Shown here: piece by piece, positions 1 to 32,000 of the stretch | How the letters are laid out: each line of letters begins with the position of its first letter | How positions within the stretch are numbered: position 1 is the stretch's first letter | Assembly (NCBI GenBank): GCA_963667045.1 | Contig: OY762934.1 | Location: 904,510 to 936,509, forward strand | Length of the DNA stretch: 32,000 nucleotides | Origin: an uncultured Cohaesibacter sp. | GTDB lineage: Bacteria; Pseudomonadota; Alphaproteobacteria; Rhizobiales; Cohaesibacteraceae | Direction: 5' to 3' | Made by a program: the position numbers and the translations under genes | The notes under the pieces: generated by a model | The model's input: only the letters and a program-made list of their open reading frames with translations | Told to the model about the DNA's origin: nothing | Databases searched by the model: none

Positions 1-100
1 TGTTGATCGATCCTAGCGACATCCAAAATCCTGAGGTTATCGGCACCTCCATGGTCGCAGATTGATGGTTTCAATCCTGACTGCGCCGATTGGCAACTGA

Positions 101-778
101 CTAGTCCGGAACTCTCAAACTGTAACCGGAGCCGCGTACTGTCTGAAGCAGGGCGGGTTCGAACCCCTTGTCGATCTTGGACCGAAGACGTGAGATATGC
201 ACGTCAATGACGTTGGTCTGAGGGTCAAAATGATAGTCCCAGACATTTTCGAGCAACATGGTGCGGGTCACGACCTGACCGGCGTTCTTCATGAGATATT
301 CAAGCAAGCGGAATTCTCGTGGCTGCAGAAGAATGGTTTCGCCTGCCCGTTTGACACTGTGTGATAGCCGGTCAAGCTCCAGATCTGCAACGCGATAAAC
401 CGTCTCGACTTCACCGGGATTGCGTCTGCGCGCCATGACCTCGATGCGGGCCAACAGTTCCGTGAAAGCGTATGGCTTGGTCAGATAGTCATCGCCGCCA
501 GCCCTTAGGCCTGTCACGCGGTCATCCACTTCGCCTAGAGCGGAGAGGATCAGTACCGGCGTTTCATCACTTTCCTTGCGTCTTTGCTCGATGATCGACA
601 AGCCATCGCGCTTGGGCAGCATACGATCAACGATCATAACGTCATAGCCACTCTGGGAAGCCATTGTGTAACCCTGATCGCCATCGGCTGCGTGTTCGCA
701 GTGATGTCCGGCTTCCTTGAGGCCCTTGGCCAGATAGGCCGCAGCTTCAATATCATCTTCGATAATCAGGATACGCAT
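101..778 (-). CDS. OmpR/PhoB-family two-component response regulator
   Basis: 225-aa ORF with ATG at 778-776. Receiver domain (MRILIIEDD, acceptor Asp context VMIVDRMLPKRDG, LSALG, TKPY) plus winged-helix output (EFRLLEYLM, VRGSGYSL). The 100 nt downstream are too short to call a partner kinase. Confidence 0.9.
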   Translation of the reverse strand: MRILIIEDDIEAAAYLAKGLKEAGHHCEHAADGDQGYTMASQSGYDVMIVDRMLPKRDGLSIIEQRRKESDETPVLILSALGEVDDRVTGLRAGGDDYLTKPYAFTELLARIEVMARRRNPGEVETVYRVADLELDRLSHSVKRAGETILLQPREFRLLEYLMKNAGQVVTRTMLLENVWDYHFDPQTNVIDVHISRLRSKIDKGFEPALLQTVRGSGYSLRVPD

Positions 779-1010
779 AATGTGCCTCTTTGCTTTTGGC
801 GACCTTACAGCTTAGAGAGATGAGCGTTGTCCATTGATATGGACGGAGGCTGCCTCGAGAGATTTGTCTAGAGGATTATAACGGTCTTTGCCATTCAGCA
901 AAGGTCGTTTTGGGGGAAAAGTCCGCAAAACCACAGGCTTGCAGTACAGATTGGAGGAAGGGGAAGTGGTGCCTCCTCTTCCTCCTGTCTTGAGAACGAA
1001 GGTATGAAAC

Positions 1011-2528
1011 CTACTTTTTCAGCGGCAAACCGACAAAACGAATACCCGCATCGGTCTTGATCCGCATCAGGATGGTCTTGCGCCCGTTATCCTTGGCAGC
1101 AGTGATTTCCTTTTTAGCATCAGCAACACTGGTGACCTGCTTGCCACCAACCGACTGGATGATATCACCACGCGAAAGTCCTTTGTCAGCCGCTACGCTA
1201 TCGGCTTCGACGCCGGTAACAATCAGGCCCTCATCGCTTGACTGCAGCGTCATCCCGAACTCCGAAAGATCTGCAGGAGCCGCGGGCTGCTGGGTATCAG
1301 AACCGTTGCTGCCACCGGAAGCGACTTCCTCCGGATAGGTGCCAAGATGGACGGTAAGCTTGATTTCCTTGTTGTCGCGCCAGATGGTCAGTGCAACATC
1401 AGAATTCGGATCGGCGCGACCGATGTGGCGAGCCAGCTCACGGGTATTCTTGACTTCATCACCATCCACGGCGAGAATCACGTCGCCGACCTGTACGCCA
1501 GCCTTGAAGGCAGGCGCAGTTTCATCGGTACTGGTGACCATCGCGCCCTTGGCTTCGGCCAGACCGAGGCTGTCAGCAATATCGTCCGTGACGTTCTGGA
1601 TATGAACGCCAAGCCAGCCGCGTTGCACCTTGCCACCATGCTGCAGGTCGTTGATCACATCCTTGGCAACTTCCGCCGGAATAGCAAAGGCAATGCCCAC
1701 ATTGCCGCCGGACGGAGAATAAATCGCGGTGTTGATGCCGATCACTTCGCCATTGAGATTAAAGGTCGGGCCACCAGAGTTGCCCTTGTTTACCGCTGCG
1801 TCGATCTGAATGAAGCTTTCGTAGTTCTTGGCACTGATGTCACGACCATCGGCAGAAATGATACCAGCGGTCACCGTTCCGCCAAGGCCGAACGGGTTGC
1901 CCACGGCCAGAACCCAGGAACCAACAGCTGGCAGAGTGTCGGCAAATTTTACATACTGAAATTTGCGATCAGGCTTCCGGACCTTCAGCAAAGCAAGATC
2001 GGATTTCTCATCAGACCCGACAAGATCGGCGTCCAGCTTGGTGCCATCATCCATGACAAGAACAAATTCGACACCCTTGTCAACAACATGGTGGTTGGTT
2101 ACGACATAGCCATCGTCAGAGATAAAGAAACCGGAGCCCTGTGCCTGAGCATAGTGTGGCACAGCCTTTTTCTGGTTCTGATCACCCTGGTCATTCTGAT
2201 CGCCGAAACGGCGGAAGAACCGATTGAACGGATGATCCTCTGGCAGATCACGAAACTCAGGGAAGCCGGGAATGGTGAAGTTCTGGACGGTCTGCGGCTC
2301 GATTTCCGTCTTTACCTGAACCGAAACAACGGCAGGTTTTACTGCCTTGACAACATTGGTAAAGTCTACGGGCTGCGCCGAAGCTGTCACTTCAACCGCT
2401 TCTGCTCTGGCAGCTGGCTTCCCAGTGACAAGGGTCGGGACAGTTGCCCCAGCCACGACGCCCAGGCACAAGGCGGACGCCAACAACGTTGTCTTTACCG
2501 ATACGTGTTTCAACTTGGATATGGTCAT
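1011..2528 (-). CDS. degP: periplasmic serine endoprotease DegP/HtrA (Do family), two PDZ domains
   Basis: The track ORF starts at a TTG (2531). The adjacent ATG at 2528 has a GGAGA Shine-Dalgarno 6-7 nt upstream. N-terminal signal peptide, catalytic triad contexts TNHHVV / DLALLKV / GNSGGP, and two C-terminal PDZ-like segments. It lies downstream of the ccm genes, as in the rhizobial cycHJKL-degP arrangement. Confidence 0.93.
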   Translation of the reverse strand: MTISKLKHVSVKTTLLASALCLGVVAGATVPTLVTGKPAARAEAVEVTASAQPVDFTNVVKAVKPAVVSVQVKTEIEPQTVQNFTIPGFPEFRDLPEDHPFNRFFRRFGDQNDQGDQNQKKAVPHYAQAQGSGFFISDDGYVVTNHHVVDKGVEFVLVMDDGTKLDADLVGSDEKSDLALLKVRKPDRKFQYVKFADTLPAVGSWVLAVGNPFGLGGTVTAGIISADGRDISAKNYESFIQIDAAVNKGNSGGPTFNLNGEVIGINTAIYSPSGGNVGIAFAIPAEVAKDVINDLQHGGKVQRGWLGVHIQNVTDDIADSLGLAEAKGAMVTSTDETAPAFKAGVQVGDVILAVDGDEVKNTRELARHIGRADPNSDVALTIWRDNKEIKLTVHLGTYPEEVASGGSNGSDTQQPAAPADLSEFGMTLQSSDEGLIVTGVEADSVAADKGLSRGDIIQSVGGKQVTSVADAKKEITAAKDNGRKTILMRIKTDAGIRFVGLPLKK

Positions 2529-2879
2529 CAAGGGTCTCCGCTCATTTTCAGATCTGGCTGCCTTGAGGCACAGGCCAGACTATTCCAATAAATGTCCGTT
2601 TTGACGAAGGCTCAACGCACTACCCTCCAGTTTTTAGAAAGGCCGCACTCATGCGCTTCGTTGTGATGAGTATTTTATATGGGACAAAATTGGCCATATG
2701 CGAGCGGATAGAATTAAAGATGCGTAATGTTAAATATGCACCTTTTGTCAAATACTTTCAAATACTTAATTGGTCTTCTAAAGACAACGGTTGCAAATTG
2801 GCTTCAAGAAAATTTGATGACCTGATAAATTTCGGCACGCTTTTGCCACAATCCTTAACACAGAGCGACGATCTATGCC

Positions 2880-4145
2880 CTACTGAAAGCGCTTCTGAGC
2901 TTCCAGCGTGAGTCCGATTCCCACCGAACCGAAGGCATCTCCCTCGATTATGGTCGCATGTGGTGCCATCGCTGTAAGGCTCTCGCGGATATAGGGAACC
3001 TTGGTGGAACCACCTGTCAGGAAGACTGCAGTGATTTCTTCGCCAGACAAACCTGCCGCATTGAGAGCTTCCGCAATCGTGAGCCGGATACGTCTTGTGC
3101 CATCTTCCAGAGCGTCGATCAGATCTTCACGCGTCATGATCGCAGAAAGCCCCATCTCAACGAAAGACAGTGACAACTCTGTACGCTCCTGATCGGAAAG
3201 GACCATCTTGCTGTTTTCCACGGACAGCGCCAGCTTGTGCCCTTCGCGCAGATCCAGAAGATGAATCAGCCGATCAAGCAAGTGCGGCTCCTTGGCTTCC
3301 TTGCGCAGGTATCGCAACTCGCTATGAGTCTTATGGTCGTAGAGGAAGTTTATTTTTTGCCAGGTTGCCAGGTCATGATAATAGCCCACGGGCATCAAGC
3401 GCCCTTCTTTGAGCATCTCACTGCGATAGCCCATCAGCGGCATGATCCGAGCTAGAGAAAGCCAGCGATCAAAGTCCGTCCCGCCGACATGGACACCTGT
3501 GTTGGCAAGGATCTGATCGCGTGAATTGCCGCTCTGCATAGTCTGGCTGGCGGGCGCGACCTTGAGGATGGTAAAGTCCGAAGTACCACCGCCAATATCA
3601 ATGATGAGGGCGATTTCTTCTCGAGTGGCCTGCTGCTGAAAGTCTCGGGCTGCGGCAACCGGTTCGTACTCAAACTCGACATCCTTGAAACCAAGATCCT
3701 CTGCGATCGACCGCATGGTCCCTTCAGCCTCCCGGTCGGCGTCAGGATTGTGATCTACGAAAAAAACAGGCCGTCCGAGGACAACCTTAGTCAGTTCCTG
3801 ATGCAACTGAGATTCGGCCGTCGTCTTCATATGGCGCAGAAAGGCCGCTAGCACCGCGGTGAAGGGCTTGCGCTCACTTCCGACCATCGTGAATTCCTGC
3901 ATGGTCGACGTACCCAGAATGGATTTGAGCGCGCGCATCATGCGCCCTTCCCCACCCTCAAGATAGGTGTTGATGGCATCTCGCCCGAAATGGATACCAT
4001 GGTCCTCAAAATCGAAGAATAGAGCGGAAGGGATGGTGACCTCTTCCCCCTCCAGAGCGACCAACTCTGCCTTGCCTTTGTTCATCAGGCCGAGTGTCGA
4101 ATTCGAGGTTCCAAAATCAAGACCGCAAAAAACCTGCTCAGACAT
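2880..4145 (-). CDS. Hsp70-family (YegD-like) ATPase
   Basis: Actin-fold phosphate motifs GLDFGTSNST and IDIGGGTSDFT, and C-terminal LTGGSTKVP. I start it at ATG 4145 (MSEQVFCGLDFG), preceded by GGAAGGA, not at the track start 4199. Confidence 0.85.
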   Translation of the reverse strand: MSEQVFCGLDFGTSNSTLGLMNKGKAELVALEGEEVTIPSALFFDFEDHGIHFGRDAINTYLEGGEGRMMRALKSILGTSTMQEFTMVGSERKPFTAVLAAFLRHMKTTAESQLHQELTKVVLGRPVFFVDHNPDADREAEGTMRSIAEDLGFKDVEFEYEPVAAARDFQQQATREEIALIIDIGGGTSDFTILKVAPASQTMQSGNSRDQILANTGVHVGGTDFDRWLSLARIMPLMGYRSEMLKEGRLMPVGYYHDLATWQKINFLYDHKTHSELRYLRKEAKEPHLLDRLIHLLDLREGHKLALSVENSKMVLSDQERTELSLSFVEMGLSAIMTREDLIDALEDGTRRIRLTIAEALNAAGLSGEEITAVFLTGGSTKVPYIRESLTAMAPHATIIEGDAFGSVGIGLTLEAQKRFQ

Positions 4146-4170
4146 AGCCCAATCCTTCCAGCATCCCATA

Positions 4171-4207
4171 CAAACAAAAGGGCACCCAAGGATCATCACC
4201 GGGTGCC
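4171..4207 (-). terminator. intrinsic terminator candidate downstream of ccmH
   Basis: On the minus strand: GGCACCC-13 nt loop-GGGTGCC (4207-4181) followed by CTTTTGTTTGT (4180-4171). Confidence 0.5.
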
Positions 4208-4339
4208 GGAACGGGCGGGATTAGCATGAAGGCAGAGATTTTGAAAGGGTGATATCCACCGATTTTCCGAGCGCTCGCCATTTGTGACGCTGGGACTGCT
4301 TTCAAGCGGACATGGTCAGATCGTCAAGTAGCCTCATCA

Positions 4340-4885
4340 TCACTTATTGTCGTCATCAGACAGGATGAGATCGAGCCGATCCTTTTCTTCCTTGGAAAGA
4401 TGTGTCTGCCCGCTCGCCTCAGCCTTTTGTGCAAGCGCCCTGTTTCTCCGATAGAACAGAAAAACGGATGCACCGCCTAACAGCAGAACAAGCGGACCGA
4501 ACGCCCAAAGCAACAGGTTCTTAGATGAAAATGTCGGCTTGAGAAGGACGAATTCGCCATAGCGATCAACAAGGAAGTCTTTGACTTCCTTGTTGCTGTC
4601 GCCCTTGGTAAGCCGATCTCTCACCAAAACACGTAAGTCGTGCGCCAGTGGGGCATCGGAATCATCAATCGACTGGTTTTGACAAACCAGACACCGCAAT
4701 CCTTCCGAAATATCTCGGGCCCGGGCTTCCAGATCAGGGTTCTTCAACATCTCATCAGGCTTCACGGCAAAGGCCGGGTCAGAGAGAAATTGCATGGATG
4801 CTATCAACACAAGAGCTACCATCAGCTTCGTAGCGGTCTGGAAGACACTTCGAAAGGAGCGCGGATTTGCCAACATCATATTCAT
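4340..4885 (-). CDS. ccmH: cytochrome c-type biogenesis protein CcmH (CycL)
   Basis: Signal/TM segment then the LRCLVCQNQSIDDSDAPLA motif (CXXC) and a second TM, as in CcmH. The start is taken at ATG 4885 (MNMM; ATGs also at 4879 and 4876), just after the ccmF stop. The track start 5002 would overlap ccmF by about 90 nt. Confidence 0.9.
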   Translation of the reverse strand: MNMMLANPRSFRSVFQTATKLMVALVLIASMQFLSDPAFAVKPDEMLKNPDLEARARDISEGLRCLVCQNQSIDDSDAPLAHDLRVLVRDRLTKGDSNKEVKDFLVDRYGEFVLLKPTFSSKNLLLWAFGPLVLLLGGASVFLFYRRNRALAQKAEASGQTHLSKEEKDRLDLILSDDDNK

Positions 4886-4910
4886 CCCTGTTCTCTGCTC
4901 AACAAAGCCA

Positions 4911-6896
4911 TCATGCCGTTCCAGCAGCCTCCTTGGCGCGCCCCTTTCGGGCCGGAGCACCAATTCGCAACCGGCGATCCGACAGCGAGAAGCATCCGCC
5001 AATAAACATCACCACGCAGCCGAGCCAGATGAAGGTTACCCATGGCTTGTAATAGATCCGGACACCAATGCCATCATCGTCTTGTTTGTCGCCCAATGAA
5101 ACATAAAGCTGGGTGACGCCACCAATCGTATAAATTGCCGTTTCGGTTGTTGGCATGTTGCGCGACGTATAGACCCGTTTTGCGGGATGAAGCTCCGTGA
5201 CCTCCTTGCCATCTTTCGTGACCTTGAAAGAGCCGATGAGATCAACATAGTTGAACGCGGAATGCTCGCGAAACCCGCCGAGTTCAAAGCTGTAACCTGA
5301 GACGGTAGCATGATCGCCCGGCTTCATGACCAGAATGGTTTCAGATTGATAGGCACTGGCAACAATAAGACCAAGCAGGGTCATACCAAGGCCAAAATGA
5401 CCAAGAGCTGCACCGAATACTGTGCGGGGCAATCCAACGAGGCGAGAGACAGATTTCGCGATGGGAAGCTTGAAAAGAGCGATGCGGAGAACAATCTCGG
5501 CCAGTGCACCGACCATGATCCAGACGGCAAGACCAATGCCAAGCGGTGCCATCGCACTACCACCATCGATCAGAGCGTAGCAAAGGACGGTAACAAAGAT
5601 CGCCGCACCCAAAGCAACGAAAAGGCGCTGGAACGCAGCAAAAAGATCCCCCCTTTTCCATGCAAGAAGCGGTCCGATCGGCACGGCAACAAGCAGTGGT
5701 ATCATCATCAGGCCAAATGTGGCGTTGAAGAAGGGAGCGCCAACGGAAATCTTGGCCCCTGTGATTGCTTCAAGCGCCAGAGGATACAGTGTTCCGATCA
5801 AAACAGCAGCGGCCGAGGCCGATAGAAAGAGGTTGTTGAAGACCAGCGACCCTTCGCGCGAAATGGGAGAAAAAATCCCTCCCTGCTTCAGCATCGGCGC
5901 TCGCCATGCAAACAGGGAAAGACCTCCACCGATGAAGGCAATCAGCAAGGCCAGAATAAAGACACCGCGAGAAGGATCGGTAGCAAAGGCATGCACGGAT
6001 GTCAGCACACCGGATCGCACGAGGAAGGTTCCGAGCAGCGATAGCGAGAAAGTCAAAATGGACAAAAGAATGGTCCAGACCTTCAGCGCCCCTCGCTTTT
6101 CCATGACGATTGCCGAATGCAGCAAGGCAGTACCACACAACCAGGGCATGAAGGAGGCGTTCTCGACAGGATCCCAGAACCAGTAACCACCCCAACCAAG
6201 TTCGTAATAGGCCCAATAGGATCCCATTGCGATGCCAAGGGTAAGAAGCCCCCAGGCAGTCAGCACCCAAGGCCGTACAAATCGCGCCCATGCAGCATCG
6301 ATCCTCCCTTCGAGCAGAGCGGCAATGGAAAAGGAGAAGGCAATGGAAAACCCGACATAGCCAAGATAGAGCAGCGGCGGATGGATAGCGAGGCCGATAT
6401 CCTGCAAGATAGGATTGAGATCCCGTCCTTCAATCGGTGCATTGGCAATGCGATGAAACGGATTGGACGTGAGGAGCACAAACAGAAGGAATGCGGACGT
6501 TATCCATCCCTGTACTGCCAGCGTATTGGCTTTGAGCTTAGGAGGTAGGTTGCGGCCAAATGCCCCGACAAGGGCACTGAAGATAGCCAGAATAAAGACC
6601 CAAAGCAGCATCGAGCCTTCATGGTTGCCCCAAACCGACGTAAACTTGAAAAGAAGCGGCATCTGCGAATGGCTGTTTTCCCAAACATTTTGAACAGAGA
6701 AGTCCGAAGTCACATAGGCGTTGGTCAACGTTGCAAAAGCCAGGCCGATGAGCAAAAATTGCAAAATCGCAATAGGACTCGCCACGGCCATCAGGCGGTT
6801 GTCATCTGTCTGTGCCCCCCAGATGGGAACGACGGACTGTATCAACGCCAGGGCAAGAGCTAGAACAAGCATGAAATGCCCCAATTCGATGATCAT
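4911..6896 (-). CDS. ccmF: cytochrome c heme lyase subunit CcmF (CycK)
   Basis: Polytopic membrane protein with the tryptophan-rich WGGYWFWDPVEN motif. N-terminus MIIELGHF is typical of CcmF. ATG 6896 has GGGAG 8 nt upstream. Confidence 0.95.
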   Translation of the reverse strand: MIIELGHFMLVLALALALIQSVVPIWGAQTDDNRLMAVASPIAILQFLLIGLAFATLTNAYVTSDFSVQNVWENSHSQMPLLFKFTSVWGNHEGSMLLWVFILAIFSALVGAFGRNLPPKLKANTLAVQGWITSAFLLFVLLTSNPFHRIANAPIEGRDLNPILQDIGLAIHPPLLYLGYVGFSIAFSFSIAALLEGRIDAAWARFVRPWVLTAWGLLTLGIAMGSYWAYYELGWGGYWFWDPVENASFMPWLCGTALLHSAIVMEKRGALKVWTILLSILTFSLSLLGTFLVRSGVLTSVHAFATDPSRGVFILALLIAFIGGGLSLFAWRAPMLKQGGIFSPISREGSLVFNNLFLSASAAAVLIGTLYPLALEAITGAKISVGAPFFNATFGLMMIPLLVAVPIGPLLAWKRGDLFAAFQRLFVALGAAIFVTVLCYALIDGGSAMAPLGIGLAVWIMVGALAEIVLRIALFKLPIAKSVSRLVGLPRTVFGAALGHFGLGMTLLGLIVASAYQSETILVMKPGDHATVSGYSFELGGFREHSAFNYVDLIGSFKVTKDGKEVTELHPAKRVYTSRNMPTTETAIYTIGGVTQLYVSLGDKQDDDGIGVRIYYKPWVTFIWLGCVVMFIGGCFSLSDRRLRIGAPARKGRAKEAAGTA

Positions 6897-6995
6897 TGAC
6901 AATCTCCCGGTTTTGCGTACTCGCCACTTCAGCAAGCTGACTTAGTCTATTTTATTGTTCTTCGAGGCTCTATCGCAAAGCGTGTTCCCGATGCG

Positions 6996-7451
6996 TCAGT
7001 TCGCTCGAACCTTGCCGTAGCTGTCCTGCCAGTGGCCCTGCTCCTTCAAAGCGTCGGCCACTTCGCGAGGCATGTAATTCTCGTCATGCTTGGCAAGCAC
7101 CGTATCTGCCGTGAATGAGCCATCAGCATTGAGAGCCCCTTCGGTCACGACACCCTGTCCTTCCCGGAAAAGGTCTGGCAGAATACCTGCATAGGCGACC
7201 TTGATTTCGGCCCCACCATCGGTGACGACAAATGTCACATGGGCGTTGTCAGAACGAACGACAGAATCGTCCACGACCAAGCCACCCAGACGGATGCGCT
7301 GACCCGGCTCAACGCCTTTTTCCGCAATTTCCGAAGGGCTCATGAAAAATGTGATCTGATTTTGCAAAGCAAACAAAATCAGTCCGACGGCAGCGAAGAG
7401 GACAGCACCGGCAGCCCCGATCAGCATCATCCTTTTTTGTTTTCTCGACAT
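6996..7451 (-). CDS. ccmE: heme chaperone CcmE (CycJ)
   Basis: 151 aa with an N-terminal membrane anchor, an OB-fold region and a C-terminal [10 protein letters not shown] containing the heme-binding His. Confidence 0.95.
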
Positions 7452-7526
7452 GAACAGATCCTTCTTGTCATCGCCTGATAGTAAGAAACTTGATTTGCCA
7501 GCACCCTTTTCCCGGATGCATCGAAA

Positions 7527-8735
7527 CTATTGAGTTATGGAGACACCGAGTGAGCGCGCGGCTGCTTTGACTTTCTCTATGCCTTCCACGTCGGACTGAA
7601 GAGCATCCAATGCACGGGTCACCGTTTTTGCTGCCATATCAGGCCGATTCAAAACCAGCTCGGCCCTGATCAAACGAACCCATTCATCTGGCGTGCCACC
7701 ATCAGAATTCAGCCGCTCTGCAAGATTCGAGACCATGCCTTCGATCATCTGCTGTCTTTCTTCCGCAGTCATCTCGGCAGCATTCTGCACATCCTCTTTT
7801 GAAGGATTGGCCAATCCGCTGCCAGATTCGGCAGAAGAAGCATACCCGTCTTTTCCTTCAGCCGGCGACGCAAGGCGCTTTTCAAGAGCAGCAATCTGAT
7901 TCTTGGCAAACGGAATCCACGGGGCATCCTCAGCAGAATCATCTACCAGTTCCTGCCATTTCTTTATAGCTTCCCGCTCCTGTCCTACCTGCCCTAGAGC
8001 GATTGCCAGAAAGAAACGAGGCTTGGGAGCTGTCGCGTCCAACAGATTGGCGCGCTGGAACAATTCCTGAGCTTCTGCATTGACGACGCCTGCATCTTGT
8101 ATAACGAGAACTTCGCCGAGATCAGACAAGGTCTCTACACTTTCGCCTTCGATCCGCAAGATGTTCCGATAAGCCACGATAGCATCTTCTGTTCGCCGCA
8201 TACGCGCATAAATTGGCGCAAGTCTCTTCCACCCCACTAGATCATCTGGATTGCGTGCAAGCTTTCTTTCCGCCGATGCTACCAGTTCGGTTAGACTCTG
8301 CTGCTCAGGCGGTTTTGACAAACGACGCTGCAACGGCTGGCTTTGCAACCCCGGAGAGCCCAACGCAAAATAGAGGCCCGAGGACAACAACGGTATCAGA
8401 AGAGCGATTACGACAACCGCAAATTTGAGATTGGACGTGCCCGAGTCTTCTTCAGAGGATAAAGCGTCGCGATTCGGACGCATCTCGCTACTTTCCTTGT
8501 CGAGCGCATCCTGAGCACCAATCAAGCGACGAGCGACCTCGGCCCGTGCAGCATCGGCCTCAGCCTCGTCAATCAGCCCACGTTCGACATCACCATCGAT
8601 TTCCTTTAGCTGAGACTTGTAGATCGTGAGATCATAAGCGTTTGCACTCTCAATCTTGCGTTCTTTTCGCAATAGAGGATAGATCGCAACAGCCATGGTC
8701 ACGAGGGTCAATACGACAGCAATTGTCCAAAACAT
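7527..8735 (-). CDS. ccmI: cytochrome c-type biogenesis protein CcmI (CycH), TPR-containing
   Basis: 402 aa. Two N-terminal TM segments separated by a charged loop, then a TPR-like periplasmic domain. It is the first gene of the ccmI-E-F-H block, in cycHJKL order. Confidence 0.85.
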   Translation of the reverse strand: MFWTIAVVLTLVTMAVAIYPLLRKERKIESANAYDLTIYKSQLKEIDGDVERGLIDEAEADAARAEVARRLIGAQDALDKESSEMRPNRDALSSEEDSGTSNLKFAVVVIALLIPLLSSGLYFALGSPGLQSQPLQRRLSKPPEQQSLTELVASAERKLARNPDDLVGWKRLAPIYARMRRTEDAIVAYRNILRIEGESVETLSDLGEVLVIQDAGVVNAEAQELFQRANLLDATAPKPRFFLAIALGQVGQEREAIKKWQELVDDSAEDAPWIPFAKNQIAALEKRLASPAEGKDGYASSAESGSGLANPSKEDVQNAAEMTAEERQQMIEGMVSNLAERLNSDGGTPDEWVRLIRAELVLNRPDMAAKTVTRALDALQSDVEGIEKVKAAARSLGVSITQ

Positions 8736-8920
8736 ACAGGTCCAACTCTCACACTAGTCCACCCCGCAGCATTTCCTATTTTGCAAGGAAGTCAAATTAA
8801 CACATGTTCATCTAACAATGGGATGAGGGAAAAACCGGACAAGCCGATGGCTTAACCGAGCCTTGCAAACAGGCATCAGAGAAACTCGGAAAATTCAACT
8901 GATGAAAGGTTGGAAACAGA

Positions 8921-10315
8921 CTACCCGACCTCAGCGACCTGAAGCTCCTTGACTGTTGCGGCTGCATTCAGCTGCCGCTTGAAGGCATTCGCGTAGTCTT
9001 CATCAAAAACATTTCTGGCCAGATCAACCGCTGCAGAATGAAGCTTGGCAATCGTCTCACTTCCTGCCGACTGTCTGGTTCTCTCCACAAGTGATGTGGT
9101 GAGGATTTCAAATGCTTGATCCAGCTCCTTGCGAGCATCGCTGATGGGGCCATTCATGGCCAGATAGTCCTTTGCCAGCTCGGCCTGATGGAAAATCTTT
9201 GCAGCCCTGATAGCGTCGGCTACAAGATCCTCATCCACGAGTTCCTCTTCCGTATTCTTCGGAGCCCGCAAAGCGCGGCGAACCAATCCGGGCACAGCCT
9301 CAACGTCCTTCTTCAGAAGTCCAGACATTTTCTTCTTCATATCTGTAAGCGTTTTGCCCCAAGCACTTTGGGCAGGCAACTCAAGTTCAACGGAAACAGC
9401 TTTTGCGAGCTTGGTCCATTGAGAGAAATACTTTAGCGCCTCATCAAGGCTGGAATGCTCTTGCATATTAGCTTCGACCAAGGCGGTCAGGGCGTTCATA
9501 TCAGCAAAGACTTGATGAACAGCTGGTGCATACACAGTCGCAGCGACCTGAACAGCATCGTCTGATCCTGAAAGCTTTGTGGCCAACTGAAGTTTTTGAC
9601 GCGGCGAGGCAAGCTTTTTGGAAAGCGCAGACACTAGCCACGATGTTCGGAGTGGTGCCTGCTGGATATATCGAGAGATAAGCTTGTAGGCCTCTTCGCC
9701 TTCTGGGCTGGTCCAGCTATCGATCTCTGTATTCAAACGCCCTAGTAAGGGCTTCAAGGGCATCAGTCGCTCAGAACTGATCAGAATGTCAAGAAGATCC
9801 TTATAGACGATCTCGCCACCCAACTGGTTGGCAAGCTTCTGCTCCCCTGCCAATTCTCGCGACATCAGCTTAAGCTTCTTTTTAATGGAAGCGACAAACT
9901 CAGCACAAAGTGCAGATGAATGCCTGGAGATTTCCTGCTTTTCTATTGCGCTGCAATCCATCTGCAGTTTTTGTGTTTGCTCGGGTGTCGCAATATCTCT
10001 CTTGATCCAATTCCATATAGCCTCAAAGGATAATGGATTGATTCTGGCTTCCTGTTTGGCAACCAGTTCATATTCGCTTGCAAAATAACGAGCGTCTCTG
10101 AAGAAATCCACTTTGGCGAATTCTTCCAGCGGGACGACTTTCTCTTCCACGTTCAGAATATCGCGTAAGGCGGCAACAATGAGCGCTGCCGCAGCGTCAT
10201 TCTTACCCTCTCTCTCTGCCTTTTCCAGATTCCGCAGGAGAAGATTTTGGGCGTTTTCCGACAGCGTCGAGAGATAAAGCTTGAGCTTTTCCTTTAGCTT
10301 TTCCATGCCATCCAT
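8921..10315 (-). CDS. hypothetical protein, predicted all-helical, no recognisable domain
   Basis: 464-aa ORF with ATG 10315 and a GGGGTG SD-like element upstream. K/E/L/A-rich, with no TM segment or signal peptide. Local GC is visibly lower (sampled 43-55%) than the flanking genes. A terminator candidate and an AT-rich region lie upstream of it. Confidence 0.7.
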   Translation of the reverse strand: MDGMEKLKEKLKLYLSTLSENAQNLLLRNLEKAEREGKNDAAAALIVAALRDILNVEEKVVPLEEFAKVDFFRDARYFASEYELVAKQEARINPLSFEAIWNWIKRDIATPEQTQKLQMDCSAIEKQEISRHSSALCAEFVASIKKKLKLMSRELAGEQKLANQLGGEIVYKDLLDILISSERLMPLKPLLGRLNTEIDSWTSPEGEEAYKLISRYIQQAPLRTSWLVSALSKKLASPRQKLQLATKLSGSDDAVQVAATVYAPAVHQVFADMNALTALVEANMQEHSSLDEALKYFSQWTKLAKAVSVELELPAQSAWGKTLTDMKKKMSGLLKKDVEAVPGLVRRALRAPKNTEEELVDEDLVADAIRAAKIFHQAELAKDYLAMNGPISDARKELDQAFEILTTSLVERTRQSAGSETIAKLHSAAVDLARNVFDEDYANAFKRQLNAAATVKELQVAEVG

Positions 10316-10420
10316 GCGGTCACCCCGACCTCATTTTTCGTTTCGAATAGATTTTTTATTTAAAGCTAGCAAACTGTTAAAATTCTCTATCAACTTTTCT
10401 CTTTTCGGAAATATTCGGAT

Positions 10421-10457
10421 ACAAAAAGGGAAGATCCCCAAAAGAAGGACCTTCCCT
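10421..10457 (-). terminator. intrinsic terminator candidate after the lipoprotein gene
   Basis: On the minus strand: AGGGAAG-17 nt loop-CTTCCCT (10457-10427) followed by TTTTGTAT. Confidence 0.55.
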
Positions 10458-10504
10458 GTTCTGGATTCATGCGAACCCGCTTCCCGCTGAGGCTCGTTGT
10501 TACC

Positions 10505-10969
10505 TCAGTTGACCGGGCGCCAAGTACCATCACTCTGACGGCAAGCGCGGCCACGAGCGGTCTGAGGCTGCCCATCAACATAAATCGTGTGCGTGTAGTC
10601 ACGGCAGTTGAGGTCATTAACGGTGTAGGACTGAGTCGGAACAATCTGACCATAGTGACCCGTATCCGGGTTATTCCAGGCAACGGGAGCGCCAGAGCGA
10701 CCATATTCCAGTGCGCGATACTGTGCTTCAGCTGCCATGCGCTGATCGTTTTCGTCCAGCATACGCCCGATGGAAGAACCTGCCAGTGCGCCCAAGGCAG
10801 CACCCGCGGCCGTTGCTACCAACCGGCCTTCACCACTACCGATCTGAGAACCAATGACACCACCTGCAACAGCACCGGTCAAACCGCCAAATGTTTCCTT
10901 TGGCCCACCCTGACAGCCAGCCAGAGCGGCTCCCATAACAGCCACAATCGCGATTGATTTGAATTTCAT
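10505..10969 (-). CDS. glycine-zipper surface-antigen-type outer-membrane lipoprotein (17-kDa antigen / RT0821-Lpp0805-like)
   Basis: Lipobox ALAGC after the signal peptide. Glycine-zipper stretch GAVAGGVIGSQIGSGEG...GAALGALAGSSIG. C-terminal NCRDYTHTIYVDG...GRACRQSDGTWRPV module, typical of this alphaproteobacterial family. AGGGG SD upstream of ATG 10969. Confidence 0.85.
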   Translation of the reverse strand: MKFKSIAIVAVMGAALAGCQGGPKETFGGLTGAVAGGVIGSQIGSGEGRLVATAAGAALGALAGSSIGRMLDENDQRMAAEAQYRALEYGRSGAPVAWNNPDTGHYGQIVPTQSYTVNDLNCRDYTHTIYVDGQPQTARGRACRQSDGTWRPVN

Positions 10970-11247
10970 CGTAAGCCCCTATTCATTGCGGCAACCTTCA
11001 AGATCACCAGCCACTAACATGCGATCTGTTTACGTCGTCCCAACTTGTTGAGTCGCGTCCTTGTCAATGCACTGAACCGGATCGCTTCCAGGCAAGCCTG
11101 GCTCCCAGTCACACGATTCCTGATCATGCATCTGTAAGTCATAACGCACCCAAACCCATTAAGTTGCGAAAATGTCGAAAATTTGGCGCATTTTCGTCTC
11201 GCCCGAGGGAAAAGCCACCATCGCGGCTATGGATCAGCCTTTAGTGT

Positions 11248-12651
11248 TCACTCATTATACGCGGGCAATACCAGTGTTGCCTTCAAGCCTCCGAGGCCAG
11301 AGCGGCTCAGGGTGAATTCCCCTTGATAAAGGCTAGAGAGCTCGGAAACAATCGACAACCCCAGCCCCGACCCCGGCTTACTCTCATCAAGCCGCCGCCC
11401 TCTCTTCAACGCGATCCCTATCTCTTCATCAGCAAGCCCAAGACCATCGTCCTCAACTATAATTGTCAACCAGCTTCTGGTCACGTTCTTCGCCCTGACT
11501 GCAGTTTTGCCACGCTGACCGAAACGCTCTGGGTATAGTGATATGATGACCTTTGTTTTGGCCCATTTGCACGCATTGTCAACGAGGTTACCGATCATCT
11601 CTTCCAGATCCTGCACCTCACCCCTGAAGCTGATCAGGTTCGCATCATCGCTCAGCAACGCCACATCAATCCCGGGATAGATCTTGCCCATCACGCTCGC
11701 CATCTTCTGCAAAATCGGAGAAACATCAGTGACCGTACCGATCGTATTGTGGCGAGCAGCAAATCGGGCACGATCCAGATAGAGCTGTATCTGATCCCGC
11801 ATCACGGCGACCTGCTGAACAAGCAACGCTGCCTTGTCACCTTCCGAAGACCTCACTTCGTTGGTAATGACAGACAAAGGCGTCTTGAGCGCATGCGCAA
11901 GATTGCCCAGTTGGGTCCGGGCCCTTTCGAGAGTTTCCTGATTGGAGGCAATGAGAATATTCGCTTCTTCCACTAACCCAGCCACCTCAGTCGGATAATC
12001 ACCCACAATAGTCTGGCTATTGCCGTTGGCGACGTCCCTCACTCTCTTTTGCAATACCCCTAACGGCTTCAAGGCACTGCGGACAAGAAGAAGGGATACG
12101 ATTAGAAGAATAGCGCCAAAGAGCGCCATGAGCAGCCATGCCCTGTTTTGGAACTGAGAGACTTGAGCGTTCAACTCCTCAGCATTCCCAGTCACCCTGA
12201 AATAGTAGCTCTGATCCGGTCCGAACGAAATCTGCCTCTCAAGGATGCGAATTTTCTTGTGATCGGGGCCATGACCAAGGAGATAGCGCCCAATTCCTCC
12301 CGTGTATTGTTTGGCACTTTCCGTCTCAATAGAGAAATTTTCTCCCCCCAGAGACAGAGAGGCAAATAGCAACTCATCTCCCTTGACCTTGCTGACGGTC
12401 CAATACCATCCGGAAAGCGGCAGTTCGAAGCGCGGCTGACCAAGATTGCCCGGTTTCGACAATTCTTCAGAACTGAAAAGCTGGGTGGCCAGATCGCCAA
12501 CAAGGACTTTCAGAACGATATCGAGTTGCTCATCGAAGGAATCCTCAGCAGCACTGCGAAACAGCGAGGTTAGAAACACCCCCGCCCCCAGGGCCGCCAG
12601 AAGCGCCCAGACCGAAATATTGACAACAAGATACCGCGTAATCGACTTCAT
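11248..12651 (-). CDS. PhoQ-like sensor histidine kinase
   Basis: Two TM segments flank a periplasmic domain, followed by a HAMP region. H-box LAHALKTPLSVI resembles PhoQ HSLKTPLAV. N box NLVDNACKWA, G boxes EDDGLGL and GSGLGLSIV. The start ATG shares one base with the regulator stop (TAATG at 12649-12653). Confidence 0.9.
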   Translation of the reverse strand: MKSITRYLVVNISVWALLAALGAGVFLTSLFRSAAEDSFDEQLDIVLKVLVGDLATQLFSSEELSKPGNLGQPRFELPLSGWYWTVSKVKGDELLFASLSLGGENFSIETESAKQYTGGIGRYLLGHGPDHKKIRILERQISFGPDQSYYFRVTGNAEELNAQVSQFQNRAWLLMALFGAILLIVSLLLVRSALKPLGVLQKRVRDVANGNSQTIVGDYPTEVAGLVEEANILIASNQETLERARTQLGNLAHALKTPLSVITNEVRSSEGDKAALLVQQVAVMRDQIQLYLDRARFAARHNTIGTVTDVSPILQKMASVMGKIYPGIDVALLSDDANLISFRGEVQDLEEMIGNLVDNACKWAKTKVIISLYPERFGQRGKTAVRAKNVTRSWLTIIVEDDGLGLADEEIGIALKRGRRLDESKPGSGLGLSIVSELSSLYQGEFTLSRSGLGGLKATLVLPAYNE

Positions 12652-13322
12652 TACTTCGTCGCTTCTGGTGCAACCATGTTGTAGCCCAATCCTCTCACCG
12701 TCTGGATGGCATCAATTCCCAGCTTCTTGCGCAGACGCCCGATAAAGACCTCGATCGTATTGGAATCACGATCAAAGTCCTGATCATAAAGATGTTCCAC
12801 GAGCTCTGTACGCGAGATGATCTTTCCCTGATGGTGCATCAAATAGGAAAGCAGACGAAACTCGTGTGATGTCAGTTTGATGGTCATCCCGTCCACCGTA
12901 ACCCGCCCCGATCTTGCGTCAAGCCGGATAGGACCGCAGGTTATCTCGTTTGAAGCCAGACCGGCGGAGCGACGGACAAGGGCCCTTAGACGGGCGACGA
13001 CCTCTTCCATATGAAAAGGCTTGGCAACATAGTCATCGGCACCAGCATCAATGCCCTGCACCTTGTCGCTCCAGCGATCACGAGCCGTGAGAATAAGGAC
13101 CGGCATTGTCCGCCCGTCACGTCGCCATGCTTCCAAAACACTGATGCCATCCATCTTTGGCAAGCCGATGTCCAAAATGACGGCATCATATGGTTCGGTA
13201 TCCCCGAGGAAATGCCCCTCTTCACCGTCGAATGCGCAATCAACGACATAGCCATTCTCTTCCATTTCTTCCTTGAGCTGGCGATTCAACTCGACTTCAT
13301 CTTCGACGACCAGAATGCGCAT
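12651..13322 (-). CDS. PhoP-like OmpR-family response regulator
   Basis: 223 aa. Receiver domain with ILDIGLPKMDG. TARDRWSDKVQGIDAGADDYVAKPFHMEEVVARLRALVRR closely parallels E. coli PhoP. Winged helix ends in VRGLGYNM. Confidence 0.93.
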   Translation of the reverse strand: MRILVVEDEVELNRQLKEEMEENGYVVDCAFDGEEGHFLGDTEPYDAVILDIGLPKMDGISVLEAWRRDGRTMPVLILTARDRWSDKVQGIDAGADDYVAKPFHMEEVVARLRALVRRSAGLASNEITCGPIRLDARSGRVTVDGMTIKLTSHEFRLLSYLMHHQGKIISRTELVEHLYDQDFDRDSNTIEVFIGRLRKKLGIDAIQTVRGLGYNMVAPEATK

Positions 13323-13409
13323 TCGCTACCCTCTCTTTTCCCAATCCGCGGCTCTTCAATCAGATGACTTACGGCAGTTGATCTGACCCTACCTGATGAG
13401 CGCCCCCGG

Positions 13410-13736
13410 TCACTTGCCGTTTACTGAAATGACACTTCCCGATCTGGCATCCAGTTCGAGGCGAGACACATTGCCCTGCCGCGATAAAATAACCAACTCA
13501 TAAACCAAACGCCCACCGTCCGAGCAAAGATTCGCCTTGATCACGTCACCGCGCACGACCGCATTGGCCGCTTGCGTGATCGCAACCAGACTTTTCGCCC
13601 GACCGTCGGATATCGCCTGCCGAACTGCTCCGCCACCAAGGCATTCTGCCGCTGTGGCAGGTTCGCCCGGAACGAGAAGGGAGACAATCAGCAGAGCCAA
13701 TACCCGGAGAGCACAGATGTTGATCCATTTTTGCAT
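13410..13736 (-). CDS. secreted PepSY-like domain protein, first gene of the two-component operon
   Basis: 108 aa with a signal peptide (LVPGEPATAAE), then a PepSY-like pattern (GDVIKANL...RLVYELVILSRQGNVSRLELDARSGSVISV). The small periplasmic protein + regulator + kinase layout resembles feuN-feuP-feuQ type operons (architecture only; homology unverified). Confidence 0.7.
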   Translation of the reverse strand: MQKWINICALRVLALLIVSLLVPGEPATAAECLGGGAVRQAISDGRAKSLVAITQAANAVVRGDVIKANLCSDGGRLVYELVILSRQGNVSRLELDARSGSVISVNGK

Positions 13737-13758
13737 GAAGGCAATTTATCGTCAGGTC

Positions 13759-13776
13759 GCTGAACCGAAGCTGAAC
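13759..13776. promoter_or_regulatory. perfect 7-bp direct repeat GCTGAAC-cgaa-GCTGAAC (11-bp period) upstream of the PepSY/RR/HK operon
   Basis: Read directly from the sequence. It lies 23-40 nt upstream of ATG 13736. The geometry fits tandem winged-helix regulator binding. Function is inferred only. Confidence 0.25.
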
Positions 13777-13831
13777 GCAATTCGAGACGCCCAGAGGCGC
13801 GAAACTGGCTGAAAATATCGTTAAAGTCCTC

Positions 13832-14083
13832 CTACTTACCACAGTAGCGCACGATTTTCTGGTTGTGTCGCTTGATTTCAAAAATGGTTTGATCGGTGTC
13901 TTTGGCTGACCATGAGATCGGATCGAAGAGAAGGCAGGCCGCCAGTTTACCAGCCATCTGGTTGCCAATGGAGGAACTGTCCAGTGTTGTTGCCTCACCC
14001 CCTCCGGAACCCATCTGAGCTGCGCAACCGGTCAAGGCCGTCATCACGATGACCATCAGCCAATTCCTTTTCAACGGGATCAT
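13832..14083 (-). CDS. small lipoprotein, o-spanin-like, overlapped with the upstream ORF
   Basis: ATG 14083 with GGAGG 3 nt upstream. Signal peptide plus lipobox (MIPLKRNWLMVIVMTALTGC). 63-aa mature protein with two further Cys. It starts inside the 13995-14291 ORF in another frame (89-nt overlap), the arrangement seen for overlapped Rz/Rz1-type spanin pairs. Confidence 0.55.
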   Translation of the reverse strand: MIPLKRNWLMVIVMTALTGCAAQMGSGGGEATTLDSSSIGNQMAGKLAACLLFDPISWSAKDTDQTIFEIKRHNQKIVRYCGK

Positions 14084-14291
14084 TTTCCTCCAGCCTTTCA
14101 GACGCCCCCCATTTGGCATTCATCAATTGTTCCAGCAGCTTGTCTGCGTCTGCTTTCCAGGAATTATTCTTGCCAGCAGCGGGTACCCGTTTTGTCGGTT
14201 GCTCTGGTTCACTGTATCGGGTGAACAGTGAAGCCAGCATCGGAGCCAGCTTCACCAGAAGGCTTAAAACCTTCAAGATAACTGCTACCAT
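13995..14291 (-). CDS. 98-aa N-terminally anchored charged protein, i-spanin-like
   Basis: Internal ATG 14291 of the 159-aa track ORF, 5 nt after the preceding stop. Hydrophobic N-terminus MVAVILKVLSLLVKLAPMLASLF, and the rest is highly charged (KADADKLLEQLMNAKW...EENDPVEKELADG). No SD, so translation would rely on coupling. The coding status is the weakest of the trio. Confidence 0.4.
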   Translation of the reverse strand: MVAVILKVLSLLVKLAPMLASLFTRYSEPEQPTKRVPAAGKNNSWKADADKLLEQLMNAKWGASERLEENDPVEKELADGHRDDGLDRLRSSDGFRRG

Positions 14292-14296
14292 GCTGG

Positions 14297-14506
14297 CTAA
14301 AGCAGCTTCTTGGTTGTATACCAAGTGCGCCAGATGATCGTGGCCGCAGCGGCTAGGCTGGAGATGGTCATTGCCAGACGCTGCTGAACATCGGGATCCA
14401 GATCGACCCCAAACATGGTCAACCCCATTGCAGCCACGGAAACAATCTGGGTCCAGTTGATTTTGGATTCCCAAGCTGGTTTGGATGACTGGTTCGTGTC
14501 ACTCAT
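14297..14506 (-). CDS. 69-aa two-TM membrane protein, class II holin-like
   Basis: ATG 14506 with AGGAG 6 nt upstream. Two predicted TM helices (IVSVAAMGLTMFGV and LAMTISSLAAAATIIW) and a basic C-terminal tail (RTWYTTKKLL). SKxNW...LxP...RTxxTT resembles small holin-type proteins of alpha/beta-proteobacterial phages, recalled from memory and not searched. Confidence 0.55.
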   Translation of the reverse strand: MSDTNQSSKPAWESKINWTQIVSVAAMGLTMFGVDLDPDVQQRLAMTISSLAAAATIIWRTWYTTKKLL

Positions 14507-14576
14507 GCAAAACTCCTGTTAGTTGAGAGGAAAGAATACGCCCGGTTAGCCGGACACAACAAAGCAGACTTCAGGT

Positions 14577-17500
14577 TCAAGCCCGGATGGAAAGCGTCGA
14601 GGGATTGACGCGCCTCAGGAGACGATCCCCAGCCCCGGTTCGACGGCTGACCTGAGCGATATCAAGGACAATATCGGTGAGGTCTTCCACCCCGTCTTCG
14701 ACCTGTGCACTTGCCGAATACTGCCAAACCGAGGCGTTGAGTTCGGTGGTTCTCAGGGTTTTGCCGGTATCGGGGTGGCGGACAGATACGCTATAGACTT
14801 CAAGTTCTTCGCTCAGCGGAATGATACTGTCGACCCAACTGTCTGCATCAAGGCGATCTCTCCGGATCCAGCTGAAGGTCAGGGTGCCCTCCGCTTCTGA
14901 ACGCAGGACACGCAAGTGCACTGGAGACAGCGGAACCAATCCCCGCCCGACAATTCCTATATCGAGATCGATATTTCTAGGATCCGACAGGGCTCCTCCG
15001 GTAGGAACAATCCTGAAAGGCAGTGTCTTTGCCAATTGAGCGGTATCGATTTCGACTGGCATGACGGCCTCGTCCAAAAGGACGAAACGAGCACCTGCCC
15101 CTGCCCCCTTCAGCGCGGCCGCTTCAGTTCCCAGTTGCCCCCGCAGCAGGGTCTTCAGCCGCCACAGAGATGGTCCTATCAATTCAGCATCGGCAAACTG
15201 CAGGATTTCCCAAGTCCCTTCACTGGATTCGATTGCTGCTGCATTTGTTCCTGCAAACAGGCTGGATTGATCGACGGAAGCCAGATCGCCGCCCGAGAGT
15301 TTAACTTCAACGACGCTCGCATGATCCCAACTGAAGCATTCCTGCCCCGCCAGGTCAGTTTGCAATGTGCCAATGACTGCCGACACCCTGAGCGTTTGCC
15401 GATAAGAGAAGCCAATGTCACGGCTTCCCTCATAGAGCCCCAACCCGCCCGGCCAAGGTGAGCAATAGCTCGCCAGGTACGGCGCATGAGGATAGCCGGT
15501 CTTGCCGGGCAACAATGGCAGATCAAGGACCACGCAGACGGGAAGAACGACAGAAGGCGTTGAATGCGACGTTGCGCGGATATTCTGAGCATAGGGAACC
15601 GCATTGCGGGGCGCCATCAGACTGGCCGAAATTTCCCGAGCATCTCCATCCTCGATATCATCGATCCGATAGACTTGCTGATAGCCTTGCGATTCTATGG
15701 AAACCAGATCGCCAGCTTCCAGATCCAGCTTTGACATCGGGAGCTTGAAGCTGGCTGTATGGCGCGCGTAATTGCTTTGCCTGAGCCAGTTTCTTGCCGC
15801 ATCGACCATGACAGGTTCCGTGGAAATGACAGCAAGGGATTGTGCGCTTTCCAGCTTCGTCCGGGCGCTTGGCTGATCATAACGGGCCACCGATTGCCGG
15901 TAGTCCTGAAACAGCTCGTTGAAGGAGAATGTGACACTGCTGGACTCATTTTCCCAAGGGTCGATCCGTTTACTGACAAGAGGTTCCTCTTCCACATCGA
16001 CAAGCAAGTTTTCATCGATAGCCGCAGAAATTCGTCTGTCCCGCTTTTCAAAGCGAAGCCTGTCGCCGCTTGTGATGAAGGAAATATTGAAGGCATTGCA
16101 GAGGTTCTCAAGCGCTGAACGCAGGGACATGCGTCGCTCGATGACAAATCCGTCGACGACGGCGGTGATGGCGTTCAGATCAGGAGCATCAAGGCCGTAG
16201 TCTTCCATCACCGTCTTGATGATATCCTGAAGCGGCGCATTGCCCAGACGACCGTTGAGCCAATGGCCGGTGTACCAGGCATCTCCGTCTGCCCAGGTCG
16301 CACGGCTCAGAGGAAATGCAGGAAATGGCCGCCCGTCCCAGGCCCACAGATACATCTGGTCCGTATCCACCATGGTGCCGCCATAAAGAGCGGACACGGG
16401 ATTTCTATCGACACCATCCCCCTGCCAATAATCAAGACTTGCTGTCAACATCGAGCGCTGCGCCGCATCGCTGCGTGCGCCGGTTGAAAAATACGGCAGG
16501 GCACTTTCCGAAGACTTTGCGTCCGGAAAGACATTGGGCTGATTGGGTCCCATATGGACGGCAGGGCATCCAAGTTCTGTAAACCAGATCGGTTTGGAAC
16601 ATGGCACCCAAGACGTTGCGGATGTACTTTCCGCACCGTCTGGCCGATCAAAATGCAGGTTGGACCACCAGCTTACCAGATCCTTGTAGCGGAAAACCCA
16701 ATCCTTGCCCTCTGCTCTGTCGGTGATCGGCGTTCTGATCTGTTTCTCCCGATCTGTACCGCTGGCATAGTACCAGTCGAACCCCTCGCCTCCGGCAACA
16801 TTGCCTTGCAAGTAGGCCGTCTCCAGCCCTGTATCGGAAACTGACGCATCCAAATGGGATTCGCCCACCCGCCAGTCAGACAGGGGCATGTAGTTGTCGA
16901 TGCCGACCGCGTCGATATTGTCGTCAGCCCACAACGCATCGAGATGGAACCGCACGGTTCCGCTGCCATCCTGAGGATGATGGCCGAAATACTCGCTCCA
17001 GTCTGCAGCATAGGTGAGTTTCGTGCGTCCGCCGAGTACATTGCGGACGTCAGCTGCGAGCTCCTTTAGGCGAGCAACAAAGGGATAATCACCTTCTGCG
17101 TCACGCAGTTGTGTCAGTCCTCGCAGCTCCGAACCGATCAGGAATCCGTCCACCCCGCCAGCGTCAGCGGCCAGCTGAGCGTAGTGCATGACAAAGCAGT
17201 GATAGTTCCATTCCTGCAGATCGTAGAATTGAGTAACTTGTTCTGCGGCCGCTGCGGTGTTGTCAACCGACCCGTCCTGATCAGGTCCGGGATAGCACGT
17301 GATCCGCCCTCGCCACGGAAAAGCCGCCTGCTCTCCGGCTCCATAGGGATCGGCAAGACCATTGTCCGCAGGAATATCCATCATGATGAATGGATAGAGG
17401 GTCACTTCCAGTCCACGTTCCCTGATCGCGGCAATCGCGTGCAGAACAGACACATCTGACGGCGTACCGCCATAGGCAGGGCGTCCGTCGGTAAGGCTGA

Positions 17501-18455
17501 CCCGCTCGACCTCGGATCGGGTCAAACCAGCCACCGACCACTGGCTTGTGTCTGTCACCTTGGTTTCATCGTCAATTTTCGGCTGGATAGCACACTTGCC
17601 AGCTCGAAGATCGGAACCGAACCAGGAAACCACAAGGGCGACACGGATAAGGTTCGGGCAGAGTGCGATCAGATGATCGAGCGATACCTCAAAATCGGTT
17701 CCTGGTTCATAGGAGTGCCTGTTTTCCGAACTCCACTCGCCCTCGGCATCCTTGCGCGACACCTCAGTAGTGTCATAGCCGAACTCGGTCGCACCGGGGA
17801 TCATCACGACCGATCTCACTTGTGTCTCCAGCGCTCCGATTGGCCTTACGACCTCAAAGGACAGCTGCGGAATCCGGTTGCCGAAGTCCTCCAGCGGCAA
17901 TTCCTCAAACACCACATAGGCCAGGCCGCGATAGGCCGAAGCCTTGCCAGCACCCTGCTTGGCTTCAATCAGACTGTCGGGAAGCTGATCGTCCGTTCCG
18001 CGATACACCCGGTAGGTGATGTCATCGAGATCCAGAACTGTGCCATTGGCCCAAATGCGACCGATATAGGCAATCTCACCTTCACACAGACCAACAGCAA
18101 AATTGGCTGAATAGCTGTAGGTGGTCTCGGTGGTCGTCGCCCCCATGCCGCCCTTTGACGCGCCGGTCTGTCGTTTTCTCGAGGTGACTTCCTCAACAAG
18201 GTTGGTCGCCCAGATAATCTGCCCGGTCAAGCGGGCTCGGCCATAGAGGCGTGGAATAGACGCTCCTTCCGTCGAGGTCTGCACCGTCAGGTCGGAAAGG
18301 CTCGAGCCAACCACCGAACGCGAGGAGCCAAAAAGCTTCTGATCGACATAAGCGCCACCGACAGCACCGAGAGCTCCACCTATTGCAGCCCCCAGCGGTC
18401 CGAACAGGGCACCGCCGACAACGCTGCCCGCCGTTTTCAAAACAAGAGTGGTCAT
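14577..18455 (-). CDS. g15: GTA host-specificity / baseplate multidomain protein (RcGTA g15 type)
   Basis: 1292 aa with an N-terminal glycine-zipper segment (GGALFGPLGAAIGGALGAVGGA). Size and position after the NlpC/P60 gene are typical of RcGTA g15 (TIM-barrel-like plus phage-tail domains). Its ATG overlaps the g14 stop (ATGA at 18452-18455). Confidence 0.92.
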   Translation of the reverse strand: MTTLVLKTAGSVVGGALFGPLGAAIGGALGAVGGAYVDQKLFGSSRSVVGSSLSDLTVQTSTEGASIPRLYGRARLTGQIIWATNLVEEVTSRKRQTGASKGGMGATTTETTYSYSANFAVGLCEGEIAYIGRIWANGTVLDLDDITYRVYRGTDDQLPDSLIEAKQGAGKASAYRGLAYVVFEELPLEDFGNRIPQLSFEVVRPIGALETQVRSVVMIPGATEFGYDTTEVSRKDAEGEWSSENRHSYEPGTDFEVSLDHLIALCPNLIRVALVVSWFGSDLRAGKCAIQPKIDDETKVTDTSQWSVAGLTRSEVERVSLTDGRPAYGGTPSDVSVLHAIAAIRERGLEVTLYPFIMMDIPADNGLADPYGAGEQAAFPWRGRITCYPGPDQDGSVDNTAAAAEQVTQFYDLQEWNYHCFVMHYAQLAADAGGVDGFLIGSELRGLTQLRDAEGDYPFVARLKELAADVRNVLGGRTKLTYAADWSEYFGHHPQDGSGTVRFHLDALWADDNIDAVGIDNYMPLSDWRVGESHLDASVSDTGLETAYLQGNVAGGEGFDWYYASGTDREKQIRTPITDRAEGKDWVFRYKDLVSWWSNLHFDRPDGAESTSATSWVPCSKPIWFTELGCPAVHMGPNQPNVFPDAKSSESALPYFSTGARSDAAQRSMLTASLDYWQGDGVDRNPVSALYGGTMVDTDQMYLWAWDGRPFPAFPLSRATWADGDAWYTGHWLNGRLGNAPLQDIIKTVMEDYGLDAPDLNAITAVVDGFVIERRMSLRSALENLCNAFNISFITSGDRLRFEKRDRRISAAIDENLLVDVEEEPLVSKRIDPWENESSSVTFSFNELFQDYRQSVARYDQPSARTKLESAQSLAVISTEPVMVDAARNWLRQSNYARHTASFKLPMSKLDLEAGDLVSIESQGYQQVYRIDDIEDGDAREISASLMAPRNAVPYAQNIRATSHSTPSVVLPVCVVLDLPLLPGKTGYPHAPYLASYCSPWPGGLGLYEGSRDIGFSYRQTLRVSAVIGTLQTDLAGQECFSWDHASVVEVKLSGGDLASVDQSSLFAGTNAAAIESSEGTWEILQFADAELIGPSLWRLKTLLRGQLGTEAAALKGAGAGARFVLLDEAVMPVEIDTAQLAKTLPFRIVPTGGALSDPRNIDLDIGIVGRGLVPLSPVHLRVLRSEAEGTLTFSWIRRDRLDADSWVDSIIPLSEELEVYSVSVRHPDTGKTLRTTELNASVWQYSASAQVEDGVEDLTDIVLDIAQVSRRTGAGDRLLRRVNPSTLSIRA

Positions 18456-18931
18456 GATGCTCCTTTCCCGGCCACGTCATTCAGCCGGAAGGATGGAAAG
18501 GCATAGACGCCGCACAAATGCCGCTGCCACCAAGGTGAGAAGGACACCAGACTGACGCAAGCCCCGGCCTGCGCATGGATAAACCGGCTGTCATCGAACA
18601 GAATGCCGGCATGTTTGGCGGGAAACCCTTTTCGATAGCGAAACAACAAAACATGGGCTGGTTGCCGCGCCCCAGCATCAACAGGCTGCAAATACCGTCC
18701 GGCAGCATTGGCCAGCGTTTCTTCGCCGTCGGCATCAGCCCAATCCGGATTATAGGCAGGCGGTGTTTCGAGTATCGGCCAGAAGGCGCCATAGACCCCG
18801 CGTATCAGGCCCAGACAATCGCAACCAGCCCCTTTACAACAGGCCTGATGCTTGTAGGGGGTACCGATCCAACTCATGGCCTCTTCAAGGATCATCGCCG
18901 CACTTACAGATAGTCTTTCTGTGTCAGTCAT
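18452..18931 (-). CDS. g14: NlpC/P60-family phage cell-wall peptidase (RcGTA g14 type)
   Basis: 159 aa. Catalytic Cys context GAGCDCLGLIRG and a downstream His (KHAGIL). In the canonical g14 position. Confidence 0.92.
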   Translation of the reverse strand: MTDTERLSVSAAMILEEAMSWIGTPYKHQACCKGAGCDCLGLIRGVYGAFWPILETPPAYNPDWADADGEETLANAAGRYLQPVDAGARQPAHVLLFRYRKGFPAKHAGILFDDSRFIHAQAGACVSLVSFSPWWQRHLCGVYAFPSFRLNDVAGKGAS

Positions 18932-18934
18932 GGG

Positions 18935-19828
18935 CTAGTCCTCGAAAAGCGCAGAGCCGTTACTTTGCTGGGAAAGCTCAGGATAGGTCAGGATGAAATC
19001 GTTGCCCGGCATGTGGGGGAAACCGCGAAAATTGAGCTGATTGGCAAACACGGTCCGGCAGGTTGCAAAGCTTTTGTCACACCCGACGAAAACCTTCACG
19101 CGATCGCCGACCTTGATGCCGGAATGAACTGGCAGCCAGAGCTCTACCAAATCCTCAGCACCTGATTGTTGATGGGAGAGAATGTCAAACGCCATGTCCT
19201 TTGCTGCCCCGGATTGGAGCAGCATTTGCCCCATGGCAAGCCGCCCGGCTTCAGGCTGACTATCAAGTGTCAGTTCCAGCCATGTTTGCGACAAGATTGC
19301 GGTTACCTCGCCCTCAAAACTCAACCCCAGAGCATCGAGATCAAGAGTGCAGCGGGTATCTCCCACATTGGCGTCGCAGCGATATTGGTAGACACGCCCC
19401 TTGTCCTGTTCCATATCGACAGAGAGGGAGCGGATCTCTGCCTGAAAATTCTGGCTGTCCCGCTTGATCTCGCCCAGATACCCGCTGCGCAGCAAAACGG
19501 CCTGCTCTGGGTCCTGCCAATTCACACGCCAGGTCTCGATTGTCGCGGCATCATAGCGTCCGCTCATGAGATCCGCCTCGGTGATGCGATCCGAAGAAAG
19601 CGCTCCGGCAACGTCCTGATCGTCGCTGGCAAATCCGTCGCTCTGACGAATTTCAGAGCCAGTGAAGCCCGCATCTGGTTCACAAGAAATGCCTTGCAGC
19701 TCTATTGGTCTGTCGTGATCGGTAAATCCGAGAGCGAAGCCATCAGAGCGCTTGAGAATCCAGCATGTGGCAAGCGTCGTAACACCGCTCGCAAGATGGG
19801 CAGCCAATGCATTGGGAAGAGTCTTCAC
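18935..19828 (-). CDS. g13: GTA tail hub protein (RcGTA g13 type, DUF2163 / BR0599-like)
   Basis: 297 aa. N-terminus LPNALAAHLASGVTTLATCWILKRSDG is typical of this family. GTG start overlaps the g12 stop (GTGA at 19825-19828). Confidence 0.9.
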   Translation of the reverse strand: MKTLPNALAAHLASGVTTLATCWILKRSDGFALGFTDHDRPIELQGISCEPDAGFTGSEIRQSDGFASDDQDVAGALSSDRITEADLMSGRYDAATIETWRVNWQDPEQAVLLRSGYLGEIKRDSQNFQAEIRSLSVDMEQDKGRVYQYRCDANVGDTRCTLDLDALGLSFEGEVTAILSQTWLELTLDSQPEAGRLAMGQMLLQSGAAKDMAFDILSHQQSGAEDLVELWLPVHSGIKVGDRVKVFVGCDKSFATCRTVFANQLNFRGFPHMPGNDFILTYPELSQQSNGSALFED

Positions 19829-20451
19829 AGCTTGATCTCCACCAGTGGGATGGTTGGAATGTCGCCAGCTTCAAAGGCACTGAGGGAGAACTCGAGCTTG
19901 TCGATGTCAAAGCGGACCGGCACATCGAATTTGAAGCCTGCGGTAATCATCACTCCTGTGAGAGGCGCTTCATCAAAGGTGATAAGCCCGGTCTCCAGAT
20001 CAAGCGAAAAGGCGGTCGTTTCACCCCCGTCGAGTGCGACCCTTACCGTGTCAGCAACCGGCTTACCAATTTTCCTCTGATAGGGAGCGTGGAATGCGCC
20101 ATAAGTCTTTAACAGCTGAAAGCCGGTTTGTTCCCCATCGCCGCTGCCGATGACCTGATCGATTGACTGCGGCACTTTGCCGACAGCACAGGAAGCATGG
20201 TCAAAGGGGTCGCGGAAACGAAAGCCATAGAGCCGCCCGCGCCGTTCCTCGAAAAAGGCGATGACCGTTTGCAGATCGGCAAAGGAGCGGACACCAAGCC
20301 CGGCATCATAGCTCCGCCGTGAATCGGCCCAGCGGGCGTTTCGTTCCTCAAAGCCGGAGGCAAGGGTTACCACATCCGTTCGCCGCTCCGGGCCACCAGA
20401 CGCGCCGAACCCTACATCGAGCGGGAAGCATATTTCATGAAATCCAGTCAT
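19825..20451 (-). CDS. g12: GTA distal tail protein (RcGTA g12 type, DUF2460-like)
   Basis: 208 aa. MTGFHEICFPLDVGFGASGGPERRTDVVTLASGFEERNARW matches the conserved N-terminus of the family. In the canonical position. Confidence 0.9.
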   Translation of the reverse strand: MTGFHEICFPLDVGFGASGGPERRTDVVTLASGFEERNARWADSRRSYDAGLGVRSFADLQTVIAFFEERRGRLYGFRFRDPFDHASCAVGKVPQSIDQVIGSGDGEQTGFQLLKTYGAFHAPYQRKIGKPVADTVRVALDGGETTAFSLDLETGLITFDEAPLTGVMITAGFKFDVPVRFDIDKLEFSLSAFEAGDIPTIPLVEIKL

Positions 20452-20471
20452 TGACTTGTTCCGATTGATAC

Positions 20472-20508
20472 AAAAAAGGGGCCGTTTCCCTTCACTGGAA
20501 GTAGCCCC
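20472..20508 (-). terminator. intrinsic-terminator-like hairpin between g11 and g12
   Basis: Minus-strand RNA: GGGGC-UAC-UUCC-AGUGAAG-GGAA-ACG-GCCCC followed by UUUUUUG (plus-strand A run at 20472-20477). Confidence 0.45.
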
Positions 20509-20577
20509 GCCTGCCGTTGCATGTCACATTGATAAGAGCCGAGCGCTTCAAAAGGCGCTATGCAGCGTCGCCCCGAT

Positions 20578-21180
20578 TCAAAGGCCGCGGCGCCCGCGGC
20601 CAACCACCCGTGCCAGTCGGGTTGCGATCTGGTTTTCCGACTTTGAAAACGAGCTGACATCCGGGGTGCTGATATTCATGACGATGTTGACCGCCTGTCC
20701 GCCACCACCCGGCATGGCAACGCCGAGCCTGCCGTCGGCACCGCGCTGAAGCGGCATGATCGCTTCGGCCCCAGCCTCTCCCATGAGTCCGGTGCCTGAG
20801 CCTGTCGGGAAGAGCGAAGGCGTCGAAACCACACCACCCTTGGCAAAAGGGGTCAGCCCCCCCAAAAGCGAGGCGAGCCCACCACTGCTGGAGGAAGTGA
20901 GCGAAGAGAAGAGCCCTGATGCAAGACTTGAGACAGAACCTGACAGGAGTTGCCTGAGCGGCTCCAATCCGGCACTGAGAGCACTTTTGCTAAGATCCTG
21001 AGCCAGACGGCTGAAGACATCCTCAAGGCTCTTGCCCCGAACAATGGCATCTTCAAATGCATCGGCCACCTTGTCGCCGAGCCTGTCGGCCTGTTTCTGA
21101 GCCGCCGTCAGGTCTTTGGTGAAGGACTTCATGTCCGCTTCGACCTTGACGACGGCCGTTTCCACGACTTCATCAGCCAT
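20578..21180 (-). CDS. g11: short GTA tail tape measure protein (RcGTA g11 type)
   Basis: 200 aa. Conserved FAKGGV...GLMGEAGAEAIMPLQRGADGRLGV block. The short length is characteristic of GTAs as opposed to siphophages. Confidence 0.88.
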   Translation of the reverse strand: MADEVVETAVVKVEADMKSFTKDLTAAQKQADRLGDKVADAFEDAIVRGKSLEDVFSRLAQDLSKSALSAGLEPLRQLLSGSVSSLASGLFSSLTSSSSGGLASLLGGLTPFAKGGVVSTPSLFPTGSGTGLMGEAGAEAIMPLQRGADGRLGVAMPGGGGQAVNIVMNISTPDVSSFSKSENQIATRLARVVGRGRRGL

Positions 21181-21246
21181 GAGTGTTCCCTTTCCTCTTG
21201 CCTTTCGCAGGCAAGAAAAGCATTCGGTTTTAGGCTGGACGCCTGA

Positions 21247-21474
21247 CTAGTCAGGAAATGCTGCGCAGAGCAGATCCAGGTCCAGGCGACTGAGGTTGTT
21301 GGCCCGCTGCCCTAGGAGGGAACCGGCCATCAGGATTTCCGTAGGCGTGGCCGCCCAGATTGTTTGTGGCGTCCAGCCGAGACGCTGGCTTGCCAGTGCA
21401 AACAGAAAAAGCCAGGGGAACTTGGTAGCACTCGAGGCCGATCCTCCAGAGGTGGACCGGCCTATGTGGGGTTT
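21247..21474 (-). CDS. g10.1: tail assembly chaperone extension (RcGTA g10.1 / rcc01693-family), -1 frame relative to g10, probably made as a g10-g10.1 frameshift fusion
   Basis: My own translation of the -1 frame: ...KFPWLFLFALASQRLGWTPQTIWAATPTEILMAGSLLGQRANNLSRLDLDLLCAAFPD*. The FPW...LGxxPxxxWxxTPxEL pattern is that of the g10.1 family. The frame is open from 21504 but has no ATG/GTG/TTG before the conserved block; the only ATG is 26 codons from the end. Absent from the supplied ORF track. Confidence 0.6.
   Translation of the reverse strand, partial: KPHIGRSTSGGSASSATKFPWLFLFALASQRLGWTPQTIWAATPTEILMAGSLLGQRANNLSRLDLDLLCAAFPD
21436..21474 (-). promoter_or_regulatory. candidate -1 programmed ribosomal frameshift signal (slippery A-AAC-CCC + 5-nt spacer + hairpin)
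   Basis: The g10 zero frame reads CCA AAC CCC ACA TAG, so the heptamer AAACCCC (21474-21468) is in X-XXY-YYZ register. A 5-nt spacer ACAUA follows, then a 27-nt hairpin (21462-21436): GGCCGGUCC-A-CC-UCU-GG-A-GGAUCGGCC, 11 bp with one G-U pair and one mismatch. Confidence 0.55.
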
Positions 21475-21818
21475 GGCAAGGATTGCCCTCCAGTTGCAGC
21501 ATCTTCAATATCCGGGCTGAAAGTCTCCCTGAGCAGATCGACCAGTGCCGTAGTCAGAGTGGCGGCTCCCCCCTTGCAACGCATGGCGGCGGCTTCAGCG
21601 TCCGAGATCTCAGCACCACCGGCCCGCAAGGCGGCACCGAGGATCTTGATGAGATCACCACTCCGGACCCTGCCGCCTGAAAAGCGTTCGGCAAGAGATC
21701 CGATATTGTCCAATTCCATGCTGTCTTCCAGTTCGGCGAGCGCTGCAAGGGTCAGGCACAACCTGTAGGTCTGATCGTCAAGGCAGATAGAAATTTCGCC
21801 GCGTCGTCTGTTTACCAT
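21462..21818 (-). CDS. g10: GTA tail assembly chaperone (RcGTA g10 type)
   Basis: 118 aa. MVNRRRGEISICLDDQTYRLCLTLAALAELE is typical of the 'gene transfer agent family protein' that follows the tube gene. Confidence 0.85.
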   Translation of the reverse strand: MVNRRRGEISICLDDQTYRLCLTLAALAELEDSMELDNIGSLAERFSGGRVRSGDLIKILGAALRAGGAEISDAEAAAMRCKGGAATLTTALVDLLRETFSPDIEDAATGGQSLPNPT

Positions 21819-21828
21819 CAGATTGCCC

Positions 21829-22242
21829 TCAGGCCGCAGTGAAGGTCAGGGCGCCTGCGGATTCGAGCGCCATTTCGAAGGACAGCTCGTTGTCATGCTG
21901 GCCGGAATATTCCAGCGCAGTGATCTGGAACGCCCCCTCAAGTGTACCGAAGTTGGGAATGACGACTTGCCAGCCGGCAATGGTGCCATCAAAGAACAGC
22001 GACCGGATACGCTCATCGCTTTCGCCATCCTTGAAAAGGCCGCTGCCAGACAAGCTGGCGCGGCGACTGCCCGCCCCTTCCAGCAGTTCGCGCCATCGTC
22101 CTGCGGATTCGGAATGGCTGATGTCAACGCTCTCGGCGTTGAAGGAAAGCGAACGGGCGCGCAAACCGGCGACCGTGATGAAGGCATCATCGCCCTCATT
22201 GCGCACCTTGAGCAGAAGGTCTTTGCCTTTCTGTGCAGTCAT
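21829..22242 (-). CDS. g9: major tail (tube) protein, TP901-1 family (RcGTA g9 type)
   Basis: 137 aa. KGKDLLLKV...FITVAGLRARSLSFNAESVDISH pattern of the TP901-1 major tail family. Confidence 0.92.
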   Translation of the reverse strand: MTAQKGKDLLLKVRNEGDDAFITVAGLRARSLSFNAESVDISHSESAGRWRELLEGAGSRRASLSGSGLFKDGESDERIRSLFFDGTIAGWQVVIPNFGTLEGAFQITALEYSGQHDNELSFEMALESAGALTFTAA

Positions 22243-22307
22243 GGAAATGTCTCCTGGAATTTTAAGAAAATGAGGATCCGGTCAATGGGCCTGACCATAT
22301 GGCCAGT

Positions 22308-22730
22308 TCAGTTGGCAAGGGCATCGGTTACCGCCCTGATCTGCATGATGCCCTGTAGCAGATGGTTCTTGCGGTCGGGTCGCCAATCCTGTCGCTCAAT
22401 CTGCAGATTGATCAGAGCATGGTCGGTCATGGGAAGGTGAACGTCCGGGGCCAGCAACTGGGAACGAAGCAGCGCGAAGATCTCCTGCTGCTTCAGGCGA
22501 TCCTCGCTGGCGGTCCAGACCGTGATGGCAATGCGATGTTCGTCCCCCTGTTCCGTCCCGGTGCTCCAGTCACGGGAATAGGTGGTGGTGAGCGTCAGAT
22601 AGGGGAACGGACTGTTGCGCTTGGGCTCATCATAGAGACGAACGCCACCGAGCAGAGCGATCAGGTCATCATTGCCCTTGAGTACAGTCAGGATGGCCTG
22701 TTCCAGTTCTCTGGAAGCCAAAAGCGTCAT
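22308..22730 (-). CDS. g8: tail terminator (RcGTA g8 type, DUF3168-like)
   Basis: 140 aa. LEQAILTVLKGNDDLIALLGGVRLYDE...PFPYLTL is typical of DUF3168 proteins. Confidence 0.88.
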   Translation of the reverse strand: MTLLASRELEQAILTVLKGNDDLIALLGGVRLYDEPKRNSPFPYLTLTTTYSRDWSTGTEQGDEHRIAITVWTASEDRLKQQEIFALLRSQLLAPDVHLPMTDHALINLQIERQDWRPDRKNHLLQGIMQIRAVTDALAN

Positions 22731-22984
22731 GATTGCCTCCTTATGTAGGCCAATTCCTTCAGCAGGCTGGCAAGTGGGGCCGCGGGCGCAATATCCCTGT
22801 CACCGAAGGTGTCGCGCACCAGCCCGTCGCCGTAGAGGTGCAACTCCGTTCGTCCATCCGAGCGGGAGGTCTCGACAGTCAAGTCTAGCCCCTGCGACGC
22901 TGCCGCAGCTTCCAGCCCTTCGGCCAGGCCGGCAACACGCGCGGACAGGATACGGTCGGCAAGCCCAGTTACGTGGCGGCTCAT
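22727..22984 (-). CDS. 85-aa hypothetical protein inserted between g7 and g8
   Basis: Its ATG overlaps the g7 stop (ATGA at 22981-22984) and its stop overlaps the g8 ATG (ATGA at 22727-22730). Amino-acid composition is balanced, unlike the Arg/Pro-rich alternative frames. There is no counterpart in the canonical RcGTA gene list as I recall it. Confidence 0.6.
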   Translation of the reverse strand: MSRHVTGLADRILSARVAGLAEGLEAAAASQGLDLTVETSRSDGRTELHLYGDGLVRDTFGDRDIAPAAPLASLLKELAYIRRQS

Positions 22985-23316
22985 GTGTCACTCCCTAATC
23001 GCCTGCGTGCCTTGATGATCAGCCAGCATTGCCGGGTGTCAGGATCTTCCACACTGAGGCAGTCATAGAGCTCGTCCCGGAAGCGCAGAGCGGTGAGGTC
23101 CGCAAGGTCATCACGAAAGCGCACGACAAAGGATAGCATGGGAGAATTGGCGTTCTGCTCCGCCTCCGAGCGCTCACTGGCACCAGATGCCAGAGCGCCC
23201 GCCCAGACGACGGCAATTGCTGCGAGCGCCTCAACGCCGTTCCATGGCGTCTCGTCAGCATAGACGGGTTTGAGCAATTCGATCCGGTGTCGAAGACCTG
23301 CCGGATCGAAGTGCAT
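22981..23316 (-). CDS. g7: head-tail stopper / head closure protein (RcGTA g7 type)
   Basis: Taken from the internal ATG 23316 (MHFDPAGLRHRIELLKPV...), giving 111 aa. LRHRI, VWA and SFVVRFRDD are typical of the phage head-closure family. The track start 23490 would overlap g6 by 100 nt. Confidence 0.85.
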   Translation of the reverse strand: MHFDPAGLRHRIELLKPVYADETPWNGVEALAAIAVVWAGALASGASERSEAEQNANSPMLSFVVRFRDDLADLTALRFRDELYDCLSVEDPDTRQCWLIIKARRRLGSDT

Positions 23317-23390
23317 GGGAGTAAGGCCAGCTTGTGCCAACGCACCCTCCTTGTTGCAGTGGAAACAGATTTCGTTTCTCTTGAAACGAG

Positions 23391-23951
23391 CTAGAGGCGA
23401 AGGTTGCGATAGGGCGCAAGCAATGGTCTCAATGCCCCGGCAAGAGCCGGGATAAGCGATGGATCGGCGATTAACCGCCTCTCGTACCATTCGGCGACGA
23501 TCATCTTCATCGCCAACCGCAACGGCTCCGGCACGTCCTCGGCGGTCGGCCCGAAGCCGGTCTCGACGTCAATTTGCAGGCGCTGTTTCCCCGACAACAG
23601 GAAACCATCAAGATTGGCGAGGGTTGCCGGATTGTCCGTCTGGAAAATCGACAATCCCGAGACATCCAGCTCGGTTGCCGTACCGTCAGCCTCGATGACC
23701 GATAGTGTCAGCAGTTCGGCAACGGGCTGCAGTGGCAAGCGAAATGTCTCCCCCAACGGCCCTTCGAGCAGAACACGCCAGGTCTGGGAAACGAGGTGAT
23801 GACCGGTCATGTGTTCCAGATGCACGCGGGCAGCACTGAGGAATGCCCGCAGCAGATCATCCTCGGCATCCTGATCGATCTTCAGATAGGCCTTGATATC
23901 GGCAAGGCTGACCGGCTCCACCTGAGGAGCAGTCAAAAGCATGGCTGGCAT
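23391..23951 (-). CDS. g6: head-tail adaptor / gp6-like connector (RcGTA g6 type)
   Basis: 186 aa. LADIKAYLKIDQDAEDDLLRAFLSAARVHLEHMTGHHLVSQTW is the classic gp6-like connector N-terminus. Confidence 0.88.
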   Translation of the reverse strand: MPAMLLTAPQVEPVSLADIKAYLKIDQDAEDDLLRAFLSAARVHLEHMTGHHLVSQTWRVLLEGPLGETFRLPLQPVAELLTLSVIEADGTATELDVSGLSIFQTDNPATLANLDGFLLSGKQRLQIDVETGFGPTAEDVPEPLRLAMKMIVAEWYERRLIADPSLIPALAGALRPLLAPYRNLRL

Positions 23952-24010
23952 ATCGACACCATTGCAAATGAAACAGTCAAGACATCTGACGATGCAGCTG
24001 ATTCAATGAA

Positions 24011-24078
24011 GAAAAATGCCTTTGCCGAGAGGGAGAAAACCGGCAAAGGCACAAGGTGGGGCGGAGCATTCTCCGCCC
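24011..24078 (-). terminator. two tandem hairpins after the capsid gene, the second a canonical intrinsic terminator
   Basis: Minus-strand RNA after the g5 stop: GGGCGGAG-AAUG-CUCCGCCC (24078-24059), then UGCCUUUGCCG-13 nt-CGGCAAAGGCA (24051-24017) followed by UUUUUCUUCAUU. Confidence 0.6.
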
Positions 24079-24096
24079 GCGGGGTCAGATCATCAA

Positions 24097-25365
24097 TCAG
24101 GCAGAAAACTGCAGAAGCTTGATGGCGTCATAGTCCTGCACACCGCCACCGACGCGCTTGGTGACATAGAACAGGACATAGGGTTTGGACGAATACGGAT
24201 CACGCAGAATGCTGAGGCCGAGACGGTCGACAACCAGATAGCCGCGCTTGAAGTCACCAAATGCCAGAGCACAGGCATCCGCAGCGATGTCTGGCATGTC
24301 TTCTGCCTCGGTGATGGCATAGTTGAGCAACGATGCCTTGGCGCCAATGGCTGCTGGCGGCTGCCAGAGATAGTTGCCATCGCTGTCCTTGAGCTTGCGG
24401 ATCTCGGCCTGGGTAGTACGGTTCATCACGAACTGGGCATTCTGGCGATACCCTGCCTTGAGGCTGTAGACCAGATCGATCAGCGGATCCCCCGGATTGG
24501 TCGCACCGAAGCCACCAGCCGTGCCGGTGGCAATGGTCCCCAACTTGCCCCAGGCCCAGGCGCTTTCAGCAACAACATCCTCAGCCATGAACCCCTTCGG
24601 CTTGTTGATGCCATCCCCATTGACGAAGGCTGCACCCTCCTGTTCGGCGAAAGCGGTTTCTACCTCGGCGGCGATCCACTCATCGACGTTGATGGCCGCG
24701 TCTTCCAGCAGGCTCGGCGTGGCCGCCGGCATGGCATAGAGTTCCATGGCGGTGTAGGACAGCTCGGCAAGAGACGAGGCTCCGGTCTGCGGACGAGCGG
24801 CGGTTTCCCCTACCCAGCCGACTTCCGGGCCGGATTTGGCGAAGGGTTTCTTGAGAGTGGAGCCGGAGATTTCACGCACATCGGCAATGGCGCGGATCGG
24901 CGAAATAGCGGCAAGGCGGCGACCGACCTCGGCCTCAACCAGTTCCGGCACCAGATAGCCACCGTCCGGATCGGAACTGATGGACATGGCCTTGGCTTCC
25001 AGATCACGCAGATCCTGTTCCACACCGGAACGGATATAACGATCAAAAGCAGCCTTGTGTTCCATTGCCCGCAAAGACAGGGGAGCCGCATGGCGAGCGG
25101 TGACAAAGCCATCGCCCAGAGACGGACGGCGCGCCTTGAGGATCAGGTTGTCGAGTGCCGACTGCTGATCATCCAGAGCCTTGGAGATGCGATCCACCTT
25201 ATGTTCGGTGAGCCCGTCGACAGAGCGCTTTTCGATCTCCTGCAGGCGATCATCATTGGCCCGCTTGAAAGCTTCGAAGGAGACGAGGAAATCGTCAAAG
25301 GCCGCACCGAGCTCGCCATTGACCAGCGATTTCGTTTCAGGAGACGGAGTGTTCAGTTCTTTCAT
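24097..25365 (-). CDS. g5: HK97-family major capsid protein (RcGTA g5 type)
   Basis: About 422 aa from ATG 25365; the track start 25398 is a TTG and remains possible. An N-terminal delta-like region with FEAFKRANDDRLQEIEKR is followed by an HK97-fold body. Confidence 0.95.
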   Translation of the reverse strand: MKELNTPSPETKSLVNGELGAAFDDFLVSFEAFKRANDDRLQEIEKRSVDGLTEHKVDRISKALDDQQSALDNLILKARRPSLGDGFVTARHAAPLSLRAMEHKAAFDRYIRSGVEQDLRDLEAKAMSISSDPDGGYLVPELVEAEVGRRLAAISPIRAIADVREISGSTLKKPFAKSGPEVGWVGETAARPQTGASSLAELSYTAMELYAMPAATPSLLEDAAINVDEWIAAEVETAFAEQEGAAFVNGDGINKPKGFMAEDVVAESAWAWGKLGTIATGTAGGFGATNPGDPLIDLVYSLKAGYRQNAQFVMNRTTQAEIRKLKDSDGNYLWQPPAAIGAKASLLNYAITEAEDMPDIAADACALAFGDFKRGYLVVDRLGLSILRDPYSSKPYVLFYVTKRVGGGVQDYDAIKLLQFSA

Positions 25366-25416
25366 GAGGAAACTCTTTTCGTTTGAAATGAGTGGCAATT
25401 TGCGATTGACTCCAGC

Positions 25417-26157
25417 CTAGTGTTTGGCTGCCCTGAGCATGGCCCGGGTCAGAGTGTGCAGGCTGGAAATCGCATCTGAAGGCTCAAGAAAGGCAGCGTC
25501 CTGCGTGCCACCGAGGCCGGAAAGACCGTGGGCCATCAAGGCCCGGGCCTGTGAACGGCTCAGCCCAGCGTCCTGCATGAGCTTGCGTTCCAATTCTCTT
25601 TTGCTGAAGGGAGGATCTTCAGGCGCCGGCGCCGCAAACCGCCCCTCCCCGGATTTGACTGACGAAATGCGGGCATCCGGCTGCATCGGGAAAGTGACGA
25701 CCGAGATTTCCCAAAGGTCCAGTTCCATGAGATAGCGAATGCCGCTCTTGGCATCCTTCTGCCCGCGAACGGTGCGAAAGCCAATGGACAGACCGTCCAG
25801 AATGCCCGCCTTCATCATAGACAGGATCTCGCGTGCCTTGGCCACGTCAAGTGCCAGCCTGCCGCGCACGAACAGCCCCTTGTCATCCTCACGGATCGTC
25901 AGCCACTGGCCGATCGGCTGGGCAGGATCGTGCTGATAGAGGAGTTTGATGCCCTCAAGGCCGTGCTGGGCAAGGCTCTTGGCAAAGGCCCCGGGCTGGA
26001 TCACATCGTGCCCCAGGTCTTCCTTGCCAAACAGGCAGGCATAGCCCTCGAAGGCACCATCATCGCCGACCGTTTCCAGCGCCGATGGCAGAGCCTTCTT
26101 CTCTGTTAGCTCAGTGCCGCAGCTTTTGGCCTCGACACGCTTCGTCAAATTTTTCAT
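25417..26157 (-). CDS. g4: HK97-family prohead protease (RcGTA g4 type)
   Basis: 246 aa. FEGYACLFGKEDLGHDVIQPGAF, LLYQHD and SIGF motifs. The C-terminal tail with RELERKLMQDAGLSRSQARAL is common in this protease family. Confidence 0.93.
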   Translation of the reverse strand: MKNLTKRVEAKSCGTELTEKKALPSALETVGDDGAFEGYACLFGKEDLGHDVIQPGAFAKSLAQHGLEGIKLLYQHDPAQPIGQWLTIREDDKGLFVRGRLALDVAKAREILSMMKAGILDGLSIGFRTVRGQKDAKSGIRYLMELDLWEISVVTFPMQPDARISSVKSGEGRFAAPAPEDPPFSKRELERKLMQDAGLSRSQARALMAHGLSGLGGTQDAAFLEPSDAISSLHTLTRAMLRAAKH

Positions 26158-26317
26158 AGGTTTATACCTGATCTCTTACATTGAAGTCGAAATGAGGCGG
26201 ATACGCGCAACCGGCTCGTGGCCGATGTGGCTTTCCAGCGAGCGGGAGAAACGGGCAAAGACCTCCCGGTGATCGAGCCGTCTTTGCTGCCTTGCTGACT
26301 GACCGGAATGCGGTTGA

Positions 26318-26497
26318 TCACTCGAACAGGCTGGTGAGACGGGCGATTTCCTCGACGAAGTCCTGAAACCGCTTGTTGGACGCGGCCTGCTCGCGCAGGC
26401 ACCAGACCAGAAGACCACTGGCCGCGCTCGCCCAAAGGAAAAGTGCGACGTGGGCGAGATCGCCTTTTTCGGCAAAAATCTGCAAAGCATCTGCCAC
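26318..26497 (-). CDS. 59-aa hydrophobic peptide in the g3.5 slot between portal and protease
   Basis: I place the start at GTG 26497, 1 nt after the portal stop, with GGGGAGGG 7 nt upstream. ATG 26521, used for the in-track frame, has no SD. Sequence (V read as M): MADALQIFAEKGDLAHVALFLWASAASGLLVWCLREQAASNKRFQDFVEEIARLTSLFE, with one central TM-like helix. Confidence 0.5.
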   Translation of the reverse strand: MADALQIFAEKGDLAHVALFLWASAASGLLVWCLREQAASNKRFQDFVEEIARLTSLFE

Positions 26498-26498
26498 A

Positions 26499-27791
26499 TC
26501 ATTTCCCTCCCCGGTCTGCATTCTGAGCAGCGTCAACAGGCTCGGCGAGCGGGCTGTAGCCAACCGCGATGCGCTTTTCACTTTCCGTGAGGAAGGCCGC
26601 ATTGCCGACCCGGCTCCACAGCGCCTCGCGCTCGCTTGCCAGTGCAGTGACGTGATCGAGATCGATCTTCAGCTCAAAGGCGTCGTCATAGGCTGGCGAG
26701 AGCCAGCGGGCGATATTCTGCAGACAGCGATTGGCAAGCGGCAGGACGGTCTGTCGCCAGAAGGCGCGGTTGGCTTCGGCATAGTTGGCATAGGTGTTGT
26801 CACCGGGAATGCCGAGCAGCATCGGCGGCACCCCGAATGCCAGGGCGATCTCGCGCGCGGCGCTGTTCTTGGCATCGATGAAATCCATGTCACGGGGCGA
26901 CATGCTCATGCTCTTCCAGTCCAAGCCACCTTCCAGCAGCAAGGGTCGCCCGGCATTCATCGCGCCCAGATAGCCCTCTTCAAGCTCCCGTTTCAAACGC
27001 TCGAACTGCTTGTCGCTGAGGTTTCCTGCCTCCGAGGCCGCATAGACCAGCGCTCCGGAGGGGCGAGCCGAGTTGTCCAGCAGAGCCTTGTTCCAGCTGG
27101 CCGCTGCGTTATGAACATCAAGGCTGACCTGGGCCGCTTCCAGCGGACTGAGGCCATAGTGATCATCGTGAGGATGAAACAGCGTGATATGCAGAATGGG
27201 CGGCAATGGCATCGCATCGTCAGACTGCAAAAAGCGCACAGACTTGCCACCGATGGTGTAGTCATAGGCCTCCGGCCAGCCGTTCGACCCGGGCACAACT
27301 TTCATCCGGTCGGGCCGCAAACAATACAGCTCCCTCAAGCTGCTGGCTCCGTAAACCGCCTCGACATAGGCATTACCCGATACAAGCAGATGGCCGTAGA
27401 GGCTCTCAAGCCATGTCGCCCCATCCTGCCGTTCATTCGGCTGGCGCAAAAGGGAAAGGACCGGATGCTCGGTAAGCCGCTCACCACCGACCAGACAAAA
27501 GATCGTGGCAGAGGCTGCAGCTTCCGAAATCATCCGGATCGAGCGATAGACAATCGGGTTACGGGCATAGCCCTGCATGGCGAGCGCGGCATAGTCTCTT
27601 GGCGTCCAGCGCGGTCTCCCTGTCTGGTGCACTGCAATGAGAGCTCCAGTGCGGGAGCTTTTGCCTTCCAGATCGGCCCCTTCCATCGCCATGTGGGGAG
27701 GTTGGGGAGTGGATGGCTGATTTTTGGACGAGCGCGTTCGCGCCGGCCCTCTCAAGGTCCAGCGAAGCATGTGCTTCTTCCTTCCTTTCAT
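26499..27791 (-). CDS. g3: HK97-family portal protein (RcGTA g3 type)
   Basis: 430 aa. RWTPRDYAALAMQGYARNPIVYRSIRMISEAAAS is the conserved GTA/HK97 portal N-terminal block. ATG 27791 lies 6 nt after the terminase stop; later ATGs at 27770, 27692 and 27686 are possible. Confidence 0.95.
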   Translation of the reverse strand: MKGRKKHMLRWTLRGPARTRSSKNQPSTPQPPHMAMEGADLEGKSSRTGALIAVHQTGRPRWTPRDYAALAMQGYARNPIVYRSIRMISEAAASATIFCLVGGERLTEHPVLSLLRQPNERQDGATWLESLYGHLLVSGNAYVEAVYGASSLRELYCLRPDRMKVVPGSNGWPEAYDYTIGGKSVRFLQSDDAMPLPPILHITLFHPHDDHYGLSPLEAAQVSLDVHNAAASWNKALLDNSARPSGALVYAASEAGNLSDKQFERLKRELEEGYLGAMNAGRPLLLEGGLDWKSMSMSPRDMDFIDAKNSAAREIALAFGVPPMLLGIPGDNTYANYAEANRAFWRQTVLPLANRCLQNIARWLSPAYDDAFELKIDLDHVTALASEREALWSRVGNAAFLTESEKRIAVGYSPLAEPVDAAQNADRGGK

Positions 27792-27797
27792 GAAGTG

Positions 27798-29159
27798 TCA
27801 GATTGCCCGAACTTTCGGTTGCGACCGATCGCCGAGGCAGAGATGCGTCACGGCCCAGACCATTGCGTCAAGCCGGTCGGGGCTTTTACCAGACGACAGG
27901 CCGTCCAGTCCGAAGTCACACATTTCATCTTCCAGTTCGGCCATGTTGCCGACGTGGCGCACCCGGCCCTGCTCATAGAGAGCGCTGACAGGTTCAGCGC
28001 GCAGATATTTCCCACGCGTTGCCCGCACAGGCCGGACAGGCACCGTCGCATCGATATTGCCGAGGATGGTCGTCACCATTTCCCCGCCCTGATTGACCTC
28101 GGCCACCACGCAATCGGCCTCGAAGCGGTTGTAGAGCGCAATGGCCTTGGTTGCCCAGGCTGTCGGGCGGGCGCTGGTCAGCGTGCTGTCCCTGAGGATG
28201 AAGCACAAACCGTCTGCGTCTACCCCCGCCACCACCAACCCGCAGGCATCGGCGCTCTTGCCCGAGGTTGCAGGTGGATCGACAGCGACCACAATCCGGC
28301 TGAGAGTCGCGGGAGGATCATCGACCCTCAGCCGGTCGAGCTGATCGCGCTTCCACAGCGCGTCGGCCCTGTCTTCGATCAATTCACCATCCAGTTCCTG
28401 CCGTCCGAGGCGCGAGCCTTCATAACGACGCACGATGGTATCGAGAAATCCTGGCGCCAGATTGGCCAGATTGGCCCGCGTGGGGGCGTGGCTGATCGCC
28501 GTGGCAGGCTCTGCCATCAGCCGTTTGAGCAAGGGTGTCGGCTTGGGCGTTGTGGTCACGATCTGGCGCGGCTTTTGCCCCAGACGCAGGCCAAACTGGA
28601 GCATGTCCCAGGTGGCCTCGGCATGACGCCACTTGGCCAGCTCATCGCCCCAGGCCGCATCGAACTGTGGCCCGCGCAGGCTTTCGGGGTCTTCGGCCGA
28701 GAATATCTGCGCCACCGCACCGTTTGGCCATTCCAGTCTGCGGCGAGAAGGCTGCCAAACCGGTCGATCTTCCTTTGCGTGAATGGCCAGAAGGCCGGAC
28801 ACCCCTTCGACCATGACATCACGGGCGTCCTGAAGGGTTTCGCCGATAAGGGCAATCCGACCATAGGAGTGCGCAGCGAACGGCGGCCTACCCTGCACCA
28901 GCGCTTTGACCCATTCGGATCCGGTGCGCGTCTTGCCTGCACCACGCCCTCCCAGAACCAGCCAGGTGATCCAGTCACCTTCAGGCGGCAACTGATCCGG
29001 TCTTGCCCAGAGCTCCCAGTCGTGAAAGATCCGCCTCAGTTCAGTGGGGCTGAGACTCGCCAGAAAGCTCGCCTGCTGTTCCCTGCTTGAGCCCATCAAG
29101 GCGGCGCGCAAGTTCATCGCGGAGGAGGTCAAGCGTGCCTGTGTCTTCGCTGCTGTCAT
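27798..29159 (-). CDS. g2: large terminase subunit (RcGTA g2 type)
   Basis: LSPTELRRIFHDWELWARPDQLPPEGDW followed by Walker A LGGRGAGKT. Start uncertain: ATG 29159 has AGGAAAGAGG 6 nt upstream, and ATGs also occur at 29117 and 29096. Every canonical (ATG/GTG/TTG) start overlaps g1 out of frame by at least 56 nt. Confidence 0.93.
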   Translation of the reverse strand: MTAAKTQARLTSSAMNLRAALMGSSREQQASFLASLSPTELRRIFHDWELWARPDQLPPEGDWITWLVLGGRGAGKTRTGSEWVKALVQGRPPFAAHSYGRIALIGETLQDARDVMVEGVSGLLAIHAKEDRPVWQPSRRRLEWPNGAVAQIFSAEDPESLRGPQFDAAWGDELAKWRHAEATWDMLQFGLRLGQKPRQIVTTTPKPTPLLKRLMAEPATAISHAPTRANLANLAPGFLDTIVRRYEGSRLGRQELDGELIEDRADALWKRDQLDRLRVDDPPATLSRIVVAVDPPATSGKSADACGLVVAGVDADGLCFILRDSTLTSARPTAWATKAIALYNRFEADCVVAEVNQGGEMVTTILGNIDATVPVRPVRATRGKYLRAEPVSALYEQGRVRHVGNMAELEDEMCDFGLDGLSSGKSPDRLDAMVWAVTHLCLGDRSQPKVRAI

Positions 29160-29625
29160 CGCCGGCCTCTTTCCTGTCGTTGGCGTCATCCTGTCCCTGC
29201 GGATTGAGTTCCATGATCTTGTCGAGCGTCCGGGCGATTGTGCCCAGCATCCGCGCTTCCTTTTCATCAAAGGCGGCGCTACCGTTCTTCAGCTGCTGTT
29301 CAAGATGGCGAATCTGCTGGTCGGTCGCGTGATAGAGCCGCCGAACCATGGACAGGTGATCAATCCCGGCGTCTGGTGCTTCCGATCCGTCAGGAACACT
29401 TGACGCGATGGAGGCTGGTTCGTGCTCACCGATCGGGCTTTCTGCAGCGGCTTTTTCATCAGATTTCTGGTCAGTCTTCTCTACCTCCCAGAGTTTGCGC
29501 CTCTTCCTCAGCGTTGCAACGCTGATGCCATGGGCGGCGGCGATTGCCGCAAAGGACCGTTCTCGCTTCAGACAATCAAGCCGAACAGCCGTCCAGTCCG
29601 GTTGCCGTGACCGTTTGTTTGGCAT
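29041..29625 (-). CDS. g1: GTA g1-position protein, putative small terminase with N-terminal helix-turn-helix
   Basis: 194 aa from ATG 29625 (AGGA 7 nt upstream). HTH-like RSFAAIAAAHGISVATLRKRRK, an acidic low-complexity linker, and a helical C-terminal half. It is the first gene of the cluster, immediately upstream of the large terminase. Confidence 0.7.
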   Translation of the reverse strand: MPNKRSRQPDWTAVRLDCLKRERSFAAIAAAHGISVATLRKRRKLWEVEKTDQKSDEKAAAESPIGEHEPASIASSVPDGSEAPDAGIDHLSMVRRLYHATDQQIRHLEQQLKNGSAAFDEKEARMLGTIARTLDKIMELNPQGQDDANDRKEAGDDSSEDTGTLDLLRDELARRLDGLKQGTAGELSGESQPH

Positions 29626-29751
29626 GCAAATTCCTGATTCAATTTGGCGTGGATCTAAAGCCCAACCCATCCGGCATCAATCAGCCCCTTCCGCAAAGGC
29701 CAAGGCCAAGACCTAGGAGCGGACAGACAAAGCCCACATGAGCAAAGGCAT

Positions 29752-29781
29752 AAAAAAAGCCGCTCCGGCGAGCCGGGCGGC
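29752..29781 (-). terminator. strong intrinsic terminator 126 nt upstream of g1 and 197 nt downstream of ycgN
   Basis: Minus-strand RNA: GCCGC-CCGG-CUCG-CCGG-A-GCGGC followed by UUUUUUUAUGCC (plus-strand A7 run at 29752-29758). Confidence 0.7.
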
Positions 29782-29859
29782 AGATGACTTGAAAGGGCCG
29801 ACGAGCCCAAATAGAACACACAAGCGGAATGGAGCCAAACTTGCTCACACCTTTCCGAC

Positions 29860-29877
29860 TGTAGCTAATATGTAGCT
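29860..29877. promoter_or_regulatory. perfect 7-bp direct repeat TGTAGCT-aata-TGTAGCT (11-bp period) in the GTA upstream region
   Basis: Read directly from the sequence. On the minus strand it reads AGCTACA-tatt-AGCTACA and overlaps the candidate -10 element. Function is inferred only. Confidence 0.3.
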
Positions 29878-29897
29878 CACAACCGTTCGGTGGTCAA
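29869..29897 (-). promoter_or_regulatory. candidate sigma70-type promoter (TTGACC-N17-TACATA) facing the GTA cluster
   Basis: On the minus strand: TTGACC (29897-29892), a 17-nt spacer, then TACATA (24-nt AT-rich tract further upstream). The -10 is weak, so this is a tentative call. Confidence 0.25.
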
Positions 29898-29977
29898 GCA
29901 AATTTCTTCTTATAGTTGTAATTTTCTAGTTTAAATTGAATTTTTTAAACCAAATCAACAGTTTGCCCGGTGTATTT

Positions 29978-30508
29978 TCAGCCCCGCTTGAGCACGACAG
30001 GATCATCGTCGGGGTCTTCTCCCGGCCAGTCGGCAATGTGGTCTTCATAGTCCTCGACCTCCATCCCCTCTTCCGAAATGACACGTCCCCTGACCGAAAT
30101 ACCGGCCTGATGGATGGTATCAGGATCACCGGAGACCAGCGGGTGCCACCAGTAGAGGTCATAGCCCTCATCCAGCAATCGATAGGCACAGGTAGGGGGC
30201 AGCCAGGACAGGGACTCGACCTTTTCCGCATCCAGCGGCACACAGTCGGGAATCGTCTCCAGCCGGTTTTCATAATCCTTGCAACGACAGCTTCCGGAAT
30301 CGAGCAGACTGCAGGCTACATTGGTCCAGATGATCTCGCCAGTGTCCCAGTCCTCCAGCTTGTTGAGGCAGCAACGGGCACACCCGTCGCAGAGGGATTC
30401 CCATTCGGCGCGGCTCATTTCATTGAGCCTCTTCACCTGCCAGAAGGGCTTTTCGAATTCGGCAGTCGGATCAACTGTGGCGATGAGATCCGGTTTCTTG
30501 TCGGTCAT
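29978..30508 (-). CDS. ycgN: YcgN-family cysteine-cluster protein (UPF0260)
   Basis: 176 aa. [14 protein letters not shown]...[19 protein letters not shown] is the YcgN cysteine pattern. Confidence 0.9.
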
Positions 30509-30824
30509 GACTTGGGGCCTCTACTTGTGAGCCTTGGTTGGCGGATGGCAAGGTCTGTCCGGCGCGGCGGTGGCTCCGTTTTCCTGAAAGACCGGATTTC
30601 ACCACGACGCACCATTGCGTTCAAGAGATCTGTCGAACAAATGAGAAGGGTTCGTCAAGCCCGCTGTTGAACCTCGACAGCCGCTTAACAGATTTATAGC
30701 TGTTGCCCCCATCGCGGTCACGATAAACTAAAATTTATGGCTGGCCCGGGACTTGCTTCTTGAAGAGCCGGGTTTAACAAAGTATTGCTAGGATCAGAGG
30801 TTCTGCTGAAAAAGTGCCAAAATC

Positions 30825-32000
30825 GTGAAAGATCCGTTCCAAAATAGCACAAAGGTTAAGTGGAAGTACCGCTTCCTGGCGTTTGACGCCTGGGTTGATA
30901 CTGGCATGTATCGAATCCGGGAAGCACTTCTGCGCGGTCTTGAGAGCGTCAACGCCACGATGCGCCATCTGCGTGTCACCGGTTGGCGCTATTGGCTGGT
31001 GCAGATGCTCTCGGGCGGTTTGACCATGGGGGTCTTTGGTGCCCTGTTTGCCCTGTCTTGGGCCCTCAAGGATATGGACCGGACGATCGGCGGCCTGCCC
31101 GAACAGGAAGACTATGCCATCACCTTCCTTGATCGCTTCGGCAACGAGATCGGCAAGCGCGGCATTCTGCAGGATGATTCCTTTGAATTGCAGGATTTGC
31201 CGGACAATTTCATCAAGGCCGTTCTGGCCACTGAAGACCGCCGTTTCTTCGAGCATTTCGGGATCGACTTTCTCGGGCTGGCACGCGCCATCGTCGAGAA
31301 TGCCCGCGCCGGTGGCGTCGTTCAGGGCGGCTCGACGCTCACCCAGCAGCTGGCCAAGAACCTGTTCCTGTCCAACGAGCGCACGCTCACGCGCAAGATT
31401 GATGAAGCCTTTCTGTCGCTGTGGCTGGAAGCCCGGCTGACCAAGCGCCAGATCCTGAAACTCTATCTCGACCGCGCCTATATGGGCGGCGGCACCTATG
31501 GTATCGCAGCTGCATCCAAATATTATTTCGGCAAGACCGCCAAGGATCTGACGCTTGCGGAATCGGCCATGTTGGCAGGTCTCTTCAAGGCACCGACCAA
31601 ATATGCCCCGCATGTCAATCTGCCCCGCGCCCGCGCCCGCGCCAAGGAAGTGCTAGTCAACATGGTGCAGGCCGGTTTCCTGACAGAAGGCCAGATCGTG
31701 GGTGCCCTGCGCAATCCGGCCACGCCGATTGATCTGGCAGAGAAGGACACACCAAACTTCTTCCTTGATTGGGCCTTTGAGGAAGTCAAACGCATCGTCG
31801 GCGGCAAGCATCGCGTGCTGACGGTCAAAACCTCCATTGACATGACCGTGCAGAAGCAGTCCGAGCAGGCGATCGAGAGCATTCTGCGAGAAAACGGCAA
31901 GCAGTATGACGTCAGCGAAGCAGCAGCCGTTCTGATGGAAACGGATGGTGCTGTGGTCGCGATCATCGGTGGGCAGGACTATGGCAAGAGCCAGTTCAAC
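30825..32000 (+). CDS. class A penicillin-binding protein (PBP1A family), N-terminal glycosyltransferase part, truncated by the window end
   Basis: My own translation of the frame with codon starts at multiples of 3, open from the stop at 30807-30809 to position 32000. It is absent from the track as it has no stop. GT51 motifs ATEDRRFFEHFGID, GGSTLTQQLAKN, RKIDEAFLSLWLE and LYLDRAYMGGG; TM anchor LVQMLSGGLTMGVFGALFALSWAL. Start uncertain: GTG 30825 or ATG 30906. Confidence 0.9.
   Translation, partial: MKDPFQNSTKVKWKYRFLAFDAWVDTGMYRIREALLRGLESVNATMRHLRVTGWRYWLVQMLSGGLTMGVFGALFALSWALKDMDRTIGGLPEQEDYAITFLDRFGNEIGKRGILQDDSFELQDLPDNFIKAVLATEDRRFFEHFGIDFLGLARAIVENARAGGVVQGGSTLTQQLAKNLFLSNERTLTRKIDEAFLSLWLEARLTKRQILKLYLDRAYMGGGTYGIAAASKYYFGKTAKDLTLAESAMLAGLFKAPTKYAPHVNLPRARARAKEVLVNMVQAGFLTEGQIVGALRNPATPIDLAEKDTPNFFLDWAFEEVKRIVGGKHRVLTVKTSIDMTVQKQSEQAIESILRENGKQYDVSEAAAVLMETDGAVVAIIGGQDYGKSQFN

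Follow-up and report, generated by a model that had tools for sequence, protein, structure and literature searches.

Release of GTA particles from producing cells has been described for a few systems, which differ in where the lysis genes lie and in how they act. In Rhodobacter capsulatus, the RcGTA particle is presumed to be released by a phage-type, holin-based system (rcc00555/rcc00556). Across the Rhodobacterales, this lysis locus lies among ccm genes, at a great distance from the head-tail cluster, and is driven by its own GafA/CtrA-dependent promoter. The papers that we consulted present it as an endolysin-holin pair and make no mention of a spanin. The dedicated endolysin is required for lysis even though the structural cluster encodes g14, whose product breaks down peptidoglycan and is needed for tails to form (Bardy et al. 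2020). An RcGTA-related GTA in Caulobacter crescentus leaves the cell by other means: release depends on LypABC, a CARD-NLR-like system without holin or endolysin homologs that causes nonexplosive ghost-cell lysis. In tailocins (R-pyocins) and in BaGTA, lysis genes share a cluster with the structural genes of a domesticated phage-derived particle, although these structural lineages are unrelated to the RcGTA type; the bgt cluster of BaGTA includes a putative lysis cassette (bgtAB). Pyocin cassettes include an endolysin. Endolysin homologs at the 3′ end of some RcGTA-like clusters have also been noted anecdotally (Shakya et al. 2017). In the literature that we searched, no role for spanins in GTA release was found, and a brief search found no GTA activity in Cohaesibacter.

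We analyzed a 32-kb stretch of DNA from an uncultured Cohaesibacter sp. (the window), which contains an RcGTA-type head-tail cluster. Clusters of this type are recognized by collinear homologs of g2 to g15 between host genes, without integrase, replication, or regulatory phage genes. Here, the flanks consist of two-component, ccm, and other host genes. RcGTA-type genes in the window include those for TerL, DUF2460 (g12), the hub (g13), an NlpC/P60 protein (g14), and a GTA_TIM protein (g15), and the collinear loci L003 and L004 also have head-completion, tail, and chaperone families. The last structural gene, g15 (14577..18455, minus strand), encodes the "megatron" baseplate protein of 1292 aa, in which Pfam recognizes GTA_TIM (E = 8e-141), Phage-tail_3, and Rcc01698_C domains. 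The gene before it, g14 (18452..18931, minus strand), encodes an NlpC/P60-type tail peptidase (NLPC_P60, E = 1.9e-5) that has no signal peptide. Beyond the end of g15 at 14577, a 70-nt spacer leads to three small genes on the same strand. Gene 1 (14297..14506, minus strand) encodes 69 aa, gene 2 (13995..14291, minus strand) 98 aa, and gene 3 (13832..14083, minus strand) 83 aa. Only 5 nt separate the TAG stop of gene 1 from the start of gene 2, and gene 3 begins within gene 2, shifted to the +1 frame, so that the two share 89 nt. A preliminary description of this DNA had reported the sizes, SDs, spacings, and overlap of this trio, and every element of that layout is present.

The three ORFs are real genes rather than chance reading frames, because they are kept in six distinct Cohaesibacter lineages despite saturated synonymous divergence. 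This includes the 98-aa frame of gene 2, which had been proposed as a gene from the one sequence. The order g15-trio-PepSY-RR-HK was found at all Cohaesibacter loci, with host genes following at once, and linkage between the trio and g15 was kept in each of the Cohaesibacter lineages, which agrees with the reading in the preliminary description. Since the host genes on either side keep their order as well, such within-genus synteny is weak evidence of functional coupling. A scan of a genome collection with one g15 fragment returned a single locus, from C. haloalkalitolerans. The GC3 of genes 1 and 3 (0.64 to 0.66) was nearer to that of the GTA genes than to that of the flanking genes, which are comparisons for which the two genes are too short to count.

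Homology and context in related sequences support candidate identities for the trio as holin, i-spanin, and o-spanin, in that order. Gene 1, which is preceded by an AGGAG SD 7 nt ahead of its ATG, has hydrophobic segments at residues 18 to 36 and 43 to 60 by hydropathy and ends in a short basic tail (TTKKLL) with just two Lys. It would thus resemble a small, class-II-like holin with two TM segments. It carries the motif KPAWESKINWTQ...FG.DLD...Q...TIIWRTW(Y/F)T. There are 22 homologs in Cohaesibacter, and holin PHROG 34682 was matched by 19 of 21 of them (best E = 3.9e-5). The gene 1 of the window itself reached only E = 0.048, which counts against a lytic function. An exhaustive profile search extended the family to 296 clusters, whose PHROG matches were to holins only, the best family member reaching E = 1.7e-7; the family also had a weak match to Holin_SPP1 (0.002), and no Pfam family passed the threshold. 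Gene 1 matched no Pfam family even at E values up to 1, so it falls outside the Pfam family that is named for a GTA-release holin with three TM segments. The gene is under purifying selection (dN/dS of 0.03 to 0.29 across Cohaesibacter lineages).

Genomic context in viruses is consistent with the holin-like reading that the preliminary description had given to gene 1. In viral contigs, the family sits between endolysins and spanins: endolysins of at least eight Pfam types were encoded ≤2 kb upstream at 29 viral loci, and spanin-like genes follow downstream. The domain also occurs fused to three types of muramidase (Phage_lysozyme, Glyco_hydro_19, and Phage_lysozyme2). At some loci, what follows the gene 1 homolog is instead a lipoprotein bearing a TM segment at its C terminus, the architecture of a unimolecular spanin. 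By tblastn against cultured-phage genomes, nothing significant was found for genes 1 and 2 or for two further members of the gene 1 family, and sequence searches of the PDB with the families of genes 1 and 3 gave spurious matches only. We considered whether C-terminal TM segments of lysozymes at the viral loci of gene 3 were relatives of gene 1, and dropped the idea after gene 1 HMMs found no match at 80 such loci.

Gene 3 has the features of an outer membrane lipoprotein of the o-spanin type. Its GGAGG SD lies 3 nt ahead of the ATG, and its N terminus (MIPLKRNWLMVIVMTALTGC) is a signal peptide with the lipobox LTGC, the lipidation residue being Cys20. The Ala at position +2 is not an inner-membrane retention residue. 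The lipobox is kept in the six lineages as LTGC, LNGC, LTSC, LMSC, or VTAC, and the C-terminal domain is conserved as C..LFDPISWS.KDTDQTI.EIK.HN.KIV.YC. Outside the overlap, one unsaturated pair of sequences gave a dN/dS of 0.09. Over its full length, gene 3 matches PHROG 1275, annotated as "Rz-like spanin" (E = 6e-7), and nearly all of its 148 relatives in viral contigs lie directly after an endolysin, a placement that held in 53 nonredundant viral loci. The o-spanin proposed for this gene in the preliminary description is thereby reinforced. The mature protein has two Cys residues (Cys50 and Cys81), both invariant, and gene 2 has none; zero Cys in the i-spanin and two in the o-spanin make up the commonest class of spanins (Kongari et al. 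2018).

The case for gene 2 as an i-spanin is built on other features. The protein has a single hydrophobic segment at residues 1 to 25 by hydropathy, a feature kept in all lineages, and the remaining 73 residues include 13 K+R and 16 D+E. It ends in DRLRSSDGFRRG, an instance of the C-terminal motif RLR..DG[FHY][RK]R[DEG] that it has in common with phage partner genes matching PHROG 1026, "Rz-like spanin". Among 1208 background C termini, gene 2 tails took ranks 1 to 5 for this motif. When scored with a PSSM of phage i-spanin tails, the C-terminal 12-mer of gene 2 obtained 29 bits, compared to 4.1 bits for the best non-gene 2 sequence of the 1208. Gene 2 itself had no direct PHROG match or significant HMM match, which counts against the lysis reading. 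Likewise, only nonsignificant matches came up when viral ORFs were searched with an HMM built from Cohaesibacter gene 2 and when the window was searched with an HMM of viral i-spanin-like proteins. The likeness to partners of the PHROG 1026 type therefore lies in the N-terminal TM segment, the tail motif, and the registry with gene 3 rather than in a demonstrated global homology. The gene was found in all six Cohaesibacter lineages and evolves fast (dN/dS of 0.4 to 1.1), but its reading frame is preserved, as are the TM segment and the motif at the C terminus. An AlphaFold2 model of low confidence (pLDDT 61) placed helices at residues 2 to 26 (pLDDT ~80) and 44 to 61 (18 residues), with the rest, including about 37 C-terminal residues, disordered. 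The predicted periplasmic part would thus be short, mostly disordered, and without a long coiled coil, which also counts against a lytic role; in i-spanins, this domain is expected to be mainly alpha-helical or coiled-coil and of a length that helps to bridge the periplasm. This model and that of gene 3 (pLDDT 53) were too poor for a fold search.

The arrangement of genes 2 and 3 gives further support to a candidate overlapped, two-component spanin. In all six Cohaesibacter lineages, gene 2 stops exactly 29 nt past the lipobox Cys codon of gene 3. The same +1 overlap and the same 29-nt spacing were found in a phage module of PHROG 1026 and PHROG 1275 genes, at most of 80 viral loci; overlap lengths in the relatives ranged from 68 to 116 nt. 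This module belongs to uncultivated alphaproteobacterial-type phages and to Rhizobium phages RHph_TM27A, TM29, and TM3_14A. It shares with Cohaesibacter the +1-frame start within the preceding gene and the 0/2 pattern of Cys residues, which agrees with the overlapped Rz/Rz1 architecture (P2 LysB/LysC-type) that had been suggested for the two genes from their layout. Ahead of the phage module, we counted 51 endolysin-domain ORFs across 53 viral loci (Phage_lysozyme, 32; GH19, 10; M15_4, 6; GH108, 2; Amidase_2, 1). The gene order of the trio is also that of phage lysis cassettes with overlapped, two-component spanins of P2 LysB/LysC-type architecture, this module among them. A gene 1 family member, a protein with an N-terminal TM segment, and a gene 3 family member follow one another at loci L090, L091, L096, L102, L103, L123, L137/138, and L150. 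There are differences as well. Both candidate spanin subunits of Cohaesibacter exceed those of the phages in length (98 versus ~76 aa and 83 versus ~63 aa), they lie in a chromosomal GTA cluster with host flanks instead of a phage genome, and, unlike the phage module, the trio has no adjoining endolysin.

The names of these PHROGs are annotations, and the families of genes 1, 2, and 3 are known from sequence alone. This leaves some room for the trio to have an envelope or entry function, such as recipient capability, exclusion, or envelope maintenance, instead of lysis. Some lipoproteins that phages encode next to their lysis genes act in exclusion or virulence, as exemplified by lambda Bor and T5 Llp, and in NCBIfam the sole match of gene 3 was a very weak, TrbH-like one (E = 0.15). 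However, placement behind endolysins, an overlap in fixed registry, and matches to both spanin and holin PHROGs are together the signature of lysis genes, and some gene 1 homologs precede lipoproteins of the unimolecular-spanin type. We consider an envelope or entry function very improbable.

If the trio is lytic, a wall hydrolase has to come from somewhere, since a holin and spanins are unable to lyse a cell without an endolysin. In the 32-kb window, none of the major ORFs was found to encode a muramidase or another endolysin domain, a result that counts against the lysis reading and bears out the earlier remark that no muramidase-type endolysin lies nearby. A conserved ORF of 464 aa without recognizable domains (8921..10315) was considered as a hidden endolysin and set aside, as its sequence looks like that of a soluble, helical protein. 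The only recognizable peptidoglycan hydrolase in the window is g14, 4 kb upstream of the trio, which raises the possibility of self-contained release. Here, there would be no separate endolysin; the holin would let g14 into the periplasm, or else the TIM barrel of g15, which is glycosidase-like, and the virion enzyme used for entry would double as the enzyme for exit while the spanin opened the outer membrane. The lack of a signal peptide means that g14 would need the holin, RcGTA g14 degrades peptidoglycan in vitro, and many RcGTA-like clusters have a muramidase after g15 where Cohaesibacter has just the holin and spanins. Such a module could have derived from the muramidase-holin fusions seen 3′ of g15 elsewhere by loss of the muramidase part, and, if real, it would be the first case of spanin-dependent GTA release. 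Yet the g14 of RcGTA is part of the tail structure and is required for assembly, and a dedicated endolysin is needed there all the same. An endolysin encoded elsewhere, as in the Rhodobacterales, is also the simpler assumption because our endolysin search covered just the 32-kb window. By analogy with R. capsulatus, a wall hydrolase from another part of the genome is thus the most likely source and the g14 peptidase of the GTA a less likely one, and we regard the endolysin-less module as unlikely.

How the trio is expressed bears on whether it serves the GTA at all. Within the 70 nt that separate g15 from gene 1 lies a terminator-like hairpin (14537..14558, minus strand), identified by a consensus scan as a CCGGCTAACCGG stem-loop followed by TTCTTTCC, which counts against a role in release. 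The hairpin is kept in L004 and L005, is weaker or different in L007 and L009, and is missing from L003. The consensus scan found no sigma-70-like promoter in the spacer, and there was no CtrA-type TTAA-N7-TTAA box near it. Gene 2 has no SD of its own and starts 5 nt after gene 1, so its translation is probably coupled to that of gene 1. Downstream of gene 3, the PepSY, RR, and HK genes share its strand, and no clear terminator comes in between. We infer that the trio is cotranscribed with the GTA cluster, which the lack of a promoter-like site in the spacer would favor. The separate promoter that controls lysis in R. capsulatus would, by analogy, argue against a role of the trio in release.

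These same features could be read differently, with the trio as a relic of another prophage or as a host-controlled module for explosive lysis, vesicles, or eDNA, regulated apart from the GTA, for example, with the PepSY and two-component genes. The hairpin would then separate g15 from an independent cassette that reads into the PepSY-RR-HK genes. The nearest relatives of gene 1 outside the genus are just ~45 to 50% identical, and lysis of other kinds can make use of co-opted tailocin and phage cassettes. Against this, there are no other prophage genes around the cluster and host genes come directly after the trio, which has evolved under purifying selection in lineages whose dS is saturated. 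In addition, lysis genes recur exactly 3′ of g15 in unrelated RcGTA-like clusters, a recurrence not accounted for by chance adjacency. For these reasons, a relic or an independently regulated cassette seems quite unlikely to us.

That recurrence also changes how the locus should be viewed. The preliminary description had regarded a lysis cassette fused to the structural cluster as unusual, but many RcGTA-like clusters turned out to have endolysin, holin, or spanin genes 3′ of g15, with lysis-type genes placed directly after g15 or after a DUF2793 fiber gene. L241 and L243 come from a distant lineage whose host synteny is the same; there, a holin of the gene 1 family begins 19 nt after g15, with no spanins, unlike in Cohaesibacter. 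Lysis genes were also found just 3′ of g15 in L199/L200, L232, L253, and L256, and GH108-TM fusions occupied this position at seven loci (L223/L226/L235/L237/L268/L269/L280). The gene 1-family holin is common to Cohaesibacter and L241, L243, L256, L199, and L200, while L232 and L253 contain the same i-spanin/o-spanin module. Most of the other loci with 3′ lysis genes have a muramidase (GH108-TM fusion, GH24, GH108, or M15-like), whereas Cohaesibacter has none. Among the RcGTA-like loci compared, which may be GTAs or GTA-like prophages, only Cohaesibacter combined a holin and a two-component spanin without a muramidase. Lysis genes linked to the cluster were thus already known, and that combination is what is specific here. 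It also sets the locus apart from RcGTA: there, an endolysin and a holin are encoded at a distance, and here, a candidate holin and spanins adjoin the cluster in cis, with no endolysin seen.

Taken together, the evidence favors the view that the trio is a lysis module of phage origin that follows the RcGTA-type head-tail cluster at its 3′ end, with its wall hydrolase encoded elsewhere, and we think this is probably the correct reading. By family membership, or by motif and registry in place of it, the genes belong with phage lysis genes; they are under purifying selection, and they are linked to g15. Lytic activity is what these sequence relationships would predict, and the position of the trio points to a role in GTA release. 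Under the favored reading, a few cells would switch on the GTA cluster, and transcription would pass g15 and a leaky hairpin into the trio, with gene 2 translated via coupling to gene 1. The holin would build up in the inner membrane and then permeabilize it, so that a wall hydrolase in the cytoplasm could reach the peptidoglycan. Once the wall was cut, the spanin complex would disrupt or fuse the outer membrane, and particles could escape.

For the biology of GTAs, the exit of RcGTA-type particles is known for two systems only, the distant endolysin-holin locus of R. capsulatus and the CARD-NLR-like system of C. crescentus. The Cohaesibacter locus offers a third, directly testable arrangement, with holin and spanin genes attached to the structural cluster. 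Across the wider set of loci, genes for lysis seem to be a common and largely unannotated feature of the 3′ ends of RcGTA-like clusters. The analysis provides candidate names for three poorly described families of small proteins, namely a holin-like family of ~300 clusters that is absent from cultured phages and a spanin pair whose overlapped genes are regularly overlooked by gene callers. Finally, lysis genes at the 3′ end of such clusters bear on the origin of the multilocus GTA "genome" of the Rhodobacterales.

By its homologs, the window belongs to Cohaesibacter. On the minus strand, three small co-oriented genes directly follow g15, the last structural gene of the GTA cluster (stop at 14577; 1292 aa; Pfam GTA_TIM, Phage-tail_3, and Rcc01698_C). 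Gene 1 (14506-14297, 69 aa) begins 70 nt past g15, with AGGAG 7 nt ahead of its ATG. Gene 2 (14291-13995, 98 aa) starts 5 nt beyond the gene 1 stop, and gene 3 (14083-13832, 83 aa) starts within gene 2 in the +1 frame, with an 89-nt overlap. Lengths, gaps, and overlap were exactly those of the preliminary description, which had read the trio as holin-, i-spanin-, and o-spanin-like. Hydropathy agreed with its account of the products and gave two transmembrane (TM) segments in gene 1; a single N-terminal TM segment in gene 2, the rest being highly charged; and in gene 3 a signal peptide, an LTGC lipobox with Ala at +2, and two more cysteines. GC3 of genes 1 and 3 was 0.64 to 0.66. When 14577-29270 was compared with its flanks, GC and GC3 were higher in the GTA head-side genes (0.65 to 0.71) than in the flanking host genes (0.50 to 0.61), with g12-g15 in between.

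The order g15, genes 1-2-3, PepSY protein, response regulator, and histidine kinase was found in 6/6 distinct Cohaesibacter lineages, which links the trio to the GTA cluster in close relatives. This synteny says little about function, because the host flanks are collinear too. Gene callers often left gene 2 or gene 3 uncalled in these genomes; overlapped spanin genes are commonly overlooked in this way (Kongari et al. 2018). Synonymous sites were saturated for most lineage pairs. Across lineages, dN/dS was 0.03 to 0.29 for gene 1, and the nonoverlapping part of gene 3 gave 0.09 in the sole unsaturated pair. Gene 2 is fast evolving (dN/dS of 0.4 to 1.1), and its constants were an open frame, the TM segment, an AKW motif, and a C-terminal motif. 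The gene 2/3 overlap ranged from 68 to 116 nt, while the +1 frame offset and the 29 nt from the gene 3 lipobox Cys codon to the gene 2 stop were invariant. The trio consists of real, maintained genes.

Gene 3 matched PHROG 1275 ("Rz-like spanin") over its full length (E = 6e-7). A scan with its conserved motifs recovered 148 relatives in viral contigs, all of them short lipoproteins with the pattern ...LTGC..(10-20 aa)..C.VW.PISWSKKDTDQTI.EVK.NNARR.AWC. At most loci of this set, the lipoprotein start falls inside an upstream gene whose ~76-aa product has a TM segment at its N terminus and ends in a tail of the RLR(D/E).DGHRRD type. Members of this partner family matched PHROG 1026 ("Rz-like spanin"; E = 2e-7 to 6e-10), and the partner stop is, at the large majority of loci, 29 nt past the lipobox Cys codon. 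The Cohaesibacter pair thus shares the +1 overlap and the 29-nt registry of the phage module but has a longer partner (98 versus ~76 aa). Across the 53 nonredundant viral loci with sufficient upstream sequence, there were 51 endolysin-domain open reading frames (ORFs) within 1.5 kb upstream (Phage_lysozyme, 32; Glyco_hydro_19, 10; Peptidase_M15_4, 6; GH108, 2; Amidase_2, 1). A lysozyme also lay just upstream in both annotated phage records matched directly by gene 3. Among cultured phages, lipoprotein genes of this family are annotated as hypothetical or are unannotated (MN988461-MN988463 and MN988472, the Rhizobium phages RHph_TM27A/B, TM29, and TM3_14A; ON014757; OM681334); in Microcystis phage yong2, the match falls in an unannotated stretch right after a "lysozyme" and a hypothetical gene.

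Gene 2 itself was not matched by PHROG or by HMMs built on the viral partners, and we make no claim of homology with them at the global sequence level. When scored with a 12-residue C-terminal position matrix from the viral partners, all five distinct gene 2 tails from Cohaesibacter took ranks 1 to 5 against 1208 background C-termini (17 to 32 bits; next best background C-terminus, 4.1). Together, the tail motif, TM segment, and invariant registry mark gene 2 as the likely equivalent of the i-spanin-like gene of phages. The candidate i-spanin has 0 cysteines and the candidate o-spanin two, the pattern that occurs most often in a set of 526 spanin pairs (Kongari et al. 2018). AlphaFold models were of low confidence, and in them gene 2 formed no more than a TM helix and a single short helix in the periplasm. 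The overlapped i-spanin/o-spanin reading of genes 2 and 3 is supported by the PHROG 1275 match, the phage-module registry, and the gene 2 tail.

The window's gene 1 matched a holin PHROG weakly (E = 0.048). The same PHROG was matched by 19/21 members from the genus (best E = 3.9e-5), and a second holin PHROG by 16. An exhaustive profile search yielded a family of 296 clusters at E ≤ 1e-3, with the motif SKINWTQ...FG.D....Q...T.I.RTWFT. In 64 diverse members, PHROG matches at E ≤ 1e-3 were exclusively to holin families, and the only recurrent Pfam match was a weak one to Holin_SPP1. Three members (proteins P0043, P0064, and P0158) were C-terminal fusions to muramidase domains; the domains so fused to the two-TM domain are three unrelated ones (Phage_lysozyme2, Glyco_hydro_19, and Phage_lysozyme), and a fusion also occurs in L096 (3389-4249). 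Many lysozymes of the gene-3 viral loci carry C-terminal TM segments unrelated to gene 1 (e.g., L010, 3129-3860). In 29 viral contigs with gene 1 relatives, the 2 kb upstream held many endolysin types (Phage_lysozyme, GH108, Amidase_2, GH25, M15_4, and others), and the genes downstream often encoded a protein with an N-terminal TM segment and then, in overlap, a lipoprotein. The complete trio order with a gene-3-family lipoprotein was present in L090, L091, L096, L102, L103, L123, L137/138, and L150. At other viral loci, the next gene encodes a lipoprotein that carries a TM segment at its C terminus, a unimolecular-spanin architecture; in L106, L114 (4224-4628), and L118 (4153-4644), a lipoprotein of this kind with 130 to 160 aa follows the holin. 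The family had no member in cultured-phage genomes by tblastn and no solved structure by PDB sequence search. The gene context in viral contigs, together with the holin-only PHROG matches, suggests a holin function, as initially proposed for gene 1.

To survey genes 3' of g15 elsewhere, we scanned viral contigs with a g15 C-terminal alignment and found 474 relatives. Most of the 80 loci retrieved end at or shortly past the g15 stop. The survey rests on the 27 that reach at least 900 nt beyond it, a sample biased toward loci with a predicted viral boundary beyond g15. In seven loci (L223, L226, L235, L237, L268, L269, and L280), a protein of 435 to 460 aa with a GH108 muramidase domain and C-terminal TM segments begins 16 to 73 nt past the g15 stop. 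The GH108 domain has PDB relatives (7dnp/2is5/2ikb-like; E = 1e-29 to 1e-31), and the gene-1 holin-family profile matched the TM part in 3/7; these proteins look like endolysin-holin fusions attached to GTA-like clusters. GH24 or GH108 endolysins occurred within 1 to 3.7 kb of g15 in L230, L275, L278, and L232. L253 and L232 carried the whole set, comprising an endolysin, a holin, an i-spanin that shares the tail motif, and a gene-3-family o-spanin, and in L256 a fiber gene is followed by a gene-1-family holin. Lysis genes are therefore recurrent 3' of g15 in RcGTA-like clusters. Separately from this survey, L199/L200 (IMGVR_UViG_3300031711_000305 and 3300032954_000739) are RcGTA-like clusters whose g12-g15 homologs are 40 to 55% identical; there, g15 is followed by genes for a DUF2793 fiber-like protein and a Gly-rich protein and then by a gene-1-family holin of 62 aa, and the contigs run out within the first part of a lipoprotein gene. 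In the metagenome contigs L125 and L126, a g12-like DUF2460 gene, which shares ~50% identity with g12 of the window, is directly followed by a lysis cassette, with an M15-like peptidase, a gene-1 homolog, and a TM protein ending DDRLRRNDGAWQ within 1.2 kb.

L241 (6755-7009) and L243 (6202-6408), also among the 27 loci, encode a small two-TM gene-1-family holin 19 nt past g15 (BLASTP to gene 1, E = 0.01; HMM, E = 1e-4), with no spanin genes. This lineage is distant (g15 ~36% identical), and its host synteny is that of the window: PepSY-like protein, OmpR-type response regulator, and kinase. The shared synteny without spanins therefore suggests that the holin has long resided 3' of g15 and that the spanins were gained or lost by individual lineages.

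As had been claimed, there is no muramidase-type endolysin nearby: no major ORF of the window contained an endolysin domain. The window also showed no sign of a second prophage. Unrelated genes lie upstream of the GTA cluster and host genes downstream of the trio (PepSY, two-component system, 17-kDa antigen, and ccm genes). A conserved 464-aa ORF without a Pfam domain (8921-10315, minus strand), between the 17-kDa-antigen-like gene and ccmI, was found in all examined Cohaesibacter loci and reads as a soluble helical protein. The 70-nt g15-gene 1 spacer contained no sigma-70-like promoter; in the window species it has a terminator-like hairpin that is unconserved across the genus. At 13737-13831 and 13410-13736, no clear terminator separates gene 3 from the same-strand PepSY, response regulator, and kinase genes, and read-through from the trio into the two-component operon is possible. 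The last part of gene 3 contains a weak promoter-like site (13881-13854, minus strand).

Family, motif, architecture, conservation, and linkage support the identification of the trio, which is probably a holin-spanin lysis module that releases GTA particles. We infer the release mechanism as follows. In GTA-producing cells, transcription would run through g15 into the trio, with the hairpin possibly a leaky or antiterminated stop, and gene 2 translation would be coupled to that of gene 1. The holin would permeabilize the inner membrane, a wall hydrolase would break down peptidoglycan, and the spanin pair would disrupt the outer membrane. That hydrolase could be g14 doubling as an endolysin, given that this NlpC/P60 tail peptidase is cytoplasmic and that its RcGTA ortholog degrades peptidoglycan. 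We regard this as unlikely, since the simplest assumption is an endolysin encoded elsewhere in the genome, as in R. capsulatus.

A holin-spanin module adjoining g15 differs from known routes of GTA release. The Rhodobacterales endolysin-holin locus lies apart from the structural cluster, under a GafA/CtrA-dependent promoter of its own; its neighbors on either side are cycJ (ccmE) and a gene for a heme lyase (Hynes et al. 2016). In the window, ccmH, ccmF, ccmE, and ccmI lie at 4340-8735, all on the minus strand, ~5 to 6 kb from the GTA cluster and trio, and ccmE and ccmF directly adjoin with nothing in between. This proximity may be left over from an ancestral arrangement in which the GTA cluster, the lysis genes, and the ccm genes were neighbors. 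Caulobacter, in contrast to Cohaesibacter with its candidate holin and spanins, releases its GTA by LypABC and lacks holin and endolysin homologs. In the literature, we found no spanins described as linked to a GTA. Of 22 large clusters with a 3'-end fiber gene (rcc00171 homolog), 6 have an adjoining endolysin homolog (Shakya et al. 2017), and the BaGTA cluster contains a putative lysis cassette. The preliminary view of an unusual release module therefore stands in part: together with our 27-locus survey, these cases make an RcGTA-type cluster with a cis lysis module recurrent and already noted anecdotally, while Cohaesibacter is set apart by a stand-alone candidate holin with an overlapped two-component spanin and no muramidase.

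Follow-up and report, generated by a model that had tools for sequence, protein, structure and literature searches.

We found that a 32,000-nucleotide stretch of the chromosome of a marine Cohaesibacter (Hyphomicrobiales), hereafter the window, carries on its minus strand, between positions 14577 and 29625, a full head-tail cluster of the type known from the Rhodobacter capsulatus gene transfer agent (RcGTA), running from g1 to g15 with all frames open. Gene transfer agents are tamed phage head-and-tail operons that are thought to carry random host DNA from cell to cell. Judged from its sequence, the cluster is a complete, well-kept copy of this known Rhodobacter-type agent, from which we infer that particles are produced, and it has very probably been inherited vertically on the Cohaesibacter chromosome and kept by purifying selection. 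Clusters of this family are common in Hyphomicrobiales, where about 60% of genomes have been reported to hold RcGTA-like ones, and the present cluster is an ordinary example. These 'large clusters' were described by Shakya et al., 2017 (bioRxiv 10.1101/189738) and also by Kogay et al., 2019, as cited in PMC9638019.

Families were assigned by profile searches with Pfam, NCBIfam and PHROGs. Of the 17 canonical slots, 15 could be matched to a family or to the sequence of a solved structure, and they follow the RcGTA order. An earlier, sequence-only reading of this DNA had listed co-oriented minus-strand ORFs with tight junctions; all of the ORFs are present, and direct reading confirmed ATGA at 22981-22984, 22727-22730 and 18452-18455 and GTGA at 19825-19828. 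The canonical order that it proposed holds from g1 to g15, save that its list had passed over an 85-aa ORF (22727-22984) between g7 and g8. From g1 to g8 the genes are:

29041 to 29625, minus strand: g1, putative small terminase, 194 aa (HTH_28, 5e-4; PHROG TerS, 4.6e-4; both weak)
27798 to 29117, minus strand: g2, large terminase, TerL (Terminase_6N, 2.7e-31; Terminase_6C, 7e-24)
26499 to 27791, minus strand: g3, portal (Phage_portal, 1.3e-86; dN/dS 0.03-0.05)
26318 to 26497, minus strand: peptide in the g3.5 slot, 59 aa, GTG start (76-97% identity in 15 of 15 relatives)
25417 to 26157, minus strand: g4, prohead serine protease (Peptidase_S78, 2e-34)
24097 to 25365, minus strand: g5, HK97-fold major capsid protein (Phage_capsid, 7e-88; dN/dS 0.03)
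23391 to 23951, minus strand: g6, head-tail adaptor (TIGR02215, 6.6e-34; RcGTA adaptor Rcc01688, 1.7e-8)
22981 to 23340, minus strand: g7, head-closure protein (stopper), probable TTG start (Phage_HCP, 2e-10; PHROG 25 'head closure Hc1')
22727 to 22984, minus strand: extra 85-aa ORF between g7 (stopper) and g8 (terminator), ATGA coupling at both ends
22308 to 22730, minus strand: g8, tail terminator / tail completion protein (Tail_completion_gp17, 2.9e-23)

The previous small-terminase call for g1 stands as to its slot, and its basis is position together with the weak HTH and TerS matches. The gene is 37-94% identical to its relatives (dN/dS 0.14-0.15 versus two close species), and alignment shows that its start codon (ATG, 29625) and Shine-Dalgarno sequence (TCAGGAA) are kept across the genus. 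Overlapping it is g2, with an uncertain start between 29096 and 29189, which is 75-99% identical across the genus at a dN/dS of 0.03-0.04. The best solved-structure match of g5 is RcGTA Rcc01687 (6e-88), and g5 is the only PF05065 (HK97 capsid) match in the genome. A long g7 ORF (22981-23490) runs into g6, and the likelier start is the TTG at 23340, with AAGGAGG 7 nt upstream. The g3.5-slot peptide matched no family in Pfam, NCBIfam or PHROGs and shows a dN/dS of 0.06-0.15 versus close species. For the 85-aa ORF (dN/dS 0.27-0.31), searches of Pfam, NCBIfam, PHROGs and PDB sequences returned no match and the AlphaFold2 model reached a pLDDT of just 63.7; its slot is occupied in 13 of 15 relatives, with a motif in common.

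The remaining genes, g9 to g15, follow in the same orientation:

21829 to 22242, minus strand: g9, tail tube protein (Phage_tail_2, 1.5e-46; RcGTA tube Rcc01691, 4e-48, full length)
21462 to 21818, minus strand: g10, tail assembly chaperone (Phage_TAC_11 (GTA-gp10), 1.2e-25)
21247 to 21474, minus strand: g10.1, chaperone extension, -1 frame after slippery A_AAC_CCC (21474-21468)
20578 to 21180, minus strand: g11, short tape measure protein, 200 aa (NF058675 'RcGTA-type tape measure', 8.4e-51; PHROG tape-measure families)
19825 to 20451, minus strand: g12, distal tail protein (DUF2460, 1.1e-83)
18935 to 19828, minus strand: g13, baseplate hub (Phage_phiJL001_Gp84_N, hub N-terminal domain, 3.6e-57; Phage_BR0599, 1.9e-23)
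18452 to 18931, minus strand: g14, NlpC/P60 cell-wall peptidase (NLPC_P60, 1.9e-5; PHROG 329 'minor tail protein', 2e-13)
14577 to 18455, minus strand: g15, 'megatron' host-attachment protein, 1292 aa (GTA_TIM, 8e-141; Rcc01698_C, 2e-30; Phage-tail_3)

Two chaperones had been named before; g10 is one of them, and the TTG ORF listed as the other (21251-21508) lies in the wrong frame for g10.1, which lacks a separate start codon and needs a -1 frameshift. The -1 frame (21247-21504) matches Phage_TAC_6 (1.6e-12) and the rcc01693 family, and g10.1 is kept in 15 of 15 relatives. The NF058675 match of g11 covers positions 30-218 of 220 and falls under the 220-bit equivalog cut-off. Residues 1-1276 of g15, the sole copy in the genome, align with RcGTA g15 at 1.4e-266; proteins of the g15 type are found in true phages too (8gtc).

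The module does not end at 14577: directly 3' of g15 come three small genes of lysis type (13832-14506), one holin-like and two forming a spanin-like pair:

14297 to 14506, minus strand: holin-like small protein, 69 aa, two hydrophobic segments (68-97% identity in 14 relatives; dN/dS 0.03-0.05)
13995 to 14474, minus strand: i-spanin-like ORF, 159 aa, overlaps both the holin-like and the o-spanin-like gene (role from position)
13832 to 14119, minus strand: o-spanin-like ORF, 95 aa (PHROG 1275 'Rz-like spanin', 7e-7; kept across the genus)

The 69-aa protein, a putative holin, matched nothing in Pfam, NCBIfam or PHROGs; hhalign (probability 96.5%, E 8e-10) shows it to be homologous to a small ORF that 35 other Hyphomicrobiales loci have behind g15, likewise with two hydrophobic segments. 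By tblastn against Hyphomicrobiales, the overlapped spanin-like pair was confined to Cohaesibacter, save for three weak matches to the 95-aa ORF. The i-spanin-like ORF, which had no family match, is 32-82% identical across the genus, and its high dN/dS (0.5-0.8) is expected because its frame overlaps other genes. An endolysin was not found: a GH108 search gave no match here, nor in the control genomes, and a Phage_lysozyme search gave one weak fragment 3 Mb from the cluster. A PG-binding protein near the cluster is still present in species that have no GTA.

A MAFFT alignment of the spacer between the CxxC gene and g1 in 16 Cohaesibacter species revealed two elements 5' of the cluster:

29843 to 29898, minus strand: putative conserved promoter block 5' of g1, TTGACC...CGAACGG...TACAGTCGGA
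29752 to 29781, minus strand: terminator-like leader hairpin and T-run between promoter and g1 (alignment)

The promoter block is nearly invariant in all 16 species, even though the distant ones have reached saturation at synonymous sites. The hairpin stem is maintained by differing sequences in distant species, with TTTTT(A/G)TG always next.

Profile searches of the genome located a gafYZ-like activator, CtrA and a tail fibre. The activator is of the split gafYZ type and lies 15 kb from the cluster, as a DnaA-HTH gene and then a DUF6456 gene between sufE and mucR, and the DUF2793 tail fibre gene lies 81 kb away; ChpT is encoded along with CtrA, as are recipient-side ComEC and DprA. Among Cohaesibacter species, the regulator and fibre loci are present wherever the cluster is present and are lost along with it. 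Two species (G002 and G008) have neither the cluster with its lysis genes (holin-like included), nor gafYZ with DUF6477, nor the fibre gene, and keep all other genes at the cluster and gafYZ sites; a tree of flank genes pairs them as sister species, beside the cluster-bearing G006. This co-loss supports a putative functional coupling of cluster, gafYZ and fibre.

The insertion site (PBP, CxxC / cluster / PepSY, RR) is identical in 15 other Cohaesibacter species, and the RR-HK-lipoprotein-ccmI genes 3' of g15 recur among 80 Hyphomicrobiales loci, each gene in 58-68 of them. Every cluster gene has a dN/dS well under 1 (0.02-0.31), and cluster dS versus two close species, mostly 0.17-0.41, matches that of flanking host genes (0.13-0.61). 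The sequence-only reading had claimed that the window holds no integrase, repressor or replication gene, and this is borne out in ~60 kb including both sides: none of these turned up in the 12 kb adjoining the window on the left or the 15 kb adjoining it on the right, about 60 kb around the cluster holds no tRNA or att-like repeat, and the nearest tyrosine integrases are >300 kb away. The best matches are chromosomal GTA clusters (Hyphomicrobiales GTA capsids are 52-69% identical to g5) and not isolated phages (at most 46% for the capsid and about 50% for TerL). The preference of the sequence-only reading for a domesticated GTA over a prophage is supported by the host-shared site, the lack of mobile-element genes and the single HK97 capsid gene. 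That reading had also suggested a 'producing' element, which the cluster presumably is; in two relatives the cluster is damaged, by a deletion from g7 to g10.1 (G016) or a split of g15 in two (G017), and intactness is therefore no guarantee of use in every lineage.

Purifying selection and the co-loss of loci show use, not what use, and we found no RcGTA-type transfer in Hyphomicrobiales in the literature searched, as would fit conserved, expressed particles that serve another purpose (DNA release, neighbour killing, a biofilm or stress role) and are domesticated without being a transfer agent. We consider this unlikely, given that the full packaging set is kept as the most conserved part of the cluster (g1, g2 at 75-99% identity, and portal), that recipient-side ComEC and DprA are present, and that the layout matches systems in Rhodobacterales and Caulobacter with DNA transfer proven in the cited literature. 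That the cluster is a relic, an old defective prophage by chance intact in one strain and now silent, is very improbable: the low dN/dS extends to the 59-aa and 85-aa ORFs, the promoter and the leader have been conserved, the loci for regulator and fibre are kept or lost together with the cluster, and the site is common across Hyphomicrobiales, all of which outweighs the two species with damaged clusters, the two without one and the missing endolysin. It is scarcely credible that the cluster belongs to a phage satellite or to a temperate phage that is active or has integrated recently. Two records head the matches in the phage collection, at 58-63% identity, but one of them (MW091529.1) proves to be a GTA cluster with the host RR and HK genes behind it, and isolated phages stay within the 46-50% given above. 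Integrase, att repeat, tRNA and replication gene are lacking in the ~60 kb, and 15 species have the cluster at one and the same position, with dS like that of host genes.

For the gene transfer agent favoured here, a mechanism can be proposed by analogy with Rhodobacter capsulatus and Caulobacter. In a subpopulation of cells, the split GafY/GafZ, under the CtrA phosphorelay, would turn on the conserved promoter 5' of g1, and transcription would have to pass the conserved leader hairpin. Small heads would be built from the g1/g2 terminase, g3 portal, g4 protease and g5 capsid, loaded with host DNA by headful packaging, and joined by g6-g8, perhaps with the 85-aa protein, to a short tail made of the g9 tube, the g10 and g10-10.1 frameshift chaperones and the 200-aa tape measure, tipped by a g12-g15 baseplate and by the DUF2793 fibre, whose gene lies elsewhere. 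Lysis of the producer cell may be aided by the holin-like and spanin-like genes after g15. At the recipient, the g14 peptidase would open the wall, with DNA taken up via ComEC/DprA.

RcGTA (rcc01682-rcc01698; PDB 6TBA, 6TEH and related entries) has the same g1 to g15 order and is the best solved-structure sequence match for capsid (6e-88), tube (4e-48), adaptor (1.7e-8) and g15 (1.4e-266); g7 and g8, too diverged in Cohaesibacter, and the 85-aa ORF matched no RcGTA protein by single-sequence search. In both systems the tape measure is short, at about 200 aa, fibre and activator lie at separate loci, and a CtrA relay is present. In contrast to RcGTA, the Cohaesibacter activator is split into two genes, the 85-aa ORF lies between g7 and g8, no endolysin was found in the genome, and the holin-/spanin-like genes are attached to the cluster rather than placed at a separate locus (rcc00555/556). 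The flanks also differ, being PBP/CxxC and PepSY/RR here versus pabC/cysE in Rhodobacterales.

Within Hyphomicrobiales, the large clusters have RR, HK, lipoprotein and ccmI neighbours in common (Kaistia, Mesorhizobium, Rhizobium, Agrobacterium, Brucella, Hyphomicrobium and others), and the order sufE / DUF6456 / DnaA-like HTH / ... / mucR equals the layout reported for the split gafA locus of Hyphomicrobiales (Sherlock and Fogg, 2022, PMC9638019). The Cohaesibacter g6-g8 interval is among the longest because of the 85-aa ORF, and in Kaistia the fibre gene closes the cluster on its 3' side, whereas the DUF2793 fibre of Cohaesibacter lies far off. Caulobacter crescentus, which belongs to a different order, served as a control genome and matches the DUF6456, DUF2793 and ChpT profiles, as does Cohaesibacter. 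The Caulobacter activator (GafYZ) is said, from work by Gozzi et al. in 2022, to consist likewise of two proteins.

The genome carrying the cluster is a single contig of 5.24 Mb with 56.9% GC, and the nearest named relatives of its g15 protein are those of Cohaesibacter marisflavi (70% identity) and C. celericrescens (63%). Co-oriented minus-strand ORFs form a chain without a break from 29625 to 14577, and family matches in Pfam, NCBIfam and PHROGs retrace the gene order of the Rhodobacter capsulatus gene transfer agent (RcGTA) in 15 of 17 slots, bearing out what the sequence-only reading had said of orientation, open frames and order. The four overlapping junctions it had listed (ATGA or GTGA) are likewise present. 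The structural genes are assigned as follows.

g1, starting at 29625, minus strand: tentative small terminase (weak helix-turn-helix and weak small-terminase matches)
g2, minus strand: large terminase (family match)
g3, minus strand: portal (family match)
g3.5 slot, minus strand: 59-aa peptide, placed by position and conservation
g4, minus strand: S78 protease (family match)
g5, minus strand: HK97 capsid (family match)
g6, minus strand: adaptor (family match)
g7, minus strand: head closure (Pfam match)
g8, minus strand: tail completion or terminator protein (Pfam match)
g9, minus strand: tube (family match)
g10, minus strand: GTA-gp10 chaperone (family match)
g11, minus strand: 200-aa tape measure (NCBIfam 'RcGTA-type tape measure', 8e-51, under the equivalog cut-off)
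g12, minus strand: DUF2460 (family match)
g13, minus strand: hub (family match)
g14, minus strand: NlpC/P60 (family match)
g15, ending at 14577, minus strand: 1292-aa protein (GTA_TIM, 8e-141; Rcc01698_C)

RcGTA proteins were the best sequence matches among solved structures (PDB) for capsid g5 (6e-88), tube g9 (4e-48), adaptor g6 (2e-8) and, over its whole length, g15 (1e-266). Single-sequence PDB searches gave no RcGTA match for g7, g8 or an 85-aa ORF between them; because Pfam places both g7 and g8 correctly, we read their missing match as divergence. The ATG at 29625 that begins g1 is kept genus-wide together with its ribosome-binding site.

The gene list required some amendment. Although correct in its canonical order, the earlier ORF list had passed over the 85-aa ORF (22727-22984), which occupies the gap between g7 and g8 with ATGA coupling at either end and recurs with a shared motif in 13 of 15 related clusters (dN/dS about 0.3). 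It matched no family in Pfam, NCBIfam or PHROGs and no solved structure in the PDB, and an AlphaFold2 model from a four-sequence alignment was too uncertain to use (pLDDT 63.7). Two tail chaperones are present as claimed, but the second, g10.1, lacks a start codon: its Phage_TAC_6/rcc01693-family sequence occupies the -1 frame (21247-21504), entered at the end of g10 over the slippery heptamer A_AAC_CCC. Such a G/GT-type frameshift arrangement is usual, and the frame is kept in all 15 relatives. The TTG ORF at 21251-21508, which came from a mechanical ORF list, lies in the wrong frame, is not conserved and was rejected as g10.1. Based on the preceding AAGGAGG, g7 most likely starts at TTG 23340. 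Three further listed ORFs (20448-20660, 26154-26435 and 13546-13998) were rejected as genes for want of a family match, for odd composition or for poor conservation.

The extent of the module was also revised. The interval 14577-29625 does contain g1 to g15, with the g1 start at its right-hand end, but three lysis-type genes beginning 70 bases after g15 continue past 14577.

Directly after g15, minus strand: 69-aa holin-like protein with two hydrophobic segments
Overlapping the holin-like gene, minus strand: 159-aa ORF (spanin-like pair)
After g15, minus strand: 95-aa ORF matching an Rz-like spanin PHROG

The holin-like gene has no Pfam, NCBIfam or PHROG family and is homologous to a small ORF after g15 in 35 other Hyphomicrobiales loci (hhalign probability 96.5%, E 8e-10), while the overlapped spanin-like pair looks genus-specific. 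In those 35 loci, which are among L004-L080 of our Hyphomicrobiales set (for example L015, L025, L026, L028 and L046), the ORF directly after g15 encodes a product of some 70 aa that has two hydrophobic segments and the motif KPWYxS(R/K)TxW...GR; Kaistia-type loci have a DUF2793 fibre gene in this slot.

We then considered whether the cluster is a prophage or a domesticated element. No integrase, repressor or replication protein was found in the window, 12 kb leftward or 15 kb rightward of it, and Pfam and NCBIfam scans of genome positions 892,000-952,000 found only host genes among the larger ORFs, so the asserted lack of phage replication and lysogeny genes and the housekeeping character of the flanks hold over a wider region. 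The host neighbours include two-component systems, the cytochrome c maturation genes ccmI-E-F-H, DegP, GlnE, aminopeptidase N, a penicillin-binding protein, SufE and MucR. A 464-aa ORF at window 8921-10315 had no convincing family match. The nearest tyrosine integrase (PF00589) is more than 300 kb away, no tRNA gene or att-like direct repeat was seen around the cluster, and the genome has no HK97-type capsid gene or g15 gene besides those of the cluster. Its best relatives are also those expected of a GTA: Hyphomicrobiales GTA-cluster capsids reach 52-69% identity, whereas identity to isolated phages does not exceed 46% (capsid) and about 50% (terminase), and the two best records in the phage collection (58-63% identity) are both metagenomic.

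One of these two, MW091529.1 ('Bacteriophage sp. 103231', from sewage), is deposited as a phage genome and consists at 1-18183 of an RcGTA-type cluster with host response regulator and histidine kinase genes behind it, a region that its annotation labels 'antibiotic efflux protein'. The record has the look of virome-derived sequence from a Hyphomicrobiales chromosome or from packaged GTA DNA.

Comparison with relatives gave the same answer on descent. In 15 other Cohaesibacter species the cluster occupies the identical site, with the penicillin-binding protein and CxxCxxCC protein genes on one side and PepSY and response regulator genes on the other, and has the same gene order. Further afield, across 80 loci from Kaistia, Mesorhizobium, Rhizobium, Agrobacterium, Brucella, Hyphomicrobium and other Hyphomicrobiales, the response regulator, histidine kinase, a lipoprotein and ccmI lie downstream of g15 in 58-68 loci, a result that agrees with the synteny Shakya et al. 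described at the level of the order. For most cluster genes, dS to the two closest species was 0.17-0.41, the same range as for flanking host genes (0.13-0.61), and dN/dS was 0.02-0.31 in all cluster genes, even the 59-aa and 85-aa ORFs. A stable site, host-like rates and purifying selection, the marks of a vertically inherited GTA, are thus all found here. The searches in and beside the cluster gave nothing that would mark a temperate siphophage or prophage, neither an integrase or att sites nor any module for immunity or replication, and in place of a patchy, strain-specific presence there is one fixed site in 15 other species. Judged by the refuting conditions that the sequence-only reading itself had set, the domesticated GTA holds up. 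By every feature that sequence can test, the cluster is a member of the RcGTA-type family.

A search of the whole genome recovered several of the dispersed loci that the sequence-only reading had proposed looking for, namely a gafYZ-type activator pair, CtrA and a DUF2793 fibre, but not an endolysin. A single DUF6456 gene (286 aa) is present, and directly before it stands a gene of 138 aa whose product has a DnaA-type helix-turn-helix; the two lie 15 kb past g1 in the interval from sufE to mucR (G000:C1:949091-950369; L105:13092-15040), with a divergent DUF6477 gene beside them. This is the same arrangement as the split gafA described for Hyphomicrobiales by Sherlock and Fogg (PMC9638019). CtrA was detected at 427 bits, over the cut-off, and ChpT is present. 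The DUF2793 protein, of the family to which the literature assigns the RcGTA tail fibre Rcc00171, is encoded once (408 aa, with tail-fibre PHROG matches), 81 kb from the cluster amid host genes, with two small phage-related ORFs behind it whose PHROG matches have no assigned function (all three at G000:C1:836077-838072; L108:5077-7072). The genome also encodes ComEC and DprA. Recipients of RcGTA require both proteins, which are widespread and so little informative.

RcGTA release depends on an endolysin and a holin. A GH108 search of the genome gave no match and was uninformative, as GH108 control genomes were also silent, and the sole Phage_lysozyme match was a fragment some 3 Mb away with a weak score of 27 bits. 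A 321-aa protein with two PG_binding_1 repeats, encoded some 10 kb past g1 on the stretch that separates the cluster from gafYZ (G000:C1:944321-945286; L105:8322-9287), was rejected as a GTA-specific endolysin since both GTA-less Cohaesibacter species keep it (39-41% identity); its endolysin PHROG matches probably come via its binding domains.

These two species, G002 (99% complete) and G008 (90%), bear on whether the dispersed loci belong together. Their empty sites consist of the CxxCxxCC gene, about 600 bases and then PepSY, response regulator and histidine kinase genes (L102:10012-10625 in G002; L103:9148-9649 in G008), and neither g1 to g15 nor the holin-like and spanin-like genes remain. 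No convincing cluster remnant was found at either site; a single 27-aa blastx match, to the low-complexity end of g11, is weak and was treated as chance. The DUF6456 (gafZ) and DUF2793 genes occur in every cluster-bearing species of the genus and are absent from G002 and G008, the two genomes of high quality that lack the cluster. At the activator site of both, sufE abuts mucR, with gafZ, gafY and the DUF6477 gene precisely missing; from the penicillin-binding-protein gene to sufE, the other eight ORFs are all kept. In a tree of three flanking proteins, G002 and G008 are sisters (support 99), and the cluster-bearing G006 is sister to the pair (support 100). Given that the cluster site is order-wide, the absences in G002 and G008 amount to the loss, in a single lineage, of three separate loci, namely the cluster and its lysis genes, gafYZ and DUF6477, and the fibre gene. 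Locus co-distribution, together with homology, gene order, vertical descent and purifying selection, is documented by these sequence comparisons, and the co-loss is good comparative evidence that the dispersed loci work together in Hyphomicrobiales as one functional system. The same pattern suggests that the lysis-type genes, including the small holin-like gene after g15, and DUF6477 are part of the GTA system; DUF6477 probably belongs to the GTA regulon, because it is missing precisely with gafYZ in both GTA-less species.

Decay is visible elsewhere in the genus, in two sister species. In G016 a clean deletion runs from mid-g7 to g10.1 with no assembly gap (L098, G016:C70, 8545-8852), and in G017 g15 is split into two frames (L096, G017:C1, 4409-6343); both retain gafZ and the fibre gene. 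This damage indicates that an intact cluster is not automatic. With most species bearing the cluster, two with it damaged and one sister pair without the three loci, the genus offers a clean natural experiment.

Upstream of g1, the spacer contains a block that is near-invariant across the genus (29843-29898) and a hairpin followed by a T-run (29752-29781), of which distant species keep the stem with different sequences. A promoter and terminator consensus scan gave a number of sites not above that in shuffled sequence. Expression, particle formation, random packaging, lysis and transfer would, by analogy with RcGTA and the Caulobacter GTA, begin with GafYZ being switched on under CtrA control in a subpopulation. 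Transcription of the operon would then pass through the leader hairpin, the g1/g2 terminase would fill small heads with host DNA, and short tails, their length set by the 200-aa tape measure, would be attached. The appended holin-like and spanin-like genes would aid lysis of the producer, and recipients would take up the DNA via ComEC and DprA.

The cluster with its lysis-type genes (13832-29625) lies about 6 kb from ccmH, ccmF, ccmE and ccmI (window 4340-8735), as it does in most Hyphomicrobiales loci, and the separate RcGTA lysis locus of Rhodobacterales is flanked by ccmE (cycJ) and a heme lyase gene (Hynes, 2016). Because of this shared proximity, a single ancestral locus is hinted at. On this speculative and rather doubtful reading, the Cohaesibacter GTA, with a lysis cassette forming the tail end of its structural operon, would be more self-contained than the model GTAs, the ancestor might have been one locus beside ccm, and Rhodobacterales may later have moved the head-tail cluster off, the lysis genes staying by ccm.

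Compared to RcGTA of R. capsulatus, the activator here is split, an extra 85-aa ORF is present, lysis-type genes are attached to the cluster, the chromosomal neighbours are different, and g7 and g8 are strongly diverged; most of these five differences are general traits of Hyphomicrobiales clusters. RcGTA-like clusters are reported for about 60% of Hyphomicrobiales genomes according to PMC9638019, which cites Kogay et al. (2019), and with such clusters already widely reported in the order, this one is by itself of little import. Our literature search found no paper on a GTA in Cohaesibacter and none showing particle production by RcGTA-type elements of Hyphomicrobiales. The species of Cohaesibacter are culturable marine bacteria, and could be used to find out whether particles are indeed produced by RcGTA-type elements in Hyphomicrobiales.

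Several Cohaesibacter species, the window's genome not among them, also carry a second g15-like gene (about 45% identity) with a DUF2793 gene nearby (G003:C24:32048-38580; G005:C28:511496-530066; G012:C1:904101-910813; G015:C1:4443760-4450361; G001:C15:170308-176697; G007:C525:2261-6877). It may represent a second element: a prophage whose tail tip is RcGTA-like, or else another GTA-like module.

Follow-up and report, generated by a model that had tools for sequence, protein, structure and literature searches.

A reading frame that is conserved across many genomes and carries no start codon raises the question of how its product is made. One such frame is g10.1, the second tail assembly chaperone region in the gene transfer agent (GTA) cluster of an uncultured Cohaesibacter sp. 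The window analysed here is a stretch of 32,000 nt from contig OY762934.1 (positions 904,510 to 936,509, forward strand), and all coordinates below are positions within it. An earlier note on this DNA had proposed that g10.1 depends on an obligate -1 frameshift producing a fusion of the lambda G/GT kind. This proposal is supported by comparative evidence, namely the heptamer, the spacer, the hairpin and the lack of start codons. Judged from sequence comparison, g10 and g10.1 are very probably one recoded gene, in which a programmed -1 frameshift yields a g10-g10.1 fusion.

A start-less chaperone frame in an RcGTA-type cluster

Profile matches outline a complete RcGTA-type head-tail cluster on the minus strand, running from about 29270 down to 14577. 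The genes follow the order terminase, portal, protease, capsid, connector, tail completion, tail tube g9, g10 and g10.1, continuing with the tape measure g11, DUF2460, a Gp84_N/BR0599 protein, NlpC/P60 and g15 (GTA_TIM + Rcc01698_C). Its assignment to the RcGTA type is based on genes: collinear g2-g15 homologues, a g15 of the GTA_TIM/Rcc01698 type and a short tape measure. The pair of open reading frames under study occupies the position typical of G/GT, between the tail tube gene g9 and the tape measure gene g11 (Table 1).

Both halves of the pair fall in tail assembly chaperone families, PF11836 for g10 and PF09550 for the -1 frame. The g10.1 block also matches the rcc01693 family TIGR02216, under the cutoff of that family. 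The top matches of an AlphaFold model of g10 (pLDDT 75) are predicted viral tail assembly chaperones (TMq 0.66-0.67, E 4e-4), and a comparison of the model with solved structures gave no match. A PHROGs search returned one family, to which no function is assigned there.

The 3' end of g10 reads CCA AAC CCC ACA TAG, with the TAG at 21464-21462. The -1 frame is open from 21504 to a TAG at 21249-21247 and reads RCCNWRAILAKPHIGRSTSGGSASSATKFPWLF...FPD. No ATG, GTG or TTG occurs in this frame between 21504 and the conserved block, and translation thus bears out the earlier description of an open, start-less g10.1. A run of 28 codons without a start codon is by itself unremarkable. The fusion of 190 aa that the note had predicted from slippage is likewise borne out, as 117 + 73 aa, and the proposed CDS is complement(join(21247..21468,21468..21818)). 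The predicted junction is ...GGQSLPNPHIGR..., the fusion would read ...SLPNPHIGRS...FPW...FPD, and the tryptic peptide predicted to span the junction is ETFSPDIEDAATGGQSLPNPHIGR.

Table 1. Features of the g10/g10.1 locus, with positions in the window
Feature	Position	Strand	Basis or content
g9, major tail tube protein, upstream neighbour	21829..22242	-	PF06199 Phage_tail_2, E 1.5e-46
g10, zero-frame tail assembly chaperone (G-like), 118 aa	21462..21818	-	PF11836 Phage_TAC_11, E 1.2e-25
Shine-Dalgarno-like GGAGGG inside g10, 11 nt upstream of the heptamer	21486..21491	-	Sequence
Putative slippery heptamer A_AAC_CCC	21468..21474	-	Exact X_XXY_YYZ register; AAC and CCC are zero-frame codons
Spacer ACAUA, 5 nt, heptamer to hairpin	21463..21467	-	Overlaps last sense codon and stop of g10
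Stem-loop, 12 stem positions (11 pairs and one A.A mismatch), UCU loop	21436..21462	-	GGCCGGUCCACC-UCU-GGAGGAUCGGCC
Predicted -1 part of the fusion, 73 codons and TAG	21247..21468	-	Linker HIGRSTSGGSASSATK, then g10.1/T-like domain
g10.1 conserved block FPW...FPD, FPW at 21420	21250..21420	-	PF09550 Phage_TAC_6, E 1.6e-12
g11, short tape measure, downstream neighbour	20578..21180	-	NF058675 RcGTA_tape, E 8e-51, 172.8 bits, under the 220-bit cutoff

Conservation of the -1 frame in related loci

Loci for comparison were collected from reference genomes (6), metagenomes (80), IMG/VR (80), plasmid or phage records (5) and the surroundings of chosen g10 homologues (11). The metagenome and IMG/VR loci are the best 80 matches per collection to the g10 alignment used as query, which skews the set towards Hyphomicrobiales, the relatives of the query. 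A single g10 protein searched against reference genome contigs found 6 loci, and the g10.1 peptide alone, used as query in a word-indexed protein search, found one match. In each locus g10 and g10.1 were located by HMMs, and near-identical junctions were collapsed into 137 junction clusters. For Rhodobacterales, the reading of the junction covers one locus, that of Paracoccus (L168).

g10.1 is present in 163 of 168 loci, the other 5 ending at a contig edge, and in 161 of these 163 its frame is -1 relative to g10. In the two exceptions the junction is unchanged, FPW being in the -1 frame, and another frame change follows inside g10.1.

This constancy bears on the possibility that g10.1 is a decaying pseudogene that has lost its start, with the heptamer and the hairpin either arising by chance or kept for the g10 C-terminus or for mRNA stability. 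The missing start codon, the fact that g10.1 is left uncalled in several related contigs and the chance-level frequency of the heptamer sequence in the window would all fit such decay. Against it, both the window and 163 loci, many of them start-less, have an intact, open PF09550 block, and F, P, W, E and FPD of g10.1 are nearly invariant in an alignment of 116 sequences. Linker lengths vary widely and the -1 frame is always kept, and close relatives at 71-96% g10 identity retain the whole arrangement. Decay is therefore a very improbable account of the locus.

A sequencing or assembly indel, or slippage of RNA polymerase instead of the ribosome, has a still smaller probability. A single-base error could split one open reading frame, and the site does contain short A3 and C4 runs. 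However, the same arrangement recurs in independent assemblies, from at least 15 genomes of the Cohaesibacter clade and at about 160 other loci, and every locus has a zero-frame stop. Transcriptional slippage as a rule takes homopolymer runs far longer than these. Conservation of the intact block across independent assemblies makes both the pseudogene and the artefact readings very improbable.

An in-register slippery heptamer at the end of g10

The programmed frameshift, by comparison, would require a slippery site in the correct register. The earlier note had placed such a heptamer two codons before the stop, and the sequence confirms its position and register. AAACCCY occurs 6 times in the whole window against 6.5 expected. 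The heptamer alone is not rare, and it is significant because of where it lies, the register it is in and its retention in related loci. An in-register X_XXY_YYZ is found in the last 72 nt of g10 in 105 of the 137 junction clusters; for the remaining two registers the counts are 8 and 6. The rate in the body of g10 is 0.0016 per codon, corresponding to about 0.04 expected per 24 codons. Among the 161 loci the heptamer types are A_AAC_CCN (65), C_CCT_TTN (42) and G_GGA_AAG/C (10). A_AAC_CCC is not among the best-characterised bacterial heptamers. Within the Cohaesibacter clade, 13 of 15 related loci carry A_AAC_CCC; of the remaining two, one carries A_AAC_CCT and lacks a hairpin, and the second carries A_AAC_CCG and a different hairpin.

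The base that precedes AAC-CCN is A in 56 of 63 cases, compared with a third-position A frequency of 9% in g10. The codon to which it belongs encodes P, A, Q, E, S, T, I, V or K. As the base is kept while the amino acid varies, selection acts here at the nucleotide level. At the protein level, the g10 alignment retains a C-terminal Asn-Pro after a linker of variable length, and the zero-frame residues past this Asn-Pro number from none to 8 and are unrelated to one another. A conserved Asn-Pro followed by a variable tail is the pattern expected at a frameshift site.

In loci of the C_CCT_TTC class the -1 frame reads P-F-P-W straight across the heptamer, inside g10, and for this reason the conserved N-terminus of g10.1 is reachable by slippage only. 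The Phe codon of FPW was compared as TTT or TTC, and the counts of 27 of 30 inside g10 and 59 of 101 downstream make this test only moderately discriminating. Loci of this class also conserve an internal ATG overlapping the stop (UGAUG), which could add a truncated product; the window has no such Met.

Upstream Shine-Dalgarno-like element

A GGAGGG element inside g10, which was missing from the earlier account of the signal, lies upstream of the heptamer. Shine-Dalgarno (SD)-like elements were defined in the comparison as 8-mers complementary to the 16S rRNA tail with a duplex energy of -6 kcal/mol or lower. An SD-like 8-mer starting 20-14 nt before the heptamer is present in 41 of 56 A_AAC_CCN clusters, 35 of 37 C_CCT_TTC clusters and 6 of 10 G_GGA_AAN clusters, and most loci have the element at a distance of 10-14 nt upstream from the heptamer. 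In the class of loci with ATGA or GTGA, the SD peak falls 14-11 nt before the start codon, as in ordinary initiation. The GGAGGG of the window fits the heptamer-class pattern. We infer that it acts as an upstream frameshift stimulator resembling that of dnaX.

Downstream spacer and covarying hairpin

The 5-nt spacer and 11-bp hairpin at 21462-21436 that the earlier note had described are both borne out, the stem comprising 11 pairs plus one A.A mismatch. The hairpin has an MFE of -20.5 kcal/mol (43 nt) and a z score of -3.2, and 1 of 200 shuffled sequences folds as well. An alignment of g10/g10.1 junctions, suggested in that note as a check on the heptamer, the spacing and covarying pairs, found all three conserved in the Cohaesibacter clade. 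It comprised 12 mutually related sequences from this clade (the window and 11 relatives), and the spacer measures 5 nt in 12 of 12. The hairpin and its 5-nt spacer persist even in sequences whose g10 stop now falls in the loop or past the hairpin (L088, L173, L174, L177, L178).

RNAalifold, applied to the 12 sequences, predicts the same 12-pair helix. The helix cells are paired in 92% of cases, versus 15-47% with the partner column slid. Four pairs have changed on both sides, and the observed covariation score was not attained in any of 500 shuffles. The exchanges are G-C/G-U/A-U and C-G/G-C, pair 6 occurring as G-C, G-U and A-U, and the bottom five pairs are invariant. In the Cohaesibacter clade only, the stem-loop therefore appears to be maintained by compensatory changes. 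In the -1 frame the stem arms specify GRS and GSA, and constraint on the protein could account for some of the conservation.

Outside the Cohaesibacter clade, folding of the 45 nt downstream of the heptamer revealed no significant local hairpin (median z > 0). With longer folding windows, a conserved GCCGCAGCAG that begins 5 nt past the heptamer in 23 other A_AAC_CCN loci can pair with CTGCTGCGGC 50 nt downstream, a stretch that corresponds to the codons for LLRL of g10.1, and the candidate long-range helix has 10 bp. Such a helix, for which the covariation support is weak, would possibly explain the nucleotide conservation in an otherwise variable linker. Folding of the C_CCT_TTC loci gave no consensus structure downstream.

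Start codons and re-initiation as an alternative route

In 86 of 161 loci, no ATG, GTG or TTG lies in the -1 frame within 60 nt upstream of FPW, and 74 of these 86 have a heptamer. Of the 119 loci with a heptamer, 9 have a start-stop overlap of the form ATGA or GTGA; of the 42 loci lacking a heptamer, 17 do. Loci from Parvibaculum (L003-L006) and Paracoccus denitrificans (L168) have ATGA or GTGA with a normally spaced SD and no heptamer. The g10/g10.1 family thus appears to use two alternative solutions, frameshift or start-stop overlap. The earlier note had named a conventional g10.1 start without the heptamer as one finding that would count against it; this combination is absent in the Cohaesibacter clade, in which no relative has a convincing g10.1 start codon, and is seen in Parvibaculum and Paracoccus.

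Coupled initiation is the most serious competitor of the frameshift. According to this explanation, g10.1 is a separate protein, and terminating ribosomes re-initiate at a non-canonical codon, for example the ATA at 21465-21463 (ATAG) or a near-cognate codon near FPW. The Parvibaculum and Paracoccus loci demonstrate that coupled initiation is real in the family, and in the window ATA overlaps TAG. In addition, the public annotation of a close relative (L007) starts g10.1 from ATC, two codons before FPW, giving a protein MRFPW from the DNA ATC AGG TTT. A coupled separate gene would have a canonical start at the g10 stop and an SD at initiation distance; the window has ATA only, and its GGAGGG lies 20 nt from this ATA, too far for initiation. 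The ATA is not conserved, being replaced by TTA or CTA in L001, L002, L007, L175 and L176, and the ATC of L007 is ACC in the window. Re-initiation would also leave the in-register heptamer, the A before the heptamer, the constant spacer and the covarying hairpin unexplained. It is accordingly considered improbable for the Cohaesibacter locus, yet less so than decay or artefact.

Another candidate start is the TTG that overlaps TGA (CCC TTG A) in many A_AAC_CCT-TGA loci. It was rejected as the main start because loci ending in TAG or TAA keep the heptamer without a TTG, and because the SD-like element lies about 15 nt or more from the TTG.

Proposed mechanism of the frameshift

For the preferred programmed -1 frameshift, the following sequence of events is proposed. 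Most ribosomes would read g10 to the TAG and release the 118-aa chaperone. A fraction would pause with tRNA-Asn and tRNA-Pro on AAC-CCC, presumably owing to the GC-rich hairpin 5 nt downstream and to pairing of GGAGGG with the 16S rRNA tail. Both tRNAs would then slip back by one base, tRNA-Asn from AAC to AAA and tRNA-Pro from CCC to CCC, and position 21468 would be read twice. Translation in the -1 frame would subsequently give the 190-aa g10-g10.1 fusion. By analogy with lambda G/GT, the g10 part may coat the tape measure g11 and the g10.1 part may recruit the tail tube g9, and the rate of frameshifting would set the ratio of the two products. We infer the slippage itself, as well as its efficiency and the roles of both products.

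Relation to lambda G/GT, dnaX and RcGTA

The lambda G/GT system, reportedly treated by Xu, Hendrix and Duda in 2004 together with the conserved -1 frameshift of dsDNA-phage tail chaperone genes, is the closest model for this locus. As in lambda, overlapping reading frames lie between the major tail and tape measure genes, the second one being in the -1 frame and start-less. An X_XXY_YYZ heptamer occurs near the zero-frame stop, and the predicted products are a short G-like protein and a C-terminally extended fusion. The sequence features that define G/GT, namely the position, the -1 overlap, the missing start, the in-register heptamer and the tail assembly chaperone (TAC) families, are all present here. 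There are also differences. The heptamer is A_AAC_CCC here and G_GGA_AAG in lambda, although lambda's own type G_GGA_AAG/C occurs in about 10 of the related loci. The TAC families are PF11836 and PF09550, and the genes belong to a chromosomal gene transfer agent, not to a phage. Conservation here extends to an SD-like element upstream and a hairpin downstream, whereas to our knowledge the lambda G/GT frameshift needs neither. Finally, some related lineages have exchanged the frameshift for a separately initiated T-domain gene, unlike lambda.

The three-part architecture of the signal resembles the -1 frameshift signal of E. coli dnaX (tau/gamma), which is said to have been described by Larsen et al. 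in 1994. The frameshift enhancer of dnaX is an internal SD-like sequence about 10-14 nt upstream of the slippery site, a distance that agrees with that of the SD-like elements in the g10 loci. Both signals combine an upstream SD-like sequence, a heptamer suited to tandem slippage and a stable stem-loop 5-6 nt downstream. In contrast, the dnaX heptamer is A_AAA_AAG and its frameshift product is the shorter one, whereas the shift predicted here lengthens the protein. The Cohaesibacter sequences are best explained by a frameshift of the lambda G/GT type whose three-part signal is dnaX-like.

The frameshift mechanism is itself already well known for phage tail chaperones and would be expected by phage biologists. 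A conserved -1 frameshift within genes for the tail assembly chaperones of dsDNA phages is described in two publications (PMC3711429, PMC10885494). What appears to be new is the frameshift signal in GTA g10/g10.1, which is practically unannotated in databases. The RcGTA counterparts, g10 (rcc01692) and g10.1 (rcc01693), belong to the same protein families and occupy the same position in the head-tail cluster (PMC11409702, PMC5669443). They are listed separately, sometimes with the label conserved hypothetical protein and sometimes under the names 'tail chaperone 1' and 'tail chaperone 2' (PMC5026251, PMC5669443, PMC9765227, PMC11409702). The searchable GTA literature treats them as two genes with no mention of a g10/g10.1 frameshift, and an earlier remark in the subscription literature is possible. 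In the Rhodobacterales locus compared here, that of Paracoccus, g10.1 has its own ATG and a good SD.

Spread and evolution of the proposed frameshift signal

The signal extends well beyond Cohaesibacter. A_AAC_CCT junctions were found in Brucella/Ochrobactrum and Aminobacter through cluster look-ups and in Shinella by reading the sequence. Hyphomicrobium and related MAGs have C_CCT_TTC junctions, and one Hyphomicrobiales MAG has a junction with G_GGA_AAG. The frameshift signal is therefore widespread in Hyphomicrobiales. Since some related lineages make g10.1 from its own ATG or GTG, it also appears that free g10.1 can function and that the covalent fusion is not universally required. The earlier suggestion that the frameshift revises how the GTA chaperone is made holds as far as this lineage and many other Hyphomicrobiales are concerned; Parvibaculum and Paracoccus start g10.1 conventionally.

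The chances are about even that frameshifting is the prevailing route to g10.1 across Hyphomicrobiales GTAs, including those of Brucella/Ochrobactrum, and that Paracoccus and Parvibaculum switched to a separate, coupled g10.1. Such a route may draw on three interchangeable heptamers (A_AAC_CCN, C_CCT_TTC and G_GGA_AAG/C) and a shared SD-like stimulator. If this is true, the covalent G-T link of tail chaperones would be evolutionarily dispensable, and the picture of two separate chaperone genes, as drawn in GTA papers and genome annotation, would be wrong for most of these genomes. GTAs are host-controlled domesticated phages, and retained recoding would show that the stoichiometric logic of G:GT outlived domestication. 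The efficiency of frameshifting would be a possible tuning point for tail production. The presence of frameshifted and split versions within one orthologous family would also provide a natural experiment on the tethering of T to G.

Annotation of g10.1 in current databases

In a large protein collection, the best 120 of 1,934 PF09550 proteins are all stand-alone, with lengths of 62-96 aa, and carry the labels 'rcc01693 family protein' or 'phage tail assembly chaperone'. No fusion of about 190 aa is found among 78 g10-type matches. A CDS written with join() would mend the annotation in many alphaproteobacterial genomes, where the gene is often missing or is given a wrong start, be it an internal Met or a non-canonical codon. 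The interval between g10 and g11 holds no called gene in 6 of 10 Cohaesibacter-like contigs, and in two records named 'Bacteriophage sp.' the annotated CDS begins downstream of FPW.

Apparent alternative modes of g10.1 expression

The g10.1 chaperone domain is apparently produced in different ways in different lineages: some would make it by translational coupling as a separate protein, others by frameshifting as a fusion. At the orthologous loci of Parvibaculum (L003-L006) and Paracoccus denitrificans (L168), the start codon of g10.1 overlaps the g10 stop as ATGA or GTGA, with an SD sequence at initiation distance, and no heptamer is present at any of these five loci.

Another arrangement is found at about 40 loci with the heptamer C_CCT_TTC (L008, L045, L049, L072 and others), where the junction reads GGC CCT TTC CCT GGG ACG ACG TGA TGG. 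This junction is dual-coding, because the codons for the conserved F-P-W with which g10.1 begins span the heptamer itself, within the end of g10. A conserved in-frame ATG also overlaps the g10 stop (UGAUG), so these loci might make both the fusion product and a free, truncated form of g10.1. No downstream consensus structure was found in this class.

Two isolate-derived IMG/VR loci, L142 and L146, have the usual A_AAC_CCT-TGA junction with F-P-W in the -1 frame, after which the remainder of the g10.1 block runs on in another frame. A second frame change is one possible explanation of this switch; others are a pseudogene and a sequencing error.

Predicted RNA structures around g10.1

Among the A_AAC_CCN loci outside the Cohaesibacter clade (alignment A4), GCCGCAGCAG begins 5 nt past the heptamer (+5 to +15) and is conserved amid an otherwise variable linker, as seen at L010, L011, L015, L032, L039, L056 and others. 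Its complement, CTGCTGCGGC, lies 50 nt downstream (+66 to +75) and forms the codons of the g10.1 LLRL motif. RNAalifold predicts a 10-bp long-range helix between the two segments, with double changes at only 2 pairs in this alignment.

In the window, a separate hairpin lies within the 66 nt that separate the g10.1 stop from the start of g11, and its 3' arm extends into the purine-rich stretch preceding the ATG of g11. For the 75-nt segment as a whole, z is -1.7. The hairpin might influence how g11 is translated or how stable the mRNA is.

Features of the g10.1 region and of related loci
Feature	Location	Positions	Strand
11-bp hairpin, UUUUCUUGCCU-GCGAA-AGGCAAGAGGAA	window	21193-21219	minus
g10.1 block, as compared with phrog_7493	window	21250-21474	minus
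g11	window	20578-21180	minus
Protein P0001	L007	2001-2198	
Usual junction, then g10.1 block in another frame	L142, L146	about 1533-1750	

Family matches and annotation

The PHROG profile phrog_7493, which has 178 positions and is of unknown function, is matched by the g10.1 block at positions 103-130 (E 2.7e-5); the proteins of this phage family may be chaperones that are already fused. The tape measure protein g11 of the window scores 172.8 bits against NF058675 (RcGTA_tape), under the curated cutoff of 220, and PGAP would therefore not use that model to name it. In the close relative L007, the public annotation of g10.1 (protein P0001) begins MRFPW..., where the DNA reads ATC AGG TTT; the gene caller chose ATC as the start because a canonical one is absent.

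Follow-up and report, generated by a model that had tools for sequence, protein, structure and literature searches.

Predicted head promoter and terminator-bearing leader of an RcGTA-type cluster in Cohaesibacter

Genes and promoter at the head of the cluster

The window, the whole 32-kb stretch of Cohaesibacter DNA that was analysed, carries an RcGTA-type cluster on its minus strand, with ycgN as the upstream neighbour (Table 1). Downstream of g1, on the same strand, follow the genes for the g2 terminase, portal, S78 protease, capsid, DUF2460, BR0599-type hub and GTA_TIM proteins. The g1 product has a weak HTH_28 match, and its N-terminus, M(P/S/R)xK..(R/K)PDW, is kept in loci L001-L003, which supports the start codon given in Table 1. 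The ycgN product is 98% identical to a Cohaesibacter haloalkalitolerans protein. A bulge-tolerant scan found no terminator between the ycgN stop (29978) and the GTA promoter, in agreement with the preliminary description of this DNA, which had seen none immediately after ycgN. The internal terminators that it had also claimed for the cluster are two strong intergenic ones. The terminator past the capsid gene (intergenic gap 23952-24096) has a 13-bp stem of -20.0 kcal/mol followed by TTTTCTTC, and the terminator before DUF2460 (intergenic gap 20452-20577) pairs GGGGCU..GGCCCC at -14.8 kcal/mol and runs into TTTTTTGT. No gafA- or gafYZ-type gene was found within the 32-kb window or the 8.5-kb Cohaesibacter loci.

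Table 1. Coordinates of genes and sequence elements in the window
Feature	Position	Strand	Remarks
ycgN (CxxCxxCC/UPF0260)	29978-30508	-	Pfam PF03692; upstream neighbour
A-rich upstream boxes (AT-rich tract of the preliminary description)	29932-29899	-	
Distal A-rich box CTAGAAAAT	~29929-29921	-	
Proximal A-rich box AAGAAGAAAT	~29911-29902	-	Adjoins -35; ~21 bp from distal box
Promoter TTGACC-N17-TACATA	29897-29892 and 29874-29869	-	
-35 element CTTGAC	29893-29898	-	
Spacer element CCACCG-AA-CGGTTG	29880-29893	-	Core palindrome ACCG-AA-CGGT at 29891-29882
Perfect direct repeat AGCTACA-TATT-AGCTACA	29877-29871 and 29866-29860	-	
-10 element TACATA	29869-29874	-	Preceded by G at -14
Predicted transcription start	29860-29862	-	7-9 nt past -10
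+1 box GCTACAGTCGGAAAGGTGTG	29846-29865	-	Conserved initially transcribed region
Leader hairpin SL1	29820-29862	-	RNAfold prediction; contains GGAA..GAGC..GCTC..TTCC stem (29856-29826); lineage-specific
Leader hairpin SL2 GGGCUCGUCGGCCC	29795-29808	-	Predicted; lineage-specific
Leader intrinsic terminator GCCGCCCGG-CTCG-CCGG(A)GCGGC + T7	29781-29752	-	
Distal leader	29626-29751	-	Non-conserved; ends in ribosome-binding site AGGAA (29635-29631)
GTA g1	29041-29625	-	Start is ATG 29625, not upstream ATG 29670
Internal intrinsic terminator	24008-24052	-	Directly past capsid gene
Internal intrinsic terminator	20470-20508	-	Before DUF2460 (g12) gene

The five elements of the preliminary description (AT-rich tract, promoter, direct repeat, nested stem-loop and terminator) are all present on the minus strand where it had placed them. 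As signals, the promoter, its A-rich upstream tract and the terminator rise above chance; the repeat and the internal stem-loop do not. The promoter and the terminator were both missed by simple scans because of their fixed rules, which need a T at position 6 of the -10 and allow no bulges. The replacement, a bulge-tolerant RNAfold-based terminator scan with controls, detects the leader terminator, 126 nt before the g1 ATG as had been described. Promoter, A-rich tract, the first ~20 nt of the transcript and terminator are kept in three further genomes and one metagenome contig (L237) of the Cohaesibacter clade and far beyond.

In alphaproteobacterial notation the promoter reads CTTGAC-N17-CTACAT, a match of 11/12. 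TTGAC is found in 50/52 non-redundant related promoters, and in a cross-order alignment of 12 sequences including Rhodobacter capsulatus the invariant positions are TTGAC, the TA of the -10, a G..A near the start and the TG.G of the +1 box. The -10 aligns gaplessly to TAGGGT (28/52), TAGGTT and TAGGAT of the relatives and to TAGAGA of R. capsulatus, T-12 and A-11 being nearly invariant among the related promoters. In R. capsulatus the start mapped by RNA-seq falls within probe pGTA2 (Sherlock and Fogg 2022, PMC9638019; Fogg 2019, PMC6363796); alignment with it, together with the promoter geometry, places the start in the window at probably ~29861.

Alignment of 52 non-redundant Hyphomicrobiales GTA heads showed one or two copies of (A)TAGGAAAAT(A) at positions matching the A-rich boxes, and no such RGAAAAT box occurs in R. 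capsulatus probe pGTA1. The spacer between -35 and -10 holds a second conserved element, whose CGAACGGT is invariant across all Cohaesibacter-clade sequences and which corresponds to GCGTsACGGTG in other Hyphomicrobiales and to GCGAACGC in R. capsulatus. A perfect 6-1-6 palindrome, CACCGT-G-ACGGTG, is formed in 13/52 promoters, and arms of at least 4 bp occur in 25/52 promoters vs. 7/52 shuffled spacers; in some Cohaesibacter species the palindrome is imperfect or weak. Activation of the MerR type through this palindrome was rejected, the spacer having the optimal 17 bp and not 19-20. The +1 box, which in the window also carries GGAAAGGTG, has the consensus G.CA..GTCg.A.Aa.TGcG (31 loci). Its R. 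capsulatus counterpart is GGCATGCTAGGAGAGGTG, with T.GGA.AGGTG common to R. capsulatus and the window. A binding motif GGAAAA common to the upstream box and the +1 box was likewise rejected, the shared part lying outside the best-conserved columns. Conservation ends at about +22, and the sequence past this point turns over completely.

Conservation of the module at GTA heads

A profile of the promoter/leader region from -45 to +58 gave one match per locus, on the gene strand, in 57 loci of more than 12 Hyphomicrobiales genera, all upstream of GTA g1/g2 except one chance-level match. It matched 31/80 ycgN-anchored genome loci plus the window, and 23/23 viral contigs from the pattern scan, 22 of them strongly and one (L098) at chance level (E = 0.05). 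Wherever g2 was in range a match lay upstream of it, with the sole exception of L037, which has a different terminase. Besides the window, 30 genome loci and 22 viral contigs have the module directly upstream of an RcGTA-type cluster and in the same orientation. A GTA terminase follows within ~1.2 kb in 21/23 of the viral-contig pattern matches, the remaining two being L083, with a g1-like ORF, and the chance match L098. The profile has no match in ycgN loci without GTA, and among the scanned loci and contigs the module was never found away from GTA g1. In 14 loci it stands 0.4-3 kb beyond ycgN with other DNA between, still directly upstream of g1, and in the viral contigs it has neighbours other than ycgN, again with g1 directly downstream. 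The conserved motif is a specific marker of GTA heads.

The consensus is tAgGAAAAta.tcCTTGAC.gCGt.ACGGTg.T..G.TAgggtT..G.CA..GTCg.A.Aa.TGcG, and the common layout consists of A-rich RGAAAAT boxes, CTTGAC, a 17-bp spacer with GCG..CGGT (often palindromic), TAnnnn, the +1 box, a variable leader and g1. Comparison of the spacer with the 80 ycgN loci by blastn retrieved Cohaesibacter only; the wider conservation surfaced through the reading of spacers and the profile. Scans of viral contigs with Cohaesibacter-type patterns gave 0 matches in one case and 48 chance matches in the other. A first metagenome scan gave 0 matches, and a second gave 15, among which L237 is the only true relative and the others are an unrelated conserved locus or chance.

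Assembled, the EMSA probes pGTA1-5 of R. capsulatus give CTTGAC-TTTGCGAACGCTTCAAGG-TAGAGA-TAAGGCATGCTAGGAGAGGTGGGCAA-GCGCCGCGGGTGACCGTGTGCGC-TTTTTTCATTT...ATG, a sequence taken from machine-read supplementary text in which the forward probes overlap consistently and the listed reverse strands contain reading errors. Like the segment in the window, this promoter lies immediately upstream of g1 and combines a CTTGAC -35, a spacer of equal length with the motif GCGAACG(C/G), a TAnAnA -10, the T.GGA.AGGTG of the +1 box, and a hairpin with a U-tract ahead of g1. The hairpin, GCGCCGCGGGTGACCGTGTGCGC, is a predicted terminator. However, the R. capsulatus leader is short, with its terminator at ~+25 to +55, whereas the leader in the window has ~60 extra nt with two lineage-specific hairpins and a further 126 nt past the terminator; the A-rich boxes are absent from R. 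capsulatus. The Hyphomicrobiales profile alone fails to reach Rhodobacterales-type loci, so the link to R. capsulatus rests on short motifs and an identical architecture. On these sequence features the segment is orthologous to the GafA-bound RcGTA promoter. The C-terminal domain of GafA binds the pGTA2 fragment, which contains the spacer, the -10, the start site and the +1 box (Fogg 2019, PMC6363796; Sherlock and Fogg 2022, PMC9638019). The word 'terminator' is absent from the main text of both papers, and the R. capsulatus leader terminator is therefore apparently undescribed there.

Leader structure and its terminator

The leader terminator has 9 bp with one bulged A, a CUCG loop and U7, and a hairpin energy of -16.5 kcal/mol. 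L001-L003 retain it, with the bulge displaced and one G-C pair replaced by A-U, and L237 retains it with another stem sequence. Of the 52 non-redundant leaders, 62% have a canonical intrinsic terminator between +1 and +200, compared with 8% of reverse complements, 13% of upstream DNA, 4% of coding DNA and 19% of shuffles (maximum 27%). By the strict rule ~38% of related leaders are without one, some of these having only a hairpin with a weak pyrimidine tract. The stem sequences differ between genera, indicating that the structure and not the sequence is what is kept; it is conserved in this way across two orders and is visible in the published R. capsulatus probes. In at least 15 loci the U-tract begins just 14-30 nt upstream of the g1 start codon. 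This leaves no room for a second promoter, and g1 there must be transcribed through the terminator.

Where SL1 is predicted in the window, a hairpin forms in L002 and L003 too, but in a different register and with no compensatory pairs, and short-leader genera have no counterpart; SL2 is lost in L003 and altered in L237. For these internal hairpins, the structured leader of the preliminary description, covariation across relatives was not convincing in an alignment of five sequences, which are too few and among which MAFFT misaligns the L237 terminator. The stability of the whole leader is unremarkable (z = -1.5 and -1.7). The leader body cannot be aligned between genera, and the shortest related leaders (~55 nt) consist of the +1 box and the terminator only. 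The distal leader is unalignable among Cohaesibacter species except for its last ~20 nt, and its counterpart in other genera has merely 14-30 nt; a simple fixed-rule scan found no promoter-like site in these 126 nt. A riboswitch or an alternative-structure attenuator is not supported: besides the bare composition of the shortest leaders, there was no covarying alternative helix and no Rfam match. In related GTA loci the promoter, the +1 box and the terminator are conserved; the repeat and the leader body past ~+22 are not.

Readings of the leader terminator

GTA production kills the producing cell, and a key question is how a GTA cluster stays silent and then turns on in a few cells. Comparative sequence evidence identifies the segment as the RcGTA-type cluster's head promoter and 5' leader and not as a free-standing sRNA gene. 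Since the terminator precedes the first gene, the cluster can be read only if polymerase runs through it. Of the readings offered in the preliminary description, the comparative data favour that of a GTA leader with a terminator to be overridden, because the module is always found with g1/g2, persists apart from ycgN and recurs in the R. capsulatus promoter, and because the terminator ends 14-30 nt before g1 in many relatives. The antitermination itself is the best mechanism that we infer, a gate similar to those of lambda Q and GafZ. In the full form of this reading, to which we assign a probability of about 0.6, the Cohaesibacter RcGTA head promoter and leader are gated by a terminator that polymerase loaded with GafA or GafY/GafZ overrides.

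In such a gate, RNA polymerase would start at ~29861 from CTTGAC-N17-TACATA, and unmodified polymerase would halt in vivo at the leader terminator and release an RNA of ~105 nt. The same terminator would halt polymerases reading in from ycgN. Read-through would be factor-dependent rather than leaky, and would be confined to polymerase loaded at the promoter with a GTA activator, probably GafA or a split GafY/GafZ homologue bound at the -35/-10 spacer element. Loaded polymerase would pass the terminator in the leader as well as both internal ones and transcribe g1 to g15, a logic like that of lambda PR'-QBE-tR' and of Caulobacter GafZ. Homologues of gafA occur in Rhizobiales, often split into two ORFs (Fogg 2019, PMC6363796).

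The spacer element is placed like the Caulobacter GafZ-binding palindrome and within the region covered by the GafA-bound probe pGTA2. GafZ binds its palindrome (ZBE, an inverted repeat) between -35 and -10, where it is needed for loading, and, together with NusA, NusG and NusE, antiterminates in the manner of Q; the rrnB T1 terminator is bypassed as well (Tran and Le 2024, PMC11150451). The Caulobacter crescentus promoter PgtaT (IHF, GafY, GafZ) resembles the promoter in the window in serving the first gene of an RcGTA-type cluster, in its long untranslated leader (251 nt) and in its upstream AT-rich/IHF element, and the Caulobacter cluster is transcribed in full only with terminator bypass, as in the proposed gate (PMC11150451). 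The palindromes are unrelated in sequence (GCGCCCG-CTGGCGC in Caulobacter vs. CACCGT-G-ACGGTG or ACCG-AA-CGGT here). Two differences count against the gate. The promoter in Caulobacter is activator-dependent and has a poor -35 (AATCAT), whereas the -35 in the window is the consensus, so control could differ; and the mapped Caulobacter terminator consists of three 150-bp repeats downstream of gtaT, after the first gene, and not of a hairpin and U-tract in the leader (PMC11150451).

Phage lambda offers a second comparison, which is also discussed in PMC11150451. In the lambdoid PR'-QBE-tR' region the element for the antiterminator Q lies between -35 and -10, and a terminator follows shortly downstream. 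Unmodified polymerase makes only the short 6S RNA, and the long late operons hold further terminators. The near terminator and the further terminators in the operon are matched in the window, and its spacer element is a candidate for the promoter-embedded binding element. However, there is no sequence or protein relation, and the place of Q would be taken by an HTH protein resembling sigma region 4, either GafZ or the C-terminal domain of GafA. A -10-like pause element of the lambda PR' type is not conserved in the initially transcribed region: TAnnnT (-3 to +27) is present in 29% of leaders at no fixed position, and the +1 box in the window has no such pause-like hexamer. This, with the share of leaders that have no canonical terminator and the imperfect or weak palindromes of some Cohaesibacter species, also counts against the gate. 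Some other engagement signal in the conserved +1 box may take the place of the pause element.

An extension to RcGTA-type GTAs in general, including that of R. capsulatus, is tentative and in our estimate falls well short of even odds. According to it, the leader terminator and not initiation would be the main on/off switch. The consensus -35 promoter would fire in all cells and yield only a hairpin RNA of 50-110 nt, and GafA/GafZ would antiterminate in the manner of Q, loading at the spacer element and the +1 box and taking polymerase past the leader and internal terminators. An unrecognised antitermination activity of R. capsulatus GafA was suggested by Tran and Le (2024, PMC11150451) without a known substrate, which a canonical leader terminator would supply. 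Reporter fusions close to g1, or qPCR of g genes, that include the leader cannot separate initiation from read-through. An abundant terminated leader RNA could also have a function of its own.

The terminator could instead be a passive attenuator and insulator that is never actively overridden, with activation of the GafA type at initiation only; this we regard as somewhat unlikely, though it is the best placed of the alternatives. The terminator would stop ycgN read-through and remove a fixed fraction of the transcripts from the GTA promoter, keeping basal expression of a lethal cluster low. The absence of a terminator belonging to ycgN itself fits this role, and the documented role of GafA is activation, with polymerase recruited via the omega subunit (PMC6363796; PMC9638019). 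The variable strength of the terminators, none or weak in ~38% of leaders, suits a tuning element more than it does an obligatory gate, and the missing conserved sigma-dependent pause element points the same way. However, many of the terminators are strong, with U6-U8 after stems of -17 to -26 kcal/mol, and more strong terminators lie within the cluster. The homologous GafZ is moreover a demonstrated antiterminator, loaded at a promoter palindrome in the equivalent position.

The small RNA gene considered in the preliminary description, an independent trans-acting gene beside the GTA cluster whose constitutive ~105-nt product would pair with other mRNAs, is improbable. Its anatomy would be typical, the promoter being good, the transcript short and the terminator canonical, and its 5' 20 nt show the high conservation that is common in sRNA seeds. 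A terminated leader RNA is expected under any reading, as with lambda 6S RNA. The RNA body is not conserved between genera and varies from ~50 to 165 nt, and the unit occurs only at GTA heads, once per locus. Many genera leave no space for a separate g1 promoter downstream. The conserved block also reaches into non-transcribed DNA and matches the protein-bound R. capsulatus promoter. Rfam gave no match for the whole window at the gathering score, and for a 600-nt region at E up to 10 only chance-level ones (CRISPR-DR49, suhB/mmgR, PVT1). Membership in suhB (RF00519) was rejected on a weak cmscan alignment at 29744-29824 (13.8 bits vs. a gathering score of 41, E = 4.3). The segment resembles alpha-r8/MmgR of that family in giving a short transcript with a small hairpin and then a terminator, but the defining UCCUCCCU motif is missing in the window.

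The perfect direct repeat had been described as operator-like, and a repressor operator overlapping the -10 and the start site would be suitably located. A 7-bp repeat at a period of exactly 11 arises in 2.4% of dinucleotide shuffles, close to the chance of about 0.02 given earlier; at any period of 8-30, however, such a repeat arises in 40%. The relatives have AGGTACA/AGCTACA, GGCTATA/AACTACA and CGCTATA/AGCTACA in its place, the copies diverging independently in L002, L003 and L237, and in other genera the repeat is absent. Each half is accounted for by a separate conserved element, the first copy covering the last spacer base and most of the -10 hexamer and the second being the start of the +1 box. 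We judge the repeat to be a coincidence of these two elements, and an operator to be highly improbable.

A long ycgN 3' UTR ending at the leader terminator is contradicted already by the comparative data and can be set aside: although ycgN transcripts, meeting no terminator before 29781, probably do end there, the supposed UTR contains a conserved promoter of its own, and the unit follows GTA and not ycgN, being absent from ycgN loci without GTA and always standing directly upstream of g1 in the loci and viral contigs where ycgN is distant or replaced by other neighbours.

Layout of the ycgN-g1 spacer

The spacer of 352 nt between ycgN and the gene transfer agent (GTA) gene g1 contains all five elements of the preliminary description, on the minus strand and at exactly the coordinates assigned to them. 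The element is almost certainly a GTA head promoter with its leader. A bulge-tolerant scan found no terminator between the ycgN stop and the GTA promoter, bearing out the claim that none immediately follows ycgN. Consensus promoter and terminator scans reported neither the window promoter nor the leader terminator, because they accept only a -10 ending in T and a stem without bulges. The ycgN product is 98% identical to its Cohaesibacter haloalkalitolerans counterpart, and a complete cluster of the type of the Rhodobacter capsulatus archetype (RcGTA) lies downstream (terminase, portal, S78 protease, capsid, DUF2460, BR0599-type hub, NlpC/P60 and GTA_TIM proteins). The internal terminators claimed earlier correspond to two strong intergenic ones inside this cluster. 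Downstream of the last GTA gene, and close to it, the minus strand encodes a response regulator of the OmpR type (12651-13322) and a histidine kinase (11248-12651); two small ORFs that lack Pfam matches (13546-14474) lie between that gene and the pair.

Features of the ycgN-g1 spacer and internal terminators of the GTA cluster
Feature	Position	Strand	Remark
ycgN	stop at 29978	minus	CxxCxxCC-family protein
A-rich tract	29932-29899	minus	
-35 CTTGAC	29898-29893	minus	followed by 17-bp spacer
-10 TACATA	29874-29869	minus	
Perfect repeat AGCTACA-TATT-AGCTACA	29877-29860	minus	
Leader hairpin	~29862-29820	minus	
Small leader hairpin	29808-29795	minus	
Leader terminator GCCGCCCGG-CUCG-CCGG(A)GCGGC + U7	29781-29752	minus	-16.5 kcal/mol, bulge-tolerant scan
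g1 ATG	29625	minus	AGGAA just before
Strong intrinsic intergenic terminator	24052-24008	minus	just after capsid gene
Strong intrinsic intergenic terminator	20508-20470	minus	before DUF2460 (g12) gene

The promoter module of GTA heads

Comparison of 80 loci fetched around ycgN homologues showed that a GTA terminase follows ycgN in many Hyphomicrobiales, with the same spacer architecture in Mangrovibrevibacter, Aureimonas, Pararhizobium, Devosia, Pseudovibrio, Shinella, Hoeflea and others. A profile of positions -45 to +58 gave a single match, invariably on the GTA strand, in each of 31 loci and in the window, and had no match in ycgN loci without a nearby GTA. The module lies 0.4-3 kb past ycgN in 14 loci; thus, it accompanies the GTA rather than ycgN. 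Among viral contigs, a pattern scan produced 23 matches: a GTA terminase comes next in 21 and a g1-like ORF in another, and the remaining one is a chance match. The -35-anchored consensus is tAgGAAAAta.tcCTTGAC.gCGt.ACGGTg.T..G.TAgggtT..G.CA..GTCg.A.Aa.TGcG, and the sequence past ~+22 turns over completely among related leaders. TTGAC is present in 50 of the 52 non-redundant promoters, and the -10 is TAGGGT in 28. A spacer palindrome with arms of at least 4 bp was found in 25/52 promoters vs. 7/52 shuffled spacers, the perfect palindrome CACCGT-G-ACGGTG occurring in 13/52.

In a subset of GTA heads (loci L083, L085, L091, L092, L095, L096 and L101), the A-rich box is directly preceded by an extra motif, GTCA(C/A)(G/A)TAT(A/G)T(A/G)(A/G), which lies ~15-30 nt 5' of the TAGGAAAAT box. 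Aureimonas altamirensis (L037:4460-8300) has the same promoter and leader terminator after ycgN; the large genes that come next (509 aa and 628 aa) did not register as RcGTA terminase homologues and look like a different terminase/portal pair, and the regulatory module may drive a replaced head module there. An in-frame stop codon inside the GTA terminase frame of Pseudovibrio sp. Alg231-02 (L058:5347-6702) may mark a pseudogene or reflect an error in sequencing. Seven chance-matching metagenome contigs (L233, L234, L236, L241, L243-L245) share a near-identical stretch of ~250 nt, unrelated to GTAs, which represents a conserved locus in an organism abundant in soil.

The more distant, Rhodobacterales-like loci L196, L206, L215 and L219, among those retrieved with a terminase alignment, show the layout CTTGAC-TTTGCGnnCGGTC-...-GTAtAc-...-GCATGCTGGAAGAnGTG-hairpin-U tract. 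Upstream of their -35, CtrA-like TTAAC/GTTAA half-sites replace the RGAAAAT boxes (L196:800-830, L206:1720-1790, L219:1400-1440). It seems that lineages use different upstream regulators and keep the core promoter and the terminator. The R. capsulatus promoter assembled from EMSA probes (Fogg 2019, PMC6363796, supplement), CTTGAC-TTTGCGAACGCTTCAAGG-TAGAGA-TAAGGCATGCTAGGAGAGGTGGGCAA-GCGCCGCGGGTGACCGTGTGCGC-TTTTTTCATTT...ATG, has the layout of the window. Its spacer motif GCGAACGC is close to CCGAACGG of the window, its +1 box T.GGA.AGGTG is close to TCGGAAAGGTG, and its leader has a hairpin and U6 ~50 nt before g1. Judged by sequence, the window element is an orthologue of the RcGTA promoter. 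Probe pGTA2, bound by the regulator GafA, covers the spacer and the -10 as well as the mapped start site and +1 box (PMC6363796, PMC9638019); the C-terminal domain of GafA binds the core fragment and the N-terminal domain the flanking fragments (Sherlock and Fogg 2022, PMC9638019). The word 'terminator' is absent from the main text of both papers, and a literature search on RcGTA and terminators turned up no description of a leader terminator; the conserved leader terminator of the RcGTA-type promoter appears to be previously undescribed. A CTCGTGC(R)G...GCATGAGA(G/A)G block is conserved 3' of the terminator in L206, L215 and R. capsulatus (probes pGTA3/4), with a diverged version, CTTGTGCCG...GCATGGGAGCG, in L219; it contains an ATG upstream of the annotated R. 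capsulatus g1 start.

The leader terminator and proposed antitermination

A terminator was called by one fixed criterion, a lone hairpin at -11 kcal/mol or stronger and then at least five T in eight. On this basis, one lies within +1 to +200 in 62% of the 52 non-redundant leaders, compared with 8% of reverse complements, 13% of upstream DNA, 4% of coding DNA and 19% of shuffles (maximum 27%). The stems differ from genus to genus, indicating that the structure is what is conserved. Among the ~38% of leaders that fail the strict rule, several have a strong hairpin and a weaker pyrimidine tract (e.g. Aureimonas, Rhizobium group). In at least 15 loci, only 14-30 nt separate the start of the U-tract from the g1 start codon, enough for a ribosome-binding site and too little for a promoter; thus, g1 can be transcribed only through the terminator there. 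The +1 box is rich in purines (GGAnAnGTG) and shows complementarity to the U-tract or the TTTTCA tail (R. capsulatus probe, L219:1470-1560, L004:4655-4715), so that the terminated RNA of short leaders is predicted to fold as one long hairpin. TTTTCA is seen repeatedly 3' of the leader hairpin in many loci.

In Caulobacter, GafZ, the counterpart of the GafA C-terminal domain, binds a palindrome that lies within the GTA promoter between its -35 and -10, moves along with the polymerase and NusA/G/E, and enables passage of the terminator after the first gene and of rrnB T1 (PMC11150451). Expression through the long leader is also better with GafZ; the authors liken GafZ to lambda Q and AlpA and propose that an antitermination activity of GafA may have gone unrecognised (Tran and Le 2024, PMC11150451). 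The window has a conserved, partly palindromic element at the same place in the promoter as the Caulobacter palindrome, and a canonical terminator right after the promoter. GafA homologues are reported in Rhizobiales (Fogg 2019, PMC6363796). Since the spacer element, the leader terminator and the two strong internal terminators match the GafZ system, a promoter-loaded antitermination gate is, by analogy, the most likely mechanism, with a probability of roughly 0.6. A polymerase loaded with an antitermination factor at the promoter would pass the leader terminator, which would also halt polymerases coming from the unterminated ycgN. Such a GTA leader with a terminator to be overridden was one of three readings offered at the outset, and is the one favoured by the association of the module with the GTA and by the short gaps before g1. 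In the main rival, control acts solely at initiation and the terminator serves as a passive attenuator and insulator. Counting against a strict lambda-like scheme are the absence of a conserved -10-like pause element among related leaders, the consensus -35, unlike that of the Caulobacter GTA promoter (PMC11150451), and the lack of a terminator in some leaders. The leader terminator would provide a concrete substrate for the antitermination activity proposed for GafA-type regulators.

The direct repeat and the leader stem-loops

The two other readings, an independent small RNA gene and a ycgN 3' UTR, are poorly supported: Rfam gave no match at the gathering score and chance-level matches only below it, and the module goes with the GTA even where ycgN is distant. 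The stability of the leader is unremarkable (z = -1.5 to -1.7). An operator based on the direct repeat is likewise poorly supported. A 7-bp repeat with a period of exactly 11 was seen in 2.4% of dinucleotide shuffles, in line with the chance of ~0.02 first estimated, but at any period of 8-30 it was seen in 40%. The copies diverge independently (AGGTACA/AGCTACA, GGCTATA/AACTACA, CGCTATA/AGCTACA) in three Cohaesibacter genomes and one metagenome contig; the repeat is coincidental. The internal stem-loops are lineage-specific, and their hairpins showed no convincing covariation in the five sequences available. The observation made in the preliminary description is nevertheless real, and three of its five elements are conserved and, on comparative grounds, functional. 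The -35, the spacer CGAACGGT, the first ~20 transcribed nt and the terminator are kept in the same four Cohaesibacter-clade sequences, among which the 126 nt from the terminator to g1 are not alignable. The terminator structure is retained in this clade despite a moved bulge and one G-C to A-U change, and the stem sequence is different in the metagenome contig (L237).
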